The position numbers and the translations under genes were made by a program. Source: Nematostella vectensis (lineage: Eukaryota). Taken from it: 64,000 nt of DNA. Under the pieces are notes generated by a model. That model did no database searches. It was given only the letters and a program-made list of their open reading frames with translations, and was not told the origin of the DNA. Location of the stretch: contig NC_064039.1 in assembly GCF_932526225.1 (NCBI RefSeq), positions 6,257,459 through 6,321,458 on the forward strand. The letters run 5' to 3'. Within the stretch, counting starts at the first letter, position 1. Each line of letters opens with the position of its first letter. Below are positions 1 to 64,000 of this stretch, one piece after another.

Positions 1-257
1 AGACTTGAGAGCGAGCGATCAAGACGAAGCGCTCGGTTTGCGCCAGGCTGGTAGAGCGGGTATAATCAAAGATTAAGAGACTGCACTGAACAAAGGCACG
101 TCGACAACACAAACCAAGCCCTTATCTATACAATCACATTTCATAAATTCATTAGCTTGTAACCCTTTGCTCTCCAACCAACCATTTGAGACCAGCATTT
201 ACGGGCAACAATATCGAGCTCTAGTTCATTACCAGACAAGACCAAACATACACAATA

Positions 258-315
258 ATGTGGTCATTACGGACACACGGCACGGCGTACATCTTACTTC
301 TTCTAACGAACCAAG
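258..315 (+). CDS. putative first coding exon of a secreted-protein gene, encoding signal peptide MWSLRTHGTAYILLLLTNQ. It ends in phase 1 at a GTAAGA donor.
   Basis: ATG followed by a hydrophobic stretch; CCAAG|GTAAGA donor; the phase fits an acceptor at 548/549 joining the downstream ORF. Confidence 0.3.
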
Positions 316-548
316 GTAAGAGAATAAAGATTGCCGTACAAGAGATGGTATAGCCGTGCTGTATTTAACCTACAGATTGCATTTTTGCATGCGATGATCG
401 TAAAACCAACACTCGCTCAGTTAGCAATAAAAATCCAGGATAAGAGGATTTTATTGGTTATTCACACCGTTATTTTAGTGTGTGTTACAGCTGTCAATAA
501 TGGTTTGTGAGTTCTCACCGTGTGATCACAAAAACTCAGTTTTTCAGG

Positions 549-1175
549 GTCTAGGGAAGACGGACTTGGCCCTTGACTTAGATAACGGACGTGTTTATGG
601 AGGAAACCCTTACATAAAAATCCTCGATTCCCCCGGACCCTCTCATAAGCAAAGATGCTCTTCCCAGGCGCTTATCCGCTTGGACTTCAGCGGCCCTTAT
701 AAGAGAGTGAAGTTTGAATTATTCTATGGCGCGGAACCGAAACAATGGACGTTTTTGCTTTCCGATTCTCCGGCTGCGTACGGGTTTGGTGGTGACCACA
801 AGTACACCAGTAACTGTGCATCAATGCAGATCTTCAACAAACAGTTACGAATTTACAGCAACGTATTGCCGAATTACCGGAGACACAGCCTAAACGGCCA
901 ATCCCTCATGGATGTTATAGATGATGTGGTTAACAAAGGAACGAATATGACAGTCAACGCAAGCGATGAGATGCTTGCTTGGAAAACCAGAAGTGAGAAC
1001 TGGACTGAAGGTGACAGAATCCACAGCCCTTATTTGTTCACACTGGCTGGACAACAAACCGACTACGGGCCGAGAGAATATTTTCTTTACGTTGCGTTCA
1101 ACAGAGTTCCGTTAGGTGAATTTCATAATGGTTCCGGTCTCTGCCAAGTTCGTATTAACTTCAAAAGAAAACCAG
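549..1175 (+). CDS. second exon (~209 aa) of the secreted protein, unknown beta-rich extracellular domain
   Basis: long ORF 482..1180 preceded by pyrimidine tract and TTTTTCAG acceptor. Phase is compatible with exon 258..315. Possible donor CAG|GTTAGT at 1176, or direct stop at 1178. Confidence 0.4.
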
Positions 1176-4100
1176 GTTAGTAAAGGTGAAAGCTTTCAGC
1201 TTTAATTTTGTTTTCTTTTGCTAATTGTTGTTCTTTGTATTGAGCTTGCGCTTAACGCACTCGACTTGTGTTATTTCTATTGACTCAGTCACTGTGTCTG
1301 GAGGGGGGTTCTCAGCTTATTCACACTTAATCGGAAGTGAGACAAACAAACGCAGCATTAGCGTAGTTTAATTTAAACAAACAATAACATTATGGATTAT
1401 TGATGTTTATAAGCACTGTGTTTATCACGCGTCTAATAGAGATTCATGCCAACGTAGCGCGGAGAAGAGAGATATTAACGCTCGTTAGCACATCAGAACA
1501 GACAGACACATTATACGGGGAATAGATCAAAGAACAGCCCCATATATGATGATAGCTGTTAATACCATTAAGATTAGTGTAGGCACGAACTTCGTGCATT
1601 TATTAACAAGATATACGAGACCCCTTGGAGAAAATGCAGTTTATCTGTAAAAACTTGCGGGTCGAATTGCAAGGGAAAATCATTGAGGACATGAAGATAT
1701 TTTCTCGTTTATCTCTGATGATGTCGTCTGATACGGCGATAGGGAATGGCTATCTATGAGTGTGCTACTTCTACGTCAATTACACATATGGAAAATGTAA
1801 GACTAGAACTAACACCGAGCAAATTACAGACAGTCACTTAAATACGCATCTCCTTTACGTTGAACCATACGGAGCTAGTCTTGAGATAAGGGTTTATTTT
1901 TAGGCTCGAGTTGGATTAGCTTTCGTTGCGCTATGTTGGCGTTAGCCTTTAGTAGTTTATAGATTACAGCTCTATTAATTTGATGACCGGCGTAACGTGT
2001 CAAACTATGTTATTTAACTCTAATCATCCACTCCAGCAGAGGAATGCACAAGCAATTGCAACAATTTATCTCACGCATTTTTGTCGGGGAGCTTTTGTAA
2101 TCGCCACATGACAGTTTACGCCGCGTTGTCATGTTTCAGACTTCGAATGAACGCGCTAACAGGATCGATAATTCCGCCTGTGATTTTGTTACAAAAGCCT
2201 CCTGCCGAACAACAGTGTGCCGACAGAGACATGCAAACCAGATGAAAGAATGAATCGGGGACCAGGAGAGAAACTATGACAAAAAAGCGGCGGCAATTAC
2301 TGAACGCGTGCTCTCCCCCCAAATAACTAGAGCGTGGACATCCACAGATGGAAAAATAAACACCGCCATTATTAGACTGTGAACCAATTCTAGCTAAAAG
2401 CCGAGTGAATTTGGTGATGGCTATATAAAAGACGCTATTAGAAATACCGGTGTCGAAGCATTTTGTGTCTGAAATCGCTATTAAGTTTGGACGTTAGATC
2501 ATAATGAAAATTGAATCCATTTACTTGTACTTAGCGATGTGATACGAAACATGCGTTGTTCTTTTCGCGCGAGTATTTCGTCAACTATTTTCTATTGGCT
2601 TTGTGCGTAACTAAATCCATCTGGGTCTCTTTCAAGATCCGATGCTGGGGGGTCATGCCGTGCTTGCGACAGCGGGAGAGTCTGGAAATCTATGTTTCTC
2701 GTTTCACGACGAAATCAGGCCTTGGGACATGCGTCTCAAAACGACTTTTCTAGAAAATTACCTTCTCAAACTAGGGGATTTGCGCGCATTTAACAGATAA
2801 ACCACTTGAATTAACTAGAGAAGCTGATTTCCTAATGGAAAGGCTTTCTCTTTGAAGGAGCGATAAACCCTCCTTATAGACATCGGATTAATGCACTTAT
2901 TTAAAACACTGTTTTTCGAAAGCGTACTCATTACTGAATTCCGTCAACGCCAAAGACTTCGTTGTGAAGACTATAAATTAAAGCAAATTCATATTCTGAG
3001 TGTAGTTTTTTTGTTATTTGCTATATCAGGGATTGAAGAGTTCGTCACGAGGTGAAAATTGTCCTGTAGTTCACAAATTAGAAACTGCTTGACCTTTGAA
3101 AATGTGTACTCTACTAAAAGCTGAGAAAAACTCGAGGAATGAGGCGAGGAACTAAAAGAATGGAGATCAGGTCAACACACATAGGTTTTTTTGGGAGAAT
3201 ACGTTCGCCAAAATTAAACAATTGTTTAGTCAAAAAGAACACTTTAACTGACTGTGCCCATAATAATCGATCATATTTGGAAGATTAGAGCTCTATATTA
3301 TTTAACCTTTGAATAAGACTGCTACAATTACCTATTGTTGACAATATAAAACTTTATCTGATAAAAAAAGTATGGAAAATAGAATTTTACAAATCCATAA
3401 TACAGCTGTTACGCGCGTTTTTTCGCGCCAACTAAATTCCAATGCCCATATTTAGGATGAGTTGCTTCGTCTCGTTAAAAAAAGGATTAAAGTTAGTTTG
3501 TTTTTAAGAGGTCTGTCGAGGAGGTTTTGAAATACGCAGATTGAAGTTATTTTTCTCCAAAATGACAAAGCGTACTCCCTTTGCGATGCGAAAGCTAAAA
3601 TTTGCAACACAACGTTCCCATATCACTTGTCCCTCTGTCGTGAGAATTGCCCTTAAATGTCAAAGGGACGACTCGGGATTGATAAGAGGACTTTAGACGG
3701 TAAGCCTAGCGTTATAATTCCCCAAACCGGATCCATCGAGAAATCATCAAGTGAAAATCTTAAAATCAACTACCTTTTTTAGATCACTTGAGCTTCAGAA
3801 TGCTTTCGCGTTTGAGGTCAAGTAAGTTTTTACTTTATCCGTGTGAGTTTCTGCTATCTCTGCTTTGATAAAAGTGTCAATAGGAAATCGGGCTTAGCCG
3901 AGGATAACCTCTACGTTGTTACTTTTATAAGGATGGTGCAAATTAAAAATCACGGCATTTTTTTTTTACCGAACTCATTCATAATCCGCGCTTGTCGCTA
4001 AAAGTTGTCCCCAGAAGGAGGGGGTGGGGAGCTGGTGTAAGTTCAGGTTTTAAGCAACCAATCGTGAGCCGGAAAATACGTATTGGCATGACAGAAGGAT

Positions 4101-4957
4101 CACATTAACGGAGTCAATCTCCCTTGAACCAATAGAAAGTCTATTACCCAAACCATTTTTATCCCTCTTATATTTTATAGTTTTCTTTATAACAATGATT
4201 AATGAATTACATAAAAATGAGATAAAAGAAAGATAAAGAAAATCTAACCACACAGGAAGTCGTAATCTTTAGGTGGGTCAATGAATTGCACATTTGTTCA
4301 ACACTAAGGAGATGCCTCTGAACGCACTTCCGCTTCCGCTGTTTTCAAGTTATGTCCTTAGTGATTAACTGGCTGCTTTATTCATTGTTTTCTCGTATTA
4401 TTAGATAAAAACGTTTGCGCACAAAAATTCCATCTTTGCCCTAAGCACTAAAAAAAGTTCTTGTTGCAATGAACTGGCTGCTACTCGACTAATGATTTTC
4501 TCTTATTTTAGGTCCGATTCATACGTCGCGCTCCAGCCGTACTGAATCTAATTGTCTATTTGTATCCACACAAATACTTCGGGCTTAACGTTGATTCGGA
4601 CGTCGCACTCAATATGTCGCGAGTATTAAAAGTTGACTCGATACAGAGTTTCTTTTGCCAAAAGTAAAACAAACATGGTAATCGATTCATCACATTTAAA
4701 GCTCGACGTTTGAATCGGGGTCGTGCTTTTGCCGTGCAGCACAACTGGTGCAGCCGCGCTTAGTGCCGTGCCGAACTCAATTCTGCCGTTCCGAACTTAT
4801 GTGCGCAATTCAAACAAGTGGATTCGGCACAGTAGGAGCGCGACGTAGAAATCGGGCCTTAGATGCGACTGCACAAAGAATAACTACTAACCTTTGTCAT
4901 ATGAATGCAAAGTCCTACTAACTGGTTACGGTACGGTATTGGGTACTCTTATTCGCA

Positions 4958-5084
4958 GATAACAGCGTTTGCGCAAAGATTCGCCACCTTTGCCATAAGC
5001 ACGCGGATTGCAGAAATACAGATGCTGGCTACCGGTGCATGTGCAAACCAGGCTTTGTCGGCAATGGAGTCAGCTCGTGCAAAG
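4958..5084 (+). CDS. EGF-like domain exon of a SCUBE-like host gene (D)NSVCAKIRHLCHKHADCRNTDAGYRCMCKPGFVGNGVSSCK. Phase 1-1 exon with GC donor AG|GCAAGT. Coordinates +/-2.
   Basis: EGF cysteine pattern C..C....C......YxCxCxxGFxGNG..C; TTCGCAG acceptor; symmetric phase-1 exon typical of EGF modules. Confidence 0.45.
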
Positions 5085-5776
5085 GCAAGTCAATCAATGT
5101 CAGAGAATGAGGAAATCGCAGAAATTAGTAGTGGAAAGGGGCGGGAAAGAGGGGAGACGGGAAGGGAAAAAGCGATAATGAAAACTGTCACGGGGTATAC
5201 TATGCTGTCGCAGCACAGGCCCGGAGCCAGGATTTTAAGCGGGGGGTTTCGTTTAACCATAAAACGGACCATTTTCTCTAAGGTAGCTCATCCTAGCTCG
5301 CAGTTCAATTTTCCTTCATCAGAGCGGACCTTCCAGTCGTGTGGGACCCCCCTGGCTACGGGCCTGCAGCAGATCTAGTAGCATAGGTTAGGCATAGGTA
5401 CGTGGCGTGACGTGACAGGGTGGAGGTCGTGCGATGTTGAGTGGCGTGACTTTTTAGTGATGACACAATGAACATGTTTGATAGTTGACACTACGTGACA
5501 CTAAGTGACATGATATGACAGTATAAAATATAGAGAATAATTAATGTAAAACACCGATGTGCCAGGTGACTCACGTGACGCGAATAACATGATTGGGTAA
5601 CTTGAAAGTATTTCGTGACAACGGCGTGGTGAGTCTTTCGCGAAACAACAAGAGACGTGACATGGCAGTGTGACATGTGGCGCGGCAGTCGTGATGCTAG
5701 CAGGTCATTCATAAGTGCTATGGATGTCGTGACGAGTGTGACCGTCACGCGTAACGCGCGACACTGTTCTTTATAG

Positions 5777-5899
5777 ATTTGGATGAGTGCGAGTTGAATA
5801 ATGGTGATTGCCAGCAATCCTGCCATAACTTGGAAGGAAGCTACATCTGCAGATGTAATAGAGGATACACACTGCTCCCTAACGGCCGAGACTGTACTG
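5777..5899 (+). CDS. calcium-binding EGF (cbEGF) exon: DLDECELNNGDCQQSCHNLEGSYICRCNRGYTLLPNGRDCT
   Basis: D-x-D-E-C cbEGF signature and six-Cys pattern; TTATAG acceptor, G|GTAAGT donor, phase 1-1. Confidence 0.55.
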
Positions 5900-5982
5900 G
5901 TAAGTATCACTATCCAGACAGACGTAAAATGTTTAGTATTAATGTTTAGTTTGCAATATTTTTTTTTATCATGATTGTACAG

Positions 5983-6102
5983 AGAGGAGCCCTGGAAGCA
6001 ATTTGATCAGTCAGAGAATTCGCTTGAGATTCCATGTGGGACAGTGCGCAAAACGCAAATGGAGAAAGCTATTTCTGGACGAGCTGAAAAGTAAACTTCT
6101 CA
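5983..6102 (+). CDS. putative small exon (ERSPGSNLISQRIRLRFHVGQCAKRKWRKLFLDELKSKLL) linking the cbEGF exon (phase 1) to the spacer exon (phase 2)
   Basis: GTACAG acceptor and CAG|GTAAGG donor; its phases reconcile the reading frames of neighbouring exons. Confidence 0.3.
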
Positions 6103-6547
6103 GGTAAGGACTACACGAAAACCTTACATTTGAAAACCTTACATTTGAACACAACATTCAACAATAACGCCCTACAGAGGCGACTTTCATTATCTGATGA
6201 GACAGTTCAACGACCATGCGCGATACGTTACATTTCACACGAAAGCAAAGCTCCTTGAGCAGCAACGCATACTCTGTCTATACAGCGCTTTTGTAGTAGA
6301 TATACGCTATTTCTCATAGAGTTTCGAAAATCCTTTTGAGCCCCTCACTTTTAGGCCAGCTCTGCAGCCCTTGATAGCAACTACATGGTGGAAAAAAATC
6401 TTCAACGAATCAATTTCTATTTATTCTCTGAACTTGTGCGTGATACTATAGTAGCTGCTGATTAAACTCTGTTTTTTTTATCGTAAATAAACTTACTAAA
6501 TTCTTCGCATACCATGAACTTGAAAACACTTTTTTGTCTTGTTGCAG

Positions 6548-6872
6548 TCGGCAGGTGTGTAAGTTCCCCTGCGCCATCCACGGCTTGTCGCTCAAATGCC
6601 GATCAAGGAGAACTGAGATGGTGGCTAACTTCGAGTTCAGACTTGACGAGAGTGTTATCTTCACGTCTCGCTTGTGTAACAATAGCTGCCTGCGATGCGA
6701 GGTAGAGAAAGGACTGCAGAAGTTCATAGCGGACTTGAGGCAGCTTGCTTCCAGTGATAAGTTCAACGTGACCCTGTCGGGTCAGGTTTTTACGGTCAAC
6801 GGAAAACCCATAAAAGTACCACGACTGCGCAACGCCTGTCCTCAAGGAAGACGGCGCAAAAACAAAAGACTC
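6548..6872 (+). CDS. spacer-region exon of SCUBE-like gene with N-glycosylation sites and an RRRKNKR basic (furin-like) stretch
   Basis: ORF 6534..6932, TTGTTGCAG acceptor, CTCG|GTAAGC donor. Confidence 0.5.
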
Positions 6873-6934
6873 GGTAAGCGAATGACTTCAATGATAGTAC
6901 TATACATTTCCATCGCCCATATGTGTGAGTAAAG

Positions 6935-7060
6935 CGAGCCCTATCCTCGGGGACCCAGGGCGTTTCGGAGATCGGGCACACAGGGAGCGCGCGAAAAGAA
7001 AGACCTGTGTGCCCGATCTCCGCGACGCCCTGGGTCCCCGAGGATGAGCGAGCCCCATGG
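6935..7060. repeat. intronic near-perfect inverted repeat: ~40-bp arms, ~21-nt loop, able to form a long hairpin
   Basis: arm CTCGGGGACCCAGGGCGTTTCGGAGATCGGGCACACAG versus its reverse complement downstream, 2 mismatches. Confidence 0.6.
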
Positions 7061-7261
7061 CGGCTGTGTTGTAGGCGCCCCCATCGTCAAAGGGAGGGGA
7101 GACGAGGGAGGGACTTTTTAGCTCCCCGTGCAATCGAAAGGATGCAAAGCTAAAGACTCTCTATAGGCAGAGAGGTAGCAAAACTGCAAAGCATTGGTGC
7201 ACGCCGACATTGGGAGATAAACATCATTCCCCTTTCACGCTTGAGCTTGGCTATCCTTTAT

Positions 7262-7560
7262 GTCTCATATTCAGGATACGATAGCCACACCCCTAGCCAA
7301 AATCACGGATAGCCACACCCCTAACCATACTCACGGAAAGCCACACCCCTAACAATACTCATGGAAAGCCACACCTCTAACCACACTCACGGATAGCCAC
7401 ACCCCTAACCATACACACGGATAGCCACACCATAATACTCACGGATAGCCACACCCCTAACCATACCTACGGATAGCCACACCCCTAACCAGGCTCACGG
7501 ATAGCCACACGCCTAACTATATTCACGGATGGCCACTTTCCTAACCATACTCACGGATGG
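7262..7560. repeat. minisatellite, ~24-bp unit CACGGATAGCCACACCCCTAACCA x ~12
   Basis: direct tandem repetition visible in sequence. Confidence 0.85.
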
Positions 7561-7578
7561 CATGGATTGTCGTTGCAG

Positions 7579-7740
7579 CTGGATGCCATCCTGGTATGTA
7601 CTTTGACATCTTCCTGCGGAGATGTGTCAATTGCACACGAGGATCCTTCCAGCCTCAACGCTCGGAGACCTTCTGCTTTCGCTGTCCTGGCAACAAGACG
7701 ACGCTGTACTCTGGCGCACGTGACCTGTCTCAGTGTAGAG
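7579..7740 (+). CDS. Cys-rich ephrin-receptor-like/GCC2-GCC3 (TNFR-like) repeat exon: (A)GCHPGMYFDIFLRRCVNCTRGSFQPQRSETFCFRCPGNKTTLYSGARDLSQCR
   Basis: GCxPGxY..C..C..G.F...C..CP.G spacing; CGTTGCAG acceptor; AGAG|GTATAT donor; phase 1-1. Confidence 0.55.
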
Positions 7741-7864
7741 GTATATGCGAGCAATATATAAAGGGGAAAACGAAAATCGGAAAAGAAAACCATTTATGTT
7801 GCTAACAGCAAGTAGGACAATAGTTTCCTATGGTAGAAAACATCTCATATATTATTGTATGCCT

Positions 7865-8040
7865 GCCTCACTTATAAAGAGGCGTAGCCAAGGGGTGGCC
7901 TAGGGGGACCCCCCCCCCCCTCTAGCAGCCAAAAATACAGTAAATGTATGAAACATTATCTAAAATACAGGAGAAAATGCCTTGAAAGGGCCTTTTGGGC
8001 CCCCTCCTGTTTAAAATCCTGGCTACGCCGCTGCTTATAT
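7865..8040. mobile_element. small MITE-like insertion with ~18-bp imperfect TIRs (…GGCGTAGCCA…/…TGGCTACGCC…). Second copy at ~12305..12480.
   Basis: terminal inverted repeats flanking ~140 bp of non-coding sequence, contains poly-C tract. Confidence 0.3.
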
Positions 8041-8446
8041 TATGTCCAAGCCAGATTAGCCTACGTGTAGCCGCTGACTCGCGAAACAGCGGCTACACGT
8101 AGGCTAAAGCCAGATAGGCCACATAAATAAATTGCACATCCAGACACTAGGCTTACGGGGGTACTGCACATCTTGTCACTTCTGTAATACTTGCATTGCC
8201 TGTCCAGGGATTATAGAGTGCCAACACAGGAATTACACAGTGCCTGAAATAATAAATGGTGGGATCAGAATTTTGCACTATATAAACACCAAGCTGCATG
8301 TCCTTTTTTGTCTTGTAGACAAAGATAATAATACTATTTCGGGCTGTATATTAGCCACGCATTATGTGTGTTGGGGGAGGGGGCAGAATTTGTAAACGAT
8401 TTGTTGAATGTAGCTCCTAACCTTATTAAAGTATCTGCCAAAATTG

Positions 8447-8565
8447 GCTTGCAAGTACTGATTGGCTCAGAATGGTTTTACTGACGACACAGAAAACCAA
8501 AACAAATCGTGTTTGAAAAAAGCGGGTCGCGATACAACGGATTCGACAGTAATGTATGCACTCTC
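8447..8565. repeat. ~120-bp dispersed repeat (…GATTGGCTCAGAATGGTTTTACTGACGA…CGATACAACGGATTCGACAGTAAT…). Copies at 12883..13000 and 31577..31690.
   Basis: three copies >90% identical, one inside an MVP intron. Confidence 0.7.
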
Positions 8566-8577
8566 TTTGTTTCCATA

Positions 8578-8929
8578 GAAACAAAATGCGGTGGAAACCT
8601 GACATCAATGTCAGGCGTCATAACATCCCCAAACTACCCCGACGCCTACCCTCGCTTCCTGGAATGTACCTGGACAATCCATCCGCGAAGAGGGCGCAAC
8701 ATCTTGCTTCTTATTCCAAGTATCTCGCTTCCGACCACGCCCGACTGCTCGGACTATCTGACGATGCGGGAGAGTTCGAGTCCTTACTCTGTGTTTACAT
8801 ATTACGCGTGTGAGTCCTTCGATCAGCCCGTGGCGTTAGTGTCACGCTCCAAGAACCTCCATATCAAGTTTAAGTCGAGCCAGAACAGCATGGCGGAGGG
8901 ATTCAAAATATTTTATGTCACATTTGAAG
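8578..8929 (+). CDS. CUB domain exon: ETKCGGNLTSMSGVITSPNYPDAYPRFLECTWTIHP…GFKIFYVTFEG
   Basis: CUB signature CGG.(L/F)T...G.I.SPNYP..YP....C.W.I and conserved Cys pairs; TCCATAG acceptor; GAAG|GTAGGT donor. Confidence 0.65.
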
Positions 8930-9006
8930 GTAGGTGTCCTTTCCTTAGCTACGCACGTTTGGGTTCTTTGATTAAAAACAACAGCATTTTTACCTGTGTT
9001 TTTTAG

Positions 9007-9086
9007 AGCGTTTCAGGAACATTGTGAAACACATCGTTGAAGACGGGGAGTTGTATGCAAATGAAACAAACAGACGACTGCTTCAG
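9007..9086 (+). CDS. short exon ERFRNIVKHIVEDGELYANETNRRLLQ
   Basis: TTTTAG acceptor, CAG|GTGGGA donor, phase 1 to 0, duplicated intact in copy 2. Confidence 0.4.
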
Positions 9087-9659
9087 GTGGGAACAACAAT
9101 ATCAAATTGTTTGACTAGACAGGTCCCTGGACATTGAAAGTTTTCTTGTCGGCTGTAAAAGTCCAGCATTTCTCAATTCTTTTAAATTTTGTTATCTCAG
9201 GTACGGAGTGGAATCCCTCACTTTGTTCAAGCATTCACCATTTCTCAAGCCCTTATAATTTTGTCAATCTCAGGGACGGATCCAGGGTTGAACCCGTTTT
9301 ATATGAAAAATTTCAGGTTACACTTTATCCTCGACCTCCTTTAATCGTTCAATTGTTTGCAAGTCTTTGTTATAGTCACCTCCCCCTCAGGTTGTCAAGA
9401 TCAGCCTTACTATATAAAGGCCTCCCCATAAAACAATGCTGAGTGTTATGGGACTCCAGGCACGAGGCAAAGAGCGGGGCTCTGGGCCCGTATCCCCTCC
9501 CAATATTTTCAGAATTGTAAGGAATGGACCAGTAAGGGCGTGGCTGTGCCCTCCAATATTTTCTTAATGTTTTTGTATCGTGCCCCCAATATTTAGAGGC
9601 CTGCTACAGGTCTACACTGCCATGATGGTAACTCGATCAATTTTAATTCTCTTTGACAG

Positions 9660-9857
9660 GATGAGACTCTTGTGCGCCAAATTCTGGACGTGATAGTAGA
9701 CCCATCGAGCTTTGAATATTCAATCAGCTCCAATCGCTTACACAGCAAGATTCCAAGTGGATTGCTAAAGTTCATTGAAAATAAAGTGTACGACTTTTTC
9801 TCGAACGTCAGTCCTTACAGGAAAAAGCGAGCAACACAGAGATCAACTTTCGTCTGA
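9660..9857 (+). CDS. terminal coding exon of SCUBE-like gene (DETLVRQILDVIVDPSSFEYS…RKKRATQRSTFV*)
   Basis: TTTGACAG acceptor, in-frame stop TGA at 9855-9857. Confidence 0.5.
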   Translation, partial: DETLVRQILDVIVDPSSFEYSISSNRLHSKIPSGLLKFIENKVYDFFSNVSPYRKKRATQRSTFV

Positions 9858-12022
9858 TTCGTTACCTGTTTGTAGTGTTCAATTACAAGTAGTTGGCTCT
9901 GTCCTCAGTTAGGAGCTTAATAGGACAAGTGATCATAGGAAACGATCAATAAACGACGGGCATTAAAAGGGTATTGGAAGCAGAAAGACAGATCTAGGAA
10001 CTGGAATGTGTTTCCAAATGACTTTAGTGGCCTTTAAGCCTTGGCACACTGTAAGCAGACAGATGGGTATTATGATACTTCCTAGAATAAGTTATAGGGG
10101 TCAGAGATGACAAGAGAATAATAAGAGTAGAGAAAATACAGAATGGAGCTCTTCCTACAGCTTATGAAAAGCCAATTTTGAAGTTGAGTATACTAGAATT
10201 ATGTGAATTTTACAAAGGGACTCAGTTTAGCTCGATAGTGCTAGACAGTGATTAGTTTGTATGGATTTTATTGTTTTAATACTGACAGATATAGAATGGA
10301 TTCAACTGAGATAAAGCCAGAAGTTGATACTAAATGAAAGACATTTCCCTAAGTAAAACCACACAAAGGACACATTTTCTTTTTTAAGAGTAGTAGACCT
10401 AGGCAAGACCCTCTGGGTCAACCAGTAATCATGGCTAAGATATCAGATACCATAAAGGCCTGTCATGTTAATTTTACTAAATTAAAATAAATAGATAAAT
10501 ACTGTTAAGGATTAAACTGCAAGTTTATCACCCCCCCTCCCCCCAAAAAAGCATTGTATTTTTGTAGAAACATTGGTTGATATACTTTATCTATGGGTCT
10601 GATTCTGAGAGGCTGGGTTGTGTTCTAATTAGGACACAAGCACAATGCAAACATTTGTTTCCATTTTGAAATGGGAATGTAAGTGAACACAATCTGGTTG
10701 ATGTCCTTGCATTTTGTGCTTAACTGTATCATTAAGTGAGACAAGATTTCTTTTACATTTATCTAGTACATATTAAGCATGTTTACAGTTCTTATGAGAC
10801 CATATAAGGTTTATTACAAAGTAGACCTTTTACAATTTATCAGACTTGAGCTTGTACATAAAATAAAGTTAAACAAATACAAGAAAAAGCTTGCAAAAAA
10901 AAAACAATGACTTCATTTATTGGGCACAACTTCTTAATGCACTTGTGTAATATTGCCAACAGCCACACCCGCCACAATTGTAAATAAATCTGCTTTGATA
11001 CCTAGTCCTTTATGGGAGATTGTGGCTCTGACTTAAAAGTCTATAAGCGGTTTCTCCTTTCTATAAGTGACTATAGGTTCATTAAAGATTCTAGCCGTAT
11101 GAGGCTGAGATCCGTGATAAGTTGCCAGTTTTTTATAAGAATCTTTAGAAGATTCTGCTTAGCCGGGTGGAACCTCATGACAAAATGTTTAGATTCGTTT
11201 ATTAGATGCCATGTTTGCCTCAAAACGCATTTTGCCTGTCCGTGAATTCAACACTCGCCGTTATGTATGTTGTGAAATCGCGTAACCGTATCTAGAATGA
11301 GTTGCGGATTTCGGCTTAGAAGGTGGCAAGTGAGGGATTTGTTCTCAAAGGAGGCCATCTCCCTAGACACAAACCCTTCTTATAACTAAGAGGGTGGCAA
11401 GAGGAGGGAATGCGTGTACTGAAAAGTTTCCTTAAGCTATGGACATCAAGGATATTTAAATCAATGAATCTTTCGCCCTTTTATAGACTTCTGATGAAGT
11501 AAATAAAGTGTGTAGTGTCTTTGAGATTACTCGAGATTACACTTTTGCTTGAGCGTTATATGCCGACGATATACGCTAGACGTGGTTTATGAGGTGACAA
11601 AAACTTTAGGTGACATATTATATGTCTTTGTAGTGGAATTTGTCGTTCTTTAATGTTTCACGTCTATAGGAGCGTTGCTCGACCTGACATAAGCGCTTTC
11701 TTTGTGCATGTTAAGTTTCTTAGAGTTATTTAGGACATATCTGCAGTACAGCTCACTCCTCAGTTTTAATAGATTTCTTAAAATCAAACAGGAAGATTTG
11801 AGGCTGCCGAGAATCGCCACTGTAACTCGTAGAATTCAAAGTGCACTTTGGCTAAATCTGGCTTTTTCTGAGAGAGGGCTCGCTCATCTCGTCTAAGGTG
11901 CCTTCCGATGTCATCGTTTGATGAAAAATCGGCGGGCGGTTATAGCGTTTACACCCCTAACTATACTCACGGATGGCCACTTTCCTAACCATACTCACGG
12001 ATGGCATGGATTGTCGTTGCAG

Positions 12023-12184
12023 CTGGATGCCATCCTGGTATGTACTTTGACATCTTCCTGCGGAGATGTGTCAATTGCACACGAGGATCCTTCCAGTCTC
12101 AACGCTCGGAGACCTTCTGCTTTCGCTGTCCTGGCAACAAGACGACGCTGTACTCTGGCACACGTGACCTGTCTCAGTGTAGAG
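12023..12184 (+). CDS. duplicate copy of the Cys-rich (GCC2/GCC3-like) exon. It could be an extra in-gene repeat, an alternative 3' exon set or a young pseudo-exon.
   Basis: ORF 12001..12249 is 2 aa different from 7557..7805; splice sites conserved. Confidence 0.35.
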
Positions 12185-13014
12185 GTATATGCGAGCAATA
12201 TATAAAGGGGAAAACGAAAATCGGAAAAGAAAACTATTTATGTTGCTAACAGCAAGTAGGACAATAATTTCCTATGGTAGAAAACATCATATATTATTGT
12301 ATGCCTGCCTCACTTATAAAGAGGCGTAGCCAAGGGGTGGCCTAGGGGACCCCCCCTCTAGCAGCCAAAAATACAGTAAATGTATGAAACATTATCTAAA
12401 ATACAGGAGAAAATGTCTTGAAAGGGCCTTTTGGGCCCCCTCCTGTTTAAAATCCTGGCTACGCCGCTGCTTATATTATGTCCAAGCCAGATTAGCCTAC
12501 GTGTAGCCGCTGACTCGCGAAACAGCGGCTACACGTAGGCTAAAGCCAGATAGGCCACATAAATAAATTGCACATCCAGACACTAGGATTACGGGGGTAC
12601 TGCACATCTTGTCACTTCTGTAATACTTGCATTGCCTGTCCAGGGATTATAGAGTGCCAACACAGGAATTACACAGTGCCTGAAATAATAAATGGTGGGA
12701 TCAGAATTTTGCACTATATAAACACCAAGCTGCATGTCCTTTTTTGTCTTGTAGACAAAGATAATAATACTATTTCGGGCTGTATATTAGCCGCGCATTA
12801 TGTGTGTTGGGGGAGGGGGCAGAATTTGTAAACGATTTGTTGAATGTAGCTCCTAACCTTATTAAAGTATCTGCCAAAATTGGCTTGCAAGTACTGATTG
12901 GCTCAGAATGGTTTTACTGACGACACAGAAAACCAAAACAAATCGTGTTTGAAAAAAGCGGGTCGCGATACAACGGATTCGACAGTAATGTATGCACTCT
13001 CTTTGTTTCCATAG

Positions 13015-13365
13015 AAACAAAATGCGGTGGAAACCTGACATCAATGTCAGGCGTCATCACATCCCCAAACTACCCCGACGCCTACCCTCGCTTCCTGGAA
13101 TGTACCTGGACAATCCATCCGCGAAGAGGGCGCAACATCTTGCTTCTTATTCCAAGTATCTCGCTTCCGACCACGCCCGACTGCTCGGACTATCTGACGA
13201 TGCGGGAGAGTTCGAGTCCTTACTCTGTGTTTACATATTACGCGTGTGAGTCCTTCGATCAGCCCGTGGCGTTAGTGTCACGCTCCAAGAACCTCCATAT
13301 CAAGTTTAAGTCGAGCCAGAACAGCATGGCGGAGGGATTCAAAATATTTTATGTCACATTTGAAG
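13015..13365 (+). CDS. duplicate copy of the CUB exon
   Basis: identical protein apart from 1 substitution; donor GAAG|GTAGGT conserved. Confidence 0.35.
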
Positions 13366-13432
13366 GTAGGTGGGGTAGGCACGTTTGGGTTCTTTGATTA
13401 AAAACAACAGCATTTTTACCTGTGTTTTTTAG

Positions 13433-13512
13433 AGCGTTTCAGGAACATTGTGAAACACATCGTTGAAGACGGGGAGTTGTATGCAAATGAAACAAACAGA
13501 CGACTGCTTCAG
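13433..13512 (+). CDS. duplicate copy of the short exon
   Basis: identical to 9007..9086. Confidence 0.3.
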
Positions 13513-14085
13513 GTGGGAACAACAATATCAAATTGTTTGACTAGACAGGTCCCTGGACATTGAAAGTTTCTTGTCGGCTGTAAAAGTCCAGCATTTCTCA
13601 AATCTTTTAAATTTTGTTATCTCAGGTACGGAGTGTAATCCCTCAATTTGTTCAAGCATTCACCATTTCTCAAGCCCTTATAATTTTGTCAATCTCAGGG
13701 ACGGATCCAGGGTTGAACCCGTTTTATATGAAAAATTTCAGGTTACACTTTATCCTCGACCTCCTTTAATCGTTCAATTGTTTGCAAGTCTTTGTTATAG
13801 TCACCTCCCCCTCAGGTTGTCAAGATCAGCCTTACTGTATAAAGGCCTCCCCATACAACAATGCTGAGTGTTATGGGACTCCAGGCACGAGGCAAAGAGC
13901 GGGGCTCTGGGCCCGTATCCCCTCCCAATATTTTCAGAATTGTAAGGAATGGACCAGTAAGGGCGTGGCTGTGCCCTCCAATATTTTCTTAATGTTTTTG
14001 TATCGTGCCCCCAATATTTAGAGGCCTGCTACAGGTCTACACTGCCATGATGGTAACTCGATCAATTTTAATTCTCTTTTGACAG

Positions 14086-14283
14086 GATGAGACTCTTGTG
14101 CGCCAAATTCTGGACGTGATAGTAGACCCATCGAGCTTTGAATATTCAGTCAGCTCCAATCGCTTACACAGCAAGATTCCAAGTGGATTGCTAAAGTTCA
14201 TTGAAAATAAAGTGTACGACTTTTTCTCGAACGTCAGTCCTTACAGGAAAAAGCGAGCAACACAGAGATCAACTTTCGTCTGA
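14086..14283 (+). CDS. duplicate copy of the terminal exon with stop
   Basis: ORF 14098..14283 is near-identical to 9672..9857. Confidence 0.35.
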   Translation, partial: DETLVRQILDVIVDPSSFEYSVSSNRLHSKIPSGLLKFIENKVYDFFSNVSPYRKKRATQRSTFV

Positions 14284-15904
14284 TTCGTTACCTGTTTGTA
14301 GTGTTCAATTACAAGTAGTTGGCTCTGTCCTCAGTTAGGAGCTTAATAGGACAAGTGATCATAGGAAACGATCAATAACCGACGGGCATTATAAGGGTAT
14401 TGGAAGCAGAAAGACAGATCTAGGAACTGGAATGTGTTTCCAAATGACTTTAGTGGCCTTTAAGCCTTGGCACACTGTAAGCAGACAGATGGGTATTATG
14501 ATACTTCCTAGAATAAGTTATAGGGGTCAGAGATGACAAGAGAATAATAAGAGTAGAGAGAATACAGAATGGAGCTCTTCCTACAGCTTATGAAAAGCCA
14601 ATTTTGAAGTTGAGTATACTAGAATTATGTGAATTTTACAAAGGGACTCAGTTTAGCTCGATAGTGCTAGACAGTGATTAGTTTGTATGGATTTTATTGT
14701 TTTAATACTGACAGATATAGAATGGATTCAACTGAGATAAAGCCAGAAGTTGATACTAAATGAAAGACATTTCCCTAAGTAAAACCACACAAAGGACACA
14801 TTTTCTTTTTTAAGAGTAGTAGACCTAGGCAAGACCCTCTGGGTCAACCAGTAACCATGGCTAAGATATCAGATACCACAAAGGCCTGTCATGTTAATTT
14901 TACTAAATTAAAATAAATAGATAAATACTGTTAAGGATTAAACTGCAAGTTTATCACCCCCCTCCCCCCCAAAAAACATTGTATTTTTGTAGAAACATTG
15001 GTTGATATACTTTATCTATGGGTCTGATTCTGAGAGGCTGGGTTGGGTTCTAATTAGGACACAAGCACAATGCAAACATTTGTTTCCATTTTGAAATGGG
15101 AATGTAAGTGAACACAATCTGGTTGATGTCATTGCATTTTGTGCTTAACTGTATCATTAAGTGAGACAAGATTTCTTTTACATTTATCTAGTACATATTA
15201 AGCATTTTTACAGTTTTTATGAGACCATATAAGGTTTATTACAAAGTAGACCTTTTACAATTTATCAGACTTGAGCTTGTACATAAAATAAAGTTAAACA
15301 AATACAAGAAAAAGCTTGCAAAAAAAAAAACAATGACTTCATTTATTGGGCACAACTTCTTAATGTACTTCCCGATGTACAAACACTCAGGACATTCAAA
15401 CAATTAAATGTTTTTTTTATATGGTACATAACAGAAATGATATTTTTTCTTAAAGGAAAACAAGTAAAACATCTGCATATAATTCTAAGTAAAGTGTTTC
15501 AGAGAAGCATATAAATAATAAAACATGAGACTTGGTAAGAACAAATAATTACATATTTCACTTAAATCAAGAAATTTTTAAATTCCAAAACACACAACTT
15601 TCAAAATTCTCTAGGTAATTTCATTGCAAAAGTGATTTTATTTCTCAGCAAAGTGTGTCATCTGTGTACACCCTGTACCATGCAGACTAAAGCAAAGAAG
15701 GGTAGGATATACATACATGGAGGCCTTATGTATGATGTGAAATGAATAAAATTTAAGCTTTTTTTAGAGCTTTGAGATTTAGAATTTTATTTTGTTTGCT
15801 GTTTTGAAGCAATCACAGTGCTCTCTTACTGGTTAGCATTGGTTGAAATTGTGTAAAAAAAATAAGAATTTTGAGGTGAGAGCATATTGCACCATTGCAT
15901 CTTC

Positions 15905-16299
15905 TCACAATAGAGCATCTCTGCCTTCTCTTTGCTTAGACAGTTCCTTCTTCACAAGCTTTTCAAGTTCAAATAGATGATTGTCACACTGATGATCATG
16001 TTCTGTAATTTTTTCAATTACTGCAGCAAGGTTTAAGAGGTACTCAGAGTTTTTGCCACTTGTACCTTTAGAGTGAGCTATTTGATAAGCTATCTCAGGC
16101 AAGGGTGCTGGACCAAGATAAAACTCATTTTCTTGAGTAGCAACATAAAGCATCACCTGAAATTGCTCTTCTAAATTACCACTTGGATGGAACGTTGTAA
16201 AACCAGCAGTGTATCCATCCTTTTCTCTGATATCAAGGTACCTCAGAACACTTGGTACATCTTGAGCATCAACTTGATAGGAAATACCCCAAACTGTGC
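15905..16299 (-). CDS. CHAC: ChaC-family gamma-glutamylcyclotransferase, last exon (STVWGISYQVDAQD…YLGPAPLPEIAYQI…HLFELEKLVKKEL…*)
   Basis: strong similarity to ChaC C-terminal half (YLGPAPL, EHLF.LEKLV motifs); TTTACATTTAG acceptor on minus strand. Confidence 0.75.
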
Positions 16300-16760
16300 T
16301 CTAAATGTAAAACAGAGTTATGTTTCCTTTTCCATGGTGTGTCACTGGGGCATAATTTGAAAAAGTTGACAAACCACATCAGGTACCACATATCAGGTAC
16401 CACTCAACCAATGCCTTCCGTTCACTAAATGGCCCCCATCTCTCCCCTTTACTGATATCCATAGAATCATAGAGCATTGGCATCGATTCTGTCTGTCCCC
16501 TTCCTACCCTTTCAACAACGACAGATAAGCACCCCAACCTCGATGAGCCACTGGGCTTTTCAATGAACAAAAAGTACCCCAACCTCGATGAACCACGGGG
16601 CTTTTCAATCATTTTCAGTAGTGGATTTGTTGTTGAGCTGTTGTCATTGGGACTATTTGGTGGACTTGTAAGGTTTAGGGTGTAACCTAAACTTGAAGCC
16701 TAAGCAGTTTATATGTTATATTAACTTAAGTAACGTAATAAATTTGCTGTGTAACACTAC

Positions 16761-16796
16761 CTTGGAATCTGGCAGTAGCGTTGCCACTCTCCCTGG
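16761..16796 (-). CDS. CHAC: ChaC micro-exon 2, PGRVATLLPDSK
   Basis: matches the conserved ChaC PGRVVTLVEDPE segment; flanked by CCAG acceptor and AAG|GTAGTG donor; restores frame between exon 1 and last exon. Confidence 0.55.
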
Positions 16797-16878
16797 CTGG
16801 AAAAAAATCACATTGGATATGAAATCTTCAAGTTATGGCAGTCGTTTAATAGAAAATCTGACGCTGAATACTTAGTAC

Positions 16879-17058
16879 CTTTCCTGGAACTCCACGGTGG
16901 TCACAGCTGCCTTGATAAAATTTTCGCACATATCCCTTGATGTAGCCGGCGACTTTCTTCTTGTAAGGAAAATCGACCTTCCAAACCAGAGAACCATAGC
17001 CGAAGATCCAAAGATCTTGGCCTTCTTCAAGAACAAAATTGTCGCCAGTCATATTCAA
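16879..17058 (-). CDS. CHAC: ChaC exon 1 ([32 protein letters not shown]…DHRGVPGK)
   Basis: ChaC N-terminal signature (W)IFGYGSL(I/V)WK..FPY and DHRG.P; donor AAG|GTACTA; ChaC2-like short N-terminus. Confidence 0.8.
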
Positions 17059-17230
17059 TTAGTTGTTAATGGCTTGAAATAATGCGTATACTTATCCATA
17101 GGGCTAAGTACCTGTAATAAATCAAAACAACAATAAATAAAAAACGCCATAACCACCGTTTTGGACCGAGAAAGACTGGGTCTATTATAAGCCGCTGGCT
17201 TAGAATTCGTAGGCTCGCATTTCGTTCCAC
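17059..17230. promoter_or_regulatory. 172-bp head-to-head intergenic region, presumptive bidirectional promoter of ChaC (-) and UMPS (+)
   Basis: divergent start codons 17058 and 17231. Confidence 0.4.
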
Positions 17231-18664
17231 ATGTTCAAAATGGCGGGAGAAAACGATGAAGCTCTGATCGCACAACTGTTCGAAATTAACGCCTTCAAGT
17301 TTGGCAAATTTACGCTTAAAAGCGGCATAGACTCCCCAGTGTATATCGACCTTCGTGTCATCGTCTCGTACCCTGATGTCCTTCAGAGCGTTAGTAAGCT
17401 GATGTGGAATGTTGTCTCGGATGCCGGTTTAAAGTTCGACGTGATTTGCGGTGTCCCTTACACCGCACTGCCTATCGCTTCATGCATGTCCGTCAATAAT
17501 AATGCGCCCATGGTGATGAGACGAAAGGAGGCCAAAAGCTATGGAACGAAGAAGCTCATCGAAGGGCATTTTGAAGAAGGGTCAACTTGTCTAGTGATTG
17601 AGGATATCGTTACTAGTGGGTCTAGCGTACTGGAGACTGTTGAGTCGCTGACTTCTGTAAAGTTACAAGTCACTGACACTGTGGTTTTACTTGATCGTTG
17701 CCAGGGAGGGAAGGATAAGCTGGATTGTGCAGGAATTAGGCTACACTCTTTGTTTACCTTGCCTAGAGTGTTAAAAGTCCTACATGCACAAGGCAAAGTC
17801 GATGATGCAGTTGTGGAGAGTGTTAGGGAATTTCTTGAGGCTAACCAGTTTAAAGCTACGTCAGATGTAACTCCAGTGCCACCGAAAGGGAGAGATCTTA
17901 GTTTTCTTAAGCGACTTGAGATGAGTAGCAATCCTGTAGCCAAGAAAGTGTTTAAGATAATGCATTCCAAGGAAACAAATCTGGCAGTGTCTGTTGATCT
18001 CACTAAAAGTGGCAACATTCTAAACCTTGTCAATCAAGTTGGCCCTCATGTTTGCATAGTCAAGACGCATGTAGACATCATTGAAGATTTCACTCCTGGT
18101 TTTGTGGCTTCATTGCAAAATCTAGCTACCAAGCACAACTTTTTGATATTTGAGGACAGAAAGTTTGCAGACATTGGTAACACAGTGAAACATCAGTACA
18201 GCAAAGGTATATACCACATTTCTGACTGGGCTCATATCACCAATGCCCACCCTGTTCCTGGAGAAGGAGTCATAACTGGACTTAAAGAAATAGGGGCACC
18301 CAAAGGGAACGGGTGTCTGATTATAGCAGAGATGAGTGCAAAGGGAAATTTTGCTAATGGCGAATACACAAAAGCAGCGATTGAGATGGCAAAAAATCAC
18401 CAAGATTTTGTATTTGGGTTCATCAGTATTGGAAGTATCGTAGATGACCCTGGCTTCGTCCACATGACACCTGGGGTCAAGCTTATCAAGGGGGGTGATG
18501 CTTTAGGTCAGCAGTACTTGACACCAGAGGAGGTTGTCGGCAAGAAGGGGAGTGATGTCATAATTGTGGGGCGTGGGATATATGAAGCTGAAAATCCTGC
18601 TTCTGCTGCCATTGAGTATAAAGAAGCTGCCTACAAGGCCTACCTACAGAGAATTACCAAGTAA
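17231..18664 (+). CDS. UMPS: uridine monophosphate synthase (orotate phosphoribosyltransferase plus orotidine-5'-phosphate decarboxylase), intronless 477-aa ORF
   Basis: colinear similarity to metazoan UMPS through both domains (FKFG.F.LKSG…VCGVPYTALP…IEDVVTSGSSVLETV; KETNL..S.D…HV.I…F.LIFEDRKFADIGNTVK.QY…PGVQL…GDALGQQY…IIVGRGI). Confidence 0.95.
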   Translation: MFKMAGENDEALIAQLFEINAFKFGKFTLKSGIDSPVYIDLRVIVSYPDVLQSVSKLMWNVVSDAGLKFDVICGVPYTALPIASCMSVNNNAPMVMRRKEAKSYGTKKLIEGHFEEGSTCLVIEDIVTSGSSVLETVESLTSVKLQVTDTVVLLDRCQGGKDKLDCAGIRLHSLFTLPRVLKVLHAQGKVDDAVVESVREFLEANQFKATSDVTPVPPKGRDLSFLKRLEMSSNPVAKKVFKIMHSKETNLAVSVDLTKSGNILNLVNQVGPHVCIVKTHVDIIEDFTPGFVASLQNLATKHNFLIFEDRKFADIGNTVKHQYSKGIYHISDWAHITNAHPVPGEGVITGLKEIGAPKGNGCLIIAEMSAKGNFANGEYTKAAIEMAKNHQDFVFGFISIGSIVDDPGFVHMTPGVKLIKGGDALGQQYLTPEEVVGKKGSDVIIVGRGIYEAENPASAAIEYKEAAYKAYLQRITK

Positions 18665-20817
18665 GGACCTGTGCCTACATAGAGTATAGAAAAAATAAAA
18701 ACTCTAGCATGATATGCTATTATATCCATCCATAAAAGAAATACATTTTTGCATTTTAGAATTGCAATGTGAGTAGCTAAGAACATACACTGCCAGGTGA
18801 CAGTTGATAACTTGAATTTTTTATTCCTGTGTCAGCACTGGCTTAGGGAACCATGTTTCCATGTGCTGTTCAAGATGCAAATGAACATGAAACAATCAAC
18901 TTGGCTTAATTGCCTGTATTTGCATTTGGAAAGGGAGATGAAGGAACAGGGCCTGCTGTAAACCTTAGTCAAGTTGTGTAGATACTTTCAGTAATGTGAA
19001 ACAAAAAACAAACAAAAATGGTACAAAATAGACGTTAAGAAATATAAGTATATTGTTTTGTTGCTTTCTTGCATTCTCGCCCATTTTTATTATTATTTAT
19101 TATTATTATTTGCTGGTCATAAAGTTTGTCATATTTTGTAAGCACATGCTTGGGAAGAGGTGTGATTTTTTGTCTCACAGCTCAAAGTAATGATTCACAT
19201 ACAGTATGAAGGAAAGCACTAAGCTGCAATGGAATGTAAAAGTTATTCTTGGTTTTCTATTGGTAAATAGCTTGAAATCCTAAAGAATACAGTAGCAATA
19301 GGCATTTAGTTTAGACATTTGATTTCAGTAAATATTTAGAATAAAATATATGTGAGGAATGTTTGTTCTCTCTTACCCCTATCAGCTGAAAAATACAGTA
19401 AATAATTGTTTAGATGTTTCCCAGTAAAATAAATTTGCTTTCATCTAAGTTTTTCCCTATGTTTGAATGTACTGTAAGCATTTCACAAATACTATAACAA
19501 AAATATAATTGAAATCATAGGGATATGTTTGTTGATAAAGTCCTATTGTTGTTGCTTTTATTTTTAAAAGTGATGCTACAAAGAAAAAACTTATTGGCAG
19601 TGCAATTGGCTTCCTAGAATATCTAAGGTAATAGTATATGTCTTTTTCTGGGAATATTATTCATCTACAAATGGATAAATTTTGTAGCTCCAGTGTCTTT
19701 TGAACTGCAAATGTTTGCATTTATTATGTCACTGGTTTGTGGCTTTTGTATAATATAGTCACTGTTGAGTGCTGAGAAGGTTTTAGATTAAAAACAAGAA
19801 GAGAAGAAGAACTAGATAAAAAATTGTGGCTGTACTTTATTCGACAACTGTAAAATGTGTTATTTTAGTCCATAATATGTTCATAAACATTTATATTTTT
19901 TACAGCCATATACAGCAATCAATAGATTCTAGGGATTAGAGCAGACTATATGAAGTTAAGGCTAGATGGCACTTTCCATAGCACTTTGTAATTTGTAATC
20001 TGTTTGAATGGGTCCACCATTCAATAATGATATTCTCATCATCATCTCCTCCTCATACAAGAATAATATTGTATATTGATAATATAGGAATTTTATTGTC
20101 TTTTTTTTCTTTTTCTAATGTCTAAATATTTCTTCATGTTGTCATATTGTCACTCTTCCATCCCTTTCTTATTCTTCTGCTGAGCTTTTTTGTCTGCTTC
20201 ATGTGATCTGATAAAAATGAACAAAAACAGCATTAAATGTATACACATTTACAAGCCATCTTGAACCAAAGTATCTACCTAGGAGGGGGGGGGGGTTAGA
20301 AAATAATAACCTTTGTACTGTACTGTGTGTATCAAGTAAAATATGTAGAGACAAACCCATTTTTAACTGTTTTGTGTTGGGGAGGATGGAGGGTTTTAGA
20401 TAAAAAAGTACAGTACAAAGCTTTTTTTTATTGAAGAACCACAAAAACATCAACTTGCATAATTTCTGAATCTGCCAGCACCTCCCCACAATAAGCTCCC
20501 AGCAATGGCACTGTTTCAGTATTGTTTTTGGAGGTACTGTACTGCGAATGAATGAATTTAGAAAACTGTCCTTCTAGCAGCTGAAATGTTGAATTACAAA
20601 GTGCAGGTACAATGTGGTCAAGTCAAAGGCACAGGAAGGCAACACATAGCTGATATACATGTTTGACTATACTTAGATTGAAATCGTTGTTTCTTGTTTG
20701 GAAGGAGAACCCAGAGAACAAGGAGAAAAGCTATTGAAGCAAAGGCCTGGGAGAACCAAAAAAACTCAACTTACAAAATTGGAACCCAAGCTATTACTGC
20801 TATTACTGCTTCCACTA

Positions 20818-20978
20818 CCTTAGCATGATCTCTGTGCAGTGTGCAATTTTGTCCCAGTCATAGTTAGTCACTTTGCTCAGCTCGTTTGTCCAAGATGGGA
20901 TCAAGTTGAGGCAGATGCGTGATGCTGCTATACAAGACGATGTTATCAAGGATGGGGAAAATGAAAGGAATGTATGAT
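20818..20978 (-). CDS. CCNJ: cyclin J exon 3 (second cyclin fold: DHTFLSFSPSLITSSCIAASRICLNLIPSWTNELSKVTNYDWDKIAHCTEIML). Further 3' exons not resolved.
   Basis: matches CCNJ [30 protein letters not shown]…YSWD; TTTACAG acceptor; CTAAG|GTAGTG donor. Confidence 0.6.
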
Positions 20979-21401
20979 CTGTAAATAGAAAAAAAAACCT
21001 TTTAGAACAAAGCAAGTAATTTGGTATACATTAAAACTCAGTTGGCTAAGGAGAAACAATATTCAGTAGGAGTTAGTGTGGACTGCAAGAATTTTATAGG
21101 AGGGGTAATGCAAGCATTGAATCTCTTATTTTGAAGTGGAAGAGGGTGTTGTACCCTTGGCCCATCCTTGGTAGATCCACCTAAAACAATATCTAAGAAA
21201 TCATGTATTTCCAGCTTTTTAATGGATTTTAAAGAAATTTCCTGTATTCAATAAAAAAAATAAAATTTCTTTATAATAGATGTTAGAGGGTATAATAAGC
21301 CATTTTGAAGGTTGGTGTATTTTAAATAAAACCTCTCTAATAATAGTTGTAGAAAATTATTACAGTAAAGTTTGGAGTTTTGGCTGATGAAATGAACCCA
21401 C

Positions 21402-21680
21402 CTTGAAAGGATATTTCCAAAAAGTAGTAGACATATTTCCGTAGGTAGGTGCTTGTCTTTTTATAGTCTATTGTCATCTCAGACTCTTTGTAATCTATGG
21501 TTGCCTTAGCCAAGTAATATTCCAGAAATTGCACGGGGGTTGGTAGGTCTATATTCCAATTAAAGAATTCTAATAGGAGCAATTCCATTTGATGGTATTC
21601 AGCATGCTGGTAAGTGTTATTTACAAATTTGTTGAGAGTCGAGATGTCTGGTATCTGGTTCTCGTTTTCATCAAACTTTG
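21402..21680 (-). CDS. CCNJ: cyclin J exon 2 (KFDENEN…HQMELLLLEFFNWNIDLPTPVQFLEYYLAKA…YLRKYVYYFLEISFQ)
   Basis: MELLLLE(T/F)F.WN..LPT…F(I/L)EYYL and Y..YFLE.S.Q are CCNJ hallmarks. Confidence 0.65.
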
Positions 21681-22072
21681 CTGTGAAGAAAAGAAAATAT
21701 AAATTATATAGAATCGTCTTTTTTTTGTTAGTATTTGACGCAATAAAACCTTGACGTTATTGATGTATCCCTAAGCATTTGAGAGAATCGGATTCCATGG
21801 AAGTTTTTTTGTCTGCATCAGCAGCAAGATAACTTATTGAATAATTTTACATTGGTAACTTCTTGAATAATTTTACATTGGTTTGGTTCTGTTTGATCCT
21901 GCTCGCTAAGCTATTGAAGAATGCGCAAAAGTTCAATTCTACATAAATCTTTAATGATGTTTAAATAGTTAAAACAAAGAATTCATGTAGATGGATCTTT
22001 TTGTTATTCAATAAGTCAACAAATCTCTCGCGAGCGAAGTACTTTTTTAACTTATTTCACAACAAATCTCAC

Positions 22073-22346
22073 CTGCAAGCAACAAGGCAGTCAACGCCAA
22101 GAGGTGAAGCTGCGACTCTTGAATTATGAACTTATCCATAAAGAAATCCATATAGTAAATAGCCAGGTGAACTACACCATGAGATGAACCAAGTTTTTCT
22201 CCTATCACAGCCAACCAATCAACCAAATAACGACGAATCTTAAGCTGAGGCGAAGCCGCCATAAAATTCGGAATGCGAGCTTCTTTCTCTCTCAAAACCT
22301 CGTGGATATCTGAAGCTAGTGAAGATGACGAACATTCTTCTACCAT
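22073..22346 (-). CDS. CCNJ: cyclin J exon 1 (MVEECSSSSLASDIHEVLREKEARIPNFMAASPQLKIRRYLVDWLAVIGEKLGSSHGVVHLAIYYMDFFMDKFIIQESQLHLLALTALLLA)
   Basis: near-colinear with human CCNJ N-terminal cyclin box (LAADIHQALR.KE…QSPQLSLRRYFADLIAIV…HLAVYLLDLFMDRY…QQLHLVALSCLLLA); donor GCAG|GTGAGA. Confidence 0.8.
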
Positions 22347-22822
22347 TATAGACGCCTAGTATCATCCAAAGGGTAAGTTTAGCCGTATAGTATTCAAACC
22401 AATCCGGCAAACAAATCTAGAGAGACAGAAAACTAGCTCACCACGCGGGAGCCAAATATTCTGTTGCGTCTTCGCGTTGCCGACTTTTTTTTCATTTCGC
22501 ATTTCGCGGGAAATTTGTAGGCGTCCAAATAAGGGCTTTACTGCCTTATATGGTAAAGTTAGCTACTTAGCTTTCCTACCGAATTTGTATCAATTTTTTA
22601 TTTGAAAATAGCCATTCTAGGCATACTATTCCACAAAAAATAGGTAAGTTGGTAAGTATCACAAATACCTTTTCGTTTGAGAAATTGCGATTCTTATGTT
22701 TTTGCGACCCTGTGTTTTCCCATAACACCCCGCGGGCCTCAAGGCTTCTTGTTTTGCTTGGCTTGCAGGAAGTTTGGGAAGTTTTCAGTTCTTCGTCGTT
22801 CTTATTCGCCATTTTTACAAAC

Positions 22823-22876
22823 ATGAGTAATGTTGTGCGAATACAGCCGTTGCAGTACGTCCACGTACAGGATCTG
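22823..22876 (+). CDS. MVP: MVP exon 1 (start codon)
   Basis: ATG…GATCTG|GTATGC. Confidence 0.8.
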
Positions 22877-25800
22877 GTATGCAAACGGCCTCAACACCAA
22901 AAGATTCTTTCCTTCACTGTAGTTATTTTATCATAGTCCTTCAGCCGTATTAATTTTCCGGTTTGCTTTCGATAAAAAAAAGCTTCTTATTTCTTATACT
23001 TAATTATATTGTAAACAAAGTACACCACCCCCATTACAAAAGCGTTCTTTAGCGATAATTGCAAGTCATTTTGTATTTAAATTTAAAGCTGGTCTATCCA
23101 GAGACACACAAAACTGCATTTTTTTGTATTGCATTTAAGCTCATTTTCTTCTCTCATCAAATAAACGATAATATGTTCTTATTGCAAACAAATATTAACC
23201 ACTGCTTTGTATCTTGGTAGATTTTTAAGTGAGAAAATATTTAACTTAAAAAAAATAATTCTTGACACTTTTGTATTCTTAACTGTAGAATACCAACATC
23301 ACCGTGCTGGAGGTTGGCCCAAAATGCATGATACTACAGGATAATTATGTATTGGTGAAAGGTCCTTTGCCGTTCATCGTGGTACCCCCTGGGCATTACT
23401 GCGTTATTGAAAACCCTGCCACGTGAGTATCTGCATGCACTGTCCCCAAATCTGGACACTCCCCCACCCATAGGCCCAAGTTTATGGACCTAGAAATGGA
23501 CCACAGTCTATAAAACCAGACAAGGACTTCCCAGTCTGAGTGGGGATAAATACTAGATATAATAGTTTCACATTTTGGGAATGTATGGATACCACTTGAA
23601 TGTTGAGGTAATTTTGGTCACATATGGAGCCATAAAGATGTCCATGTTGTCCATTGGTTTAGGGAAATTTAATTAACCAAGATTTCATTTTGATAGTAAA
23701 AAAACTAAAAAAATATGCACCAGAGAATGCTGCTACATATAAGGCCCTTGCTCATTTTGGAAAAAAATATCCAAATTTGTTTCAAATGGTCAGAAATGTA
23801 CTAAAATAAACACATTATAAAAAAAATTGATTTATCTAAGAAAAGAAGACCTTATTGTGCATGCTTTTGATTTTAGTGATACCCATGAACCAGGCAAGCT
23901 GAGCAATCTACGCCATGGTTATAGAGAAATGAGGTTCCATAAGGTAAGATATTAAATTGTGTTGATTTTTGCTCAAAGAATTATTCATAAATTTTGAAAA
24001 TTGGGATTTTTCATTAAAGGAGCCCTTTCCACTTTATCCTGGAGAGATTCTTGTTGGAGTGACTGATGAAAAAGGTTAGTTGTTCTTCTGTCAGTTTTTG
24101 ACAAATATTGTGTAATGGAAATTGTCATGAAGTATAGGAAGGCAGCTAGGCAGAATTAGGTGAGGAAGGTGTACAGTCCTATGTACCATATGGAAAAAGG
24201 ATAGTATTTGTGGATCATTCAATAACAAATTACCCACTTTTTGTGGAAAACACACAAACTATAAGCACCCCCCCCCCCATGTACACACCTAATCAGGGAC
24301 TTGTATGGTACACAGCAGCAATGTTAGTGTGGACTATGCTTGTTTTTGTTTTGCAAATGTTAGAATATATCTTTGAATGTATGATAGCAATCATGGATAA
24401 AAAAGCATCAAAAATGAAAAAAAGTAAAACAGGTGTAGCAAGGATTGATCTTAACTGTTCTATTTCTGCAATTAAAACATCCCTGTTTTCTATTTCTCAA
24501 GACTATTATAAAGCCATCAAGAAAGTTCCTGTCATAGCACCAGACCAAGGACTAAGGCTATGTGCCACTGTGGATCACATAGATGGGGAGGTGCAGCGAG
24601 TAGCAGGAGAAATGTGGCAACTTGAAGGCCCACTCACCTACCATCCAACTCCATATGCAGTGAGTATCCCTTACCTACCATCAAACCTATATGATGCAGT
24701 GAGTATCCCTTACTTACCATCCAACTCCATGATGCAGTGAGTATCTCTTACCTATCAGCCAACTCCATGATGCAGTGAGTATCTCTTACCTATCATCCAA
24801 CTCCATATGCAGTGAGTATCCCTTACCTATCAGCCAACTCCATATGCAGTGAGTATCCCTTACCTACCATCCAACTCCATATGCAGTGAGTATCCCTTAC
24901 CTATCAGCCAACTCCATGATGCAGTGAATATCCCTTACCTATCAGCCAACTCCATATGCAGTGAGTATCCCTTACCTATCAGCCAACTTCATATACAGTG
25001 AGTATCCCTTACCTATCAGCCAACTCCATATGGAGTGAGTACCCCTTACCTACCATCCAACTCCATGATGCAGTGAGTATCCCTTACCTACCATCAAACC
25101 TATATGATGCAGTGAGTATCCCTTACCTATCAGCCAACTCCATATGGAGTGAGTATCCCTTACCTACCATCCAACTCTATATGCAGTGAGTATCCCTTAC
25201 CTACCATCAAACCTATATGATGCAGTGAGTATCCCTTACCTATCAGCCAACTCCATATGGAGTGAGTATCCCTTACCTATCAGCCAACTCCATATGCAGT
25301 GAGTATCCCTTACCTATCAGCCAACTCCATGATGCAGTGAGTATCCCTTACCTATCATCCAACTCCATATGCAGTGAGTATCCCTTACCTAACAGCCAAC
25401 TCCATATGGAGTGAGTATCCCTTACCTACCATCCAACTCCATGATGCAGTGAGTATCCCTTACCTATCAGCCAACTCCATGATGCAGTGAGTATCCCTTA
25501 CCTATCAGCCAACCTCATATGCAGTGAGTAGCCCTTACCTATCAGCCAACTCCATATGCAGTGAGTATCCCTCACTTACCACCCAATTCCATATGCACAA
25601 AAGGAAAAGGTTAGGCTGTTTAGGGGTTGTTTTGTATTTAAAAGGTATTCAGGTATTTTGTTTCTTCTACTTTGTTGACAGGAAGTGACATCAACCATCA
25701 AAGCCAGCATTATCCACCCTGGGGAGGCAATAAGGCTCAAAGCAAAGCAAGATCTAATAGACAAACATGGAAAGTAAGAAGTCTAAAATAAGATATAATT

Positions 25801-28800
25801 AATAATAGCAATGACCTATCACAAATAAGTCATATTCGACCTCACTGCTTGGCATACACTAGCAGGGGTGGGTCCGGGGATTTTTGAAGGGAAAGAGGGT
25901 GGATAGGTGTGAAGGCAACCTCCGCAGCACCCCCTTGATCCACTACTACCTAGCTACAAGCACACAATTCTTTATTCACAGATACTTAAAAATAATATTA
26001 TTTTAATTGGGGCATACTGTTTTCAGAGCCACACCTTTGCACATAACATGTTTATTAATCTGGTTATCAATCAGGTTATACACCTATAGCAATTAAGGTG
26101 ATCTATAAAAAATGGAAAATGATCAATGCCAAACACCACTGGTCAATGAAAACAAGTCTTGTATCTGTTTATAACATTTAGTGGGGCTAAATCATAGCAA
26201 TAGCAGGCCACATAAGATTGGGGGAGGGGGGCACAATACAACAACATTAAGAAAATATTTGGGGGGGGGACGCCCCTATTGGTAATTTCCTTATAATTTT
26301 TGAAAATATTGGTGGGGGTCACATGCCCCCAGTGCCCCACCCCCTGCTATGGCAATGTAATGAATGAATGAATTTTTAATACAAGAAAACATTATTATTT
26401 GCCAAACTTTGTTCCATCCATTCTCTTATAGTCAAACTTTATTGAAATAGGGGAATATGATGTTGGGGAAATAAAACTTGTTACCACCTCGCCTTTAAAA
26501 TGAACTCTGCTTCTGGGTGTTGTCTTAGGAAACGAGTTACTGGTGAGGAGTGGCTGGTGCGGGAGCCAGGTGCTTATTTGCCAGGAATCTTTGAACAGGT
26601 GTGAATCAGTGGAAAAAAAACTAGTGTGTTCATAGTAAAGTTGATTTCTCTTCGTGCAACTATGTAGTGAAAGGACCACTGGGCCCCAATTGGTCTTTTG
26701 TGAGCTCTTGTGAGCATTTGCTGTAAAAGCACCCTAAAATATTGTGAACAATTGGACATTGCTGGAAATTAAAATATTTGCTTTGGAATCGTAAACAATC
26801 TGTAGTAAAAAAGTCAAGCATGTGGACATTGGAAAAGAAATGCATACAAGCATCCAAACTTTTAAAATTTATGGGACCATTAAGGCCCTTTTGGATAAGA
26901 AACTTACTTCTTGCCTTCCGCTGACCATATATTTGCAGGTCAAAGGTGTCCAGGGAGCCTACACACTTACTCTCGAAAATGCCTTGCATATGATGGCCAA
27001 GGAAACATGTACTGATGGCCTCGGGAAGAAAAGGTGATTGCATATTATTACTCAACTTTTGCTTAAGAGTCGCATGTACTTATCTAGGAAAGTGTTCTCA
27101 AATTGCGATAAAAAGAGGCATTGATTGTAAAAGCGATGCCTGATTTAGAGGGTCATGGAACAATAGCAGATGTTCATAGGCCTTTAGTATGAGTTAGATC
27201 CACGACACCGGAAAGAGGATGATGGTTTGTGCATGTCTGATTGCACACACATCCATTTCTTGCAGATATCACATTGTTTTTAGGACAGCATTTCATGCTT
27301 TCCCTTGCCCCAACAGGATCTGGCACTGGCAAAAATAAGTTTGGATACAGAATGAAGCATACAGAAGCCAGTGCTACCGGAATCGTAGACCTAAATCACC
27401 CTTTTGTTTCTATGGAAGGGGGATCTTTCTCTCATTACTGTACAACTGCAGCAAACCTTTAATTGTATACCCTTGAATACCATGTATCTTAGATATCAAT
27501 TATAGAAACTATTAACTTTCTAGTTTTGTTCAGCATTTGGCCTATTCAATGAAGATAGTTTTGTTCAGCATTTGACCTATTCAATGAAGACTAGTGATGA
27601 AAAACACTTGGTCAAAGCCATCTCTTTGGTTTTGCTTTTAATGTACAAGCTGATGTAACATCTCCTCTGGTCTTGCCCTCTAGAAATGCTGGTGATGAGT
27701 GGCTTGTCACCATAGATGATACTGAATCTTATATCCCAGAGGTTTCCGAGGTGAGATCATGGCCCCAATGTTTTAGATTTCCACTTTTCTCATGCTATGA
27801 TAAGGTTCTTCTAATCACACTGACTGAGAAATAAGCGCAAAAAACTTTCCCGTCAAGAATATACATTTAAGTAGCTTGTGATTGGAAATAATTGATGAGA
27901 TTCTGTAGGCTGCTTACATTTGAGTTGCCAATTAAACAAAATTCAGCCTATATACATAGAGCTTGTGTTCTTGTGGGCTAGTTTTGGGGTCCAAAAATAT
28001 GGGGCTGTGTGAAAATGTGCTTTTTGATGGTAGTAGTGATCTTAATCACATTCTTTCTTTGTAGCACTTAGTTAAGCAAGTCAGCAAGACAATCCTGAAG
28101 AAAAGCCAGTTTTGTGTGGTCTTAGATCCAGTCAACAGCAAAGGGAAAAATCAGCTGGGCAAAAAAGAGCTGCGTAAGGGGGTCATTTCCTTCTTCTTGC
28201 ATCCAGGTAAACACCGGTGTATAGATTACATATCTTTGCTCAAAAGTGTGATAGATGATTTTGTTTCTTAAGGATAATTGCATGCTCATAGACTACACGC
28301 CATGCCTCACCTCAAACGTCCAGTTCAACTTTGCAATATAAAATTATGTGATTTTTTGGGTGGCAAACACGCCGAAACAGAAATGGCCGTGTCCCTCGCA
28401 CCAGAGAGCGACGAAAAGATAAAATCTGTCAATGAAAATGATTTTTTAGGGATGAGTACGTCGTTTTTTATTGTAATTATATGTCACCAAAAGACGGAGC
28501 ATGCGCGAGTCCAAAAAGTCACTTGATCTTCTAGTGCATGTCGCCCTCTCTACCTTGACAAGGCTTTTCATTTTAATTTGTCTTTTGTGTTTTACACAGT
28601 AAGGTTTAGATTTCAAAGGGAATGGATTATTACTCAATACAAAGGCAGTAGGCAATTACTTGGACATTGGCTTGGCTTAGGGCTCGTCTCACTATATCTG
28701 ATACATGATTTTCTATATTACATCAGGCGAGTCTCTCGAAGCGGGGGTACAGACCGCCCACATCCTTGAAGCCGATGAGTCGCTTGTCCTGTCAGCTGTC

Positions 28801-31800
28801 AACAAGTTTAAGGACAATTCTTATCCTAAAGGTAAAAGCATGTTTTTTTTTTTTGTCGTCAATCATAATTCCAACTGATATAAACATATGCGTGCATTGC
28901 TCATGGATTCCAATTATTATTCCTGCCCATTCCCATTTGCTTTCTCAAAATTCCAATTGACAACGTGTGTCTTCAAGCATTTGCGCGTCTTTACCAGGAG
29001 ATTTCTCTTAATTTCCTCATGATTTCTAATGACGCGTGCTTGCTTATCATCACGGTGCATCGCTTATTGTTTTCTTTTTCTTTGATGGTTTCCTATTGAT
29101 GACATGCGTTCGTTGATAATCAGCGTGTACTTAACCATCGTTGCTTATTCTTTTCTTATAATTTCAATTGATGACGCACGTTCCTTTATCATTAGCGCAT
29201 ATTGCTCATTGTTTTCTCATAATTCCAATTCGTGATTTGCGTTCTTTTTAGCATTAGCGCGTATTGCTCGTTGGTTTCTCATAATTCCAATTGATAAAGC
29301 GCGTTCTTTTATCATCAGCGCGTATTGCTTATTGTTTTCTCATAATTCCTATTGCTAACGCGCGTTCTTTAAGCATTTTCGCGTATTACTCATTGTTTTC
29401 TTAAAATTCCTATTCATGACGCGCGTTCTTTTAGCATCAGCGCGTATTGCTCATTGTTTTCTCATAATTCCAATTCGTGATGTACGTTCTTCTAAGCATT
29501 AGCGCGTATTGCTCAATGTTTTCTCATAATTTCAATTGCTAACGCGCGTTCTTTTATCATCAGCGCGTATTGCTTATTGTTTTCTCATAATTCTTATTGA
29601 TAAAGCGCGTTCTTTTATCATTAGCGCGTATTGCTCATTGTTTTCTCATAATTCCTATTGATGAGGAGGTTATCATATAAAAGAAATAAATGAATGCTAT
29701 GCTATGCTCTGGCTTACGGATAACACGGAATAGTTAAACCTCATCAATAAAGCGAATACAGTAGATGCCTTCTCTTGTATCGTGCGAGTATTAGTGACCA
29801 CAATAATGAGCATATAATCAAATGAAATGGGTATTTGAGATCCAAGGTGCCTCTTGACGGTGATAAACCCATCTCGAGCATATTTTATTTGATCCCTCAG
29901 AACCGGTTACCCGTCTTCCTGGTGATCGATGGATGATTCTCGGCCCCATGGATTACGTACCTCCAATCGAGGTCAAGATTATCGCCAGGAGGTATCGTAT
30001 AATATTCTATTTATACAGGTGAATGTATTGCTGGCTTGTGTACAGTGTATTCTAGGCTAAAGGCTTACGTATCATTGTAAAACCGACGTCGCGAGCGACG
30101 CCTGTCACTTTTATAGGCATACTATATCGTCAGACTAACTAAAACAAGTGCTGACAATTTTGACTTTCAGGAAAAACAATTTTGCTTAAAGCCGCATTGT
30201 CACCAGTTTACTTCCGGTCGATTATGTAACAATCTCCGATGATTTTTAACGGAAAACGCGAACAATATTTCAAAATATTTAAGGCAGTGTGTCTATTGGA
30301 AGTTTCTTCGAGGATGTGATCGATAATTTAGAGCAGATGGCCTGTTGAATATCTCGGATTTTAATAGATCCTTTTGTCTTTTAACGGTTAAGGTTTCCGT
30401 CGGACCTCCGGAAGTAAACTGGTGACAATGCGGCTTTAACTAGAATGTTTCTACCTATACTTAACATAGCATTATTGTTGTATTTTAGGAAAGCGATTCC
30501 CTTGAATGAAAATGAAGGCGTATATGTGCGAGATACACAAAGTGGAGCTGTAAGTCATGGTCATACCAAAGCCATGCGCGAGTTTCCTGCGATTAATATT
30601 ACAATAGGGGACTTGCGCTAAGAGATCACGTGACTGTTTGGGTGGCAAACGCTCAGGCTTTAAGCGGCAAAATAACAGCAACAAAAAGCAACTTATCAGC
30701 GCTCACGTGAAAAGCCAGAATTCTTTTCTGTCAGAAAGTTTCATTTAAAGATTTTATTTTTTCGTCGTTCTCTTGTGTGACGGGCGCAGTCATTTCTGGT
30801 TTTGTTTGTTTTATTATTTTGTTTTGAATCTGCCAACCAGAAAGGTCACGTGATCTCTTAGCGGCTATTTATTGTATTTGTAGGTACGCGCCGTTATGGG
30901 TCCTCAGTCATATCTCCTCAACACATTTGAGGAGCTCTGGGAGAAGGAACTCCCCGATGACATGGAAAAAATTCTCAGGTGGGATCATCTGTCACCGCTA
31001 ATCTGAGTTGTGCATATTTTAAATTGTTTGGTTTTCCTTTAAGCACACAGTCCATTCTATTCTTGAGTGAGAGTACTTTCTTGAGTGAGAGTACTTTCAA
31101 ATCAGACAACAGTTCCCGGTATAGACGTCCATATTGTCTACAATACTCAACCAAACATTGTGATGTTAAAATCCGTACATGTTATTGGTTCTTTTGTTGG
31201 TCGTTATAGTTAATGGCATGGCATTACTGTCGAATCCGTTGTATCGCGACACTGCTCTTCAAAACATCGATTTGTTGTTGTCTTTTGGGGTTTTCTGTTC
31301 CGCCTGTCAAATTATTCTAAGCCAATCAGATTCATGCCATCTCTCGCCTAGTGGAGTAAGTACGCAGCTGCTTTGTCTCCTATTATCTTTGTTTTACAAA
31401 GGAGTTCTTTTGTCTCTATTCTTCTCGTTCTTTGTGTCGAGGTGCGAATATTGTTCATTTGCCCAATCAAATTGCAGCTTGTAAGAGCTGCGTACTGACC
31501 CGCCTAGTGCAGTTGCCTGGCTTTCTGTTGCAAAACTGTCTTGTTTTTGTCCAGAGGATAGCCAGGGAAGTGCACAAAGCAAGACTCTGATTGGCTCAGA
31601 ATGGTTTTACTGACGAAACAGAAAACCAAAACAAATCGTGTTTTGAAAAAGTGGGTCTCGATACAACGGATTCGACAGTAATCCATTTACATGCCCTTTA
31701 GCAAATATAATAAATACTTTTTAGAATTTTCTATTTTCATGGTTTAGAGATTTGTACCCCTATTTTGTTTGCAGACAAGGTGGGGGCTTTGGCTCTGAGG

Positions 31801-34800
31801 ATATCCGCAAGTTGGCTTACTTTGAGTCATCAATCGATCCTGCCCTCGCCAAACATGGTGTAAGCTTGACATACCACACCCATGTCCGCTACATGTGGCT
31901 AAACACCACGCCCATCCAATCTCATGCCAATCCTACCACACCCATGTCTGCTACCTCTGGCTAAACACCACGCCCATCCAATATCATGCCAATCCTACCA
32001 CACCCATGTCTGCTACCTATGGCTAAACACCACGCCCATCCAATCTGATGCCAACCCTACCACACCCATGTCCGCTACCTCTGGCTAAACACCACGCCCA
32101 TCCAATCTCATGCCAATCCTACCACACCCATGTCTGCTACCTCTGGCTAAAGACCACGCCCATCCAATCTGATGCCAATCCTACCACACCCATGTCCGCT
32201 ACATGTGGCTAAACACCACGCCCATCCAATCTGATGCCAACCCTACCACACCCATGTCCGCTACATGTGGCTAGACACCACGCCCATCCAATCTGATGCC
32301 AACCCTACCACACCCATGTCTGCTACCTATGGCTAAACACCACGCCCATCCAATCTCATGCCAACCCTACCACACCATTGTCCGCTACCTCTGGCTAAAC
32401 ACCACGCCCATCCAATCTCATGCCAACCCTACCACACCCATGCTCGTCCCCTTTGATTAAACACCAGGGACCAGTTCCTGAAAGGCCGATTAACTTAGCC
32501 CTAGATCAGCTGTAGATTAGCCTAATCCCGGGTTAAAATACGCTGATCGTGGGTTAGCTAACCTACGGATAACTCACACAAAGTTTGGGAGGCCTGTGTT
32601 ACGCCAACTAAACCGTAGGTTAGTGAGTTAACCCACCTCGCGAGTAGGGTTAGATTTTACCTTCAAACTAACCCAGAGTTAGCGTCAATGCGGGGGTGAA
32701 CATTTAATCGGGGTTAGGGCAAATTTATCCCTGGGTTAGCGCTAATCGGCTTTTCAGGAACCGGCCCCAGGAATACTAGAGCATTCCATCCAGGATTGTA
32801 ATAAAACTTGTGTTTTATATCCATCGTGTCTGACAACCCATCACGCCTCTCTCATAATCCCGGATACAACAGGACCCATTCTTCAAGGTTATTTCATGCA
32901 TTTTTCTCCCTTCCAGGGTCGTGATAAGACTCGTGTCGTAGTCTATAGGTGTCCTGGAAACACAGCTGTTCAGGTTAGCAAATTATTCATAGTTGTTTTG
33001 TTGTTGGCCTTAAGCCTCACTTAGCTCTTCTATTACAGGTATACGACTATCGCAGGAAATCAGCTCGATTCATATTTGGACCAGATTTGGTGAGTGACTT
33101 TACTCAAGTTATCTTCAAATACCCCCCCCCCCCCGCCCCTCCCCTCCCCCCCCCAATACAAGGATCACACCGCCTATTTCTTGTTGTTTTAGATGCGATT
33201 TATAAAAAAAAAAATATTCCTTCACGACTGAAGCCAAAACGTGTCTTCTGTTGATTACAGTATACGTTTTGACGATTAAAGCGACTCGATTCGTCCTGAT
33301 GAGCTCCATATTCCTCCATATGTCCGTCTCGTAGTGTTTTTAAGAACGACTGTTACGACTGGTATGACTATATGTCGCATGACTTCACTTACATAAAGTG
33401 TGTCTTGCAGGCGGTGCTTGGACCCCACGAGAGTTTTAATGTGCTGAGCCTTAGCGGTTAGTGTTCAACCCATGTTGTCATGCTAAAGGGGTGCTTAAAG
33501 GTGGTCTATAAAAAGGTGGTCGTTTCATACTATCGCATTGACTGAATTTAATGTAAAGCTGCATCGTCGACAGTTTACCTCAGGTCGAGTACGTAACAAT
33601 GTTAATGTCAAATAGCGCGGATTCTAATAGGTTCTATTGTCTTTTAACGCTTGAGCTTTCCGTCGGACCTTCAGAAGTAAACTGGTGACAATGCGTCTTT
33701 ATAAAGCATCTGTTGTTGTTTTAGATAGCCGTCATGAGTTTGATGTCATTATATTATTTAGCCGCTATTTTATTATATTTCTTCGATCAATAATCCCCTG
33801 CCTAGGAAATTAAATAGAGGTCGAACATGGGCAACCACATGTGGCCCACAGTATTGAAAGAGGCGCGAGGCGCACAATGGATTATATAGATCACTTTTTC
33901 TTTCCCAGTAACCATTGCACACCACGAAAAAAAGCTCGTCCTCCCGAGAACACCTTGCGTTCCTCTTATCCTGCTCTTCCTCACAGTTTTAGCTACTAAG
34001 TATAAGTCTGATCAAATATACTAAGTATAAGTCTGATCAAATATACTAAGTATAAGCCTGATCAAATATACTAAGTATAAGTCTGATCAAATATACTAAG
34101 TACAAGTCTGATCAAATATACTAAGTACAAGTCTGATCAAATGTACTAAGTACAAGTTTGATCAAATGTACTAAGTACAAGTCTGATCAAATGTACTAAG
34201 TATTAGTCTGATCGAATGTACTAAGTAAAAGTCTGATCAAATGTCTTTTGGCAGCCGGTAAGCCTAAACGTCCAAACGCCCTAAAGACAATCTGCCTGAT
34301 GCTAGGACCTGATTACATCACAGACTTGTTGGAGGTGAGCCCCCAGAAATTGTATCAGGAAAAAAATAAGCCCTTTTATAACAGTTAGGAGTATTTCACA
34401 CCTCAGTAACTCACAGACACCAAAAGCAAGAAAGTGTTTGACTTCTATTATTTTACAGCGCGAAAACCAGAGGCATTCTAATGTGTTGACGGTCTCGCGA
34501 AATACGTTTTGTCTAAAGATGTTAATGCTATTTTATCATAACTATTAGAACGTTGTGGTTGGAAATAGGGGCCTCGGGGGTCTATTGACACTCGCATAGG
34601 GCCTTGATTCGGGATTTCTGAATACCTACACTCGTGTTGCACATTTTAGGTGGAGACCACGGACCATGCAAGACTTCTGATCAAGATAGCCATGAACAAT
34701 TATTTCGACGTGAGTATCATAATGGTGTTCGTAAACTGCATGATATATATCCTGTATCTTTACTGATAAGGATTCGGTCGCATGTTAAAACGCGCTATGT

Positions 34801-37800
34801 ATTGACATATAAACGGAGTAAGGGCCATTTTTTAAGAAGTACTGTAGTACGATAACTCAGGAAATTAATGAGAACATAGCTTCTATAATCTATGGATTTT
34901 CCTCCTTCACATAGGTATGTCTTTATTGCAGGTTGATCCGTCTGATCCAGAAGCAGTGAAGGACATGTTTTCAGTACCAGACTTTATTGGATTCGTCTGC
35001 AAGAATATTGGTAAGTGTTTAAAGTTTATGATTCCTTTCCTCCCATCAACATTAGCGTTGTAAAAAGAGAGAAGATAAGATAGGAAAGAAAGTGAAGCTG
35101 TTGGAAATAACTTAAATTCTAGCTCTTAGGTTTGGTTTCAAGGTTAGGTGAAAAGTTCGAAAATGCTTGTCAGTACTGTATCTTTACGTGGCGTGGTTTT
35201 TCAGCGAGTCGCATCCGCGCTAATGTCGCGCAGGTGACGTTTGACGAGTTCCATCGCTACTCAGCCAAGATCATCAGGAAGGCGGTGTTTGGAGTGGATG
35301 AGAAAGGAAATGTCAGGAACAGACTGCGATTTGACGATAATCGATTGGTGAGTACTCATGATTTGGGTGTTTCAGCCACAAAGACTGCAAATAGAACATC
35401 CCAATTGACATATTGATATCGACAGAAGCAACAGAAAGTTAAACGTTTTTTATTATTATAAAGTTTTGCTCCACCCTAATGTAAGTTGGGTAGTATATGC
35501 TCAATTACGAGGGCTTAAATGAAAAGCCGTCTACATTACGGTAACGTTGGAAATAATCTCCCTCTACTCCCGGCTGCCCTTCGTTCTCCATACGTTTCTC
35601 TTGTGGGTCTGAATAGGGATGGTGATTGCATTCTCTTAGTGCAGCTTAATGTTTGCAACGGCTTTCACAAGTGACCATCCGCACGTCAATAGCCCTCGGC
35701 AGCATTCCCGTTTTGACGCACGTCTGTGGCTGTTTTCTATGCAGGTGGTGACTAACATAGATATCCAGAGCATCGAGCCTGTTGACCTGAATATGCGCGA
35801 CAGCCTCAGCAAGTCTGTGCAGATGGCCATTGAGATCTCCACAAAGTACGTCCATTACGTATAGACACCATACCACATTGAGATCTCCACAAGGTGCCTC
35901 CATTACCTATAAATTGCATACCACATCGTGATCTCAAAATAAATAGCATACTATCCATTACACTTCCATTTTTTTACCTCGTTCTCTAAAACGCTCCAGT
36001 GGTTTCGATTGTTTCAGGCAATGCCATGTATCAGTGTATTAGACAACCCCCCAGTAGTTCAACTCTCTTGTTTCGTCTAGATCTATTGAGATGGCTGCTG
36101 CACAGGAAGCCAAAAGAACGGAACAAGCTGCCCGAGGACAATTAGAACGACAAAAACTCACCAACGAAAAGGTAACTAAACTTATGAAACAAAAATACCA
36201 CCAGGAGGGTTCTGCCCATCTATTAGAACCATTTTGTGTCGTTGACATAGATTTTTGCATACAATGAATGGACTATAATTGTTTGCAGGATGCTGAGGCT
36301 GCCCGTAAGAACCTTTATGAGCTCCAGGCAATAACAGCAGCTGTAGAGTCGTCAGGGCAGACGAAAGCTGAGTCCAAGGTAAGGTGTCCATCTTACTCAT
36401 ATTTCTTTACCCCTTTTCTGTGGTCCTTCTACTTACTTTTTCCCTCCCCCTTCTTCCTCATTCACATCCCCCTTATTTACATCTTCTTTCCCTCACCCAA
36501 GCTTCATCCTCTGGATCCCTCATCCTCTTTCCCTCCTTCCTCCTCCACATCTCCCATACTCTTCTCCCCCTCCTTCTTCTTACACGTCTCCCATACTTTT
36601 TTCCCTCCCCCCTTCTTCCTCCTCCACGTCTCCCATACTTTCCCTCCCCCTTCTTCCTCCTTCACGTCTCCCATAATTTTTCCCTACCCCTTCTTCCTCC
36701 TTCACGTCTCTCATAATCTTTCCCTCCCCCTTCTTCCTCCTCCACGTCTCCCATACTCTTTCCCTCCCCCTTCTTCCTCCTTCACGTCTCCCATAATCTT
36801 TCCCTCCCCCTTCTTCCTCCTTCACGTCTCCCATACTCTTTCCCTCCCCCCTTCTTCCTCCTCCACGTCTCCCATACTCTTTCCCTCCCCTTCTTCCTCC
36901 TTCACGTCTCCCATACTCTTTTCCTCCCCCTTCTTCCTCCTCCATGTCTCCCATACTCTTTCCCTCCCCCTTCTTCTTCCTTCACATCTCCCATAATCTT
37001 TCCCTCCCCCTTCTTCCCCCTCCACGTCTCCCATACTCTTTCCCTCCCCCTTCTTCCTCCTTCACGTCTCCCATACTCTTTCCCTCCCCCTTCTTCCTCC
37101 TCCACGTCTCCCATACTCTTTCCCTCCCCCCTTCTTCCTCCTCCATGTCTCCCATAATCTTTCCCTCCCCCTTCTTCCTCCTTCACGTCTCCCATACTCT
37201 TTCCCTCCCCCTTCTTCCTCCTTCACGTCTCCCATACTCTTTCCCTCCCCCTTCTTCCTCCTTCACGTCTCCCATACTCTTTCCCTCCCCCTTCTTCCCC
37301 CTCCACGTCTCCCATACTCTTTCCCTCCCCCTTCTTCCTCCTCCATGTCTCCCATAATCTTTCCCTCCCCATTCTTCCTCCTCCACGTCTCCCATACTCT
37401 TTCCCTCCCCATTCTTCCTCCTCCACGTCTCCCATCTTCTTTTCCTTTCTTCTTCCTTTCTCCTTCACGTCTTCCATACTCTTTTATTTATCTCCATCTC
37501 CATTATCATCTTAATTCTTTATGTATTTTTCTAGGCAAAGGCGGAAAAACTCTTGATCGAAGGTCAAAGTGCGATAGAATGTAAGTTTAATTCAGGCGCA
37601 CCATCCGTTCACGGAGGATATGTTACTTGTTCGCGAATGAATGATCACAAATACGATATGTGGCCTAACTCAGTCAACGTTTCGATAACGAAAACCACAC
37701 CTAAAAACACACTTGCAACCTTATTATTAATCTATTTCTCAGCAACACCTTCATTTAGAGTTGTTAAAGTACCTGCGTAATTAATGCGTCCTTGACTTTA

Positions 37801-39229
37801 TCAGTGGCCAGGCTGAAGGCAGAAGCGGCGCAGATAGAACTACAAGCGGAGTTGGAATCAAGAAAGATAGTAAGTTTGGAGGGTAATCGTGCGAGAATCT
37901 TTTTCGCCAGGTGTTTTTTTCTCTTGTTATGAATGTAAACTTAACGGGATTTGATAAATGAAATGGTGCTAGCATTCCATTACATATCTTTTTCAATAAC
38001 TAGACAAAGAGCTTTGTAATATGATATAAATGATAATGCTGTATATGCATTGAAAAAAGTAAAAGCATCACACAACAGGGCGTCGGATGTTTGTCGTTCT
38101 ACAGAAACGCGAAGGGGAGCTCGACTTCCTTAAGAAGAAAAACGAACAGGAAATACAGCGTGCCAAAGAACTGGCGGCCGTGGAGGTGAGAGGTGTTTTG
38201 AGATGGTTGCTCTGTGTTGGTGTTGTGTGTTGTTGTAGGTGAGGTGTTGTGTGTCGTTTTAGGTAAGGTGTTGTGTGTTGTTGTAGGTGAGGTGTTGTGT
38301 TTTATTGTAGGTGAGGTGTTGTGTTTTGTTGTAGTTTAATTGTTGTGAGATGGTTGCTTTAGGGTTAGGTGTTGTGTGTTACTGTAGGTGAGGTGTTGTG
38401 TGTTGTTGTAGGTGAGGTGTTGTGTTGTGTTTTGTTGTAGGTGAGGTATTGTGAGATGGTTGCTGTAGGGTTAGGTGTTGCGTGTTGTTGTAGATGAGGT
38501 GTTGTGTTATGGATGATGTGGGTTTGTTGTTGTGAGTGATTGGTACTGTCTGTTGGAGTGTTGTCGGTTGAATGGTTGACGAAAAGCATTTTCCATCCCC
38601 AATTCAAGGTCGCCAAGTTCTCAGCCAAGGTGAAATCAATCAAGCCAAAAACAATCAGCAACATCGCTAAGTCAGGACCGCGCTCGAAGGTAAACAGCGA
38701 TAAGCGTTAATCTTTTTCTTTGTCGTGTTTTTCCAATAAAACGAACCCAACCTCAAATAGATACAGCGCTGGCAATTTTCAACGCAATGGGAAGTAGTCT
38801 TGCGCCACTACCAAACAGCTCCAGCATTTTTGGCAAACACCAAGGGCCCTTGCAAGAACCTTTTTTGGCGTGAGGGAGGGGGACGGGGGCATGGACAGTC
38901 CTTGTTTTCATATGTGGGGGGCCAGTAGGGCTGCGATTGGGGTGAAATCCATGGATACTAAGCATTGTCGCCAAGGACTCCTTTGTCTAGGATTAACCGA
39001 GAAGGGCCGTGCTAGCAGTGTAAAATTGTGCTGGCAGTTAAATGTATAGTGACGCAACAGTGAAGACAAAGCCATAGCTACCAATACTACAACTACTATT
39101 GCATGAAGTTTTATTCGGCTTACTCTCAACTCTCTCTCTTTCCTTTCAGGCGGAGTTGCTCCAGTCACTTGGAATAGAACAAGCTCTCATTACGGATGGC
39201 AAGACACCACTGAACTTGTTCCAATCAGG
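22823..39229 (+). CDS. MVP: major vault protein gene, at least 28 coding exons. 3' terminal exon(s) downstream of 39229 were not located. Example exons: 22823-22876, 23289-23422, 23877-23943, 24020-24074, ~25680-25790, ~26939-27032, ~27640-27750, ~28060-28210, ~28730-28840, ~29890-29990, ~30490-30560, ~30890-30990, ~31770-31860, ~32910-32970, ~33045-33095, ~34248-34330, ~34650-34720, ~34930-35020, 35205-35347, 35744-35846, ~36080-36170, ~36285-36378, ~37530-37580, ~37805-37870, ~38100-38190, ~38600-38690, ~39150-39229.
   Basis: exon translations match MVP along its whole length ([18 protein letters not shown] / [44 protein letters not shown] / [13 protein letters not shown] / …/ coiled-coil cap-helix exons [39 protein letters not shown]); canonical GT-AG boundaries at each. 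Confidence 0.9.
23289..23422 (+). CDS. MVP: MVP exon 2
   Basis: CTGTAG acceptor, AC|GTGAGT donor. Confidence 0.8.
23877..23943 (+). CDS. MVP: MVP exon 3
   Basis: TTTTAG acceptor, AAG|GTAAGA donor. Confidence 0.7.
24020..24074 (+). CDS. MVP: MVP exon 4 ([18 protein letters not shown])
   Basis: AAAG acceptor, AAAG|GTTAGT donor. Confidence 0.75.
24640..25595. repeat. intronic minisatellite, ~37-bp unit CAGTGAGTATCCCTTACCTATCAGCCAACTCCATATG x ~26
   Basis: direct tandem repetition. Confidence 0.9.
28960..29665. repeat. intronic minisatellite, ~60-bp unit (…CATTAGCGCGTATTGCTCATTGTTTTCTCATAATTCCAATTGATGACGCGCGTTCTTTTAT…) x ~11
   Basis: direct tandem repetition. Confidence 0.9.
30180..30440. mobile_element. 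MITE (~260 bp) with ~36-bp TIRs TTAAAGCCGCATTGTCACCAGTTTACTTCCGG… A related shorter copy lies at 33550..33705.
   Basis: perfect terminal inverted repeats at 30186-30222 and 30392-30437; second family member shares both termini. Confidence 0.6.
31875..32440. repeat. intronic minisatellite, ~60-bp unit (…CCACGCCCATCCAATCTCATGCCAATCCTACCACACCCATGTCCGCTACCTCTGGCTAAACA…) x ~9
   Basis: direct tandem repetition. Confidence 0.9.
32459..32768. mobile_element. MITE (~310 bp) with ~26-bp TIRs GG(A/G)CC(A/G)GTTCCTGAAA(G/A)GCCGATTA
   Basis: terminal inverted repeats immediately flanking non-coding GTTAG-rich interior; sits directly after the minisatellite. Confidence 0.55.
33550..33705. mobile_element. 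second, internally deleted member of the 30180..30440 MITE family
   Basis: shares both terminal ~40 bp and the internal TTGTCTTTTAACG segment. Confidence 0.5.
33985..34250. repeat. minisatellite, 26-bp unit CTAAGTATAAGTCTGATCAAATATA x ~10
   Basis: direct tandem repetition. Confidence 0.9.
36395..37460. repeat. CT-rich minisatellite, ~40-bp unit CTCCACGTCTCCCATACTCTTTCCCTCCCCCTTCTTCCTC x ~26
   Basis: direct tandem repetition; generates long spurious low-complexity ORFs on both strands. Confidence 0.9.
38195..38520. repeat. GT-rich minisatellite, ~30-bp unit GTAGGTGAGGTGTTGTGTGTTGTT
   Basis: direct tandem repetition. Confidence 0.85.
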
Positions 39230-39444
39230 TGGACAGATAAGTACAACAGTGTTACGCGGTGCGCCTTAAGAACAAAGTATACGGACGCTAAACAAACCCT
39301 AGAATAGCAAGCACATTATCAGTTAACGAAATCGCGAATGCCAAACAATCGAAAGACATTTAGCAGTTGTACATTATTTACTTCGATGACGTATGGAGAG
39401 GCCAAATCTCTCGAAATCAGAATTCAATTTTGCGCATGTGAACC

Positions 39445-40900
39445 TCCGTGCAAACGCTAAATTAGCCAGTGCTGCTGGCACAGCAATGTTAAATTAGCCA
39501 GTACTGCTGGCCTAGCAATGTTAAACTAGCCAGTACTGATGGCCTAGCAATGTTAAACTAGCCAGTACTGATGGCCTAGCAATGTTAAACTAGCCAGTAC
39601 TGATGGCCTAGCAATGTTAAACTAGCCAGTACTGATGGCCAAGCAATGTAAGATTAGCCAGTACTGCTGGCCTAGCAATGTTAGATTTGCCAGTACTGCT
39701 GGCCTAGCAATGTTAAATTAGCCAGTACTGCTGGCCTAGCAATGTTAAATTAGCCAGTACTGCTGGCCCAGCAATGTTAAATTAGCCAGTACTGCTGGCC
39801 CAGCAATGTTAAATTAGCCAGTACTGCTGGCCTAGCAATGTTAGATTAGCCAGTACTGCTGGCCTAGCAATGTTAAATTAGCCAGTACTGCTGGTCCAGC
39901 AATGTTAGATTAGCCAGTACTGCTGGCCAAGCAATGTTAAATAAGCCAGTACTGCTGGCCTAGCAATGTTAAATTAGCCAGTACTGCTGGCCCAGCAATG
40001 TTAAATTAGCCAGAACTGCTGGCCCAGCAATGTTAGATTAGCCAGTACTGCTGGCCCAGCAATGTTAAACTATCCAGTACTGCTGGCCTAGCAATGTTAG
40101 ATTAGCCAGTACTGCTGGCCCAGCAATGTTAGATTAGCCAGAACTGCTGGCCCAGCAATGTTAGATTAGCCAGTACTGCTGGCCTAGCAATGTTAAATTA
40201 GCCAGTACTGCTGGCCTAGCAATGTTAGATTAGCCAGTACTGCTGGCCTAGCAATGTTAAACTATCCAGTACTGCTGGTCCAGCAATGTTAGATTAGCCA
40301 GAACTGCTGGCACAGCAATGTTAAATTAGCCAGTACTGCTGGCCTAGCAATGTTAAATTAGCCAGTACTGCTGGCCTAGCAATGTTAAATTAGCCAGTAC
40401 TGCTGGCCTAGCAATGTTAAATTTGCCAGTACTGATGGCCCAGCAATGTTAAACTAGCCAGTAATGCTGGCCTAGCAATGTTAAATTTGCCAGTACTGCT
40501 GGCCTAGCAATGTTAAATTAGCCAGAACTGCTGGCACAGCAATGTTAAATTAGCCAGTACTGCTGGCCTAGCAATGTTAAATTAGCCAGTACTGCTGGCC
40601 TAGCAATGTTAAATTAGCCAGTACTGCTGGCCCAGCAATGTTAGATTAGCCAGTACTGCTGGCCCAGCAATGTTAAATTTGCCAGTACTGCTGGCCTAGC
40701 AATGTTAAATTAGCCAGTACTGCTGGCCTAGCAATGTTAAATTAGCCAGTACTGTTGGCCTAGCAATGTTAAATTAGCCATTACTGCTGGCCTAGCAATG
40801 TTAAACTAGCCAGTACTGCTGGCCCAGCAATGTTAGATTAGCCAGTACTGCTGGCCTAGCAATGTTAGATTAGCCAGTACCGCTGGCACAGCAATGCTGG
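39445..40900. repeat. minisatellite/satellite, ~37-bp unit TAGCAATGTTAAATTAGCCAGTACTGCTGGCC x ~39
   Basis: direct tandem repetition with point variants, no unique spacers. Confidence 0.9.
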
Positions 40901-41340
40901 CCCTGTTTCTACGCCATTTTGAAAGGCAGCTGTGGAAAGGCAGCTGTGGAGTTATTGGTCTACATGCCTTGTATCTTGTGGACCGAGCGTAGCTAATTAA
41001 GCGAAACTGGTCGACGTTGACGCTGTTTGCACGAGTTTGAGCATATCGTATAGATGCACTTCAACAAGAAATTCATAGAAAGGTAGCTTCTAATCACCTC
41101 TACAAATCTGAATGAATTAGATAAATTAAGAAATTTTCTCTTCTGAGGCATGGTCCCCAAGAGGTGTATAAAATAATATCTGTCAATAAGCATTCAATGC
41201 TGTTATCATGCATTATCATCATTTTTCTAATAAGAAAAAGTAATAAAACCCGATAACTCAGGTAAAGATCTATATGGCGTTTTTTTATAAATACAAAAAG
41301 CCCAAATATTAGTCGTATTCGTGAACCAGAAAAACGCAAT

Positions 41341-41442
41341 ACACCAAAAACTGGTGTTCGACTCTGCCAAATTTTCTTCTTTAATAAGACTTCCTCAGCG
41401 CTGACGAAAATTTGGCAGAGTCGAATACCAGTTTTTGGTGTA
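41341..41442. repeat. foldback hairpin: 36-bp inverted arms (1 mismatch) around a 30-nt loop
   Basis: ACACCAAAAACTGGTGTTCGACTCTGCCAAATTTTC … GAAAATTTGGCAGAGTCGAATACCAGTTTTTGGTGT. Confidence 0.7.
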
Positions 41443-43168
41443 TTTCCGTTTTATATAGAATCACTTAATATCTTTAGATAATTTACCTGTGTCCCTCGTA
41501 TAAGGACTCTCCACTATTTACATTATTAAAAAATTTCTTAACGAATTTTAATGCGCTAAAAAAGATGTCAGGAATTTTGTTTAACTTCTACAGGAAGAGC
41601 CGTTTCCGTTTGTTTTTCTGGATTCGCAGCATTAGAATGTTGCTTCGATGCGTCTCCCCAGACTGAAGCTCCATGGTCCATGAGTGGCTTTGTTAATGTG
41701 TTAGAAAATGTTTTCCGCACCATCGGTGACAGATATTTTTTTTACAGCGCTTTAGCAGTCCTAGCCGCTGTTGGCCTAGCAATCATTGATAAATGAAATA
41801 TAATTAGGATTGATAAAATAACAATGGGTCGAGAATTTATCCGGGTTGCGCCTCTTGTAGTTGAAAGTGACAAAGAAAGACTCCTTCCTATGAATACCAA
41901 CTGCTGTGGTCCTATCAGGGGTGTGCATCCGGTTTCAAAATTCTTATGGTTCACCAAATATATAAGCGCGAGTCCCGATATTAAGTCATGTTGTTACCCC
42001 GGGGTAAATTTCTGCCGTCAACGCAGGCTATCTCACCTAGGCTTAGCAATGGCAGGCGCAGCGGTTTTTAAAATCTTGCGCTTATGTTGTCCAATCCAGT
42101 TGCCTTGGATATACGGGAAGACCCTTCCGGTATTTCAGCACAAACTCCAGTGATATTTTTGCAATTTTGCATGTCTTATCCGTCGTTCTCAGATATTCTA
42201 AGCTCGATTTGGGGTCGCCATTTGAGGTGCTAGATCTTTGGGTAGATGCCATTGCACAAAGAATTGGTTAAAGCATCTGCAACGATAAGTGTGATCTTTT
42301 TTAAAGTCATTTCCAATTCTGATTTTAGTAGTCACTGCAGCTTTTCTTGAAGCACGGCCATAGTGTTCTTTAAATGTTTTAAATATTCTTTCGGACTTTT
42401 GCTGTTTTCCAGAGCATCCACGGGATATCCACAATTGGAGCCGTTCCTGATTTGCGGGTCTTTTGCAATAGGATATAAGGGTAACTTATCGATCCATATA
42501 TATCTGGTGTCATGCTTGGAGGTTGGGTCTGTCTTTTCACTCTTTTTTATCCAATGAGGCATGGAAATCCGCGACACCAATAAAAGTTCGATTGACAAGG
42601 TCTACAGCATCGTTAGGCTCATCAAACATGTACATGCCAGGGCGCTTGTTCCAGGTCAGATTGGAACGTGTCTTCGAAATTCTCAATGTGTCGCAGAGCG
42701 ATTTGTGATATAACCATGACCGTTTATCTGGCGATTTCTTTTTCGTACAACCCCCACTGGAAGGTGGTCTGAAATGGCGATATTGAATACTTCGTCTTTT
42801 ATCATACTTTAGCGGTGACTAGTGTACACGTGGTCAAGACATGATTTCGGCATGATGACGGCGTGAAACTGGTCAAGAGTGGGTATTCGAGCCCAGACTC
42901 CAGGGTGAAAGGGGGCGGAAATTGAATGAGCAGTGGGCTTCATTATATTTCCTCGTTTCGTGGACACTTCGAAACCATGTTATGAAAGTAGGTGTTTTCT
43001 GGATTAAGCCACAACTGCACTAGAAAGTATTTCTCAGGTCATAACAAATACAACAAGTTGAGAGAGTATCATGCATTTATCAGCGTCGTTTATTCAAAGG
43101 CTATTTAATACCTTAAGTACATTTTACAATTTGTTAACAAAATTTGCTAAAAAATGAACTAACATTTA

Positions 43169-43311
43169 GGCTTAGTTCAAACGTCGTATCATCCATGAGC
43201 CGTATTCAATGCAAATGCATGCAAATGAAGATGAAACAATCAACTCGATTCATTTGCATGCATTTGCGTTGAATACGGCTCATGGATAATACGACGTTTG
43301 AGCTTAGCCTT
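43169..43311. repeat. long foldback hairpin: ~62-bp arms (~95% complementary), ~20-nt loop
   Basis: AGGCTTAGTTCAAACGTCGTATCATCCATGAGCCGTATTCAATGCAAATGCATGCAAATGAA … reverse complement. Confidence 0.7.
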
Positions 43312-44039
43312 AACGAGATCTGAAAAATTGGCCCGACTGAAAACTGACTATTGCGCGATCTCAAGTGAATTTCAATTGAAGTGAAACGGTATAGGCTGCT
43401 TTCAAATACATGCCAACGGGATTACATGACCAAGAGTTAAACAAACAAAATTATATTTTAGCCTCAAGTATCTAGCCTCCCCAATTCCGCTGATATCCAA
43501 TGTCCTCCACCTCGCCTCATCCCTTTCCTTCTCCACCTTCCTCGGTCTTCTTCGTCTTTACGGTCGTCGATGCCTCTATCTTTCTGGAAATTTCTATCGG
43601 TCCGGCGGGCATTGCCACTTTTCTGGGAATTTTTATCGGTCCGGCTACCATTTCATCATCGGGCCTGCTGAAATATCAACTACTTTAGTCTGCGGTAAAG
43701 CTGGCAAACTAAGCACCAGTCATGTATGTAGAATGTACCCGGTGGCGTTTTTGTTTATTTCTGGGCAGTTTTGTTTGGTTGTACCGGGTACTCGTAGTTG
43801 TTCAGTAATGCGCTACGCAGGTTATATAGACTATTTCCGTGAAATCATCAAAGGGGGAGGGGGGAGGGGGGGAGACAAATTGAATGGGCGCATGCATTTC
43901 CCACAGCGAACTCAAGCTAAATGTAGAGCTTTGAAATTTAGACAAAAATAAACTTTCCAATGTAGCGTCGCGCGACACGTTAGGATGTGAAAAGAAAGAA
44001 TTATGGACAAACAAAATTAAACATATTTTAAATCACGCC

Positions 44040-44510
44040 GGCCTAGGAGAAATATGGTCAACCCCACCAGACACAGAAATATCAATAAATCTCATAAGAC
44101 AGAGACTGACAGATGTAGAACAATAAATTTGGCTAAATGAAATTTATAACGATGAAAGGAAGGACCCTCGACATAAAAACAAATTAAGAACATTTAGGAA
44201 ATTTAAGAGCGTTCACAATTACGAAGATTATCTCCCAAGTTAAAAATGTTAATCACACAATTGCACTAACAAAGCTTAGACTAAAGCAACCACAAATTAG
44301 CTATCGAAACAGGACGTCACACAAAACCGTACACTCCCCCTCAACAAAGAATGTGCCCAATATGCTTGGTCGAAGTCGAGGACGAGGAACACTTTATGAT
44401 AAAATGCCCGGCATATAGTGAATTGAGGAAACAAATGTATAGGGTTTTTCAATCCGCAACAAAACAGAATCTAAAAGCAATGCCTCCTGACATTTTTGAA
44501 GGTGATTAGT
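44040..44510 (+). mobile_element. decayed 3' fragment of a non-LTR (LINE, CR1/L2-like) retrotransposon ORF2, including the C-terminal CCHC tail (…LAIETGRHTKPYTPPQQRMCPICLVEVEDEEHFMIKCPAYSELRKQM…)
   Basis: characteristic ORF2 C-terminal motif R.C..C…EDE.HF...C..Y..LR preceded by frame-shifted ORF2-like text. Confidence 0.5.
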
Positions 44511-44769
44511 TTGAAACAGGAGAGTGCAACCAAATAAGAAATAGCTCAATTTGTTTGGGAAGCAACAAAAATAAGGGAAAGTGCTTTGTAATGAGAATTA
44601 TATAATCACATCGCTACAAAGTACGATGATAGAGAATTTATTGTAAATAGGAATATAATTAAATGCATTTAGAGCAACGCCCGTGAATCAAAGATGAAAA
44701 GCTGCCAAATAAAATCATTGAATGAATTGAATTGCATACCATTTTAAGAATAGTGTTTTTGAGACAGAA

Positions 44770-45748
44770 AATCGCCCCTGCTCATGGTTGCTCACTTCCG
44801 GTTTGCCAAGGAAACCCAGATGAACAGGGAACAAATTGAATGGGCGCATGCATTTTTTTTACGCTCGATATATTTATTTTTCAAGAATAGTGTTTCGTTT
44901 TAGTTTTTTTTACTGGATTCGTTAAGAGATTTCTTTATCCCAATCCAAGTCTTAATGGTATACATACCACCAGTACTCTTCCTGTTTGCTCGCCGATACA
45001 ACGTAACCATCTTCGCTTCTTGACTTGGCCTCGCTCCACCTTTGAAGATTGGGCTTGACATCGTTTGCGTCCTCTTTGCTCATGTTGCTGCTGAATTTAA
45101 AAATCATGAAAACACGAACTTTTACAACTAACTATTGGGGAATCTGGAGCGAGTTTAAAAGGTCGACTTTGCCTGATGTGAAAAACAAAACCTACAAGAC
45201 AGAGAAAAATGTGGGTGTTCGAGTGTACTGTAGCCTACCCCGTAGGCATCTCAAAGAGCATTCAACTGTTCAAAGAGCAATAGAGAAAAATTGCCCAACA
45301 CCGCCTGGTTGAACTCCCTGTGGAGTGCTCATGATTTCTCACTTCCGGTTTGCCAAGGAAACCCAAATCAAAGGGGAATAAATTGAATGGACGCATGCAT
45401 GGTTTTACGCTCGATATATTCATTTTTCAAGAATAGTGTTTCGTTCTAGATTTTTCTTACTGGATTCTTTTAGAGATTTCTTTATCCGTATCCAAGTTTA
45501 CACTGAAGAGTAGTGTGTTACCTTTCGGCCTTAGTCGGCTGAACATCGCTCAACTTTTCCAGATCAGGCTTGACATCCTTTGTGTCTTCTTTGCTCATGT
45601 TCCTGCTGACTCTAAAAATTATGAAAGCGTGAACTTTCACAATAAGCGGTATGGGGTAATCTGGAGAAGGTTGGAAGGTCGAATTTGTTTGATGTGAAAA
45701 AAAAAACCCTTCAAGACTGAGGAAAATGTGGGCTAAAGCCTTTCCCTC
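44770..45748. repeat. ~550-bp tandem repeat x ~1.8; the second unit is interrupted by the Polinton. The repeat resumes, diverged, after 62384, and a partial third copy lies at ~43850..43930.
   Basis: unit A 44775-45327 versus unit B 45328-45748 aligned; right flank 62384+ aligns to the remainder of unit A. Confidence 0.7.
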
Positions 45749-46300
45749 AGTAGTAGGGTTTTGGCGCAGCTGGCGCAACTTTTTGATCTCCCCAAATTTC
45801 ATTCCAAAAGTGGCGCAAAAGTCTCCGCACACCTCCGCCAAGCCTCGCGACCTGCGCATGCGCGAGTTTGCCAGAGATCTCTCGCACGACCAAGCCCACC
45901 TGTCAATCACTTTGTCACGTGACGGCCACGCCCACCTGTCAATCACTTTGTCACGTGACGGCCACGCCCACCTGTCAATCACTTTGTCACGTGATAGCCA
46001 CGCCCACCTGTCAATCATTTTGTAAAAAACCTGTCAATCACTTTGTCACGTGATGACCACGCCCACCTGTCAATCATTTTGTCAAAAACCTGTCAATCAC
46101 TTTGTCAAAAACCTGTCAATCACTTTGTCAAGAACCTGTCAATCACTTTGTCAAAAACCTGTCAATCACTTTGTCAAGAGCCTGTCAATCATTTTGTCAC
46201 GTGATAGCCAAGCCCACCTGTCAATCACTTTGTCACGTGCTGCACCTAGGGGGAGCCTGGGGGCTATTCTGGTCTAAAGACGTATGAGACCCTAGATAAA

Positions 46301-46561
46301 ATGACATTAAAGACGGAGGTGAAGATTAAAAACGGTGCGGCTACCGCCGGCGGTTGTTCGGTGCCGGAGGTGAACGTGAGTAACACTGCGGATGCGGGGC
46401 CTGAACACTGCTGTTGTAACGCTGATTACTATGAAGACTCAGAATACGGAAGCTTCGACCCCGTTGGGTTTGTGGCCGGAGCGGCGACAATTGTCCTTGG
46501 TGTTCTAGCAATGTTAGTCTCCATGCCACGGTATGGCGAAAAAAGATGGGTGAGATACTAG
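46301..46561 (+). CDS. small hypothetical membrane protein (86 aa, one TM) encoded inside the left-TIR-specific insertion
   Basis: ORF with upstream TCTAAAGACG promoter-like motif; TM FVAGAATIVLGVLAMLVSM. Confidence 0.3.
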   Translation: MTLKTEVKIKNGAATAGGCSVPEVNVSNTADAGPEHCCCNADYYEDSEYGSFDPVGFVAGAATIVLGVLAMLVSMPRYGEKRWVRY

Positions 46562-46703
46562 TCCACGGATGTGGTGCGGAGGCTTTAGACCGCACCGCCC
46601 CCACGCGGACCCCTTCGGAAGTCTTAGCAACCACACACATCACACCCAGAGGGAGCTCGAGGGGCTAGCCTCTCAGCTTCACATCTAAAAAAGCTTTTGA
46701 AAA

Positions 46704-46716
46704 GTGGTTTAAAGAC
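46704..46716 (+). promoter_or_regulatory. conserved promoter motif GTGGTTTAAAGAC 18 nt upstream of the TFIIB-like gene ATG
   Basis: identical motif and spacing at 47752-47764 (ankyrin), 48651-48663 (Cys-rich) and reverse-complement 61839-61852 (pPolB). Confidence 0.6.
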
Positions 46717-46733
46717 ATGAACAGTTTAATAAA

Positions 46734-47660
46734 ATGGAGGAACGAACAGTTGAACGTACGGCTGAAGATCGGTCACCACCACCATATAATATCCTCGGCG
46801 GACCGGTGCCTGAGATTAACGCCCCCACCCTCATGCCGGAATTTGCACTGTTTGACCGAGCCCTCACCGAATACGAGACTAGTAGAGCCTCCTTGGGAGA
46901 CGAGGATAGTAGTAACACCCTTTGCAATCATGGCGACCTAGTCACAGAGGACGGGGTCACTAGTTGCTTAGAGTGCGGGGAACAGATGCAGCGCGTGATC
47001 GCGCACGAAAGGGAATGGGGTTTTTACGGACATTCCGACGGCGAACGGTCTTCGGATCCAAGTCGGGTCCAGGTACGTAGGTCTGAGGATAGAAATATTG
47101 ACAAGGATGTGGAGAACATGGGTTTTAGCGGGGTAATTGTATCCAAAGCTAACGAGATATACACTCAGGTGACGAAAGGCCAGATTTTTCGCGGCGACCC
47201 ACGGAAGGCGGTCGTCTTTGCGTGTATCTACTACGCCTACAAGATGTCCGGTAAGTGTCAGACACCGAAAACCTTGATGGAAACTTTTGGATTGAGCAGG
47301 AAGAGTTGCCTTAAGGGTCTAAAAATCTTTAGTATTAACGTGCCTAAAGATTACTTACTACACGGAACGTCTCCCACCGTCGTGGACCACATTCACGATG
47401 TGATGGATAGATTCTCGGCGTCCCCCGCACAGAAGGGAGAGGTGGTCCAGCTCTACTACAGATCTAAGAACCGCTCGTCTGAGTTGAATCGCGCTCGCCC
47501 ACAATCCTTTGCGGTCGCTTTAACCTATTACTGGGTACGGCTAAAGGGGGTCGATATTACACTTAAAAAATTCTCCGAAAGAACGGGCGTCTCCGAGTTA
47601 ACCATCAGTAGGAAAGCGAGAGAAGTGGCCACAGTCCTGGGTACGCCTGGTGTGGTATGA
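46734..47660 (+). CDS. TFIIB-like transcription initiation factor (N-terminal Zn ribbon C-x-H-x15-C-x2-C, B-reader/linker, two cyclin-like repeats, C-terminal HTH)
   Basis: LCNHGDLVTEDGVTSCLECGEQ…EREWGFY parallels TFIIB [24 protein letters not shown]…GSEWRTF; core ANEIYTQV…AVVFACIYYAYKMSG…TLMETFGLSRKSCLKGLKIF parallels TFIIB cyclin repeat 1. Confidence 0.8.
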   Translation: MEERTVERTAEDRSPPPYNILGGPVPEINAPTLMPEFALFDRALTEYETSRASLGDEDSSNTLCNHGDLVTEDGVTSCLECGEQMQRVIAHEREWGFYGHSDGERSSDPSRVQVRRSEDRNIDKDVENMGFSGVIVSKANEIYTQVTKGQIFRGDPRKAVVFACIYYAYKMSGKCQTPKTLMETFGLSRKSCLKGLKIFSINVPKDYLLHGTSPTVVDHIHDVMDRFSASPAQKGEVVQLYYRSKNRSSELNRARPQSFAVALTYYWVRLKGVDITLKKFSERTGVSELTISRKAREVATVLGTPGVV

Positions 47661-47664
47661 TGTT

Positions 47665-47688
47665 TCCTGATTTCCAGAGAAATCAGGA
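47665..47688 (+). terminator. perfect 10-bp stem/4-nt loop hairpin 5 nt after the TFIIB-like stop codon (TCCTGATTTC-caga-GAAATCAGGA)
   Basis: seen in sequence; a similar hairpin follows the Cys-rich gene. Confidence 0.35.
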
Positions 47689-47751
47689 TTTCCAGAAAAC
47701 TGTCAGTTCGGAGTAGATGTGAATTAACACGTCTAAAGAAATTCGAAAAAA

Positions 47752-47764
47752 GTGGTTTAAAGAC
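47752..47764 (+). promoter_or_regulatory. promoter motif GTGGTTTAAAGAC 18 nt upstream of ankyrin gene ATG
   Basis: see 46704. Confidence 0.6.
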
Positions 47765-47781
47765 GTGGATGTAATAACAAA

Positions 47782-48606
47782 ATGGATATGCAAAGTGCTG
47801 GAAGTCTTACAAATCTCACCGTGGAGGATCAAGCCGCCACCTTAGCGAGGTGGGGAGCCGCAGACTTTGACGCCGTTATGGAGCGCGCGGCGTGGGAGGG
47901 GTGCGTCGAGACCGTGAGGTTGTGTAAGAGTTGGGGTGCGACGGATTTCGAAAAGCCGATGGTCAGGGCCGCAATGAACGGCCACACCGAGATCGTTAAG
48001 ATGTGTTGTGAGTCGGGCGCCTGTGACTTCGTGTATCCAGCGTCCATGGCCGCGAAAGGCGGGCACGTAGAGGTTTTGAAGGTGATGGGCGAGTATTGTG
48101 CCGACGGAGGAGAGGCCATGACCGAGGCCATGGGTGCTGCGGCGGCGGAAGGTCAGGTGGGGGTTGTTGAGTTGTTGATAGATCTAGGTGTCGATGTCGA
48201 TGTCGGTTGGGCCACCGCTGAGGCGGCGTACAATGGGCACGTTGAGGTTCTGAAGCTGCTGAGAGAAAACTTCTGGGAGTTTGACCCGGACTATGCTATA
48301 ACACCAGCCATCGAATCTCGCAACCTCGAGATTGTGAGGTTGTGCTTGGAGTGGGGCGCGACCGATCTCATTGTACATATGAACTACGCACGGTTTTGGC
48401 ATCTGCATAAGATTTTCGCGGTGCTACGTGCGGCGTGGGGGTGGAGTCTTGTGCATGAGGAGCTCCCGGAGAAGCTACACAAGGTGAGATTCCGTAGAAA
48501 GCTGGAGGACGAACTAATGCCAGTAGCTTGGCATCCGGACAGGTTTTGGGATTGGTGCATGGATGAGCAAGAGAAGGAAATGTTGGGAGAATGCTTCGCC
48601 AGGTAG
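47782..48606 (+). CDS. ankyrin-repeat protein (at least 5 ANK repeats: …AAMNGHTEIVKMCCESGA…, AAKGGHVEVLKVM, AAAEGQVGVVELLIDLGVDV, AAYNGHVEVLKLL, …NLEIVRLCLEWGA)
   Basis: repeated ~33-aa ANK consensus (A.-G----V--LL--GA). Confidence 0.8.
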   Translation: MDMQSAGSLTNLTVEDQAATLARWGAADFDAVMERAAWEGCVETVRLCKSWGATDFEKPMVRAAMNGHTEIVKMCCESGACDFVYPASMAAKGGHVEVLKVMGEYCADGGEAMTEAMGAAAAEGQVGVVELLIDLGVDVDVGWATAEAAYNGHVEVLKLLRENFWEFDPDYAITPAIESRNLEIVRLCLEWGATDLIVHMNYARFWHLHKIFAVLRAAWGWSLVHEELPEKLHKVRFRRKLEDELMPVAWHPDRFWDWCMDEQEKEMLGECFAR

Positions 48607-48650
48607 ACGCCGACCGGCTAGAAGGCGGGTATCGCGTGTTGGATTGAAAA

Positions 48651-48663
48651 GTGATTTAAGGAC
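48651..48663 (+). promoter_or_regulatory. promoter motif GTGATTTAAGGAC abutting the first ATG of the Cys-rich gene. The 60 bp around it duplicates the pPolB promoter/5' end.
   Basis: AAAGTGATTTAAGGACATGACCGGTTTGATAGAAATGGAGAAC versus AAAGTGGTTTAAAGACATGACTGGTTTGATAGAAATGGAGAAC (pPolB). Confidence 0.6.
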
Positions 48664-49011
48664 ATGACCGGTTTGATAGAAATGGAGAACCAAACGGTGA
48701 AAGACTCGAAAGTATCCCCCGTAAAGCGAACAACGGATTATAAGTGTCTTCATGGCAGAGTGAAATATTATTGCAAAGATTGTCACGGATCGCAAATCTG
48801 CCCTCACAACCGGAGAAAAACGCGGTGCAGAGAATGTAACGGCGGTAGCATTTGTGAGCACAGACGAGCAAGATATGTCTGTAAAGACTGCAAGGGGAAA
48901 GGGATGTGTGAACACAGCAAACAGAGACCCTTTTGTAAGTTATGCGGAGGGTCTCAAATATGCGAACACGATAGACAAAAGCACCATTGCAGAACGTGTA
49001 ACGGAAATTAA
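48664..49011 (+). CDS. basic Cys-rich protein with four tandem zinc-knuckle-like modules C-x2-C-x5/6-C-x-H-x6-C. Putative nucleic-acid-binding/core protein. N-terminal MTGLIEMEN shared with pPolB.
   Basis: CKDCHGSQICPHNRRKTRC / CRECNGGSICEHRRARYVC / CKDCKGKGMCEHSKQRPFC / CKLCGGSQICEHDRQKHHC; K/R/H-rich. Confidence 0.65.
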   Translation: MTGLIEMENQTVKDSKVSPVKRTTDYKCLHGRVKYYCKDCHGSQICPHNRRKTRCRECNGGSICEHRRARYVCKDCKGKGMCEHSKQRPFCKLCGGSQICEHDRQKHHCRTCNGN

Positions 49012-49026
49012 CATTGACCCACTCAG

Positions 49027-49053
49027 TTTTGTAACGCGTCTCACGTTACAAAA
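49027..49053 (+). terminator. 10-bp stem hairpin (TTTTGTAACG-cgtctca-CGTTACAAAA) 16 nt after the Cys-rich gene stop
   Basis: seen in sequence. Confidence 0.35.
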
Positions 49054-49208
49054 CACATACATTCCTAATCACCCTAACAACTAGCGATTCTGAAAATAGG
49101 TTTTGTATTTACATTGAGAGTTCGCGGTCGCCAGGGTGGTCTGGTATGCACGTGAACAGGTATTGTCTTCTTGCGGTACGTCACATCCGTCCACATGCAC
49201 CCCGCATG

Positions 49209-50735
49209 TTACCGGAATAGATACCAAGCTAAACCAGCCGTAAAGGCTGTGATCGTGACAAGGTTATTTTCGTGCTGCGTGTTCGTGGGTTTAATCACGT
49301 CCGGCTTTGGGTTAGTTTTCGCCTCCGGTTCCGGTTTGTGAGCCGTGACTGACTCGGTATGAGGTAACACAATCTTTGAATGACCCATATTATGTTTAGG
49401 GATCGTTTTTATCTCGTTATTTATCGGATTCAGCCCCAGTTTCATATCAGTGGTGGCTTTTTGTAACTTGTTATTATAGCCAGCGATCGAAGTGTTGTTA
49501 TTTATCACAAGATACGATGGACTTAACCAACAGCCGAGGGCGAAAGCTAGGTCTAGTTTTTGTCTCGCCTGTTGTAAAGCAAACTGATACCGTTGTATAC
49601 TTTTCGATATACTGTTTTCCACCACCGCGCTTTCGAAGAGTTTCGTGAAGACCTGTTTCGTTTCCTGAGCTGAACCGCTATCGCCGACGATTGACGACCG
49701 GGTCTGAACTTGCGCGCCTAGAATACAGTAGACAAAGGCTTCGATGCTCTGGTTTATCCTAGACAACCCAGCTTTGGTTAACCCCATTGATTTTTCCGGA
49801 AAGAACCACTCATACTGAAACCCAGTTCTAAGGTCTTTCAGGTACTCGATCTCAAAGTGATTCATGTGTTCGTGGTCGCTTTTGGCAGCGTCCCATTCGT
49901 CGTGTAATTGATCAATGGTGCCATAAGGCTTATACTTGTCGTTAGAAGATGACAAGCCGTGATAATCATAATTATAAACGTTCCCTAACCCGTGATTTAT
50001 CGGTCTGAGGAACCGGAAATCGTCACCAGTTCGGAATTCTGTTCTTAGTTTTTGGTAAGCCGCTTCGCTGTAAAAGTTTTTATTCCAACTAAAGAGCCTA
50101 TCTTTTGGAAGAGGGCATTGTAGCTCGTTTAATATTCGTCTGATAGTGAAAATGATGTGAAATCTGTAGAATGACCCCACTTGAGAGTCGTCAATCATGT
50201 CACGCGTCACACCACATCCAGCAGTCGCGCAAAACATAGCAAAATTTAAGGCTTGACTCCAATAACTGAGGTTTGGGGCGTCGAGCCACCTACTAGCCTC
50301 CTTTGCTGTTCTGAATACTAGCAAGCTGTCGGTGAATATGTCCCTAAAAACAAAGTGTGTCTTCACCTTTGGTGTTATAAAAACATTAAAAGAGACGTAA
50401 TTATTTCTCGTAGGGTTTTCGTCCCACGGCAATATCTTGTACTCTGCACGCGCGTCTAGTCTGTATTGTTTTGGGAACCCAAACAGTTGCTGGATCGTTT
50501 CCTTGTATGCTTGTGTGTCGTCGGCGACTAGAAAATCCTGGATATTCTCGGGTTTCCAGCTATTACCAGGGAAGTGATATAACGTTTTGACTAGATTCCC
50601 ATTCTTGTCGAATGGATCGTATTCGTCCCCATTGAAAACGAATTGCACATTGCCGTGCCCGTCGGCAGAGAACCTGAAGCGTGAGTAGTAGGGGTACCTT
50701 TTCACAAATTCTGTAAACTTCATCTTATATGACAT
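49209..50735 (-). CDS. hypothetical 508-aa protein with C-terminal transmembrane anchor (LVTITAFTAGLAWYLFR); no recognisable family
   Basis: long intact ORF with GATTTAAAAACATC promoter-like motif upstream; second in-frame ATG (M5) has the canonical spacing. Confidence 0.6.
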   Translation of the reverse strand: MSYKMKFTEFVKRYPYYSRFRFSADGHGNVQFVFNGDEYDPFDKNGNLVKTLYHFPGNSWKPENIQDFLVADDTQAYKETIQQLFGFPKQYRLDARAEYKILPWDENPTRNNYVSFNVFITPKVKTHFVFRDIFTDSLLVFRTAKEASRWLDAPNLSYWSQALNFAMFCATAGCGVTRDMIDDSQVGSFYRFHIIFTIRRILNELQCPLPKDRLFSWNKNFYSEAAYQKLRTEFRTGDDFRFLRPINHGLGNVYNYDYHGLSSSNDKYKPYGTIDQLHDEWDAAKSDHEHMNHFEIEYLKDLRTGFQYEWFFPEKSMGLTKAGLSRINQSIEAFVYCILGAQVQTRSSIVGDSGSAQETKQVFTKLFESAVVENSISKSIQRYQFALQQARQKLDLAFALGCWLSPSYLVINNNTSIAGYNNKLQKATTDMKLGLNPINNEIKTIPKHNMGHSKIVLPHTESVTAHKPEPEAKTNPKPDVIKPTNTQHENNLVTITAFTAGLAWYLFR

Positions 50736-50813
50736 ATAAGATGTTTTTAAATCAGTCCTTTACGCATCTCAATTCATAGATCCATCCGACGGGAGTTCTC
50801 TCGTACAGAAATT

Positions 50814-51419
50814 TCACCGAGCGGGTCGACTCGCCAGGTCTTTCAAAATCTCTTCTCTTACTGTTTCCCTCAGCTTGGTAATGTTTACGTTTTTTTCGTC
50901 CTCTCTTACCGACTTTTGACGGATCTGGAGCTTTAGAGCCTCAAACTTGTCCACCTCGTTCAAGATTAAAGAGAACTCTTCGTCTGATATTTTGTTGTCT
51001 TTTAAAGCTTTAGAGACCAGGTCGCGTATGCTATTTACTTTTGCCTTTGCCATCGCCGCTGTTTGGTCGTGCTTGGAGACTTTTTGCGACAGCCGTTTAG
51101 AAACCGCCGCACAGCCTACAGACGTAAGACCGAAAACACCGGCCAAAGCACCCAACGGAACTCCGACGACGATACCAAAACCTGACAGAGAAGTCCCCAA
51201 ACCACTAGACCCAAGAATGACGGATAAGAGTCCTAAGACCACACTTAACTTTGAAAACACGCTCTGCCCTCGTTTATACTTTTTCCTCACGTTCTCGTAA
51301 TGTTTAACTTCTTGCTCCAAACTTCCCAAAACATCGTGGGTCTTTTGGAGTCTGAAGTTATCACCCGAGGGGCTGACCCCTCGGGGTACGTTCGGGTAGA
51401 TTGAGTTGTACTCTTCCAT
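50814..51419 (-). CDS. hypothetical membrane protein (201 aa, two glycine-zipper TM helices, C-terminal coiled coil)
   Basis: ORF plus upstream CACTTAAAGAAT motif. Confidence 0.55.
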   Translation of the reverse strand: MEEYNSIYPNVPRGVSPSGDNFRLQKTHDVLGSLEQEVKHYENVRKKYKRGQSVFSKLSVVLGLLSVILGSSGLGTSLSGFGIVVGVPLGALAGVFGLTSVGCAAVSKRLSQKVSKHDQTAAMAKAKVNSIRDLVSKALKDNKISDEEFSLILNEVDKFEALKLQIRQKSVREDEKNVNITKLRETVREEILKDLASRPAR

Positions 51420-51446
51420 AGCTTTATTATGGGGAGAATTTATTCT

Positions 51447-52070
51447 TTAAGTGATTTCTAAAATTAGACGTATCGGGTAGAGACCGCGCTCTATTGTGTT
51501 TCCGTCACCACCCTTTATACTAAGACGGAGACTACTCACGTAACCGACTGATGTGGTGCTAACCCGTACCGGATCGCTTGGATTGAGGTATATCTTTCCT
51601 TCATCAAGCTCTACACTTGCTAGGATTTGTGAGGGCGCCCCTTGTTGGAGGGAGTCAGACGCGTTCACAAGATCGCAGTGGATAAAAATAGCCTCGTGAC
51701 CTATCATCTTTATCTCGTGGCGAGTGTTTGCTTCCAGCTCCCTGGTCTTGAGTCCTAACAGGCAGGCGAGCGGCTCATTCAACGCGACGTTCCGGTGAAC
51801 TTCGAGTGACGAGTCTCTAATAGAGACTGACTTTTCACCAAGACGCATACCCCCATCTATTTGACGTTTTAGCGTCTCGATCGTATACTGCCCCGCGGGG
51901 ATCCTAAGGATAATGTTCTCACCGTCGGAGACCGTTCCCTCGCTTGAGAGACTGTTACAACGATTATGAAACGCACATCCTCGCAGCGCGATAAACCGCG
52001 GCTTTTCAATAGGTTGTTCTAAATAGACAGTAAAGTCACCAACGTTTCCTTCAATGTAGAGTAATACCAT
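51447..52070 (-). CDS. hypothetical beta-rich 207-aa protein; candidate single-jelly-roll minor capsid (penton) protein
   Basis: size, position in the virion-gene block and alternating hydrophobic pattern; upstream GATTTAAAAGGAGAC motif. No motif-level recognition. Confidence 0.45.
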   Translation of the reverse strand: MVLLYIEGNVGDFTVYLEQPIEKPRFIALRGCAFHNRCNSLSSEGTVSDGENIILRIPAGQYTIETLKRQIDGGMRLGEKSVSIRDSSLEVHRNVALNEPLACLLGLKTRELEANTRHEIKMIGHEAIFIHCDLVNASDSLQQGAPSQILASVELDEGKIYLNPSDPVRVSTTSVGYVSSLRLSIKGGDGNTIERGLYPIRLILEIT

Positions 52071-52073
52071 TTG

Positions 52074-53096
52074 TTATGATTTCCGTCTCCTTTTAAATCG
52101 TTCTACGGAATACAGGACGACAGCGACGATGAGAAGCCATGCGTTTTTAGCTAAAAAGCCAACAACTTCACCTGCCGTTCTAAATATGAAACTAGCTATA
52201 GCACCAACCATTCCTGGGAGTATTTCTCCTAATTTTTTGCCTATTGTTTTCAGACCATTTCCAACACCTTTTGCAACACTAGTCAGCCCAGCTTTCAGAT
52301 TAGAGACAATAACACCGATAACAACGCCCACAGCGGTAACGACAGCAGCGACTGTAAATCCGTATTTCTTAAAAATCGCTTTGACACGATCTTTCAACGA
52401 CATTCTCTCTTCAAGATTTTCTCTCTCCAATTGATTCTCTTCCAAAGTCTCATCTATGACAGAATTTCTTTCGCTGAGCTCTTCATTTTTACGATCTATA
52501 GCTCTTAGTCTTTCTTGGTTAGTTGTTTCACTTCGTTCCTCATTATTTTTTCTCATTTGCTCGGTGTTTCTCTCTTCTTCTTCTCTGAGTGTATTACCTG
52601 TAGCGTCTAGTTCATCGAGTTGAATCTGAATTTGCTTGTACTTTCCGGATCTGATTTTGTCGTCAACACTCTTCCGCACCGTTCTATCCTCATTATACAA
52701 CCTTTCTGGTCTAGTCCAACCACCTTTTCTCGCAGAATAGAAGGAAATGAATTGTTTTCCTCTCTCATCCGTTGAAATCTGAACTAGATTTTCATCAAGA
52801 TCTGGATATTTCGATAACAAAAGGTCTACCCTAAGTGTGTCCGTTGAAGGAGAACCTCCCATATTCTGTAACTCCATGTACTCGGGGACAGCCCTCCCGG
52901 GGTTTCGTGTTTTCCATAAGTCAGTCAACCTCCTACTCACATAGCTTGCACCTCTACCAAATCTGTTTGAAATCCTTTCATTCCATGATTCTCTTCCCTC
53001 ACCATCGTTTGGAATAAGAGAGTCATAATCTTCGTCTACAGTAGTATTCAAATCTTCTCTACCTTCTTCTGTTGTGGGATCAAAATCTATATCCAT
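52074..53096 (-). CDS. hypothetical 340-aa protein: acidic N-terminus, E/R-rich coiled coil, C-terminal multi-TM region
   Basis: ORF plus upstream GACTTAAAGATTT motif. Confidence 0.55.
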   Translation of the reverse strand: MDIDFDPTTEEGREDLNTTVDEDYDSLIPNDGEGRESWNERISNRFGRGASYVSRRLTDLWKTRNPGRAVPEYMELQNMGGSPSTDTLRVDLLLSKYPDLDENLVQISTDERGKQFISFYSARKGGWTRPERLYNEDRTVRKSVDDKIRSGKYKQIQIQLDELDATGNTLREEEERNTEQMRKNNEERSETTNQERLRAIDRKNEELSERNSVIDETLEENQLERENLEERMSLKDRVKAIFKKYGFTVAAVVTAVGVVIGVIVSNLKAGLTSVAKGVGNGLKTIGKKLGEILPGMVGAIASFIFRTAGEVVGFLAKNAWLLIVAVVLYSVERFKRRRKS

Positions 53097-53140
53097 TTCT
53101 TATTTTGTTTGAAAATAAGAAATCTTTAAGTCGTGCCAGC

Positions 53141-53557
53141 TCATATCCACCTACTCGCTACATAGCCAAGGGCTAACATTCCACCTCCAACGTACGCCAT
53201 CTCTCCCATCTTTTGGTTGCTACTTGGTCTGTAGTAATCTGAGAGCTCAGGCTCTTTCAAATCAAAATCTGGATGTGTTTGAGCGTATAGTTTGAAAGCC
53301 TCATCCGTCTCTTTATCGTTCTCATCCGCACGAACTTTATCGTTGTATTGTTCAGTCAACCAATCCTGGTATTCCTGTCTTTTTTTCTGCCAATCACCCA
53401 TTGCTTGTTGATACTTTTCAAGCGCTTTATCGTGTCTTATTTTTTCTTTATCAACATGAGTAGCGTCAGAAGACAAGTATCTCGCTAGGTAACTCCCTCC
53501 GACAAACGCCGTCGCATTAATAAAAGCCCCACCAATCATAAATGCTATACTCGCCAT
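53141..53557 (-). CDS. hypothetical membrane protein (138 aa; N- and C-terminal TM segments)
   Basis: ORF plus upstream CGACTTAAAGATC motif 19 nt from ATG. Confidence 0.5.
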   Translation of the reverse strand: MASIAFMIGGAFINATAFVGGSYLARYLSSDATHVDKEKIRHDKALEKYQQAMGDWQKKRQEYQDWLTEQYNDKVRADENDKETDEAFKLYAQTHPDFDLKEPELSDYYRPSSNQKMGEMAYVGGGMLALGYVASRWI

Positions 53558-53589
53558 TTATTAATCAATCTATAAGATCTTTAAGTCGC

Positions 53590-53814
53590 CTACAGCGGTT
53601 TTGGCAAAATCTTTTGTGTTTCCAGATAATCTTTCAGATACATACTACCGGACAGGACAGCAACCCATTTAGCGTAGTTTGTAACACTTGACGAAGGGTC
53701 GCTGATGAATGACTCTTTCATAGCCTTTTTAGCAACATAACCCACGCCGGCGGCTAATCCGATGATGACTGCTGAGTCGGTGATCGTTTTCACAAGTTTG
53801 TTTTCAGTTGACAT
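53590..53814 (-). CDS. hypothetical small membrane protein (74 aa)
   Basis: ORF plus upstream GATTTAAAGATTATC motif, preceded by the 30-bp palindromic element. Confidence 0.45.
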   Translation of the reverse strand: MSTENKLVKTITDSAVIIGLAAGVGYVAKKAMKESFISDPSSSVTNYAKWVAVLSGSMYLKDYLETQKILPKPL

Positions 53815-53849
53815 GATTTTATTTATTACAGATTCAGATAATCTTTAAA

Positions 53850-54311
53850 TCACAACATTCCTATTTTTGGCGTCGCGTTCGGGAGGCTAGCCCCTCGAGC
53901 TCCCCCTAGGTGGGAGGTGGGTCTCCCAAGAGTTTCGGCCTCGTTGACGTTAATCTTAGACGGCTCGCCCTCTTTCTTTTTGTAAAAACGCATATACATA
54001 TCCAATGCGGTGAGCCCTATTCCAACTAGAGCCAGTACAGTTGTAAACGATAGCTCTGGAATCCAAGCGTCCGAGAGGCTATCCCCTCGAGCTCCCTCTT
54101 GGTGGGGTGTCTCTGCTCGTGCAGCGTCTTCTGAACTCGCCTCCGCCTCGCGTTTCATCTCCCTAGCAAGTGCTTCTCTACACCTCCTATTATATTCGGC
54201 AACTCTCTTACCAGAAGCGACTTTTATAGGATCTTTCTCCTTAGCGGCACTCTTCTTCCTGGGGGGAGGGTCCTTTGTGATTTGCTCAACCTCTTGATTT
54301 TCGTCAGACAT
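53850..54311 (-). CDS. hypothetical 153-aa protein, basic N-terminus plus one TM
   Basis: ORF plus upstream GATTTAAAGATTC motif. Confidence 0.5.
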   Translation of the reverse strand: MSDENQEVEQITKDPPPRKKSAAKEKDPIKVASGKRVAEYNRRCREALAREMKREAEASSEDAARAETPHQEGARGDSLSDAWIPELSFTTVLALVGIGLTALDMYMRFYKKKEGEPSKINVNEAETLGRPTSHLGGARGASLPNATPKIGML

Positions 54312-54453
54312 GATTCTTTACTCACTGAATAAAGAATCTTTAAATCACATCATGCTCAAGAGCTTGCTCAGTTGTGCTCAAGAGCTTGCTCAGGTGTGCT
54401 CAAGAGCTTGCTTAGGTGTGCTCAGGTGTGCTCAAGAGTTTGCTTAGGTGTGC

Positions 54454-54981
54454 TCAGGTGTGCTCAAGAGTTTGCTCAGTTGTGCTTGAAACTTCTTGAA
54501 GTTTGTTGGAAGTCTCCTGTGAAGGTGTTAGTTTAACATGCTTAGCGACCCGAAAGATGGCACTAGCAAGTGCTACCATCCTTCCTCCCTTCAATACCAA
54601 GAGACCTGCAAAGTTTGACAATTCGCGTTTAACCAACTCGTCGTTCTGTAAGTCTTTGCTAAGCGCTTCGGTGTCATCTACAGGAACCACGTAGGAAATG
54701 ACTTGAGACACCACTTGAAGTGCTGATTCTACTAATCCATCAGTAACTTGTTTGCCTAAGACAGTCTGGTAGCGAACAAAGTACTTTTCGACGTCTTTCG
54801 CCGGGAGCTTCTTGATGTCCCCTAAACTCATGTCCACACCAAGAAATTCCTTCGTAGTCCCAAGAGATGCGAGAATAGCCAGCGATTCTCGTTTGACTTC
54901 AACATCGTCTTCGAGAGGCTCACCCTTCGAGCTCCCCTTAGACTTAGGCTCCTCTTCCATATAATCCTCAATGCTTGCCAT
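54454..54981 (-). CDS. hypothetical 175-aa acidic protein (likely start MASIEDYMEEE…; the six-frame ORF extends to 55047)
   Basis: AAGTGGTTTAAAAACATC motif lies 25 nt upstream of the internal ATG at 54981, and the 30-bp palindrome abuts it. Confidence 0.5.
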   Translation of the reverse strand: MASIEDYMEEEPKSKGSSKGEPLEDDVEVKRESLAILASLGTTKEFLGVDMSLGDIKKLPAKDVEKYFVRYQTVLGKQVTDGLVESALQVVSQVISYVVPVDDTEALSKDLQNDELVKRELSNFAGLLVLKGGRMVALASAIFRVAKHVKLTPSQETSNKLQEVSSTTEQTLEHT

Positions 54982-55043
54982 CTTATTTTGTAAGTAGACC
55001 AAGATGTTTTTAAACCACTTCGAGGGGTCAGCCCCTCGAGCTC

Positions 55044-55670
55044 TCACCGCGTGGCAGGAATCTCCAAATAACGTTGGAATGGATGTCGTAGGCAGAAACA
55101 GAGTCTGGAATACTTTTCAGTTTTCAGCAGTTCTACAAACTTTTTACGAGTCTCAACGTCTAAGTCACCCCCATAATCTTCAAACAGTGTTTTGGTACCG
55201 ATTTGAGATGGATTATGGAATGTAACCACACAGGCGACGTTATCACGGAAGGGCTTTGCTATGGATGTTAATTGTTGCGTCAATACCCACACTGATAATC
55301 CTTCGTGTCTCCCTGAGAACGCTAAATTGATAAACTTGTTCGAGCGTTGCTTTAGATCTTTCGATACAGCACAGTCATCCAAAACGAGTAACGTATTTGT
55401 ACCAGAAAATAGCACCGCACAATCTGTTAGTAACTCGTTAATCTCATCGGTGTTACTAGCATCCGGCGATAATACCAAGAAACGTTTATCTCCGTGAGCA
55501 AATCTACGATAGGACTTGTTTTTCGCATAAGTCGGACAAATCAACACAATGTATTCAAACACATGCCGGAACGGCCCTCGGAGCTGTTCCGTGAGGTACT
55601 TTGTCTTCCCACAATTAGTAGGTCCTGTGATAATACAATGAAAAGGAACTTTTTCCCGTAATTCTTCCAT
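55044..55670 (-). CDS. FtsK/HerA-superfamily (A32-like) genome-packaging ATPase; Walker A GPTNCGKT, Walker B LLVLDD. Likely start MEELREK (the ORF call 55044..55691 starts on a non-ATG codon).
   Basis: P-loop and hhhhDD motifs, ~210 aa, location next to capsid gene as in Polintons/virophages. Confidence 0.85.
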   Translation of the reverse strand: MEELREKVPFHCIITGPTNCGKTKYLTEQLRGPFRHVFEYIVLICPTYAKNKSYRRFAHGDKRFLVLSPDASNTDEINELLTDCAVLFSGTNTLLVLDDCAVSKDLKQRSNKFINLAFSGRHEGLSVWVLTQQLTSIAKPFRDNVACVVTFHNPSQIGTKTLFEDYGGDLDVETRKKFVELLKTEKYSRLCFCLRHPFQRYLEIPATR

Positions 55671-55698
55671 TCTTTTTGTATTATCACACAAGTCCTTT

Positions 55699-56937
55699 TT
55701 AATACATGATTGCTCTCAAATTCGAGTTCATAACCTCCATCAACGCGTCGGCTACTACAAACATGTAGCAGGTGATGTTTCCCGTTCCTCCAACTTTTCG
55801 TTTCATCTCGAGTTTTACTCCGTCTCGCGTGTTGTTCAAGACCAGACCTCCTCCGTGAATGCTGTTATCTGGGTGTGCCCTCAAGTCGACCCACAGAGCA
55901 AACTTGTTATTAGCGTAAAAATCCTTTTGCTTGACACCCTCTCTACCGAAACGTTTCTTTACCGACTCCCAGAGGTCCGGCGGTGTCATCCCCTTGGAGT
56001 AGAGACGGTTTGGCATGCCATCCACATTAATGTTGATCGATGTGATGCTTGGATTGACAAACTTTTCGGAATCCCTTGCTCCTCCGGTGTAGCTCTCTGT
56101 GAACAGGCACAATATCCCTGTCATTGACCTCCTCGGCAGATTAATGTGCTCGTTTATGACACCATCATTAGGTTTGGAGATGGTGAACGTTTTGTGGAGA
56201 ATGACGTTCTCGTAAAAGAATCCTCTACCAACCTGATAAGCCGACAACGCCTCACGAGCTAAGTATTCACTTGAGATGCAAGCATATTCCAACTCGAGGT
56301 TTGTGATTGTGTACGTTGGAGTCTTGACCGTGTCAGCATAAACAACGACGTCGGAAACTGGGGCTAGAGTAATTTCAAAGATTAGCGGATGAGGTAACGC
56401 CTTTGGATAAAAGACCCCATGCTCGCCGAGAATAGGATGGTCGAGTGGAATGCAGTACTTGGTGTTGTGAACTGCTGCAAGAGCTACTTCCTTAGCATCT
56501 GATGTCGCTTTGTCACCTGCATTTGTCCTGAGCTTCCTCATGTTCTCAGAGGAGATACCTTGTTTTATTCTATCCTCACGATCTTCAGCTTGTAAGTATA
56601 AGTCGTGATAGGTTTGGAAGAGATCGTATCTTTGAGTATCCTGTAGTGTTTCTCCACCGAAAAGAATCTTGAGCCTTGACACTAGGTTCCGGCCAACGTT
56701 GTTGACGAGAGTATTATTCGCGTGTCCTGTGACGTTTAAGTCAAATAGTAAGGATACACTACCTGGAACAATCACTACATTTTCAGCAAGTTTTGGAATA
56801 TTTATATAGAGGGTTTCTCCAGGACTTGCCGATGAGGGATTGAATGTAATCCGATTCAGCGACGATTCCGCTTTCAGGCCGAAGGGTTCCCGTGGGATCC
56901 TGTTTGGGTTAATTTTTTCTGATATCGCTTGTGCCAT
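55699..56937 (-). CDS. putative double-jelly-roll major capsid protein (412 aa)
   Basis: beta-rich 45-kDa protein immediately upstream of the packaging ATPase, the conserved MCP position in Polintons; no direct motif proof. Confidence 0.55.
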   Translation of the reverse strand: MAQAISEKINPNRIPREPFGLKAESSLNRITFNPSSASPGETLYINIPKLAENVVIVPGSVSLLFDLNVTGHANNTLVNNVGRNLVSRLKILFGGETLQDTQRYDLFQTYHDLYLQAEDREDRIKQGISSENMRKLRTNAGDKATSDAKEVALAAVHNTKYCIPLDHPILGEHGVFYPKALPHPLIFEITLAPVSDVVVYADTVKTPTYTITNLELEYACISSEYLAREALSAYQVGRGFFYENVILHKTFTISKPNDGVINEHINLPRRSMTGILCLFTESYTGGARDSEKFVNPSITSININVDGMPNRLYSKGMTPPDLWESVKKRFGREGVKQKDFYANNKFALWVDLRAHPDNSIHGGGLVLNNTRDGVKLEMKRKVGGTGNITCYMFVVADALMEVMNSNLRAIMY

Positions 56938-56970
56938 CTTTTATTTTAAGAAAAGAGAGATAATCTTTAA
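56938..56970. promoter_or_regulatory. 33-bp bidirectional promoter between MCP (-) and integrase (+): TTTTAAGAAAAGAGAGATAATCTTTAAA carries the TTTAAAGA-type motif in both orientations
   Basis: palindromic arrangement TTTAAGA…TCTTTAAA. Confidence 0.5.
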
Positions 56971-57963
56971 ATGAGTAACGAAAGCAGGTTATCAAAAATA
57001 TACTATTCCACCGATGGATACTGGAAAGGGTATTCAGCTATTTATAAGTTAGCTAGTGTCGCTAAAGTCAGTGAAGCCGAGGCTAAGAGGTGGCTTGAAA
57101 AACAGGCGTTGTGGCAGATCTATCTCCCAGCTCCAAAGTATGTCCCCAGACCGCATTGGACTGTGAATAAACCTAATCAGATTCACCAAGCCGATCTGTT
57201 GTTTATGCCCCACGATAACGTAGGCAGAAAAACCTACCGTTACGCGTTGGTCGTGATTGATATTGCCTCGAGATATAAAGATGCAGAAGCACTGACTACC
57301 AAGGATTCGAGTGGAATTGCTAAAGGGTTTGAAAAGATATACTCCAGAAAACTTAAATGGCCTCATACGGTGATTGTCGATCCGGGGACAGAATTTAGGG
57401 GAGAGGTAACGAAGATTATGAAAAAGAAGGGGGTTACCATCCAGCGAAGCGAAGCTGGGAACCATCGCGCACAGGCTTTTGTCGAACGCGCCAATAGAAC
57501 ACTGGCGGAGAGGTTGTTTTCTTATCAGTATGCTCAAGAAATGATTAGCGATGATCGGTCCAGAGTTTGGGTGAAACGATTGCCAGATGTTTTGAAGACT
57601 CTGAATAGTCAACCCATAAGAATTACTGGCAAAGAGCCTGTAAAATCTATTGGTTTGAAAGAGGTTGATATTGACCCTCCAACGTATAAGCGGCCTGTTG
57701 GACTTGACGAAGTTAGACTACCACCAGGGGTTAGAGTTAGATATCTATTAGCTCCTGGAGAAGAGGAAGGAGGTGAACGCAGACGAGCCACAGACCCCAT
57801 TTGGAGTTTGAAAGTGTTTGATCTATCACGCAGTGTTGTTTCGGTTGGGCAGCCTGTGTTGTACTACCTCTCCGAAGGCGCTCCAAGGAGGTCGTTCGTT
57901 AGGGAAGAACTTCAAGTCGTCCCTGAAGATACTGAGCCACCACCTAATAGCGTTCTGAAATGA
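56971..57963 (+). CDS. retroviral-type (rve) DDE integrase with C-terminal extension
   Basis: catalytic triad context HQADLLF (D) … VIVDPGTEF (D) … NHRAQAFVERANRTL (E); ~35-aa D-E spacing. Confidence 0.9.
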   Translation: MSNESRLSKIYYSTDGYWKGYSAIYKLASVAKVSEAEAKRWLEKQALWQIYLPAPKYVPRPHWTVNKPNQIHQADLLFMPHDNVGRKTYRYALVVIDIASRYKDAEALTTKDSSGIAKGFEKIYSRKLKWPHTVIVDPGTEFRGEVTKIMKKKGVTIQRSEAGNHRAQAFVERANRTLAERLFSYQYAQEMISDDRSRVWVKRLPDVLKTLNSQPIRITGKEPVKSIGLKEVDIDPPTYKRPVGLDEVRLPPGVRVRYLLAPGEEEGGERRRATDPIWSLKVFDLSRSVVSVGQPVLYYLSEGAPRRSFVREELQVVPEDTEPPPNSVLK

Positions 57964-60900
57964 CCGTGAGCGAAGGTGTGAATACCATCATCACAGATGA
58001 CCCGTTTATCATCCTCATGAGATAGAGCGACCTTGTTCACCGTTTCAGTGTAAACATCATGCTTATGACTTCTGATGACATTCATAAGTCTCATCTGAGG
58101 TTTCTTACCAAATAAGCAATCCTTGTAGTCATCGAAACCGATGCTCTTCTTGACGACTGCTCTCTTGACGCCCTTGCATTTCTTTTCTTCTTTACCTTCA
58201 TCCATCTTGTACGAGTAAAGTTTGGCCCTCAGTCCTACAAATTCTGTGATTTGCTGGCCCCCAGCCTCATCTTTAAACATTCCGATGACTTTCTTGTTCA
58301 CACCCACCTCAATACCAGATGGGTGACCCTTCGGAAAGTTGCTGGTGTCGAACATGGACCTCACATCCCCGCTGATGTCCTCGTAAAAGTCTTTCGTCTC
58401 GATCTCATACATCAGGCTGTCAGTATCAGTGAATAAGAGCTTTGCATCCTCACCGTACTTAGGCTTGACGAAGTTGTAGTGGAAATCGTACATGAGCGTC
58501 TTACTCAGGTCCAGAATGGACATACCCAAGTAGACAGGCTTGTTGAAGATCAGCTTTGTCTTCTTCATGTGGATGGCGGCTAGATTCTCGCAAAAGATGG
58601 TGCGATGTTGATAGTTCGGCTTTGATATGAGCTTCTTGGCCTGCTTCTCGTCCGTCACCAACCGAATGTCCACCCTGTTCCTAATGTTCTCCATAGTCTT
58701 ACCAAAGACGGAGTTGTTCATTAACTTGAAAAAATCTTTCTCAAAATCGTTTGTCGCCTTGGCTCTCAGATCGGTGTTCAAGTCAATGTAGGGCTCCAGC
58801 CAAGCAGACTCCTCAAAAGTGACACCCCTGTGAATCTTGGTGACTTTTAGCCCAAAACTCACATAAAGTCTCAGAGTCTCATGGTGGATAACGTACTTTG
58901 TCTTGTCGTTAAGGTTGGGGACCAACTTGTCCACATTGCCTAGCCCGATAGATTCCGGGGCTAGTGGGTAATCGTTGTGTAAGTCATGTAGGTGGTGAGG
59001 GTACTCCAAGTCAACCTCCAGAATGCATGGGCGGTCTCTCCAACCTGACAGCTCTTGGTCACCCATCCACCTGAAACCGTGAGTCGGTAAAGGGTTGCTC
59101 ATCGCCCAGCCATACAAATTGTTAGCATCAAGGTAGGTGATATATTTTGTGGGTAGGTCAGGGTCATACTCCTTCATGTAAGGGTTATTTGCCTCCCCAT
59201 GTCTGTTGCTTATCATGGAGACACCCCCACGGATGCCCTTCTCAATCATGAGCAACATGTCATAGTCCGTTAGAAGCTCTAGCCTCACCTTGGTGGTCTT
59301 CAACGCTGCATCCCAAGCCAACCCTGGCGCTGTGTAGTACCAAGCGGGGTCCAGACCGTAATTCTTGAGACAAACGTCCCTAAAGTTCTCGAAAACGTCA
59401 GCTAAAAGCAACACATCCGACTCTAGGTACAGATTGTGGTAATCCCTCATGGTCCCCATCCCAAAGGCCTCCCACACTCTCCGCGCGTGCAGGTGATCCT
59501 CCTCCGATATGTCGGTGTCGTTGAGTTTGGAGTGGAACGCCTCTCTCTGTGGGAGCTGTGTTGCGTCGAGCTTGCTAAAGCCGTCGAACCAGTCGTAAGG
59601 GAAAACACCCTTCCTCAACAACAGCTGAAGCTCCTCCCCCTCATAGTACTCCGCCAGGTTTTTGAAGCACTCCCTTGACATATTACCCACTAGACTGTCG
59701 AGACTGGCCGACATAAACCTGAAACTGTCGATAAATCTGATATCACGTTTAACATCAATCTTGTTGCCCTCCTTGTTCGTGAAACTGTCGACTACAATCT
59801 GTTTTGTGAAAGAAATATACTTTTCCTCGTTATTAGGTATACAGTTTATTTTACCTTCCGATGTACCAAGGTTCTTGATAAATAGATGGCTGTCGTACCC
59901 AGACAGATTGTGAAAGATAACAGGAAAGAACTTTGGAATTTTGTGATCTAAGTTGCATGCGTTGTGAGCAGCACCTCTGTACTTCCCTGTAAGGTGGCAA
60001 TGGTCCAAAACCTTGTCTTCCCCTAATTCACCCTCACAGATGTGGCAGTGAGTGGCGTCGTTATAGGCGATTTTGTCCTTCGGAGTCATTTTCACCTTCT
60101 TAGGGAACCTGAACTTATCATAAATTTTCTTAATGTCTGACTCCAAAGACTCTACGAAAAGCTGTGGGATATCTTCGTCTGGAGATTCAGCTGTGTATCG
60201 TACAAGCTCGGATGGGGATATATCTCCGTCGAAACACTTGATGAGATAGCAGAAACCAGACGGTTTGTGTTTCTGGTATTGCTTAGTGAAGCTTTTACTC
60301 TCATCTGGGGAGCATGTGTCTATATTCTCTGTGAAGCTCTCAAAGTCGGCGTAGACAACAAAGGGGACACGCATTTTTCTGTTGTAGTTTTTGAATTTAA
60401 TGTGGGGTAGATTTCCATCCTTATCTATCTTAGGCATCTCTATTCCAACCGCTTCATGATTGCCGCAGCATTCAGAATGTTTTTCTAATGATTGTTTGCA
60501 CCGAAACGAGTTCAGACATCTACAGCATAAAAAACGAGTATGATGAAACTCATCAATTTGAGTAGATACTAATCTCATCATATTCTTTATCCAGCAGTAA
60601 TGATTCGTCTCATCATCCGAGATGAGAAGTAAGTTGATTGCATTATCTGGATCCTTCTCACTGATTCTCAATGGATATATTTTGGTTTCGTATCCAAACA
60701 CATTAACCGTATACTGGTTCTGTTTCTCGAACTTGTCAATCTGTTTTAGTGAGACGGGGAACTCTATCCCTGACCAGTCGAATTTCTCAGAGCTCTCTAT
60801 CATTTGTTTACTGAACCTTTGAGGATCTTTCTCCCTAGGATACACAGCAGAGGTTACTGCCCACTTGAAACATTCGTGATCATTCTCGTTCTTAACATTG

Positions 60901-61838
60901 ATGATCGCCTTCTTAGACGCTAGTTTCAGCGGCAGCGGAATATAGGAAGACCCAGAAAGCGGTTCAAAGGGATCTATGTTGATGTCAAAGTATTCCACTT
61001 GGTCAAACTGCCATCCGGAGCCTTGCTTCTGGAACAGCTCAACTAATCCGAGTAAATAATTTGTCATCGTATCGAACAAATCAGAGAGATCAGTCGACTC
61101 TGTCACAATCTCGGGCTTCTCTGTATGAAAATATCCCAGTTCTTCTTCGATCTGAGCTGTAGCCGGATCCTCTTTTATAAACCCGCAAGTAAAGATAAAC
61201 TTCACTTTGATAGGCTTTTTTTGTCGACTGATGAGCTCTAAGACTTTCGGTTTGATTCTGGCGATGAATGTCTTGGGGTCGTAACCTCTCTGCCCGGCTA
61301 TTCCGTGGGTTTTAAGATACCCCTTCAACGCCGTCTGTTGTTCCTTGGGTGTGAAGCGATCTTCCACCTCCTCGTGTAGACGCTTAATCCTCTCCTTCAG
61401 ACGTTCGACCCGTTTATCTGCAGCCTCTTTGACGGTCTTTTTGACGGGCTCGGGGACATAAGATAGTATCCAATCCGCAAACTTGTCTAACTCGCTCTTG
61501 ATCAAGTTGGCCGCCCTGTTTGCAAAATGCTTGAGTGATTGGACGCGGGAACTCCGTGGGGGTTGGGAGGGTTTTAGAATAGGGACATTAATCTCAGGTA
61601 TCGGGCCGTCGAGAATACTCTCCGACGTGTTGGACGGGGTAATGCGGGGTGGTCGTGGCAGCCCTTTGACAAGTTTGGGTAAAGGAACCCGTCGGGGTGG
61701 TGGTGGTGGTGACGTGCTGGTCAGCGCCCCGACGAGCTCGTCTCTCCGCATCCAGTAATATCTTGGGATACCCCGCTCCTTGGCGAGGGCTTTCAGATCT
61801 TTCACCTTCAGGTTCTCCATTTCTATCAAACCAGTCAT
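57912..61838 (-). CDS. protein-primed family B DNA polymerase (1308 aa) with N-terminal SAP motif, proline-rich linker, TPR1-like N-terminal region, exonuclease and polymerase domains
   Basis: Pol motifs YLDANNLYGWAMS (motif A), KLMNNSVFGKTMEN (motif B), LLFTDTDSLMYEI (motif C); SAP LKVKDLKALAKERGIPRYYWMRRDELVGAL. Confidence 0.95.
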   Translation of the reverse strand: MTGLIEMENLKVKDLKALAKERGIPRYYWMRRDELVGALTSTSPPPPPRRVPLPKLVKGLPRPPRITPSNTSESILDGPIPEINVPILKPSQPPRSSRVQSLKHFANRAANLIKSELDKFADWILSYVPEPVKKTVKEAADKRVERLKERIKRLHEEVEDRFTPKEQQTALKGYLKTHGIAGQRGYDPKTFIARIKPKVLELISRQKKPIKVKFIFTCGFIKEDPATAQIEEELGYFHTEKPEIVTESTDLSDLFDTMTNYLLGLVELFQKQGSGWQFDQVEYFDINIDPFEPLSGSSYIPLPLKLASKKAIINVKNENDHECFKWAVTSAVYPREKDPQRFSKQMIESSEKFDWSGIEFPVSLKQIDKFEKQNQYTVNVFGYETKIYPLRISEKDPDNAINLLLISDDETNHYCWIKNMMRLVSTQIDEFHHTRFLCCRCLNSFRCKQSLEKHSECCGNHEAVGIEMPKIDKDGNLPHIKFKNYNRKMRVPFVVYADFESFTENIDTCSPDESKSFTKQYQKHKPSGFCYLIKCFDGDISPSELVRYTAESPDEDIPQLFVESLESDIKKIYDKFRFPKKVKMTPKDKIAYNDATHCHICEGELGEDKVLDHCHLTGKYRGAAHNACNLDHKIPKFFPVIFHNLSGYDSHLFIKNLGTSEGKINCIPNNEEKYISFTKQIVVDSFTNKEGNKIDVKRDIRFIDSFRFMSASLDSLVGNMSRECFKNLAEYYEGEELQLLLRKGVFPYDWFDGFSKLDATQLPQREAFHSKLNDTDISEEDHLHARRVWEAFGMGTMRDYHNLYLESDVLLLADVFENFRDVCLKNYGLDPAWYYTAPGLAWDAALKTTKVRLELLTDYDMLLMIEKGIRGGVSMISNRHGEANNPYMKEYDPDLPTKYITYLDANNLYGWAMSNPLPTHGFRWMGDQELSGWRDRPCILEVDLEYPHHLHDLHNDYPLAPESIGLGNVDKLVPNLNDKTKYVIHHETLRLYVSFGLKVTKIHRGVTFEESAWLEPYIDLNTDLRAKATNDFEKDFFKLMNNSVFGKTMENIRNRVDIRLVTDEKQAKKLISKPNYQHRTIFCENLAAIHMKKTKLIFNKPVYLGMSILDLSKTLMYDFHYNFVKPKYGEDAKLLFTDTDSLMYEIETKDFYEDISGDVRSMFDTSNFPKGHPSGIEVGVNKKVIGMFKDEAGGQQITEFVGLRAKLYSYKMDEGKEEKKCKGVKRAVVKKSIGFDDYKDCLFGKKPQMRLMNVIRSHKHDVYTETVNKVALSHEDDKRVICDDGIHTFAHGHFRTLLGGGSVSSGTT

Positions 61839-62383
61839 GTCTTTAAACCACTTTTCAAAAGCTTTTTTAGATGTGAAGCTTAGAGGCTAGCCTCCCGAGC
61901 TCCCCCTAGGTGCGACACGTGACAAAGTGATTGACAGGTGGGCTTGACTATCACGTGACAAAGTGATTGACAGGTTCTTGACAAAATGATTGACAGGTTC
62001 TTGACAAAATGATTGACAGGTTTTTTACAAAGTGATTGACAGGTGGGCGTGGCTATCACATGACAAAGTGATTGACAGGTTTTTGACAAAGTGATTGACA
62101 GGTGGGCTTGGCCGTCACGTGACAAAGTGATTGACAGGTTTTTTACAAAGTGATTGACAGGTGGGCTTGGCTATCACGTGACAAAGTGATTGACAGGTGG
62201 GCTTGGCTATCACGTGACAAAATGATTGACAGGTGGGCTTGGTCGTGCGAGAGATCTCTGGCAAACTCGCGCATGCGCAGGTCGCGAGGCTTGGCGGAGG
62301 TGTGCGGAGACTTTTGCGCCACTTTTGGAATGAAATTTGGGGAGATCAAAAAGTTGCGCCAGCTGCGCCAAAACCCTACTACT
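61839..62383. repeat. right TIR (545 bp) with ~12 TGATTGACAG-containing subrepeats and 4-5 CACGTG boxes
   Basis: reverse complement of left TIR. Confidence 0.9.
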
Positions 62384-62479
62384 CCCTCAAGCATCTTAGA
62401 GAGCCCTCAAAAGAGAGACAAAAAAATAACACTTTGCAAATAAAAACAAATTCTAGGGTTGTTTAGAATAAGATTGATT

Positions 62480-62990
62480 TGGAATTTTATTAATAAATCC
62501 ATTAACATTTCCACTTTGCAAATATAAATAGAATAAAGTAGAGGAAAGAATGCGGACCTATTTATGGTAAGTAGTAGACACCGGATATCATTAATATACT
62601 CCGCATTCCTGAGTACCGAAGTGTAGTACTGTAGTACTGTACCCTGAGCACCAGAACCTCCATTAACATTTCCACTTTGCAAATATATATAGAATAGAGT
62701 AGAGGAAAGAATGCGGACCTATTTATGGTAAGTAGTAGACACCGGATATCATTAATATACTCCGCATTCCTGAGTACCGAAGTGTAGTACTGTAGTACTG
62801 TACCCTGGGCACCAGAACCTCCATTAACATTTCCACTTTGCAAATATATAGAATAGAGTAGAGGAAAGAATGCGGACCTATTAATGGTAAGTAGTAGACA
62901 CCGGATATCATTAATATACTCCGCTTTCCTGAGTACCGAAGGGTAATACTGTTCCCCTGGTACCAGACCCTCCACACTTCTCTCGTCCAG
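62480..62990. repeat. ~180-bp satellite x ~2.8, each unit containing an internal 8-10-bp inverted repeat (GAATGCGGA…TCCGCATTC); a diverged partial unit lies at 63150-63230
   Basis: direct tandem repetition. Confidence 0.8.
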
Positions 62991-63104
62991 TCACGGGCTG
63001 TAGGATAATTTGACTCCGAAATAAAGTCTAATGTCTTGTTAGTGTTGAATAAGCACGTATTCCTACTTTGATGCTACCTGGTAATAAATGAGTAAATCGA
63101 CCAC

Positions 63105-63150
63105 CTCGACCCCCAGCGGCGCGTTTTTTCTCTTCCCCGCCGCTGGGGGT
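63105..63150. repeat. GC-rich 12-bp stem hairpin CCCCCAGCGGCG-cgttttttctcttcc-CGCCGCTGGGGG
   Basis: seen in sequence. Confidence 0.5.
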
Positions 63151-64000
63151 GGAGGTGGTACGAATGCGGAACTGTTTAAAACATAAATTAGACACACCAG
63201 CAAACATCATCAATAAGCTCCGCATTCTAAGGGGTATTGTTTTAAAATAATTTTTCTCGTATAGAGTGTATTTGCAAAAATCTAAAACACATAGTCCATT
63301 GTTTCGTCGCACAGCTCACATATTTTCCATAAATTCAATCCTTATTAGATAAAATTCCAAGCTTTGCGCAAACGGTAGCTATAACCCACGGTAAGCTGCT
63401 AGAAAACTCCAGGAAAGAACATTTTCTGCCTTATTATGCTCCAAAAAAAAGAACAGCCAAGCCTCAACTGAAAATAAGAAGTTCTTATAAAGTTGTCATT
63501 GATTGTACGCAAGCAGATAATATATATATTTTTTTAATTAAATGATATGTTATAGGAAAAGTAATTTTCCTCGTAAGTAATTAGTACATTTAGTTAGCAC
63601 TAATACACTATAATCTCTTATTTTTTATGCTTGCTTGAACACGACATTTGGAATATTACATTTTGTGTTCCACACCGGGTAATGAAAACGACCCTTCAAT
63701 AGAAACGATGGTGTAAAAATGTGCGCTTTTAATGATATCCTAAATTCGACCAAATTAACCTAGAGGAGGTGGGATTCATATAACAAGAAATATGTGCACG
63801 CTCAGAAGTTATTAGACTACCCTGTTTCCAGAGCCTCGAACGTCTCTTAGTGGGCAGCGCGGCAATAGGGGGGATGGGACCGCCTTTTATCTTCTCAGTA
63901 CATTATAAAACGCTCGCATTTGACCATAAAATAAAACTCAAAAAGCATGCGAGTAGATCGATGCTTTTTAGAATATTTTTCTAATAAAATGGCTCCAAGC

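Follow-up and report, generated by a model that had tools for sequence, protein, structure and literature searches.

Sea-anemone Polintons that join a capsid of the type found in Polinton-like viruses (PLVs) to the same type of polymerase and integrase as reported below were already published in 2014-2015 (PMC4028283, PMC4642659). The Repbase Polintons of Nematostella vectensis (e.g. Polinton-3_NV, possible chimeras) combine a protein-primed polymerase with an rve integrase, and the N. vectensis Polinton capsid groups with PLVs and PgVV, not with the other Polintons (PMC4028283, PMC4642659). The vertebrate or group-1 Mavericks and the adintoviruses (Polintoviricetes) have a polymerase, an rve integrase, an A32 ATPase, a double jelly-roll capsid protein, long inverted repeats and two gene modules, and their ends follow the canonical Maverick motif (AGT)2//(ACT)2 (PMC8097293). 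Group-1 Mavericks also encode an adenain/Ulp1-type cysteine protease and produce a 6-bp target site duplication (TSD) (PMC8097293; bioRxiv 10.64898/2026.06.19.733378). PLVs such as PgVV/Gezel (Aquintoviricetes) are genomes of about 16 kb with a giant-virus-like capsid protein of about 410 aa, an A32 ATPase and inverted repeats, usually without a protease; most PLVs rely on helicase-primase or other replication genes and on tyrosine recombinases, and they infect protists, the animal-derived members reported being just a few ATPase matches in Octocorallia, Hydrozoa and Bivalvia. Mavirus-type virophages have a polymerase and an rve integrase, integrate into host genomes and place one promoter motif ahead of all genes; mavirus itself encodes a cysteine protease, and its promoter matches the promoter of its giant virus. 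The mavirus polymerase has no exonuclease domain (PMC11161782).

The element analysed here occupies positions 45749-62383 (16,635 bp) of the window, the whole 64,000-nucleotide stretch of the Nematostella vectensis genome under analysis. It shares the host species and the combination of polymerase and integrase with the Repbase Polintons, as judged from their published description. The UMP synthase ORF is 100% identical to the protein of N. vectensis, which supports the identity of the host. All features listed above for the group-1 Mavericks and adintoviruses are present, except that no protease was found and the TSD reads 5 bp. The genome size, capsid protein, ATPase, inverted repeats and missing protease are those of PgVV/Gezel-type PLVs, whereas the polymerase-integrase pair and the residence in an animal are not. 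Similarly, the element resembles mavirus in its polymerase, integrase, integration and uniform promoter motif, but differs from it in the cysteine protease, of which none was found, and in possessing the exonuclease domain. Because the capsid module is PLV- or giant-virus-like and the maturation protease is missing, we place the element with the sea-anemone "chimeric" Polintons and not with the group-1 Mavericks; indirect evidence, from sequence and model comparisons of the capsid protein and from the published trees of N. vectensis Polinton capsids, would fit a clustering of its capsid protein and ATPase with PLVs.

A first-pass annotation had proposed an intact Polinton/Maverick at these positions, which our analysis confirmed, with every named component verified. 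Taken as a whole, it is very probable that the element is a structurally complete virus-like transposon of the Polinton/Maverick type (polintovirus) whose genome has integrated, recently enough that no part of it is broken. Neither its existence nor its general type is novel. Apparently unreported so far are its TFIIB gene, its promoter motif and the overlap with mir-9460, and the papers that we searched mention neither the first two nor the endonuclease VII insert of the polymerase.

Ends, insertion site and age of the element

The first letters of the element are AGTAGTAGGG and the last are CCCTACTACT. Its termini, 5'-(AGT)2...(ACT)2-3', match the canonical Maverick ends, and the AG...CT termini annotated earlier are read directly from the AGTAGT start and the ACTACT end. 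The left terminal inverted repeat (TIR; 45749-46260, plus strand) starts with AGTAGT; its outermost part, about 137 nt long, is unique and is followed by subrepeats with 12 copies of the core CCTGTCAATCAYTTTGT at a spacing of 23 or 36 nt, and the right TIR (61880-62383, minus strand), ending in ACTACT, contains 11 such cores. This core was absent from every other locus that we fetched. The arms 45749-45987 and 62145-62383 (239 nt each) are 97% complementary, and their outermost 161 nt are 100% identical, where about 150 bp had been claimed. A gapped alignment of the TIRs, with 45749-46760 set against the reverse-complemented stretch 61791-62383, has 537 matching and 31 mismatching positions; one additional 36-nt subrepeat and an insertion of 385 nt (46251-46650) are peculiar to the left arm, and the right arm has 13 additional nt in the form of two small indels. 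The inner repeat arrays differ by about 5% between the arms, a divergence that possibly arose before the insertion.

The element is flanked by the sequence CCCTC at 45744-45748 and again at 62384-62388, as had been noted. However, the 5-bp duplication is not securely an oddity: the full direct repeat is TCCCTCA (the left one spans 45743-45749), and the length of the TSD is ambiguous because the terminal A and T of the element also belong to this repeat. Judged from this single insertion the sequence permits 5-7 bp: if the element runs from AG to CT the TSD has 5 bp, if it runs from GT to AC it has 7 bp, and a 6-bp TSD would require asymmetric ends. The reading of 5 bp depends on the fit of the ends to the canonical (AGT)2//(ACT)2 motif. 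A scan of JGI metagenomes and IMG/VR with the terminal 21-mer for independent junctions gave no match. Exact-protein look-ups returned no record for the TFIIB protein, for the host UMP synthase or for P0241, a polymerase paralogue from N. vectensis, and one locus for the 4980-member capsid cluster P0066; a second insertion with both ends was not recovered.

When the flanks are joined and one CCCTC is removed, the rebuilt empty site, GCCTTTCCCTCAAGCATCTTAGAGAGC, aligns without a break through the junction to the repeat unit upstream, in which the corresponding stretch is GCCTACCCCGTAGGCATCTCAAAGAGC. The pre-insertion site can thus be rebuilt as the first-pass annotation had asserted, although the string quoted there was the rebuilt site itself and not the sequence of the neighbour. 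The intact neighbouring unit lies at 44779-45325; the second begins at 45326 and, interrupted by the element, continues at 62389. What had been called a 550-bp tandem repeat is indeed a host repeat with a period of 515-547 bp, but it has only two units, 82-94% identical. One could argue that repeat-rich surroundings assemble poorly, as do long inverted repeats that contain internal arrays, and that a free or contaminating viral genome was joined to host sequence in the assembly. Such an artefact is hardly credible: the same CCCTC stands at both junctions, once the element is removed the flanks are continuously homologous to the neighbouring host repeat unit, something that a chimeric join would not produce, and close relatives sit within megabase-scale contigs elsewhere.

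The claim of uninterrupted reading frames held: the element carries 16 open ORFs, which make up 88% of its length (93% of the interior is coding) and whose lengths agree with those of homologues elsewhere. The description as "very young" is plausible but loosely bounded, as zero differences in 2 x 161 nt allow up to about 1% divergence. The capsid gene was compared with two near-identical copies elsewhere, 98.4% and 99.6% identical, and all 18 differences are synonymous (10/10 and 8/8, respectively). Such a pattern requires that a working capsid was selected for recently, and the gene is under purifying selection. That the element is active we infer from its intactness alone. Neither a further copy nor a fragment of it was found in the window, and the nearest polymerases annotated in N. 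vectensis have identities of 89% and 80%; a recent burst of copies is therefore not shown.

The same single copy and the same distances to the polymerase paralogues could be expected of an inert endogenous relic, intact only through its recent insertion and belonging to a lineage silenced by small RNAs or methylation, which in this host no longer forms particles or new copies. Virions of animal Polintons have indeed never been observed (PMC8097293; bioRxiv 10.64898/2026.06.19.733378). We regard the relic as unlikely, though a possibility to be taken seriously, given that not one of the 16 ORFs is closed, the capsid gene differs from its near-identical copies at synonymous sites only, and neither the repeat ends nor the duplication contain a single mismatch. 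Being an intact copy in a tractable laboratory animal, the polintovirus is a candidate for showing particle formation or movement of an animal Polinton.

Genes for replication, integration and the particle

The polymerase gene (57912-61838, minus strand) encodes 1308 aa with a probable start at M7 (61820). From its N-terminus the protein is composed of a SAP/Rho_N domain, an N-terminal region of about 480 aa, ExoI, an endonuclease VII/HNH insert (aa 587-630), ExoII, ExoIII, motifs A, B and C and KxY; the Rho_N and endonuclease VII domains both gave matches. The protein-primed family B polymerase named earlier was recognised only by a sub-sequence Pfam scan and a profile comparison with phi29: the exonuclease segment (aa 480-830) matches PF03175 DNA_pol_B_2 (E 1.1e-6; 28.3 bits, cut-off 25.8), the full set of exonuclease and polymerase motifs occurs in order, and motifs A-C line up with those of the phi29 polymerase in hhalign (E 0.024). 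The full-length protein gave no polymerase match in Pfam at E <= 10 or in a sequence search of the PDB, and tblastn against phage genomes retrieved the endonuclease VII only. The AlphaFold2 model of aa 109-1308 reached a pLDDT of only 43.6, and a fold search with this low-confidence model gave nothing significant, the faint matches being to OTU domains (E 0.3-1.3). The nearest homologues are proteins of N. vectensis and Exaiptasia with 89%, 80% and 75% identity.

The polymerase is probably protein-primed. A linear copy of the element would then be replicated from its termini through protein-primed synthesis, for which the N-terminal region of about 480 aa may supply the protein primer, and the repeated terminal trinucleotide would permit slide-back or jump-back initiation. 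The integrase (56971-57963, plus strand) agrees with the earlier rve call: it matches PF00665 (E 9.9e-8) with 32.6 bits, exactly the cut-off, and has the catalytic residues D75, D137 and E172 with the 35-residue spacing of the DD35E type. Presumably this enzyme joins the element ends to staggered cuts in the host DNA.

The putative major capsid protein of the first annotation (412 aa; 55699-56937, minus strand) has the double jelly-roll fold in its AlphaFold2 model (pLDDT 86.6). In Foldseek the model matches the capsid proteins of PBCV-1 (Vp54), SGIV/iridovirus and mavirus with E values of 1e-16 to 1e-12 (9e-13 for mavirus, also a double jelly-roll protein). In BFVD it matches viral capsid models, the best being those of phycodnavirus and other giant viruses, with an adintovirus capsid as merely the ninth-best structural match. 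The sequence itself matches PF16903 weakly and has 755 homologues. The neighbouring ORF (55044-55691, minus strand; probable ATG at 55670) encodes the ATPase that had been claimed, an A32/FtsK-type packaging enzyme (PF04665, E 3.7e-11) with the Walker A motif GPTNCGKT and a Walker B motif.

No ORF matched an Ulp1/adenain protease in Pfam at E <= 10 or in PHROGs, and with 93% of the interior already coding there is no coding space remaining for one, although a protease of very divergent sequence might escape such searches. The ORF next to the ATPase gene (54454-55047, minus strand; probable ATG at 54981) encodes a 197-aa conserved protein with homologues in related loci, and it is not the missing protease because it is without any cysteine.

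The remaining ORFs of this block are all on the minus strand. The 207-aa product of 51447-52070 is a candidate minor capsid (penton) protein by position and size only, which amounts to a guess; it found no match in Pfam, PHROGs or the PDB and no tblastn match in the related loci. The protein of 508 aa encoded at 49209-50735 carries a membrane anchor at its C-terminus and is conserved, with 37% identical homologues in loci L006 and L008; it has no Pfam or PDB match and is a candidate virion or membrane protein. Family-conserved proteins with homologues in related loci are the 201-aa (50814-51419) and 138-aa (53141-53557) membrane proteins and a 153-aa protein with a single membrane helix (53850-54311). 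A 340-aa protein (52074-53096), in which a coiled coil is combined with a glycine-zipper membrane region, is also found in related loci and matches a PHROG tape-measure family weakly (1.4e-4). In the related loci the genes follow one another in the same conserved order, from the polymerase through the integrase and capsid to the ATPase and beyond. Together, the capsid protein, the ATPase and the block of small membrane proteins could build a membrane-containing icosahedral particle.

The TFIIB gene and the promoter motif

The accessory plus-strand ORF 46734-47660, with a possible true start at M34 (46833), encodes a TFIIB-family transcription factor with a zinc ribbon, a DPSRV linker and two cyclin repeats (PF00382, 1.5e-8). 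It matches human TFIIB at 1.8e-5 as a single sequence and at 7.5e-15 as a family profile, the alignment spanning the ribbon, the linker and both cyclin repeats, and the family profile matches archaeal TFB at 5e-12; 44 of 47 relatives match PF00382. The TFIIB proteins of Nucleocytoviricota have the same architecture, but unlike them the present one belongs to a 16.6-kb element without an RNA polymerase of its own. Its nearest relatives (66%, 50%, 49% and 39% identical) are all encoded on large, low-GC, gene-dense contigs with giant-virus markers, namely the RNA polymerase subunit Rpb10, the P9 minor capsid domain, NIF phosphatase and KilA-N, and on contig L012 the mimivirid AAAATTGA promoter; the 66% identical gene is on a giant-virus-like contig of 322 kb, and this identity documents that genes have flowed between giant viruses and a Polinton resident in an animal. 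Pattern scanning with the TFIIB alignment was dropped, the alignment being too divergent.

A TTAAAGA-type motif stands about 26-35 nt ahead of nearly every start codon. Nine of the 12 TTAAAGA sites are located 8-35 nt upstream of the start of a coding-strand ORF (P = 7.5e-14), and the motif is conserved in loci L005-L007. It predicted one extra ORF, for a 74-aa membrane protein (53590-53814, minus strand), which was found via the motif TTTAAAGA 35 nt upstream. A shared leader/promoter block ending in GAAAAGTGGTTTAAAGAC (46651-46733, plus strand) is found again ahead of the polymerase gene (61839-61904, minus strand) and partly at 48644-48712, and this extended motif stands before the polymerase gene and before the three accessory genes. 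Transcription appears to be directed by the element, which also encodes a TFIIB homologue of the giant-virus type. A self-encoded TFIIB together with a single promoter motif is a testable handle on the transcription of such elements.

Three further ORFs are on the plus strand: an accessory gene for a 274-aa ankyrin-repeat protein (47782-48606; PF12796 at 7.9e-12); a 115-aa cysteine-rich protein with repeated CxxC...CxH units (48664-49011), conserved in L006 and L008, which had no family match and shares its first 8 codons with the polymerase ORF; and an 86-aa ORF with a hydrophobic C-terminus in the insertion found only in the left arm (46301-46561), with the motif TCTAAAGA 28 nt upstream.

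The same two features, a uniform promoter and a giant-virus-type TFIIB, could instead recruit the transcription machinery of a giant virus, as in the mavirus-CroV-Cafeteria system. The element would then have a virophage- or PLV-like lifestyle, lying dormant in the anemone genome and being expressed and replicated only upon giant-virus infection of the animal or of a cell that lives in it. Consistent with this are the markers on all contigs that carry the nearest TFIIB relatives, the single motif at a fixed short distance ahead of almost all genes, as in virophages, the missing maturation protease and the published trees, in which sea-anemone Polinton capsids group with the giant-virus-dependent PgVV (PMC4028283, PMC4642659). 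Yet on the four giant-virus-like contigs that we compared, which carry the closest TFIIB genes, TTAAAGA was not enriched upstream of genes (0/4), and a promoter common to them and the element was rejected. In this the element is unlike mavirus. Moreover, the element owns a polymerase and a retroviral-type integrase and resides in an animal chromosome, its capsid has no relatives among the IMG/VR viral contigs searched, and one horizontally acquired gene is insufficient to establish dependence. We know of no giant virus of Nematostella, and none was found. Therefore we consider such a lifestyle improbable, and give equally little credence to the element being the animal-genome counterpart of the mavirus system, a germline PLV/Polinton hybrid activated by an undiscovered giant virus. 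If this were true, the element would perhaps defend against a giant virus of cnidarians or of associated protists, and its TFIIB would steer the RNA polymerase of the invader or of the host to TTAAAGA promoters.

The mir-9460 entry within the integrase gene

The Rfam mir-9460 precursor consensus matches the plus strand at 57195-57262, inside the integrase ORF of the polintovirus (102.9 bits). A search of the literature on mir-9460 found no paper. An annotated microRNA precursor in this position is consistent with small RNAs derived from the element and in this respect fits the silenced relic considered above. All 68 of 68 positions of the consensus are identical to the element, and shuffled sequence folds as well as the hairpin does. 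The overlap suggests that the mir-9460 entry is really a transposon fragment producing small RNAs.

Replication and virion modules

The element is a Polinton/Maverick-type virus-like transposon of 16,635 bp with inverted repeats at both ends (45749-62383), and its 16 ORFs account for 88% of its length and 93% of its interior. A complete replication and integration core together with a virion module had been claimed for it in the first-pass annotation, and the polymerase, the rve integrase, the A32 ATPase and the capsid protein were indeed all identified. The right-hand module is encoded on the minus strand throughout except for the integrase. It comprises the polymerase (57912-61838, minus strand, 1308 aa), which has an N-terminal SAP/Rho_N domain and an endonuclease VII/HNH insert, the integrase (56971-57963, plus strand; PF00665, with D75, D137 and E172 as the DD35E triad), the 412-aa major capsid protein (55699-56937, minus strand), the A32-type packaging ATPase (55044-55691, minus strand; PF04665 at 3.7e-11) and eight ORFs without known domains, most of which have predicted membrane segments. 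The plus-strand left-hand module encodes a small ORF in an insertion specific to the left arm, a TFIIB homologue, an ankyrin-repeat protein and a cysteine-rich protein. The order polymerase, integrase, capsid, ATPase and the five or six next ORFs is repeated in related loci from other samples. A 207-aa ORF (51447-52070) is a penton candidate by its position only. At E ≤ 10, no peptidase family, adenain/Ulp1 included, was matched by any ORF, and the dense coding of the interior leaves no spare room for a protease.

The full-length polymerase query matched no polymerase family in Pfam at E ≤ 10 and no PDB sequence, and endonuclease VII was its sole match in phage genomes. When aa 480-830 were scanned alone, PF03175 ("DNA polymerase type B, organellar and viral") was matched at E 1.1e-6 with 28.3 bits (cut-off 25.8). 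The catalytic motifs were found in canonical order: ExoI (VVYADFES, aa 494), ExoII (FHNLSGYDSH, aa 642), ExoIII (YLESDV, aa 804), motif A (YLDANNLYG, aa 902), motif B (KLMNNSVFGKT, aa 1038), motif C (LFTDTDSL, aa 1135) and KxY (RAKLYSY, aa 1204). When profiles were compared, motifs A, B and C also aligned with those of phi29 DNA polymerase, albeit weakly (E 0.024). The predicted structure of aa 109-1308 was poor (pLDDT 43.6), and a fold search with this low-confidence model returned no significant match. We accept the 1308-aa protein as a DNA polymerase. Its family, the inverted repeats and an N-terminal extension of 480 aa lead us to infer that it would use protein priming. The corresponding extension of Polinton polymerases consists of a terminal-protein domain and an OTU-like domain (PMC11161782).

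The polymerase is closest to two N. vectensis proteins, with 89% and 80% identity; an Exaiptasia protein with 75% comes next. The endonuclease VII/HNH domain (59949-60080, aa 587-630) sits between ExoI and ExoII and is found in most of the 120 closest homologues, including those from N. vectensis and Exaiptasia. The related locus L004 encodes a capsid protein 95% and an integrase 83% identical to those of the element, but its polymerase (L004 3-4310, compared with 57912-61838) is only 22% identical and is devoid of the endonuclease VII insert, which implies that the replication gene was swapped within one capsid lineage.

The AlphaFold2 model of the capsid protein, based on an alignment of 71 homologues, has a pLDDT of 86.6 and a pTM of 0.85. 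Among solved double jelly-roll capsids, Foldseek matched it to those of PBCV-1 and Singapore grouper iridovirus (E about 1e-16) and of mavirus (9e-13); among predicted viral structures, phycodnavirus and other giant-virus capsids were the best matches and an adintovirus capsid was ninth. Homology search returned 755 related proteins, many of them on megabase-scale contigs. A capsid cluster linked to the related locus L008 (P0066, clustered at 90% identity) has 4980 member sequences, a size which suggests that at least one sequenced organism harbours a massively amplified related element.

The element has 98.4% and 99.6% identity with two short contigs of other datasets, whose capsid genes differ from its own by 10 and 8 nucleotides, respectively; all 18 changes are synonymous. 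In the genes beside the capsid on the first of these contigs, 24 synonymous codon changes were counted versus 12 non-synonymous ones. The purely synonymous pattern points to a capsid which selection would have kept functional in the recent history of the lineage.

The TFIIB gene and transcription signals

The match of the 308-aa TFIIB product to human TFIIB (E 1.8e-5) extends over zinc ribbon, DPSRV linker and both of the cyclin repeats. With a profile built from 47 relatives, the E-values are 7.5e-15 for human TFIIB and 5e-12 for archaeal TFB. The family comprises 1046 clusters at E ≤ 0.001, and PF00382 is matched by 44 of the 47 sampled members. Its nearest relatives sit outside Polintons. 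Two that are 66% identical are located on a gene-dense 322.6-kb metagenome contig with 31% GC and on a 42.8-kb contig with a protein kinase, a patatin, a NIF phosphatase and a glycosyltransferase; a relative at 49-52% lies on a 39.6-kb contig with the RNA polymerase subunit Rpb10 and a PBCV-type P9 minor-capsid domain, and one at 40% on a 44-kb contig (L012) with KilA-N, T5orf172 and dUTPase. About half of the genes on the latter are preceded by the mimivirid early motif AAAATTGA. Since the nearest relatives are found on giant-virus-like contigs and none on Polintons, the TFIIB of the element is, judged from sequence, of the giant-virus type. A virophage-style interaction between the element and a giant virus is improbable in our view.

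The giant-virus-like contigs with the closest TFIIB relatives (L016, 10001-10825; L013; L010; L012) are up to 322 kb long with 28-35% GC, and a NIF phosphatase gene adjoins TFIIB in three of the four. No TFIIB was seen in the other element loci inspected, most of which are incomplete on that side, and our literature search for TFIIB together with Polintons found TFIIB discussed for giant viruses only.

A shared motif precedes most genes of the element. Of the 12 copies of TTAAAGA, nine share the strand of an ORF and lie 8-35 nt ahead of its start (binomial P 7.5e-14); the TTAAAGA/TTTAAAGA copies start at 46708, 47756, 48655, 50751, 51450, 52097, 53129, 53584, 53849, 54344, 56971 and 61847. With one-base variants allowed, the motif stands before 14 of the 16 ORFs, mostly 26-35 nt ahead of the ATG, and one otherwise unexplained copy led to an unlisted 74-aa membrane ORF (53590-53814). 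TTAAAGA is also found upstream of genes in the related loci L005-L007 and, in a variant form, in L008; it is not used ahead of genes on any of the giant-virus-like TFIIB contigs. The form GAAAAGTGGTTTAAAGAC stands before the genes for the polymerase, TFIIB, the ankyrin protein and the cysteine-rich protein, and TTAAAGAT with a T-rich stretch after it stands before the structural genes. The two forms may correspond to two temporal classes of expression. A leader block of about 70-85 nt is repeated before three genes (46651-46733, 48644-48712 and 61839-61904). The polymerase and the cysteine-rich ORF have their first eight codons in common (MTGLIEME), and homologues begin at the second Met.

Element ends, insertion site and age

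The longest ungapped arms of the inverted repeats (45749-45987 and 62145-62383) span 239 nt with 97% complementarity, and their outermost 161 nt are identical, in agreement with the earlier claim of identity over about 150 bp. When gaps are allowed, the two ends align with 537 matches and 31 mismatches. Specific to the left arm are one additional 36-nt subrepeat and a 385-nt insertion (46251-46650), and to the right arm 13 additional nt. Beyond the insertion, a block of about 85 nt is again common to both ends and reaches the first start codon at each. The subrepeat core CCTGTCAATCAYTTTGT is present in 11-12 copies per arm at a spacing of 23 or 36 nt and nowhere else in the window, and is not conserved in related loci of other species. 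Its reverse complement CACGTGACAAAGTGATTGACAGG (45886-46240 and 61916-62246) includes an E-box (CACGTG) and TGATTGACAG, which we take to be the PBX-MEIS consensus. These subrepeats could be candidate binding sites for a host or element protein.

The element starts with AGTAGTAGGG and ends with CCCTACTACT, so that the AG...CT termini noted before read 5'-(AGT)2//(ACT)2-3', which is the commonest end motif of vertebrate Mavericks (PMC8097293). CCCTC flanks both ends as described. The terminal A and T of the element lengthen the direct repeat to TCCCTCA, so that canonical ends imply a duplication of 5 bp and GT...AC ends one of 7 bp; 6 bp would require unequal ends. When the flanks are joined with one CCCTC removed, their alignment with the upstream unit of the host repeat continues across the junction, and the proposed reconstruction of the pre-insertion site holds. 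This alignment argues strongly for a real insertion; a chimeric assembly is strongly disfavoured, as the host-repeat homology runs unbroken across the rebuilt junction. The tandem repeat of about 550 bp is real (about 515-547 bp, 82-94% identical) but has just two units, and a different, 161-bp repeat lies downstream of it. As to the element being very young, the identical 161-nt ends give a loose bound: divergence since insertion would be roughly 1% or less.

In the host flank, an intronless ORF (17231-18664, 477 aa) is identical over its full length to an N. vectensis NCBI protein (UMP synthase) on an 18.1-Mb sequence. Two further ORFs (8509-9006 and 12945-13397), which by eye look like CUB domains, share their first ~143 residues exactly, implying a recent segmental duplication of about 4.4 kb. 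Long minisatellite arrays are unusually abundant in this flank (24636-25597, 29141-29662, 31872-32442, 36531-37484 and 39458-40896); their periods range from 32 to 62 bp, and the copy number reaches 45.

Place among known elements

The cataloguing of sea-anemone Polintons goes back to the definition of the family. Among Polintons, N. vectensis Polinton 3 has the capsid protein most closely related to that of PgVV (Krupovic et al., 2014; PMC4028283). Two sea-anemone Polinton capsids fall inside a clade of Polinton-like viruses, and these elements were suggested to be chimeras of a Polinton-like-virus capsid with a Polinton polymerase and integrase (Yutin et al., 2015; PMC4642659). Stony corals harbor hundreds to thousands of polintoviruses with expressed genes (PMC11131425), and a few animal-derived ATPases group with Polinton-like viruses (2026 preprint, bioRxiv 10.64898/2026.06.19.733378). 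The element fits this published picture: it has both original defining features of Polintons, the polymerase and the integrase, along with the virion hallmarks, and the capsid is similar to giant-virus and Polinton-like-virus capsids. Most group-1 Maverick-Polintons carry a cysteine protease (the same preprint); none was recognised by sequence in this element. The Polinton/Maverick interpretation of the first-pass annotation is supported, with caveats on how long the duplication is, on the host repeat having two units and on the wording "very young".

The element might be no more than a copy of a family already named in Repbase, and modest added interest lies in its giant-virus TFIIB cargo, the element-wide promoter motif and a microRNA annotation inside the integrase. 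The last of these is the Rfam mir-9460 precursor model, which matches 57195-57262 (plus strand) within the integrase ORF at 102.9 bits, with 68 of 68 positions equal to the consensus. Its hairpin shows no gain in stability over shuffled sequence (z = -0.76). miRBase numbers of the 94xx range are presumably N. vectensis entries. The simplest reading is that mir-9460 probably represents small RNAs derived from this Polinton family and catalogued as a microRNA.

Follow-up and report, generated by a model that had tools for sequence, protein, structure and literature searches.

Tandem-repeat enhancers are well known from animal viruses, as in the 72-bp repeats of SV40, the 75-bp repeats of the MLV LTR, and the 18/19/21-bp repeats of CMV. 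Subterminal repeats bound by transposase are found in DNA transposons, such as the TnpA sites of En/Spm-CACTA, the hexamers of Ac/Ds, and the IR/DR of Tc1-like elements. In the inverted terminal repeats (ITRs) of adenoviruses, single NF-I and NF-III/Oct-1 sites lie next to the core origin, with Sp1/ATF-type elements further in. The host-factor sites of these ITRs include NF-I, at nt 23–36, and Oct-1, and the NF-I site was gained lineage-specifically as a host adaptation (PMC6410123). According to the same paper and its reference 18, redundant elements of the ITR reportedly drive transcription in both directions. Vertebrate Mavericks commonly end in AGTAGT, have terminal inverted repeats (TIRs) of 46–1447 bp, and are flanked by a target-site duplication (TSD) of 6 bp (PMC8097293). 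No subrepeat arrays or host-factor sites in Maverick/Polinton TIRs are described in the literature examined (including PMC8097293), and almost nothing is known about the transcription of animal Polintons/Mavericks and the control of their activity.

A Polinton of Nematostella vectensis, located in a 64-kb stretch of contig NC_064039.1 (the whole stretch is referred to as the window), carries an array of short subrepeats in each TIR. Like an adenovirus, the element represents a linear, virus-like genome with a predicted pPolB replication system, host-factor sites in its terminal repeats, and inward transcription of its terminal genes. Unlike in adenoviruses, the sites form a tandem array of 320–340 bp with 11–12 units, start 149 bp from the end, and are of TALE homeodomain and bHLH-ZIP types; the element is also integrated, has an rve integrase, and is flanked by a TSD. 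The amplification in tandem of a short unit with host-factor sites, upstream of promoters, recalls the SV40, MLV, and CMV enhancers, where such units stand before early promoters and vary in copy number. The Polinton array differs from these in its location in TIRs and hence at both ends and in its shorter units and higher copy number. Its features suggest an enhancer of viral style and recent origin rather than a conserved replication or integration signal.

The Nematostella Polinton and its genes

The element occupies positions 45749–62383 of the window (16.6 kb) and is an intact, virus-like Polinton/Maverick with intact genes. The first-pass annotation of the window had already called it a Polinton, in agreement with the pPolB motifs, rve integrase, A32-type ATPase, TIRs, and TSD found here. 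The TIRs extend over 45749–46261 (513 bp) and 61894–62383 (490 bp), with both arrays inside them, and the 5-bp TSD CCCTC lies just outside them at 45744–45748 and 62384–62388. The outer, unique part of the left TIR (45749–45897, plus strand) is identical at 149 of 149 positions to the reverse complement of its right counterpart (62235–62383, minus strand), which ends in ...CCTACTACT. The left part begins with the AGTAGTAGG terminus and has TTGGCGCAG/CTGGCGCAA boxes in duplicate; an E2F-type site (TTTGGCGC) lies in it at 45760, and the NRF1-type palindrome GCGCATGCGC occupies 45854–45863. On the inner side of the arrays, the two arms have a further edge in common (46240–46261 on the plus strand and 61894–61915 on the minus strand), with which inverted repeat I4 extends to 46261/61894. 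The AGTAGT end, the short TSD, and the TIR length within the reported range are as in vertebrate Mavericks, in contrast to the TSD length of 5 bp versus 6 bp (PMC8097293). The TSDs of related elements are also 5 bp long (ATAAC in L148, CCGAC in L147). No match to the terminus was found in IMG/VR.

Downstream of the left array, the first gene is a putative 86-aa ORF (46301–46561, plus strand) whose translation contains a hydrophobic segment and for which a database look-up returned no record elsewhere. It is followed by a copy of the polymerase-gene leader, with promoter box and first codons (46640–46754, plus strand; inverted repeat I5, 83% to 61801–61915), which precedes the TFIIB-like gene and contains a TTTAAAGA box at 46708. 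The TFIIB-like gene (46734–47660, plus strand) is of the giant-virus type, and its product is identical to N. vectensis XP_048581547.1, which belongs to a set of at least 33 TFIIB-like proteins with 83–96% identity in this species; next to it lies an ankyrin-repeat gene (47782–48606, plus strand), a lineage-specific accessory gene. Further along the element, the A32-type packaging ATPase (55044–55691, minus strand) matches Pox_A32 with E=3.7e-11, and a putative major capsid protein (55699–56937, minus strand) is suggested by its syntenic position in all relatives and by a match to Capsid_N that is weak (E=0.0036) and falls short of the Pfam cutoff. Relatives of this capsid protein were absent from IMG/VR, and neither a protease nor a minor capsid protein was identified among the subset of ORFs scanned. 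The rve integrase (56971–57963, plus strand) matches PF00665 with E=9.9e-8 and 32.6 bits, equal to the Pfam cutoff. The pPolB polymerase ORF of 1308 aa (57912–61838, minus strand) contains the ExoI motif YADFES at about residue 498, motif C (TDTDS) at about 1138, and KxY at about 1206, and its start is likely the second ATG, at 61820. It gave no Pfam DNA_pol_B_2 match, and the pPolB assignment therefore rests on motifs and synteny; a PDB search returned no informative sequence match for the polymerase. Its homologs include P0001 and P0002 of N. vectensis RefSeq and P0005 of Exaiptasia.

Units and motif content of the terminal arrays

The left array (45898–46239, 342 bp, plus strand) consists of 12 units, namely five long units of 36 bp, six short units of 23 bp, and one partial unit of 24 bp, each with one CTGTCAATCA. 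The right array (61916–62234, 319 bp, minus strand) has 11 units, of which five are long, five short, and one partial. Both form the inner part of their TIR, beginning 149 bp in from the terminus. TRF reported periods of 23, 36, and 59 bp, the last being the sum of the first two, which together with the reading of the sequence bears out the tandem 23–36-bp subrepeats claimed by the first-pass annotation for each TIR. CTGTCAATCA occurs 12 times on the plus strand at 45900–46227 and 11 times on the minus strand at 61928–62232, where the plus strand reads TGATTGACAG 11 times; the whole 64-kb window holds no further copy. CACGTG is present six times in the left array and five times in the right, where CATGTG replaces it in one unit. 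The left-hand counts thus agree with the roughly 12 tandem sites interleaved with CACGTG that had been noted before, as does the presence of the E-box in the longer units. The count expected for CTGTCAATCA in the window is 0.17, and 23 copies were reached in none of 100 shuffles. This enrichment, which had been proposed as a check, is trivial for a tandem array because a single motif was amplified.

An inverted array does lie at 61920–62230, where a mirror array had been described, though the arms are not mirror images in unit number, order, or variants. With L for long and S for short units, the order is LLLSLSSSSSL plus the partial unit on the left and LLSLSLSSSL plus the partial unit on the right, and the unit variants of the right arm differ from those of the left. 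These differences in number and order argue against tight constraint on the array. Unit positions 2–12, 14–18, and 20 (CCTGTCAATCA.TTTGT.A) are invariant in all 23 units, so that the constant block exceeds the 10-bp core. Despite heavy reshuffling of the units, the decamer is preserved in 23 of 23; its extra constraint over the remaining unit positions is marginal (P=0.05), with units that are non-independent observations. In the long units, the E-box sits within GTCACGTGA[C/T], and half of them contain GCCACGCCC, the KLF-type box being broken (GCCAAGCCC) in half. The array edges have a CACG microhomology in common, and a copy of the unit tail (ACGACCAAGCCC) is found in the unique lead.

TALE and bHLH-ZIP specificities are deeply conserved, and consensus sites derived from vertebrates were used here for cnidarian factors on this basis. 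The core had been read as the reverse complement of a PBX-MEIS/PREP composite site, and TGATTGACAG is indeed the published PREP1-PBX1 decamer (PMC5240567); all 23 units match this decameric PREP/MEIS-PBX consensus exactly. The interpretation as host-factor sites is also in line with the literature on the host, in which the PBX and MEIS of Nematostella have been described (PMC3957477). The GTCACGTGA[C/T] of the long units is, by its sequence, a MiT/TFE "CLEAR" E-box, the CLEAR motif being GTCACGTGAC (PMC9562866). For a look-elsewhere control, a fixed panel of 66 motifs was used, compiled after the motifs had been seen. In this panel, the long unit contains two 20-bit sites and one KLF box, and the best match among the units of nine other minisatellites of the window reached at most 15 bits. 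Shuffled units gave one match of at least 20 bits with P=2e-4 (0.02%) and two matches of at least 16 bits with P=1e-4. The motif content of the array is therefore beyond chance under this control. No other copy or fragment of the element or of the subrepeat unit was detected by BLAST in the rest of the window, and a search for the exact subrepeat pattern (CCTGTCAATCAYTTTGT) in IMG/VR and metagenome contigs returned single chance matches only and no arrays. The TIR also encodes a pseudo-protein (IDRWAWLSRDKV repeats plus a tail), and a search with it, aimed at gene calls that span sibling TIRs, gave no matches.

Core promoter boxes and related elements

A box of the form [TC]TTAAA[GA][AG] was found 8–45 nt upstream of 10 of the 12 genes of the window element, 11 of 14 genes in L147, and 11 of 13 in L148, compared with an expectation of 0.2–0.4; none of 2000 randomisations reached the observed counts in any of the three elements. 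The TTTAAAGA-type box is thus predicted to be a family-wide core promoter ahead of nearly every gene. The first such box on the left (TCTAAAGA, 46273–46280, plus strand) is 33 bp away from the inner end of the array and 20 nt ahead of the ATG at 46301, and the TTTAAAGA box of the polymerase gene (61840–61847, minus strand) is 68 bp away from the inner end of the right array, with the flanking genes reading inward at both ends. A conserved internal array of 11/22-bp repeats in the family is located directly upstream of the promoter box of another gene, and arrays ahead of core promoters are therefore a recurring layout of the family. As a check for promoter mimicry of the virophage kind, the giant-virus contig L149 was inspected; it contains only two TTTAAAGA boxes in 12 kb and a loose TTAAAA resemblance upstream of some genes.

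Four relatives from three families (L144, L145, L147, and L148) have the AGTAGT...CTRGCGCA terminus, the polymerase (68–75% identical where measured), and the integrase in common with the window element. A further Logan contig, L146 (14.3 kb), breaks at an inverted duplication inside the terminal genes and has no TIR. Neither an array nor the decamer and E-box motifs were found in the TIRs of the four relatives, and the complete elements L147 and L148 contain no decamer at all. The relatives' TIRs are AT-rich, give only low-information motif matches, and are devoid of the NRF1- and E2F-type sites of the window element. No ankyrin or TFIIB Pfam matches are recorded for the genes of L144, L147, and L148. 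The first-pass annotation had tied its reading to conservation of the subrepeat core in related elements; the core is absent from all four relatives with the same polymerase, integrase, and terminus, and any function of it would therefore be a recent lineage-specific gain.

Possible roles of the terminal array

Since the array is missing from relatives that retain the polymerase, integrase, and terminus, it is evidently not needed for replication or integration, which leaves regulation as its natural role. The interpretation to which we incline, at a little under an even chance, regards the array as a cis-regulatory module specific to this lineage, acting from within the TIR as an upstream enhancer or an upstream activating sequence, which arose through tandem amplification of a segment of about 36 bp. 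A segment with strong host transcription-factor sites would have been amplified in the TIR of a Nematostella Polinton lineage, giving units that each contain a perfect PREP/MEIS-PBX decamer, with a MiT/TFE/USF-type E-box added in the long units and a KLF/SP-type box in half of these. Its location in the TIR gives the element one such module per end, 33–68 bp ahead of the nearest TTTAAAGA-type core promoter in each case; a repeated unit of host-factor sites upstream of an element promoter is the arrangement of viral tandem-repeat enhancers, and it is seen here in the sequence. Host factors bound to the array may raise the rate at which RNA polymerase II initiates on the terminal genes that face inward. 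On the right, this is the polymerase gene; on the left, it is the small ORF followed by the TFIIB-like gene. All other genes have the bare core box only, and the terminal genes would in this way differ from them. Factor binding, the transcriptional effect, and the selective benefit of the array are all inferred.

The most serious rival to the enhancer reading is that the array is a functionless or hitchhiking minisatellite. A 36-bp piece of the TIR, which contained host-type factor sites by accident or was captured along with them, would have been amplified by replication slippage or unequal exchange and would persist with no advantage for the element, and factors would bind to it only incidentally. 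Minisatellites account for about 12% of the flanking host DNA in the window, with at least nine arrays, and such arrays therefore arise easily in the N. vectensis genome. The absence of the array from all four relatives fits this explanation, and the arms differ in the number, order, and variants of units next to an outer TIR that is identical at 149 of 149 positions, which suggests rapid, unconstrained turnover. The CACG microhomology at the array edges and the copy of the unit tail in the unique lead are what simple slippage predicts, and half of the long units have a decayed KLF-type box. What the minisatellite explanation leaves unaccounted for are the two perfect 20-bit consensus sites (P of about 1e-4 in shuffles and none in the nine other arrays), the NRF1- and E2F-type sites in the non-repeated outer TIR, which the relatives do not have, and the location exactly upstream of the first promoters. 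Moreover, as both arms carry the array, it belongs to the mobile element itself and did not arise from the host locus after insertion. A functionless array is considered somewhat unlikely, while a serious contender.

Two further explanations assign the array to the replication or mobility of the element. Bound host factors could recruit the terminal-protein/polymerase complex, make it more stable, or open the terminus, so that the array would act mainly in DNA replication as an auxiliary element. The element encodes a pPolB, with a replication strategy akin to that of adenoviruses, whose ITRs use host NF-I and Oct-1 sites with the NF-I site a documented lineage-specific gain (PMC6410123), and the array occurs in both TIRs. 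However, adenovirus-type auxiliary sites abut the core origin, no more than a few tens of bp from the end, and the array starts 149 bp in; the relatives replicate without any such array, and the family-conserved CTRGCGCA, at about +25–35 from the terminus, is a better origin-proximal candidate, which makes this role very unlikely. The repeats might instead be sites for a protein of the element, as in iterons or subterminal repeats, with a coincidental match to host motifs; the integrase, the SAP/Rho_N domain of the polymerase, and the lineage-specific TFIIB-like or ankyrin protein are candidates. Many DNA transposons likewise have, inward of the cleaved terminus in both TIRs, several direct repeats of one orientation to which their transposase binds. 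The 23-bp spacing of the array approximates two helical turns, and the gain of the array coincides with that of the TFIIB-like and ankyrin genes in the lineage. Unlike the Polinton array, the transposon repeats co-occur with their transposase across relatives, and iterons would likewise accompany their replication or integration protein; here, the integrase and polymerase persist in relatives without the array and evidently do not need it, and the earlier proposal of iterons for the pPolB origin or of integrase-binding sites is not upheld. A coincidental, perfect match of the units to two canonical 10-bp host sites is very improbable in itself, helical phasing is lost where spacings of 23 and 36 bp are mixed, and we know of no TFIIB-type protein that recognises sequences like the array units. 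Binding by an element-encoded protein is considered as improbable as a replication role.

Returning to the enhancer reading, the array had been suggested to act as an enhancer or tissue-specific switch. Its position directly upstream of the first core promoters fits the former; the latter finds no support, and the accompanying motifs (NRF1-type palindrome, E2F-type site, KLF/SP-type box, and USF/MiT E-box) are presumably a broadly active, promoter-proximal set. With the NRF1-type palindrome and the E2F-type site in its outer part, the whole TIR of the window lineage resembles a host promoter. It is conceivable, if unlikely, that in an apparently active Polinton lineage the TIR was rebuilt as a host-type promoter/enhancer, its inner part being an amplified module of PREP/MEIS-PBX, MiT/USF, and KLF sites, together with the acquisition of a giant-virus-type TFIIB, with host factors driving early transcription from both ends and the element's own TFIIB serving the TTTAAAGA promoters; the array would then be under selection and set when and where the element is expressed, e.g., in the embryo or germline.

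Should the array prove to be an enhancer, the use of host-factor sites in terminal repeats, a principle of adenoviruses among the protein-primed DNA viruses, would extend to their proposed Polinton relatives, and such regulation would have been gained recently through tandem amplification. If it is non-functional, the locus would be a clear case of fast minisatellite turnover inside TIRs whose true termini stay identical. For the study of Polinton activity, the family-wide core promoter box, the lineage-specific array of host-factor sites before the terminal genes, and the host itself offer handles. In N. vectensis, reporter transgenesis is routine, as are ATAC/ChIP and data on developmental expression.

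The CCACGCC of the long unit was also considered as a TFIIB recognition element (SSRCGCC) for the TFIIB-like protein and set aside, being a post hoc match of about 11 bits in a box that lacks an adjacent TATA and is broken in half of the long units. Among the host arrays of the window, one with 28-bp units at 7280–7558 adjoins an apparent host exon and has only a CCACRCCC-type box in common with the TIR unit.

Terminal repeats, tandem arrays, and their motif content

The 16.6-kb element at 45749-62383 is a Polinton/Maverick, the interior of which encodes an rve integrase, an A32-type packaging ATPase, and a protein of 1308 aa that carries family-B polymerase motifs (ExoI YADFES, motif C TDTDS, and KxY), together with a weak capsid match. 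The polymerase gene (57912-61838, - strand) carries an N-terminal Rho_N/SAP-like domain, and its closest homologs are from N. vectensis, with identities of 89% and 80%. An insert in the polymerase at residues ~587-630 is an Endonuclease VII-like domain (PF02945, E=7.8e-6), and many homologs have this domain on record too. The terminal inverted repeat (TIR) arms, 45749-46261 and 61894-62383, start with AGTAGTAGG; just outside them lies a 5-bp target-site duplication (TSD), CCCTC (45744-45748 and 62384-62388). In vertebrate Mavericks, AGTAGT is the commonest reported end motif, and TIRs range from 46 to 1447 bp (PMC8097293). The outer 149 bp are identical between the arms (149/149) and the element ORFs are open, so this is a young or recently homogenised copy. 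The element family is multi-copy, since the TFIIB-like ORF, which is identical to N. vectensis XP_048581547.1, falls in a 90% cluster of 33 members.

The inner part of each arm is a tandem array, in which Tandem Repeats Finder detected periods of 23, 36, and 59 (23+36) bp. The first-pass annotation had described tandem PBX/MEIS-type sites and CACGTG E-boxes here, and the sequence confirms the motif array in both TIRs, with CACGTG in the long units. Copies of CTGTCAATCA (reverse complement, TGATTGACAG) number 12 on the + strand at 45900-46227 and 11 on the - strand at 61928-62232, and the rest of the 64-kb window has none (0.17 expected). CACGTG is found six times in the left array and five times in the right, where CATGTG replaces it in one unit. 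Unit-by-unit alignment yielded a 36-bp long unit (L), ACCTGTCAATCA[C/T]TTTGTCACGTGA[C/T][G/A]GCCA[C/A]GCCC, and a 23-bp short unit (S), ACCTGTCAATCA[C/T]TTTGT[C/A]AA[A/G]A. On the left, the units follow the order LLLSLSSSSSL (45898-46239, 342 bp), and on the right LLSLSLSSSL (61916-62234, 319 bp), each array with a partial unit in addition. Unit number, order, and variants all differ between the two, and array turnover far outpaces point mutation. The invariant columns are unit positions 2-12, 14-18, and 20, which extend beyond the decamer alone; extra constraint on the decamer columns was marginal (P=0.05), the units being non-independent observations.

Half of the long units contain GCCACGCCC, which we take to be a KLF/SP-type box, and the other half GCCAAGCCC; the E-box context is GTCACGTGA[C/T]. 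The motif reading of the first-pass annotation holds against published sites, as TGATTGACAG is a "very frequent decameric" PREP1-PBX1 consensus (PMC5240567) and the E-box matches GTCACGTGAC, the MiT/TFE CLEAR motif (PMC9562866). PBX and MEIS are present in Nematostella, where Hox-TALE interactions have been studied (PMC3957477). A rough look-elsewhere control used a fixed panel of 66 consensus sites, compiled after the motifs were seen. The long unit matched two 20-bit sites and the KLF box, and in the window's nine other minisatellites no unit scored above 15 bits (0/9). Among 20,000 long-unit shuffles, one 20-bit match arose in 0.02% and two matches of at least 16 bits in 0.01%; the double 20-bit match would still be very improbable with a ten-fold larger panel. 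By the panel control, the unit is truly made of strong host-type factor sites, and the motif evidence for these predicted sites is strong. Enrichment over shuffles is large for the trivial reason that a single motif was amplified, and it is silent on function. The outer, non-repeated TIR adds a perfect NRF1-type palindrome, GCGCATGCGC (45854-45863), and an E2F-type site, TTTGGCGC (45760-45767), both mirrored in the right arm. The accompanying NRF1-, E2F-, KLF-, and USF-type sites may point to a broadly active promoter-proximal set rather than to a switch specific to a tissue.

Minisatellites are also found in the surrounding host DNA, at 7280-7558, 24636-25597, 29141-29664, 31872-32442, 33994-34242, 36531-37484, 38190-38542, 39458-40896, and 62498-62952, and make up about 12% of it (5.8 of 47.4 kb). 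Two of these host arrays (7280 and 31872) contain CCACRCCC (KLF-type) boxes, and the unit of the former is similar to the long-unit tail (GATAGCCACRCCC) of the TIR.

Related elements

Polymerase and capsid homologs in ENA assemblies led to two complete relatives and two polymerase-end termini. The complete elements are on contigs L147 (5744-19308, 13.6 kb; TIRs of 456 nt, 100% identical; TSD CCGAC) and L148 (5031-19195, 14.2 kb; TIRs of 353 nt, 97% identical; TSD ATAAC), and the polymerase-end termini are on contigs L144 and L145. The L144 and L145 polymerases are 75% and 68% identical to that of the window element, the L148 polymerase shares a 90% cluster with that of L144, and the L147 polymerase gene is called as two ORFs. 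With L144 and L148 as one family, the relatives therefore represent three families.

The terminus AGTAG[T/G]...CT[G/A]GCGCA is common to the window element and all relatives. The 23/36-bp array is absent from all four relatives, and TGATTGACAG, CACGTG, and CCACGCCC have zero occurrences in their TIRs, so that the subrepeat core, on whose conservation in related elements the first-pass annotation had staked its reading, is not conserved. The NRF1-type palindrome and the E2F-type site are likewise missing from the relatives' TIRs, which are AT-rich and yield only low-information panel matches. The polymerase ATG lies 545 bp from the terminus in the window element, against 160-305 bp in the relatives. 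On this comparison, the array was gained in the Nematostella lineage. The relatives keep integrase, polymerase, and terminus without the array, so it is not an essential origin or integrase-binding element, which counts against the iterons or integrase sites that the first-pass annotation had offered as an alternative. The conserved outer ~40 bp would be a better candidate for such a role.

The capsid protein of the window element (55699-56937, - strand) shares a 90%-identity cluster with KAL9963735.1 of the coral Oculina patagonica and with the L144 capsid protein, although the L144 polymerase is only 75% identical to that of the window element; the capsid is either unusually conserved or has been exchanged between anthozoan lineages. 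The relatives' TIR extends into the N-terminal coding region of both terminal genes, each with a Rho_N/SAP-like domain. A MITE-like palindromic sequence of ~350 bp lies directly outside the L145 terminus (L145 9440-9790). The 14.3-kb Logan contig L146, from a related element, has a 30-nt inverted duplicate at its ends (1-30 and 14300-14329), inside the terminal genes. Short-read assemblies of the family break before the TIRs, and public short-read contigs should therefore systematically lack the arrays. Metagenome and IMG/VR scans returned nothing useful, and no gene-caller translations were found for sibling TIRs.

Probable core promoters and a candidate enhancer

Upstream sequences of the window element, L147, and L148 show a [G/A]ATTTAAAGA-type box 15-35 nt 5' of nearly every ATG. 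Its strict pattern, [TC]TTAAA[GA][AG] in sense orientation 8-45 nt upstream, precedes 10 of 12 genes in the window element, 11 of 14 in L147, and 11 of 13 in L148 (0.2-0.4 expected), counts reached in 0/2000 randomisations. The box is probably a TATA-like core promoter followed by a very short leader. One palindromic copy (~56964-56971) is shared by the capsid and integrase genes, which run divergently.

At the right end, the array limit (61916) is followed by a box at 61840-61847 and by the polymerase ORF, which starts at 61838 and whose second ATG (61820) lines up with where the relatives' proteins begin. At the left end, the array limit (46239) is followed by a TCTAAAGA box at 46273-46280 and an ORF start at 46301. 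Each array thus ends 33-68 bp upstream of the first core-promoter box, and the flanking genes point inward. Downstream of the left array, the first ORF (46301-46561, + strand) encodes 86 aa with a hydrophobic, membrane-like segment, sits in 380 bp unique to the left arm, and had no record elsewhere in a database look-up. The polymerase leader, box, and first codons are present in three copies of 83-87% identity (61790-61915, 46640-46754, and 48644-48712), preceding the polymerase gene, the TFIIB-like gene, and a 115-aa ORF. An internal intergenic array with an 11/22-bp period and the core CTGAGCA/TGCTCA lies immediately upstream of the next gene's box (window 54353-54486; L144 9341-9470; L148 12413-12652; L146 7305-7348); unlike the TIR array, it is common to the relatives, and its position is conserved across the family. 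An array before a core promoter is an arrangement that recurs in this element family.

The TIR array may be a recently gained upstream enhancer, a reading that we hold tentatively, as the likeliest of those considered. A TIR segment of ~36 bp with the PREP/MEIS-PBX decamer and the MiT/USF-type E-box would have been amplified by slippage, and host factors bound to the array would raise transcription of the terminal genes; with the array in the TIR, one invention would serve both ends. The unique lead ACGACCAAGCCC is a repeat of the long-unit tail, and the junctions show CACG microhomology. Such an enhancer would parallel the tandem-repeat enhancers of SV40, MLV, and CMV. It would also parallel adenovirus in its host-factor sites within terminal repeats and its lineage-specific gain, as the adenovirus ITR contains host NF-I and Oct-1 sites, an NF-I site was a lineage-specific gain as host adaptation, and redundant ITR elements reportedly promote bidirectional transcription (PMC6410123). 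Viral tandem enhancers and terminal-repeat host-factor sites are both already known, the latter from protein-primed DNA viruses, and neither was found described for Polinton/Maverick TIRs in the papers surveyed. The array is lineage-specific and its function is what we infer; the enhancer hypothesis lends itself to direct tests, the host being a tractable model animal.

A functionless minisatellite, a less likely but serious alternative, would fit the absence of the array from the relatives, the minisatellite-rich host flanks (about 12%), the unconstrained array architecture, and the decayed KLF box, but it leaves both the motif content and the remodelled outer TIR unexplained. The distance of 149 bp between array and terminus speaks against an auxiliary replication element acting through host factors in the manner of adenovirus, to which we give little credence. 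It is similarly improbable that the array provides sites for an element-encoded protein, as relatives with the same enzymes lack the array and a coincidental double consensus match is improbable.

The TIR-proximal TFIIB-like gene

By protein comparison, the TFIIB-like gene (46734-47660, + strand) is of giant-virus type and not a copy of the host TFIIB. Its product matches human TFIIB only at E=1.8e-5 and is 70% identical over residues 34-308 to the protein of a homolog (10001-10885) on the environmental contig L149, which also encodes a PBCV-type minor capsid P9 domain, a NIF phosphatase, and DUF5872 and looks like a giant virus contig. Environmental homologs number in the hundreds, with 50-70% identity and without the first ~30 residues. 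TFIIB is regarded in the literature as a giant-virus core gene; no report of a TFIIB gene in a Polinton was found there, and no TFIIB or ankyrin Pfam match is recorded for any gene of L144, L147, or L148. Genes at 476, 1506, 8015, and 9599 of L149 have GCTTAAAA/GTTTAAAA-type sequences about 25-30 nt before the ATG, which are loosely similar to the Polinton TTTAAAGA box, with only two strict boxes in 12 kb.

Follow-up and report, generated by a model that had tools for sequence, protein, structure and literature searches.

The window, a 64,000-nt stretch of Nematostella vectensis DNA, contains a complete Polinton/Maverick insertion of 16.6 kb (Table 1). The element has terminal inverted repeats (TIRs), is flanked by a 5-bp target-site duplication (CCCTC) and shows AGTAGTAGGG...CCCTACTACT as its outermost letters; the original prediction had drawn its extent too small. 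An inner TIR segment holds a terminal-class promoter together with the first codons. The pPolB gene exhibits the polymerase motifs YADFES, NLSGYD, YLDANNLYGWAM, KLMNNSVFG and FTDTDS. With its own rve integrase and pPolB, and multi-copy in an animal germline genome, the element has the look of an autonomous nuclear Polinton, which counts against the giant-virus reading of its promoters given below. RNA polymerase, capping enzyme and poly(A) polymerase are not encoded by it.

Table 1. Features of the Polinton, in window positions.
Feature	Position	Strand	Remarks
Complete Polinton/Maverick insertion	45749-62383		Basis: TIR alignment and flanks
Left outer TIR	45749-46261	+	Includes array of 23/36-bp repeats (CCTGTCAATCACTTTGTCA...)
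Right outer TIR	61894-62383	-	Repeat array as in left TIR
Inner TIR segment	46640-46754	+	Mirror of 61801-61915; 115 nt, 83% complementary
86-aa ORF	46301-46561		Hydrophobic C-terminus; extra small gene, absent from the original prediction
Variant box TCTAAAGA of 86-aa ORF	46273-46280	+	28 nt before ATG
TFIIB-like gene	46734-47660	+	Zn ribbon, B-reader, two cyclin folds; Pfam TFIIB 1.5e-8
Terminal-class promoter AAAGTGGTTTAAAGACATG of TFIIB-like gene	46701-46719	+	Core 46708-46715; ATG 46734
Terminal-class promoter of ankyrin-repeat gene (47782-48606)	47749-47767	+	
Terminal-class promoter of Cys-rich gene, core TTTAAGGA	48648-48666	+	Likely start 48682 (second ATG), end 49011
Box TTTAAAAA of 508-aa ORF (49209-50735)	50744-50751	-	-28 from second ATG, 50723
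Box CTTAAAGA of 201-aa ORF (50814-51419)	51444-51451	-	
Box TTTAAAAG of 207-aa ORF (51447-52070)	52090-52097	-	
Box CTTAAAGA of 340-aa ORF (52074-53096)	53123-53130	-	
Box CTTAAAGA of 138-aa ORF (53141-53557)	53578-53585	-	
Box TTTAAAGA of 74-aa ORF (53590-53814)	53842-53849	-	Adjoins 153-aa ORF stop codon
Box TTTAAAGA of 153-aa ORF (53850-54311)	54337-54344	-	
Box TTTAAAAA (GAAGTGGTTTAAAAACATC) of 175-aa ORF (ATG 54981)	55007-55014	-	
Weak variant ATTAAAAAGG of A32-like packaging ATPase (55044-55670, ATG 55670)	55694-55703	-	Core pattern not matched
Box TTTAAAGA of major capsid protein (MCP) gene (55699-56937)	56964-56971	-	
Box TTTAAGAA of rve integrase gene (56971-57963)	56945-56952	+	
Terminal-class promoter of pPolB gene (57912-61838)	61836-61854	-	Likely start 61820 (second ATG)

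The genes for the TFIIB-like, ankyrin-repeat, Cys-rich and pPolB proteins had been predicted to share a terminal-class motif with an ATG 18-19 nt downstream. The 19-mer AAAGTGRTTTAARGACRTG indeed occurs in four exact copies, one for each of these genes, and in a three-mismatch copy at 55021 (-), at a chance expectation of 0.12. In every terminal-class promoter the ATG lies 18-19 nt past the TTTAARGA core, and the flanks are conserved (AAAGTGR upstream, CRTG downstream). Two of the four copies are TIR duplicates. The suggested use of the second ATG (MEN...) in pPolB and the Cys-rich gene fits this spacing rule, and the orthologue in the relative L005 also begins with MENQ.

The internal boxes have the core in common and differ in their flanks. 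GAYTTAAAGAT stands exactly before the 340-, 138-, 74- and 153-aa ORFs and with one mismatch before the MCP gene. To this extent the motif that had been proposed for the internal genes was found; its extension to "close variants" was generous for about five genes, with looser forms (CTTAAAGAA, TTTAAAAG, TTTAAAAAC) before the 201-, 207-, 175- and 508-aa ORFs and only ATTAAAAAGG before the ATPase. The spacer between the divergent MCP and integrase genes carries the box in both orientations, as proposed.

A sense-strand [CT]TTAA[AG][AG] box starting at -40..-15 from the ATG was found for 14 of the 15 Polinton genes, compared with a mean of 1.21 and a maximum of 8 in 2000 dinucleotide shuffles and with an antisense count of 2. 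Thus, the predicted element-wide box at a fixed distance before the ORFs is present, at 5' ends only. The expected enrichment over shuffled sequence was likewise observed: TTAAAGA is the top 7-mer, occurring in 9/15 gene upstreams versus a null maximum of 6. Within the Polinton, 10 of 12 TTAARGA matches are sense-oriented and upstream of start codons. Comparison with host sequence gave a divided result. The strict YTTAAAGA is about 6-fold denser in the Polinton than in the host flank, whereas the loose core is no denser (0.80 vs 0.92 per kb per strand), so the box signal is mainly positional. UMP synthase, the sole clear host gene in the window, is without such a box (n=1).

The equal frequency of the loose core in the host flank, the count of TTTAARGA over the whole window (12 observed vs 10.4 expected, no enrichment) and the TIR duplicates among the terminal-class copies would fit a by-product of AT-rich intergenic composition and duplicated TIR/promoter segments without specific function. 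This explanation is hardly credible, since the positional and strand-specific concentration is far above that of composition-preserving shuffles, the internal boxes are alike in core and not in flanks, and the box recurs at the corresponding sites of relatives whose MCP identity is as low as 48%.

A signal in RNA processing, either a 3' splice or trans-splice acceptor (TTTAAAG/A, cut at the slash) resolving a polycistron or a polyadenylation/termination signal of the upstream gene, is very improbable too. Most boxes do contain an AG followed by a short leader, the genes of one strand are tightly packed with some boxes adjoining the upstream stop codon, and AATAAA-like strings lie close to start codons. 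However, the box also stands before the first gene at each end, within the TIRs, and before both genes of the divergent MCP/integrase pair, where there is no gene upstream. No box was found at the convergent 3' ends of the gene blocks (49011-49209), after their last genes. The boxes of the 508-aa and 175-aa ORFs (TTTAAAAAC) lack the AG, and giant-virus genes on both strands are preceded by the same box. Spliced-leader trans-splicing is reportedly absent from Nematostella, which also argues against this reading.

The anticipated conservation in related Polintons was borne out. The box is kept upstream of orthologous genes in relatives with capsid proteins 48-95% identical, and although the flanks diverge, most of the MCP and integrase orthologues compared retain it, to as low as 48% MCP identity; before the integrase it reads TTTAAAA/TTTAAGA. 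Box starts before 364 ORFs from MCP relatives are most frequent at -30..-26 (47) and -35..-31 (27), whereas 5-nt bins upstream of -40 contain 0-7 each. With the window left out, the top enriched 6-mers of the relatives are TTAAAG, TTTAAA, ATTTAA and TTAAAA. The mimivirus-type early motif AAAATTGA showed no positional peak in the Polinton family. TFIIB and ankyrin genes were undetectable in L005 and L011, two complete-looking relatives with the box (L005 has 100% identical TIRs, L011 has terminal repeats). Consequently, TFIIB is not essential to the motif, which is older than the TFIIB capture and independent of it. The proposal that the Polinton's TFIIB reads out an element-specific programme is not supported in this form.

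The TFIIB-like protein is an exact match to N. vectensis XP_048581547. It aligns to human TFIIB as a full-length homologue and retains the ribbon, the B-reader (EWxFY...DPSRV) and both cyclin folds. Homologues sharing 50-70% identity with it are encoded on uncultured giant-virus contigs of up to 395 kb. These contigs come from metagenomes (ENA, JGI, Tara, IMG/VR), many of them labelled GVMAG and none linked to a cnidarian host, and the sampled neighbourhoods of the homologues contain Rpb2, Rpb5, Rpb10 (RNA_pol_N), capsid protein P9, NIF and TK. In a neighbour-joining tree without support values, the TFIIBs of Polintons form a single clade deep within the giant-virus TFIIBs. Judged from its sequence, the gene derives from giant viruses and was captured by the Nematostella lineage from this uncultured clade.

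We found the same promoter grammar in the giant-virus TFIIB loci. Upstream of their 737 ORFs, the core found in the Polinton is most frequent at -30..-26 (119) and -35..-31 (54), compared with 3-11 in each distal upstream bin; TAATAA peaks at -10..-6 (143) and AAAATTGA at -50..-36. Because the early motif AAAATTGA is of mimivirus type, the clade is probably Imitervirales. The unbiased top 6-mers are TTTAAA, ATTTAA and TTAAAA. Enrichment of AT-rich k-mers is inflated in these loci, which have a low GC content (22-40%) and are compared with a distal background that is partly coding; more weight belongs to the sharp positional peak of 10 nt and to the strand bias. Upstream-ATG profiles of the giant-virus genes did not clearly bracket the start site. 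The likeness to giant-virus and virophage promoters noted in the original prediction is thus literal, with the uncultured clade using the same box at the same distance. Hairpins add to it. In the Polinton, perfect hairpins of at least 8 bp number 5.1 per kb in intergenic and 0.14 in coding sequence (intergenic shuffle expectation 0.23); for at least 9 bp in the giant-virus loci, the values are 3.76, 0.18 and 0.23 per kb. Examples are a 12-bp perfect hairpin between box and ATG of the 340-aa ORF (53095-53123) and a 9-bp hairpin by the box of the 153-aa ORF (54312-54338). Box, TAATAA and hairpin excess are common to the Polinton and the giant-virus loci, and the motif is therefore best read, on these sequence features, as a core promoter of giant-virus type, comparable to those of virophages.

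The putative promoter consists of an RR[T/C]TTAAA[G/A]A box starting 26-35 nt before the start codon and an A-rich TAATAA-like element within about 10 nt of the ATG, often with perfect hairpins at the gene boundaries. We propose, with a probability of about 0.6, that the Polinton genes are separate units under this bipartite giant-virus-type core promoter, that TFIIB was captured and that the wiring is virophage-like. The box would serve as a TATA/BRE-like site for assembly of a TBP/TFIIB-type initiation complex, and transcription would begin about 15-25 nt past it, giving very short leaders. An out-of-frame ATG directly after the box in the TFIIB promoter argues for a start site further downstream and a leader of at most 14 nt. 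Since box and TFIIB gene are both as in giant viruses, the Polinton looks wired like their parasite. Most likely, a co-infecting giant virus could transcribe the genes of this family with its own machinery, and the captured TFIIB may shift the preference of this machinery, or else of host Pol II, towards the Polinton.

The box may thus be read by the enzyme of a helper giant virus or by host Pol II under the direction of the captured TFIIB. A purely nuclear scheme, in which host TBP binds a TATA-like box, every gene is transcribed by host Pol II and, in this lineage, the captured TFIIB replaces or competes with host TFIIB in favour of element promoters, seems possible at lower probability; the giant-virus likeness would then stem from the common descent of Pol II-type initiation complexes and not from co-infection. 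TTTAAA resembles a TATA variant and is a weak TATA box. The missing RNA polymerase, capping enzyme and poly(A) polymerase, the integrase-bearing, multi-copy germline insertion and the retention of the parts with which cellular TFIIB touches Pol II, TBP and DNA are in line with this scheme. However, if the box acted as a TATA element at the canonical metazoan distance of about 30 nt from the start site, boxes starting 26-35 nt before the ATG would yield leaders of 0-5 nt or starts inside ORFs, which is unusual for animal mRNAs. The boxless UMP synthase, the relatives that retain the motif without TFIIB, and the occurrence of box, TAATAA and hairpins in viruses carrying their own polymerase also speak against it. 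The common box could reflect shared TBP-type recognition instead of a specific partnership. As in cellular TATA boxes with TFIIB recognition elements, an AT-rich box, conserved flanks and a full-length TFIIB homologue are found; in contrast, the TATAWAWR consensus is not matched, and between box and ATG there is not enough room for both the canonical spacing and a leader of normal length.

Virophages, endogenous virophages and a Polinton-like virus are known to have promoter motifs in common with their giant viruses (PMC8547959; bioRxiv 10.1101/2022.07.28.501842; PMC11502894). Mavirus and type-4 EMALEs use the CroV late motif TCTA and Sputnik the mimivirus late promoter, and motif matching is used in the field to pair virophages with giant viruses (PMC11502894). 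As in these systems (PMC8547959), a single short motif stands before practically all genes of a small integrating dsDNA element, and giant-virus genes have it too. Unlike them, the Nematostella element is a bona fide Polinton (pPolB, rve integrase) in an animal genome, its motif is RRYTTAAARA and not TCTA, and it has a giant-virus TFIIB and no known helper virus. The Polinton-like virus Gezel-14T (PgVV-14T) carries a promoter motif of Phaeocystis globosa virus, which it needs for its transcription (bioRxiv 10.1101/2022.07.28.501842). It is likewise a Polinton-related element with giant-virus promoter motifs, but its host is an alga and it has the early motif AAAATTGA before some genes only, whereas the Nematostella family, in an animal, has a second, non-early class of box in front of almost every gene. 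Some stony-coral polintoviruses and other Polintons carry the giant-virus late transcription factor VLTF3 (PMC11131425, which cites Krupovic and Koonin 2016 for VLTF3 in Polintons). These are also cnidarian Polintons with a transcription-factor gene exchanged with giant viruses, the factor being VLTF3 and not a TFIIB homologue; that paper contains no promoter analysis (0 occurrences of "promoter"). In poxviruses and African swine fever virus, intermediate and late promoters are bipartite, with a core element plus initiator, and the TBP/TFIIB-like factor VITF-3 recognises the intermediate class of vaccinia (PMC5294985; PMC12917281). The AT-rich upstream core, spacer, A/T-rich initiator near the ATG and very short leaders (predicted here) are similar, as would be recognition by TBP/TFIIB-like proteins; those viruses differ in having TAAAT and TATATA initiators and their own polymerase. 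In the literature we found no report of TFIIB or giant-virus-type promoters in an animal Polinton. Helper-copied promoters were already known from virophages; new here is the TFIIB gene with a matching giant-virus box in an animal Polinton.

The box-class orthogroups of the giant-virus loci carry no informative annotation. Promoter class is conserved within giant-virus orthologous groups, for example in 23/29, 14/16 and 8/9 for the box class, and the giant-virus TFIIB gene itself is of early type in 25/40. An early/late split between the putative terminal-class and internal-class promoters of the Polinton is plausible.

The window contains a complete Polinton. Its terminal inverted repeats (TIRs) start at 45749 and end at 62383 (termini AGTAGTAGGG...CCCTACTACT), and the 5-bp target-site duplication CCCTC was found at both ends. 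Thus, the element possesses the TIRs and the short (5-6 bp) target-site duplication of a Polinton. The original prediction had placed it at 46700-61855; the Polinton is indeed present there, but TIRs and CCCTC give it a larger extent. The 308-aa TFIIB-like protein matches Nematostella vectensis XP_048581547 exactly, which agrees with the source of the window. Proteins of this type form a 33-member cluster at 90% identity and are scattered across several chromosomes. The host flank in the window codes for CUB-domain exons and UMP synthase.

The pPolB ORF exhibited all polymerase motifs, namely YADFES (Exo I), NLSGYD (Exo II), YLDANNLYGWAM (motif A), KLMNNSVFG (motif B) and FTDTDS (motif C). Comparison with Pfam and PDB sequences gave zero polymerase matches. 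Consequently, the identity of pPolB is based on these motifs and on orthologues in relatives. The Polinton integrase matched Pfam rve with an E-value of 9.9e-8 and 32.6 bits, exactly the gathering score. The packaging ATPase matched Pox_A32 (3.7e-11), and the major capsid protein (MCP) matched Capsid_N weakly (0.0036, under the cut-off); 755 MCP homologues were retrieved. The capsid module consists of a double jelly-roll MCP and an A32-like ATPase, and neither a penton protein nor a protease was identified in it. Inside the integrase ORF, Rfam's microRNA precursor family mir-9460 is matched over its full length (102.9 bits, E-value 1.7e-24). This annotated 'miRNA' may in fact be a small RNA that either stems from the multi-copy Polinton or targets it.

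The TIRs carry about a dozen tandem units of CCTGTCAATCACTTTGTCA with or without CGTGATAGCCACGCCCA, many of which include the palindrome CACGTG; such arrays at the ends of the element may serve to bind proteins. An 86-aa ORF with a hydrophobic C-terminus, not listed in the original prediction, lies in a segment of approximately 390 bp that exists at the left end only.

Features of the Polinton and their positions in the window
Feature	Position	Strand	Details
TIRs	45749-46261 and 61894-62383, plus inner segments		arrays of 23/36-bp repeats
TIR tandem units	about 45900-46261 and 61894-62230		23/36-bp units
Left-end genes		+	86-aa ORF, TFIIB-like, ankyrin-repeat, Cys-rich
86-aa ORF	46301-46561	+	
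Central genes		-	ORFs of 508, 201, 207, 340, 138, 74, 153 and 175 aa, A32-like ATPase, MCP
Right-end genes		+ (integrase)	rve integrase, convergent with pPolB (1302-1308 aa)
ILxGPxPEINxPxL, TFIIB-like	46788-46841		aa 19-36
ILxGPxPEINxPxL, pPolB	61565-61618		aa 68-85
mir-9460 match	57195-57262	+	
TTAARGA	50966-50972	+	antisense in 201-aa ORF
TTAARGA	58270-58277	-	within pPolB 3' part
Hairpins	47665-47688, 49026-49054, 50721-50743		8-12 bp, perfect, at gene boundaries
Hairpins	53095-53123, 54312-54338, 55020-55039		8-12 bp, perfect, at gene boundaries
Palindrome CGAGGGGCTGACCCCTCG	51364-51385 and 55020-55039		coding and intergenic positions
Copies related to CGAGGGGCTGACCCCTCG	near 46650, 54940 and 61905		including inner edges of both TIRs
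Tandem repeat	54360-54480	-	units like CACCTGAGCACACCTAAGCAAACTCTTGAG; between 175-aa ORF stop and 153-aa promoter box

An element-wide motif at a fixed distance from the start codons had been predicted, and it was recovered here as a short AT-rich box. Using the degenerate core [CT]TTAA[AG][AG], a sense-strand box was found to start 15-40 nt upstream of the ATG in 14 of 15 genes. Dinucleotide-preserving shuffles (2000 trials) gave a mean of 1.21 genes and a maximum of 8 at -40 to -15, and the antisense count at the same upstream positions was 2. TTAAAGA was the top 7-mer shared by the 60-nt upstream regions (9/15 genes, null maximum 6). Between 46700 and 61855, ten of the twelve TTAARGA matches lie on the sense strand upstream of start codons; the remaining two are probably chance matches. 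The enrichment of the box is positional. Such a positional excess over an AT-rich background was observed, but the density of the loose core in the element was not above that of the equally AT-rich host flank. Likewise, a whole-window count of TTTAARGA was uninformative (12 observed, 10.4 expected).

The box occurs in several forms. The 19-mer AAAGTGRTTTAARGACRTG of the terminal class is present in exactly four copies (chance expectation 0.12), upstream of the TFIIB-like, ankyrin, Cys-rich and pPolB genes as originally described, and a copy with three mismatches precedes the 175-aa ORF. The form GAYTTAAAGAT, which had been assigned to the internal genes, was exact upstream of four of them and showed one mismatch at the MCP gene, but only a weak variant was found at the ATPase gene. 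The 33-bp spacer between the MCP and integrase genes carries the box in both orientations; the copy in sense to the integrase is TTTAAGAA at -26. The 86-aa ORF is preceded by the variant TCTAAAGA at -28.

The box is present ahead of the first gene at either end of the element (inside the TIRs) and of both divergent MCP/integrase genes, where there is no upstream gene. It is absent 3' of the last genes where two blocks converge (at 49011-49209 and at the overlap of integrase and pPolB). Thus, the box is linked to 5' ends and not to 3' ends of genes. Terminator and composition explanations were weighed and rejected. A splice acceptor or spliced-leader trans-splice acceptor was also ruled against, since the TTTAAAAAC boxes of the 508- and 175-aa ORFs have no AG and the box stands ahead of first and divergent genes. 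At the TFIIB-like gene an out-of-frame ATG (46717) directly follows the box. If the first-AUG rule holds, transcription of this gene would start downstream of that ATG with a leader of at most 14 nt. The box TTTAAAGA does not match the cellular TATA-box consensus, and its distance of 26-35 nt from the ATG argues against canonical TATA geometry combined with a normal leader.

Related Polintons were collected from 53 metagenome loci and 4 long-contig loci; an MCP-alignment scan of IMG/VR found no relatives. Conservation of the box was confirmed in three relatives, L005, L128 and L011 (MCP identities of 75%, 83% and 67%, respectively), in which the box precedes orthologous genes at the same distance. 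Two further relatives, L013 and L032 (62-64%), exhibited the box variants CTTAAGA/ACTTAAAA. The sequences flanking the box differ throughout. Most of the displayed MCP orthologues, with identities as low as 48%, have kept the box of the MCP gene, and that of the integrase gene was likewise kept. In 364 family ORFs the box starts peaked at -30 to -26 (47) and -35 to -31 (27), while the 5-nt bins farther upstream than -40 contained 0-7 each. The family thus shows the virophage-type arrangement of one motif at a fixed distance from most or all genes, both in the window (14/15) and as a family-wide peak. An unbiased 6-mer test which left out the window returned TTAAAG, TTTAAA, ATTTAA and TTAAAA as top words. 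A second element, TAATAA, peaked at -10 to -6 in the family ORFs. The mimivirus-type early motif AAAATTGA, an octamer located approximately 35-60 nt upstream, showed no positional peak in the 364 ORFs. The flank AAAAGTGR of the terminal class is one base off AAAATTGA, a likeness that is suggestive only.

The resemblance to promoters of large DNA viruses noted originally was substantiated in loci from uncultured giant-virus contigs. This clade was chosen via TFIIB similarity and not via co-occurrence with the host. In 737 ORFs from loci with a TFIIB at least 44% identical to that of the Polinton, the same core peaked at -30 to -26 (119) and -35 to -31 (54) over a distal upstream background of 3-11 box starts per bin. 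The box was found on about a quarter of the giant-virus genes and was strand-biased. Since the same bins are occupied, both the motif and its position are common to Polintons and giant viruses. TAATAA again peaked at -10 to -6 (143). The loci also contained AAAATTGA with a peak at -50 to -36, and this mimivirus-type early motif suggests an Imitervirales affiliation. The clade (loci L059-L127) has two positionally distinct promoter classes, AAAATTGA at -50 to -36 and RRYTTAAAA at -35 to -26, both conserved inside orthologous groups. The TFIIB gene is of the early type in 25 of 40 cases. The box type was observed in 23/29 members of a thioredoxin-like 238-aa group and in 14/16, 8/9 and 6/7 members of others. 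Pfam searches with the box-using orthogroups returned only thioredoxin-like (below the gathering cut-off) and DUF5772 matches and no evidence for 'late' functions, and upstream-ATG depletion as a proxy for start sites gave no clear boundary in giant-virus genes. In more distant TFIIB loci (33-44% identity) the box was rarer (10% of genes), a comparison confounded by their higher GC content. As a by-product, the analysis defined a second, non-early class of promoters in a large set of uncultured giant viruses. The Polinton family uses only this second class and not the AAAATTGA class, as Sputnik and mavirus likewise use the late promoters of their helpers (PMC8547959).

We assign a probability of roughly 60% to the motif being a per-gene core promoter of giant-virus type. 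Its anatomy, statistics, conservation and giant-virus parallels were observed; we infer that the box would most plausibly be bound by TBP/TFIIB and that initiation would occur close to the TAATAA element.

The TFIIB-like protein matched the Pfam TFIIB repeat (1.5e-8) and human TFIIB with an E-value of only 1.8e-5. Two stretches aligned with the human protein: residues 63-114, spanning ribbon and reader (weak, at 5 bits), and residues 122-296, the core. A Zn ribbon, a B-reader-like EWxFY...DPSRV stretch and both cyclin repeats were recognized, which places the protein in the TFIIB family as far as its sequence can tell. It shows 50-70% identity across 89% of its length to hundreds of metagenome proteins of about 275 aa, and all fetched neighbourhoods of these homologues were giant-virus-like. 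Their contigs (up to 395 kb, 22-40% GC) encode Rpb2, Rpb5, Rpb10 (RNA_pol_N), the minor capsid protein P9, NIF phosphatase, TK and Fapy glycosylase; IMG/VR labels many of them GVMAG, and for one of them UniRef gives an entry named 'viral metagenome'. In a neighbour-joining tree of 52 sequences, calculated without support values, five Nematostella TFIIB variants formed one clade deep among giant-virus TFIIBs. Exact look-ups of two other Nematostella copies (P0139, P0122) gave no record. The simplest reading of these data is that the Polinton captured its TFIIB gene from a giant virus. The inner TIR copy takes in promoter and first codons, so the capture seems to have brought the ORF under the pPolB promoter that the TIR carries.

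An 18-aa motif, ILxGPxPEINxPxL, is common to the TFIIB-like protein and pPolB (61% identity). It lies in the Polinton-specific N-terminal extension of the former and the N-terminal region of the latter and is absent from giant-virus TFIIBs; PPPY also occurs in the TFIIB extension. This suggests either a fusion of the captured ORF to a duplicated pPolB 5' end or a docking peptide shared by both proteins.

Originally, the element's own TFIIB had been proposed to read the motif. In tblastn searches of all fetched MCP-related loci neither the TFIIB-like nor the ankyrin gene was found; homologue searches with the ankyrin protein gave only six weak matches (best 38% identity). Among the relatives lacking both are the complete element L005, whose 202-nt TIRs are 100% identical, and L011 with its terminal repeats. 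L128 lacks them too, but this element is interrupted. Because L005 and L011 retain the box, the proposal found no support in this form: the motif was there before the capture and is independent of the TFIIB factor.

Within the promoter reading, two polymerases were weighted roughly equally. A helper giant virus could transcribe the element in a virophage-like manner; in favour of this, the grammar is shared in its entirety and the leaders it implies are very short. Alternatively, host Pol II, aided by the putatively captured TFIIB, could do so: the element appears autonomous, is germline and multi-copy, and no cnidarian giant virus is known. Other Polinton proteins gave no matches in the giant-virus loci except for a 37-aa SAP/Rho_N-like stretch of pPolB. 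A further-reaching scenario, which we regard as rather unlikely, is that the family is a provirophage-like parasite of a (probably Imitervirales-related) giant virus whose hosts are, or once were, cnidarian cells. Its genes would be silent until the polymerase of that virus recognizes the RRYTTAAARA promoters common to both. The captured TFIIB would draw the viral transcription machinery to the element, which might thereby offer the animal an inducible defence against giant viruses, comparable to that of mavirus in Cafeteria.

These results bear on the question of how Polinton genes are expressed in animal genomes, and of whether Polintons deal with giant viruses in the way known from the virophages of protists. 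Promoter sharing with giant viruses is established for virophages, endogenous virophages and a Polinton-like virus (PMC8547959; bioRxiv 10.1101/2022.07.28.501842; PMC11502894), and coral polintoviruses carry giant-virus VLTF3 genes in a paper that contains no promoter analysis (PMC11131425). A TTTAAA-type motif is absent from a review of NCLDV promoters (PMC5294985), and searching by motif string returned irrelevant papers only. The literature searched describes no promoter system of an animal Polinton, and no paper combined Polinton, Nematostella and TFIIB; as coverage was incomplete, an earlier description is possible. The finding combines virophage-style promoter logic, itself known, with a putatively captured TFIIB in a bona fide animal Polinton. 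The question now becomes accessible to direct experiments in the tractable animal model Nematostella. A giant virus associated with cnidarians, as yet unknown, is predicted, and the box at -26 to -35 together with TAATAA provides a signature by which Polintons and giant viruses could be matched to each other in metagenomes.

Perfect hairpins of at least 8 bp are concentrated between the Polinton genes, with six in 1173 intergenic nt and two in 14459 coding nt; after shuffling, 0.23 would be expected in the intergenic sequence. Three of the boundary hairpins sit between promoter box and next ATG. Hairpins of 9 bp or more reached 3.76 per kb of intergenic sequence in the giant-virus loci (coding 0.18, shuffled intergenic 0.23). 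In mimivirus, hairpins act in 3'-end formation (the 'hairpin rule'), and the intergenic hairpins may be 3'-end signals of this type. Box, putatively captured TFIIB and giant-virus-like hairpins all indicate one uncultured giant-virus clade. In addition, a GC-rich palindrome and a tandem repeat were found in the element (Table).

What the first reader, a model, noticed from the sequence alone, without database searches (positions are those of the whole stretch)
46640..55050. Dispersed 30-bp palindromic element CACCTAGGGGGAGCTCGAGGGGCTAGCCTC (7 copies), several immediately upstream of promoters
The core GAGGGGCTAGCCCCTC is a perfect 16-bp palindrome. Copies lie at:
- the inner edge of both terminal inverted repeats, ~40 nt upstream of the TFIIB-like and pPolB promoters;
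- 53877-53915, ~25 nt upstream of the 74-aa gene promoter;
- 55020-55050, abutting the promoter of the 175-aa gene;
- 54060-54095, 54905-54935 and 51365-51390, inside coding sequence.
In the left terminal inverted repeat the palindrome is split by a ~395-bp insertion. Candidate roles are an upstream activating or repressor-binding site, a recombination/resolution site, or a hairpin 3'-end signal.
Basis: seen in the sequence. Interest (0 to 1): 0.6.

Follow-up and report, generated by a model that had tools for sequence, protein, structure and literature searches.

The report
Spreading palindromic repeat in Nematostella Polinton
A 35-base GC-rich palindromic sequence has recently copied itself to about eight places, including in-frame inside genes, within one virus-like transposon (Polinton) lineage of the sea anemone Nematostella; close relatives lack it, so it looks like a small selfish repeat and not a conserved control element.

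Summary
The repeat is real. There are six full copies and two partial copies, all inside one 16.6-kb Polinton (window 45750-62384) and none in the other 47 kb. About 0.01 copies are expected by chance.

The window's TFIIB-like protein is identical to a Nematostella vectensis RefSeq protein.

The repeat is not a conserved feature of the family. At every site I could align, the copy is an insertion of about 12-35 nt that closer or more distant relatives lack:
- The closest relative found (N. vectensis scaffold DS469574.1, 94% nt identity in MCP/ATPase) has two of the sites.
- Twelve other relatives (83-95% MCP identity) have none.
- One related fragment carries a copy in the opposite orientation.

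Four copies sit in-frame in variable linkers of small proteins, in two different reading frames. In one of them the unit's own TAG has changed to GAG.

The left-end "split" is really an 86-aa gene cassette with its own promoter, flanked by a half copy and a full copy.

Best reading (about 0.55): a recently proliferating, RPE- or GC-cluster-like palindromic mini-insertion that also serves as recombination homology.

A cis-regulatory or 3'-hairpin role for the intergenic copies is not excluded. One orthologous copy kept 16/16 stem bases while 9/19 other bases changed.

The parts
45750..46261 (.). Left terminal inverted repeat (23/36-nt tandem units ACCTGTCAATCACTTTGTCA...), preceded by the 6-bp target-site duplication TCCCTC/CCCTCA
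   Evidence: Inverted repeats I1-I4 are 92-97% complementary to 61894-62383. The flanking direct repeat is seen.
46243..46270 (+). L_out: half copy (CACCTAGGGGGAGC plus a degenerate right half CTGGGGGCTATTCT) that abuts the promoter-like box of the 86-aa gene
   Evidence: Sequence; weak profile hit.
46259..46657 (+). 399-bp insert relative to the right end. It is a cassette with a promoter-like box, an 86-aa membrane-protein ORF (46301-46561) and a hairpin after the stop. It ends with a second copy of the 14-nt 5' arm (CACCCAGAGGGAGC).
   Evidence: Left and right ends compared. No homolog in any fetched relative. Hairpin after the stop, -16.8 kcal/mol.
46643..46677 (+). L_in: full copy at the inner edge of the left terminal repeat, 25 nt upstream of the TFIIB-like gene's promoter-like motif (46702-46716)
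   Evidence: Sense-strand RNA fold -17.0 against -12.7 kcal/mol antisense.
51364..51385 (.). Core-only copy: the perfect palindrome CCCGAGGGGCTGACCCCTCGGG (9-bp stem). It lies in-frame in codons 12-19 of the 201-aa gene, 62 nt past the 207-aa gene's stop. Net +12 nt relative to N. vectensis DS469574.1.
   Evidence: alignment with L130.
53878..53912 (-). Full copy, in-frame (..HLGGARGASLPN..) in the variable C-terminal tail of the 153-aa gene. It lies upstream of the conserved TPKIGML* end and about 20 nt upstream of the 74-aa gene's promoter-like box. Absent from L130, L008, L004 and L003.
54070..54104 (-). Full copy, in-frame (..HQEGARGDSLSD..) in the linker before the transmembrane helix of the 153-aa gene. 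Net +21 nt against L130. Shares CACC on the left and CGGA on the right with the empty site.
   Evidence: None of 88 homologous proteins carries the encoded peptide.
54910..54944 (-). Older, more diverged copy, in-frame in a different reading frame (..SKGSSKGEPLED..) near the N-terminus of the 175-aa gene. The unit's TAG is changed to GAG. Shared with L001 and N. vectensis L130; absent from L008, L004 and L003.
55019..55053 (-). Intergenic copy with a perfect 8-bp stem. It supplies the ATPase stop codon (TGA) and abuts the 175-aa gene's promoter-like box (55006-55020). Shared with L001 and L130; absent from L007, L008, L004 and L003, where the ATPase stop lies inside GTGATTTAAA.
61878..61912 (-). 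R: full copy at the inner edge of the right terminal repeat, 22 nt upstream of the pPolB promoter-like motif (61839-61853)
61894..62384 (.). Right terminal inverted repeat
59949..60080 (-). Endonuclease VII-like (HNH) segment inside pPolB (residues 587-630). This is only a candidate link to the palindrome and is not shown to act on it.
   Evidence: Pfam PF02945 scores 26.2 bits against a cut-off of 23.6. It is also present in the L130 pPolB and absent from the pPolBs of L005 and L133.

Best explanation
The motif is a young, lineage-restricted repeat of about 35 bp: a 14-nt arm plus a 20-nt GC-rich palindrome. It has been copied step by step to new places inside one Polinton/Maverick lineage of Nematostella vectensis.

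Copies survive in two kinds of place where they do little harm:
- the few spacer bases between a stop codon and the next promoter;
- as in-frame additions, variable linkers and tails of small membrane proteins.

Shown here:
- The copies are insertions that are absent from orthologous sites in relatives.
- They accumulated in a nested order: two older sites shared with the reference N. vectensis copy, and at least three newer ones.
- They occur in both orientations across elements.
- They are read in two different frames.

Inferred:
- Copying works by a DNA-level copy-and-paste process, meaning template switching or short-tract gene conversion primed by 2-5 nt of microhomology. The hairpin that the palindrome forms in displaced single strands during protein-primed replication probably favours this.
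- The terminal-repeat copy is the likely source.
- Once dispersed, the copies act as portable homology for recombination, as in the 86-aa gene cassette at the left end.
- Any effect on transcription is secondary.
For: 1. Restricted to the element and far above chance.

2. Presence and absence at orthologous sites:
- 55019-55053 and 54910-54944 are present in L001 (99% nt identity in MCP) and in N. vectensis L130 (94%). They are absent from L007, L008, L004 and L003.
- 54070-54104, 53878-53912 and 51364-51385 are absent even from L130.
- Sources.
- Six coral-associated relatives (L133-L138) have none.
- None of 88 homologs of the 153-aa protein carries the encoded peptide.

3. L077, a related fragment, has a copy at the tail of the 153-aa gene in the opposite orientation.

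4. Coding copies keep the frame, with net +21, +15 and +12 nt, and keep the conserved downstream residues. Two reading frames are used. In the frame where the consensus has TAG, the copy reads GAG.

5. Copies within the element are often more alike than positional orthologs. L130's intergenic copy matches 53878-53912 at 29/35 but its own ortholog at only 26/35.

6. Junctions at 54070-54104 and 51364-51385 share 2-4 nt with the empty sites on both sides, and there is no fixed-length target duplication.

7. The left-end cassette is bracketed by a half copy and a full copy.

8. Modules recombine freely in this family. pPolB is only 22-25% identical between elements whose MCPs are 93-95% identical.
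Against: - No copying event or enzyme has been shown.
- Only two junctions are cleanly resolvable.
- All oriented copies in this element point the same way as local transcription. That is 5 independent copies, p about 0.03 if orientation were random. This hints at an RNA-level or transcription-linked constraint.
- Between the window and L130, the intergenic copy kept 16/16 stem positions while 9/19 other positions changed (Fisher p=0.0013). This suggests selection or self-correction of the stem.
- I could not scan the rest of the N. vectensis genome. A host repeat as the source is therefore not excluded.
Confidence: 0.55

Rival explanations
1. Newly evolved cis-regulatory site. The palindrome binds a dimeric factor, either host-encoded or element-encoded (for example the Cys-rich 115-aa protein or a partner of the TFIIB-like protein). 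It would activate or repress nearby promoters, like the dispersed imperfect palindromes (hr) of baculoviruses.
For: - Five of eight copies end 0-25 nt upstream of the promoter-like box AAGTGGTTTAAAGAC.
- Both outermost promoters (TFIIB-like and pPolB) have one.
- The stem of the intergenic copy is unchanged between the window and L130 while its surroundings diverged.
- L130 carries a different GC-rich 26-bp palindrome at the same place upstream of the pPolB promoter.
Against: - Relatives with the same promoters and genes work without it.
- Three copies lie inside ORFs away from promoters.
- One related copy is inverted.
- With spacers of 30-60 nt, any tolerated intergenic insertion must lie just upstream of a promoter.
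- There is no covariation or conservation signal beyond common descent.
Confidence: 0.15
2. RNA hairpin that marks transcript 3' ends or acts as a terminator or insulator between tightly packed genes, as in the Mimivirus 'hairpin rule'. It would have been spread because it is a useful module.
For: - 55019-55053 begins at the ATPase stop. 46643-46677 follows the 86-aa gene. 51364-51385 lies 62 nt past the 207-aa stop.
- Stable local structure is enriched just after stop codons in this element (median -12.3 against -8.8 kcal/mol, p=0.02).
- Five of six perfect hairpins of at least 8 bp lie 5-71 nt after a stop.
- The sense strand folds better than the antisense in 5 of 7 copies because of G-U pairs.
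- The element carries a TFIIB-like gene whose nearest non-Nematostella relatives are in giant-virus-like contigs.
Against: - 54070-54104 is in the middle of an ORF, and 53878-53912 and 54910-54944 are inside ORFs. Ending transcripts there would truncate the genes.
- Relatives show no hairpin enrichment after stops (L133, L004, L008, L130: p=0.18-0.96).
- Hairpin-rule signals are diverse in sequence, whereas this is a single repeated sequence.
- Fold z-scores are modest, from -2 to +1.
Confidence: 0.12
3. Dedicated site-specific recombination site that captures gene cassettes (integron attC-like) or resolves replication intermediates.
For: - The 399-bp cassette with its own promoter and ORF is flanked by a half motif and a full motif, as expected after recombination between two motif copies.
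- The palindrome can form a hairpin or cruciform.
- This lineage's pPolB carries an Endonuclease VII-like segment.
Against: - There is only one such cassette.
- No tyrosine or serine recombinase is encoded.
- The segment between 54070-54104 and 53878-53912 is conserved ancestral coding sequence, not a cassette.
- Ordinary homologous recombination between repeats explains the same picture.
- L003 has fragments of Endonuclease VII-type pPolB but no palindrome.
Confidence: 0.08
4. Fragment of an abundant host genomic repeat that happened to land in this element several times, or a chance or assembly artefact.
For: - The rest of the N. vectensis genome could not be scanned.
- One unrelated low-complexity metagenome contig shares 22 nt with the left-end copy.
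Against: - There are no copies in the 47 kb of flanking host DNA or in the flanks of L130.
- The same insertions are seen in independent assemblies: L001 from a JGI metagenome, L130 from the 2007 reference assembly, and L077.
- A metagenome scan gave only single, mostly GC-rich bacterial hits at about the chance rate.
Confidence: 0.05

Closest known systems
Rickettsia palindromic elements (RPE; Ogata et al. 2000, recalled from my own knowledge; mentioned in PMC1779305, found)
   Same: A dispersed palindromic repeat that inserts in-frame into protein-coding genes, adding a peptide segment without destroying the protein. Its distribution among close relatives is patchy. No transposase of its own is known.
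   Different: RPEs are about 100-150 bp and occur in a bacterial chromosome. Here the unit is about 35 bp and lies inside a eukaryotic virus-like transposon. No sequence similarity is claimed or was tested.
Mitochondrial GC clusters, e.g. GC42 of Saccharomyces (PMC4478555), and hairpin elements of fungal and sponge mtDNA
   Same: GC-rich palindromes of 30-50 bp in a more AT-rich compact genome. They turn over rapidly in presence and absence between close relatives, merge and shuffle their arms, take part in homologous recombination, and have an unresolved copying mechanism.
   Different: GC clusters live in organelle genomes, show a putative AG target duplication, and are mostly intergenic. 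Here I saw no fixed target duplication, and half the internal copies are coding.
Baculovirus homologous regions (hr), recalled from my own knowledge
   Same: Imperfect palindromes of about 30 bp dispersed in a dsDNA virus genome near promoters. This is a model for an enhancer or origin role.
   Different: hrs are tandem clusters in intergenic DNA, are conserved in position among related viruses, and bind IE-1. Here the units are single, several are in ORFs, and they are not conserved among relatives.
Mimivirus 'hairpin rule' 3'-end signals (Byrne et al. 2009, recalled from my own knowledge; shared regulatory elements of giant viruses, virophages and transpovirons in the abstract of PMC11464507)
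   Same: A hairpin directly after a stop codon in a tightly packed virus-like genome. The element carries a TFIIB-like gene related to giant-virus genes.
   Different: Hairpin-rule signals differ in sequence from gene to gene and do not sit inside the gene's own ORF. Relatives of this element show no such rule.
Integron attC sites, recalled from my own knowledge
   Same: An imperfect palindrome bracketing an inserted gene cassette.
   Different: Only one cassette is seen, it has its own promoter, and there is no integron-type tyrosine recombinase.

Membership tests
Polinton/Maverick (the host element) | [quoted passage not shown] | tested here: met
   rve scores 32.6 bits. The 1308-aa ORF aligns with Polinton pPolBs, including the DTDS motif. 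L133's homolog hits DNA_pol_B_2. The window protein itself does not reach Pfam DNA_pol_B_2 at E<0.01.
Polinton/Maverick (the host element) | Capsid module: double jelly-roll MCP and A32-type packaging ATPase | tested here: met
   Pox_A32 at E=3.7e-11. Capsid_N is only weak (E=0.0036, below the cut-off). There are 755 MCP homologs at E<=1e-10.
Polinton/Maverick (the host element) | Terminal inverted repeats and a 6-bp target-site duplication | tested here: met
   TIRs of about 500 bp are 92-97% complementary. TCCCTC/CCCTCA flanks both ends.
Polinton/Maverick (the host element) | Adenovirus-type cysteine protease | tested here: not met
   No Pfam hit in any ORF. No structure-based search was done.
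RPE-like / selfish in-frame palindromic repeat | Multiple dispersed copies of one palindromic sequence, far above chance | tested here: met
RPE-like / selfish in-frame palindromic repeat | Insertion into ORFs that preserves the reading frame and the downstream conserved residues | tested here: met
   Four copies, with net +21, +15 and +12 nt. Two reading frames are used, and TAG is changed to GAG in one.
RPE-like / selfish in-frame palindromic repeat | Empty and filled orthologous sites among close relatives | tested here: met
RPE-like / selfish in-frame palindromic repeat | Sequence homology to a described RPE family; length of 100-150 bp | tested here: not met
   The unit is about 35 nt. No Rfam family covers it. 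There was no direct comparison with RPE consensus sequences.
Mitochondrial GC clusters | GC-rich palindrome of 30-50 bp with sporadic distribution and rapid turnover | tested here: met
   The unit is about 70% GC in a 40-50% GC element. Turnover is shown.
Mitochondrial GC clusters | Resides in a mitochondrial genome; putative dinucleotide target-site duplication | tested here: not met
   The element is a nuclear-integrated Polinton. The junctions show variable 2-4 nt microhomology, not a fixed duplication.
MITE | Terminal inverted repeats plus a fixed target-site duplication plus an autonomous partner transposase | tested here: not met
   No consistent duplication at three resolvable sites. 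The unit is shorter than typical MITEs. No partner was identified.
Baculovirus hr-type enhancer/origin | Positionally conserved intergenic clusters of palindromes among related genomes | tested here: not met
   The units are single, half lie in ORFs, and relatives lack them.
Baculovirus hr-type enhancer/origin | Binding by a viral transactivator and enhancer activity | not testable with these tools
   Needs EMSA and reporter assays.
Hairpin-rule 3'-end signal | A hairpin just downstream of the stop codon of most genes, across related genomes | tested here: inconclusive
   Window element p=0.02. Relatives p=0.18-0.96.
Hairpin-rule 3'-end signal | Transcript 3' ends map to the hairpin | not testable with these tools
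   No transcript data was available.
Integron attC-like recombination site | A site-specific (tyrosine) recombinase and arrays of cassettes each bounded by the site | tested here: not met
   Only an rve integrase is encoded. There is one cassette, and it was not found elsewhere.
Structured RNA family | Compensatory base changes that maintain the stem | tested here: inconclusive
   93% of cells are paired, but this is no better than column shuffles (153/500). There is one double change. The copies are too young to be informative.

The most novel reading that the evidence does not exclude
The palindrome is the substrate of the Endonuclease VII-like (cruciform/branch-cutting) segment embedded in this lineage's protein-primed polymerase. 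Cutting the extruded hairpin and repairing the break would do two things. It would copy the palindrome to new microhomologous sites, in a homing-like way. It would also let the element capture promoter-plus-gene cassettes such as the 86-aa gene. That would amount to a built-in gene-capture and self-spreading system in a eukaryotic virus-like transposon.
Probability: 0.07. Interest if true: 0.8.

Novelty: new variant of a known kind. Interest (0 to 1): 0.5.

Why it matters
Short palindromic repeats that spread without a known transposase are a long-standing puzzle. Examples are RPEs, mitochondrial GC clusters and bacterial REP-like elements. Their copying mechanism is still argued over (PMC4478555).

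If this reading is right, the Nematostella Polinton family offers a compact system of about 16 kb. N. vectensis RefSeq holds at least 33 TFIIB-like protein variants at 90% identity or more, which suggests dozens of near-identical copies in one sequenced genome. The same repeat can be caught at successive stages, with empty and filled sites to compare.

It would also show that Polinton genes can gain peptide segments and even new stop codons from such insertions. Dispersed copies may help these elements swap or acquire gene cassettes.

For annotation, the motif should not be taken as a family-wide promoter or terminator signal.

Tried and rejected
1. Conserved regulatory element: rejected as a family feature. 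Thirteen related loci were scanned, and only L001, L130 and L077 have any copy.

2. Protein-level repeat: rejected. The coding copies use two different frames.

3. Known RNA family: none covers the motif. A look-alike 35-mer recurs in GC-rich bacterial metagenome contigs, has no Rfam match, and seems unrelated.

4. Collection scans with GAGCTCGRGRGGCTRRCCYC:
- The viral collection gave 2 unrelated hits.
- The metagenome collection gave 119 single hits, mostly in about 65% GC bacterial DNA, roughly what chance gives. Only L077 and L120 (the same contig as L001) are Polinton.
- A 40-nt, 87.5% match in L105 lies in CA-microsatellite DNA, shows no similarity to the element's coding sequence (tblastx), and is treated as coincidence.

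5. Covariation test of the stem: uninformative.

6. 'Hairpin rule' across relatives: not found. The test is poorly suited to the AT-rich giant-virus contig.

7. Fetching other N. vectensis chromosome copies failed. RefSeq proteins P0209 and P0330 and two window proteins are not in the gene-position index. Copy-by-copy polymorphism within the genome could therefore not be tabulated.

8. Link between Endonuclease VII-type pPolB and the palindrome: only suggestive. L003 has that pPolB type without palindromes.

9. Programmed frameshift or readthrough at the ATPase stop plus hairpin: considered and dropped, because there is no slippery sequence (reading).

10. Cassette reading of the 192 nt between 54070-54104 and 53878-53912: rejected. 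That segment is ancestral, conserved coding sequence.

Full report
**Observation**

The repeat is real.
- The idealised 16-mer with up to 2 mismatches occurs 5 times, against 0.01 expected.
- The 30-mer with up to 3 mismatches occurs 4 times, against 0 expected.
- A profile built from the six full copies recovers those six at E<=1e-6: 46643-46677(+), 53878-53912(-), 54070-54104(-), 54910-54944(-), 55019-55053(-) and 61878-61912(-).
- The same profile finds a core-only copy at 51364-51385 and a half copy at 46243-46270. Nothing else in the 64-kb window scores below E=1.

- The perfect 16-mer never occurs exactly.
- The unit is about 35 nt and asymmetric: CACCTAGGGGGAGC followed by TCGAGGGG-CTAG-CCTCTCGA-A.
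- The terminal copies end 22-25 nt from the promoter-like motif.

**Context**

All copies lie in one 16.6-kb element, about 45750-62384.
- It is bounded by terminal inverted repeats of about 500 bp built from 23/36-nt tandem units.
- It is flanked by a 6-bp direct repeat, TCCCTC/CCCTCA.
- It encodes pPolB, an rve integrase, a capsid protein, an A32-type ATPase, a TFIIB-like protein, an ankyrin protein, a Cys-rich protein and several small membrane proteins.

This makes it a Polinton/Maverick.

The TFIIB-like protein is identical to Nematostella vectensis XP_048581547.1/XP_048584879.1. N. vectensis RefSeq holds at least 33 variants at 90% identity or more. The host is therefore N. vectensis, and the family is multi-copy.

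A promoter-like box, AAGTGGTTTAAAGAC, sits 20-30 nt before the ATG of nine genes.

**Comparative evidence**

I fetched relatives through capsid, 153-aa-protein and TFIIB homologs. Nucleotide identity to the window in MCP/ATPase:

| Locus | MCP / ATPase nt identity |
|---|---|
| L001 | 99 / 98% |
| L130 (N. vectensis DS469574.1) | 94 / 95% |
| L007 | 92 / 78% |
| L133 | 88 / 85% |
| L008 | 86 / 85% |
| L004 | 85 / 84% |

Alignments show that each copy is extra sequence relative to empty orthologous sites.

*Site 55019-55053.* In relatives the ATPase reading frame ends in the TGA of the next promoter box (..CCTGCT|GTGATTTAAAAG). In the window, L001 and L130, about 35 nt are inserted there, and the insert brings a new TGA.

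*Site 54910-54944.* The same three sequences share this copy.

*Sites 54070-54104, 53878-53912 and 51364-51385.* These are missing even from L130.

*Other relatives.* L007, L008, L004, L003 and six coral-associated elements (L133-L138) have no copy. None of 88 homologs of the 153-aa protein contains the encoded peptide.

*Inverted copy.* L077, a related fragment, has a copy near the end of the 153-aa gene in the opposite orientation.

The pattern is nested. Two older sites were gained first, then three or more newer ones, plus an independent inverted gain.

**Coding copies**

Four copies are read as protein and keep the frame, with net +21, +15 and +12 nt against L130. They also keep the conserved residues downstream: AWIPELSF....TPKIGML*, GDNFRLQK.., DDVEVKRESL...

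- Two copies are read as (H)xxGARGxSL.
- 54910-54944 is read one base off, as GSSKGEPLE. In that frame the consensus has TAG, and this copy has GAG.

The conservation is therefore at the DNA level, and stop-free variants were the ones retained.

**Junctions and the left end**

At 54070-54104 the empty site in L130 already reads ..CCCCACCTCAAAG|CGGAC... The filled site shares CACC on the left and CGGA on the right with it. At 51364-51385 the two share CC and TCG. No fixed-length duplication is seen. This fits template switching or short-tract conversion better than cut-and-paste, but it rests on only two clean junctions.

At the left end, the right-end sequence CACCTAGGGGGAGC|TCGGGAGG.. is interrupted after GAGC by 399 bp. 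The insert contains:
- a degenerate right half of the motif fused to a promoter-like box, the same layout as at 55019-55053;
- an 86-aa membrane-protein ORF;
- a hairpin;
- a second copy of the 14-nt arm, running into a full copy.

No other fetched element has this gene. This is what recombination between two motif-bearing molecules would leave.

Recombination of modules is clearly common in this family. pPolB is only 22-25% identical between elements with 93-95% identical capsid proteins.

**Tests for a function**

*Stem pairing.* It is 93% across 11 copies, but no better than column shuffles. The copies are too young to show covariation.

*Orthologous intergenic copy.* Between the window and L130, all 16 stem bases are unchanged while 9 of the other 19 differ (Fisher p=0.0013). 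This could reflect selection on the hairpin, self-correction of a palindrome, or independent insertions at a hot spot. L130's copy is closer to 53878-53912 (29/35) than to its positional ortholog (26/35).

*Orientation.* All oriented copies in the window point with local transcription (p about 0.03 for five independent copies). The sense RNA folds better in 5 of 7 copies.

*Structure after stop codons.* It is somewhat enriched in this element (p=0.02) but not in four relatives.

*L130.* It has a different GC-rich 26-bp palindrome upstream of the pPolB promoter.

These points keep a cis role alive for the intergenic copies. The mid-ORF copies, and the absence of the motif from relatives that have the same promoters, argue against a function that explains the whole family of copies.

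**Mechanism and ranking**

Most likely (0.55): a young, lineage-restricted palindromic mini-insertion.
- It spreads by a DNA copy process aided by hairpin formation in single strands displaced during protein-primed replication.
- It survives only in stop-to-promoter spacers and in tolerant protein linkers.
- It then serves as dispersed homology for recombination.
- The insertion status, nested order, orientation and frame usage are shown. The copying mechanism and source copy are inferred.

Rivals:

| Rival | Confidence |
|---|---|
| New transcription-factor site | 0.15 |
| 3'-end or insulator hairpin | 0.12 |
| Dedicated recombination site | 0.08 |
| Host repeat or artefact | 0.05 |

**Comparison with known systems**

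The repeat works most like two known kinds:
- Rickettsia palindromic elements, which insert in-frame as selfish palindromes.
- Mitochondrial GC clusters, which are 30-50-bp GC-rich palindromes with rapid turnover, arm shuffling and an unresolved copying mechanism (PMC4478555).

It is not a member of either. The size, host genome and junction type differ, and no Rfam family matches.

It also fails the defining features of MITEs, baculovirus hrs, hairpin-rule signals and attC sites that I could test. My literature searches found no report of such a repeat in Polintons.

**Limits**

- I could not retrieve the other N. vectensis copies or scan the host genome.
- Element-specificity therefore rests on 47 kb of flanks, on the flanks of L130, and on a metagenome scan that returned only chance-level hits outside Polintons.

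Noticed in passing
window 46734-47660 (+); L131 and L132 10001-10822: Outside N. vectensis, where five clusters share 83-96% identity, the closest homologs of the Polinton's TFIIB-like protein are only 60-70% identical. Many come from marine metagenomes. Two are on giant-virus-like contigs (IMG/VR GVMAG, 32% GC) whose neighbouring genes encode a protein kinase, a patatin and a NIF phosphatase. This suggests gene exchange between this Polinton lineage and a giant virus.
   Followed up: partly
window 57195-57262 (+): Strong Rfam match to the mir-9460 microRNA precursor (102.9 bits, gathering score 85, E=1.6e-24). It lies inside the rve integrase reading frame, so this miRNA family maps to a multi-copy Polinton gene.
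   Followed up: no
window 57912-61838 (-); L005 3-4310; L133 130-4269: Elements whose capsid proteins are 93-95% identical carry pPolB genes only 22-25% identical to each other. The window/L130 type has an Endonuclease VII-like segment. The L005/L006 and L133/L134 types have a GCxWHGC (Vsr-like) motif instead. The replication module has been swapped.
   Followed up: partly
window 46702-46716, 47750-47764, 48649-48663, 50743-50757, 53841-53855, 54336-54350, 55006-55020, 61839-61853: A conserved promoter-like box, AAGTGGTTTAAAGAC (core TTTAAAGA), lies 20-30 nt upstream of the ATG of nine genes. Relatives have it too.
   Followed up: partly
window 48644-48712 vs 61790-61858: The promoter and first 14 codons of pPolB (MTGLIEMEN..) are duplicated at the start of the Cys-rich 115-aa gene, 87% complementary.
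   Followed up: no
window 46565-46600, 47665-47688, 48605-48640, 49025-49060: Each of the four left-arm genes (86-aa, TFIIB-like, ankyrin, Cys-rich) is followed within about 15 nt of its stop by a distinct stable hairpin (-12.8 to -16.8 kcal/mol). The hairpin after the Cys-rich gene is conserved in L130.
   Followed up: partly
window 54343-54488: A 10/12-nt tandem repeat (TGCTCAAGAGCTTGCTCAGGTG..) spans the 3' end of the 175-aa gene and the spacer before the next promoter. Its copy number varies strongly among relatives and is much expanded in L003.
   Followed up: no
L130 3103-3128: The reference N. vectensis copy has a different perfect 26-bp GC-rich palindrome (CACCACTCCCCCTGGGGGGAGTGGTG) about 100 nt upstream of the pPolB promoter, where the window has the R copy.
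   Followed up: no
L133 130-4269 vs window: In the coral-associated relatives the pPolB gene is inverted relative to the capsid gene, compared with the window and L004.
   Followed up: no
window 44779-45732: A tandem duplication of about 547 bp (82-94% identity) lies immediately outside the left end of the element (families D7, D8, D11-D15).
   Followed up: no
L028, L038, L042, L058, L074 and others (metagenome loci): A 35-mer, ATAYCCCGGGGAGCTCGAGGGGCTGGCCCCTCGAC, recurs in many GC-rich bacterial metagenome contigs. It resembles the Polinton motif over about 25 nt, has no Rfam match, and is probably unrelated.
   Followed up: partly
window 36001-38000; 8566-8615 and 13002-13051: One 2-kb stretch has extreme strand skew (GC skew -0.54, AT skew -0.28). 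A pair of identical hairpin-containing segments lies 4.4 kb apart in the host flank.
   Followed up: no
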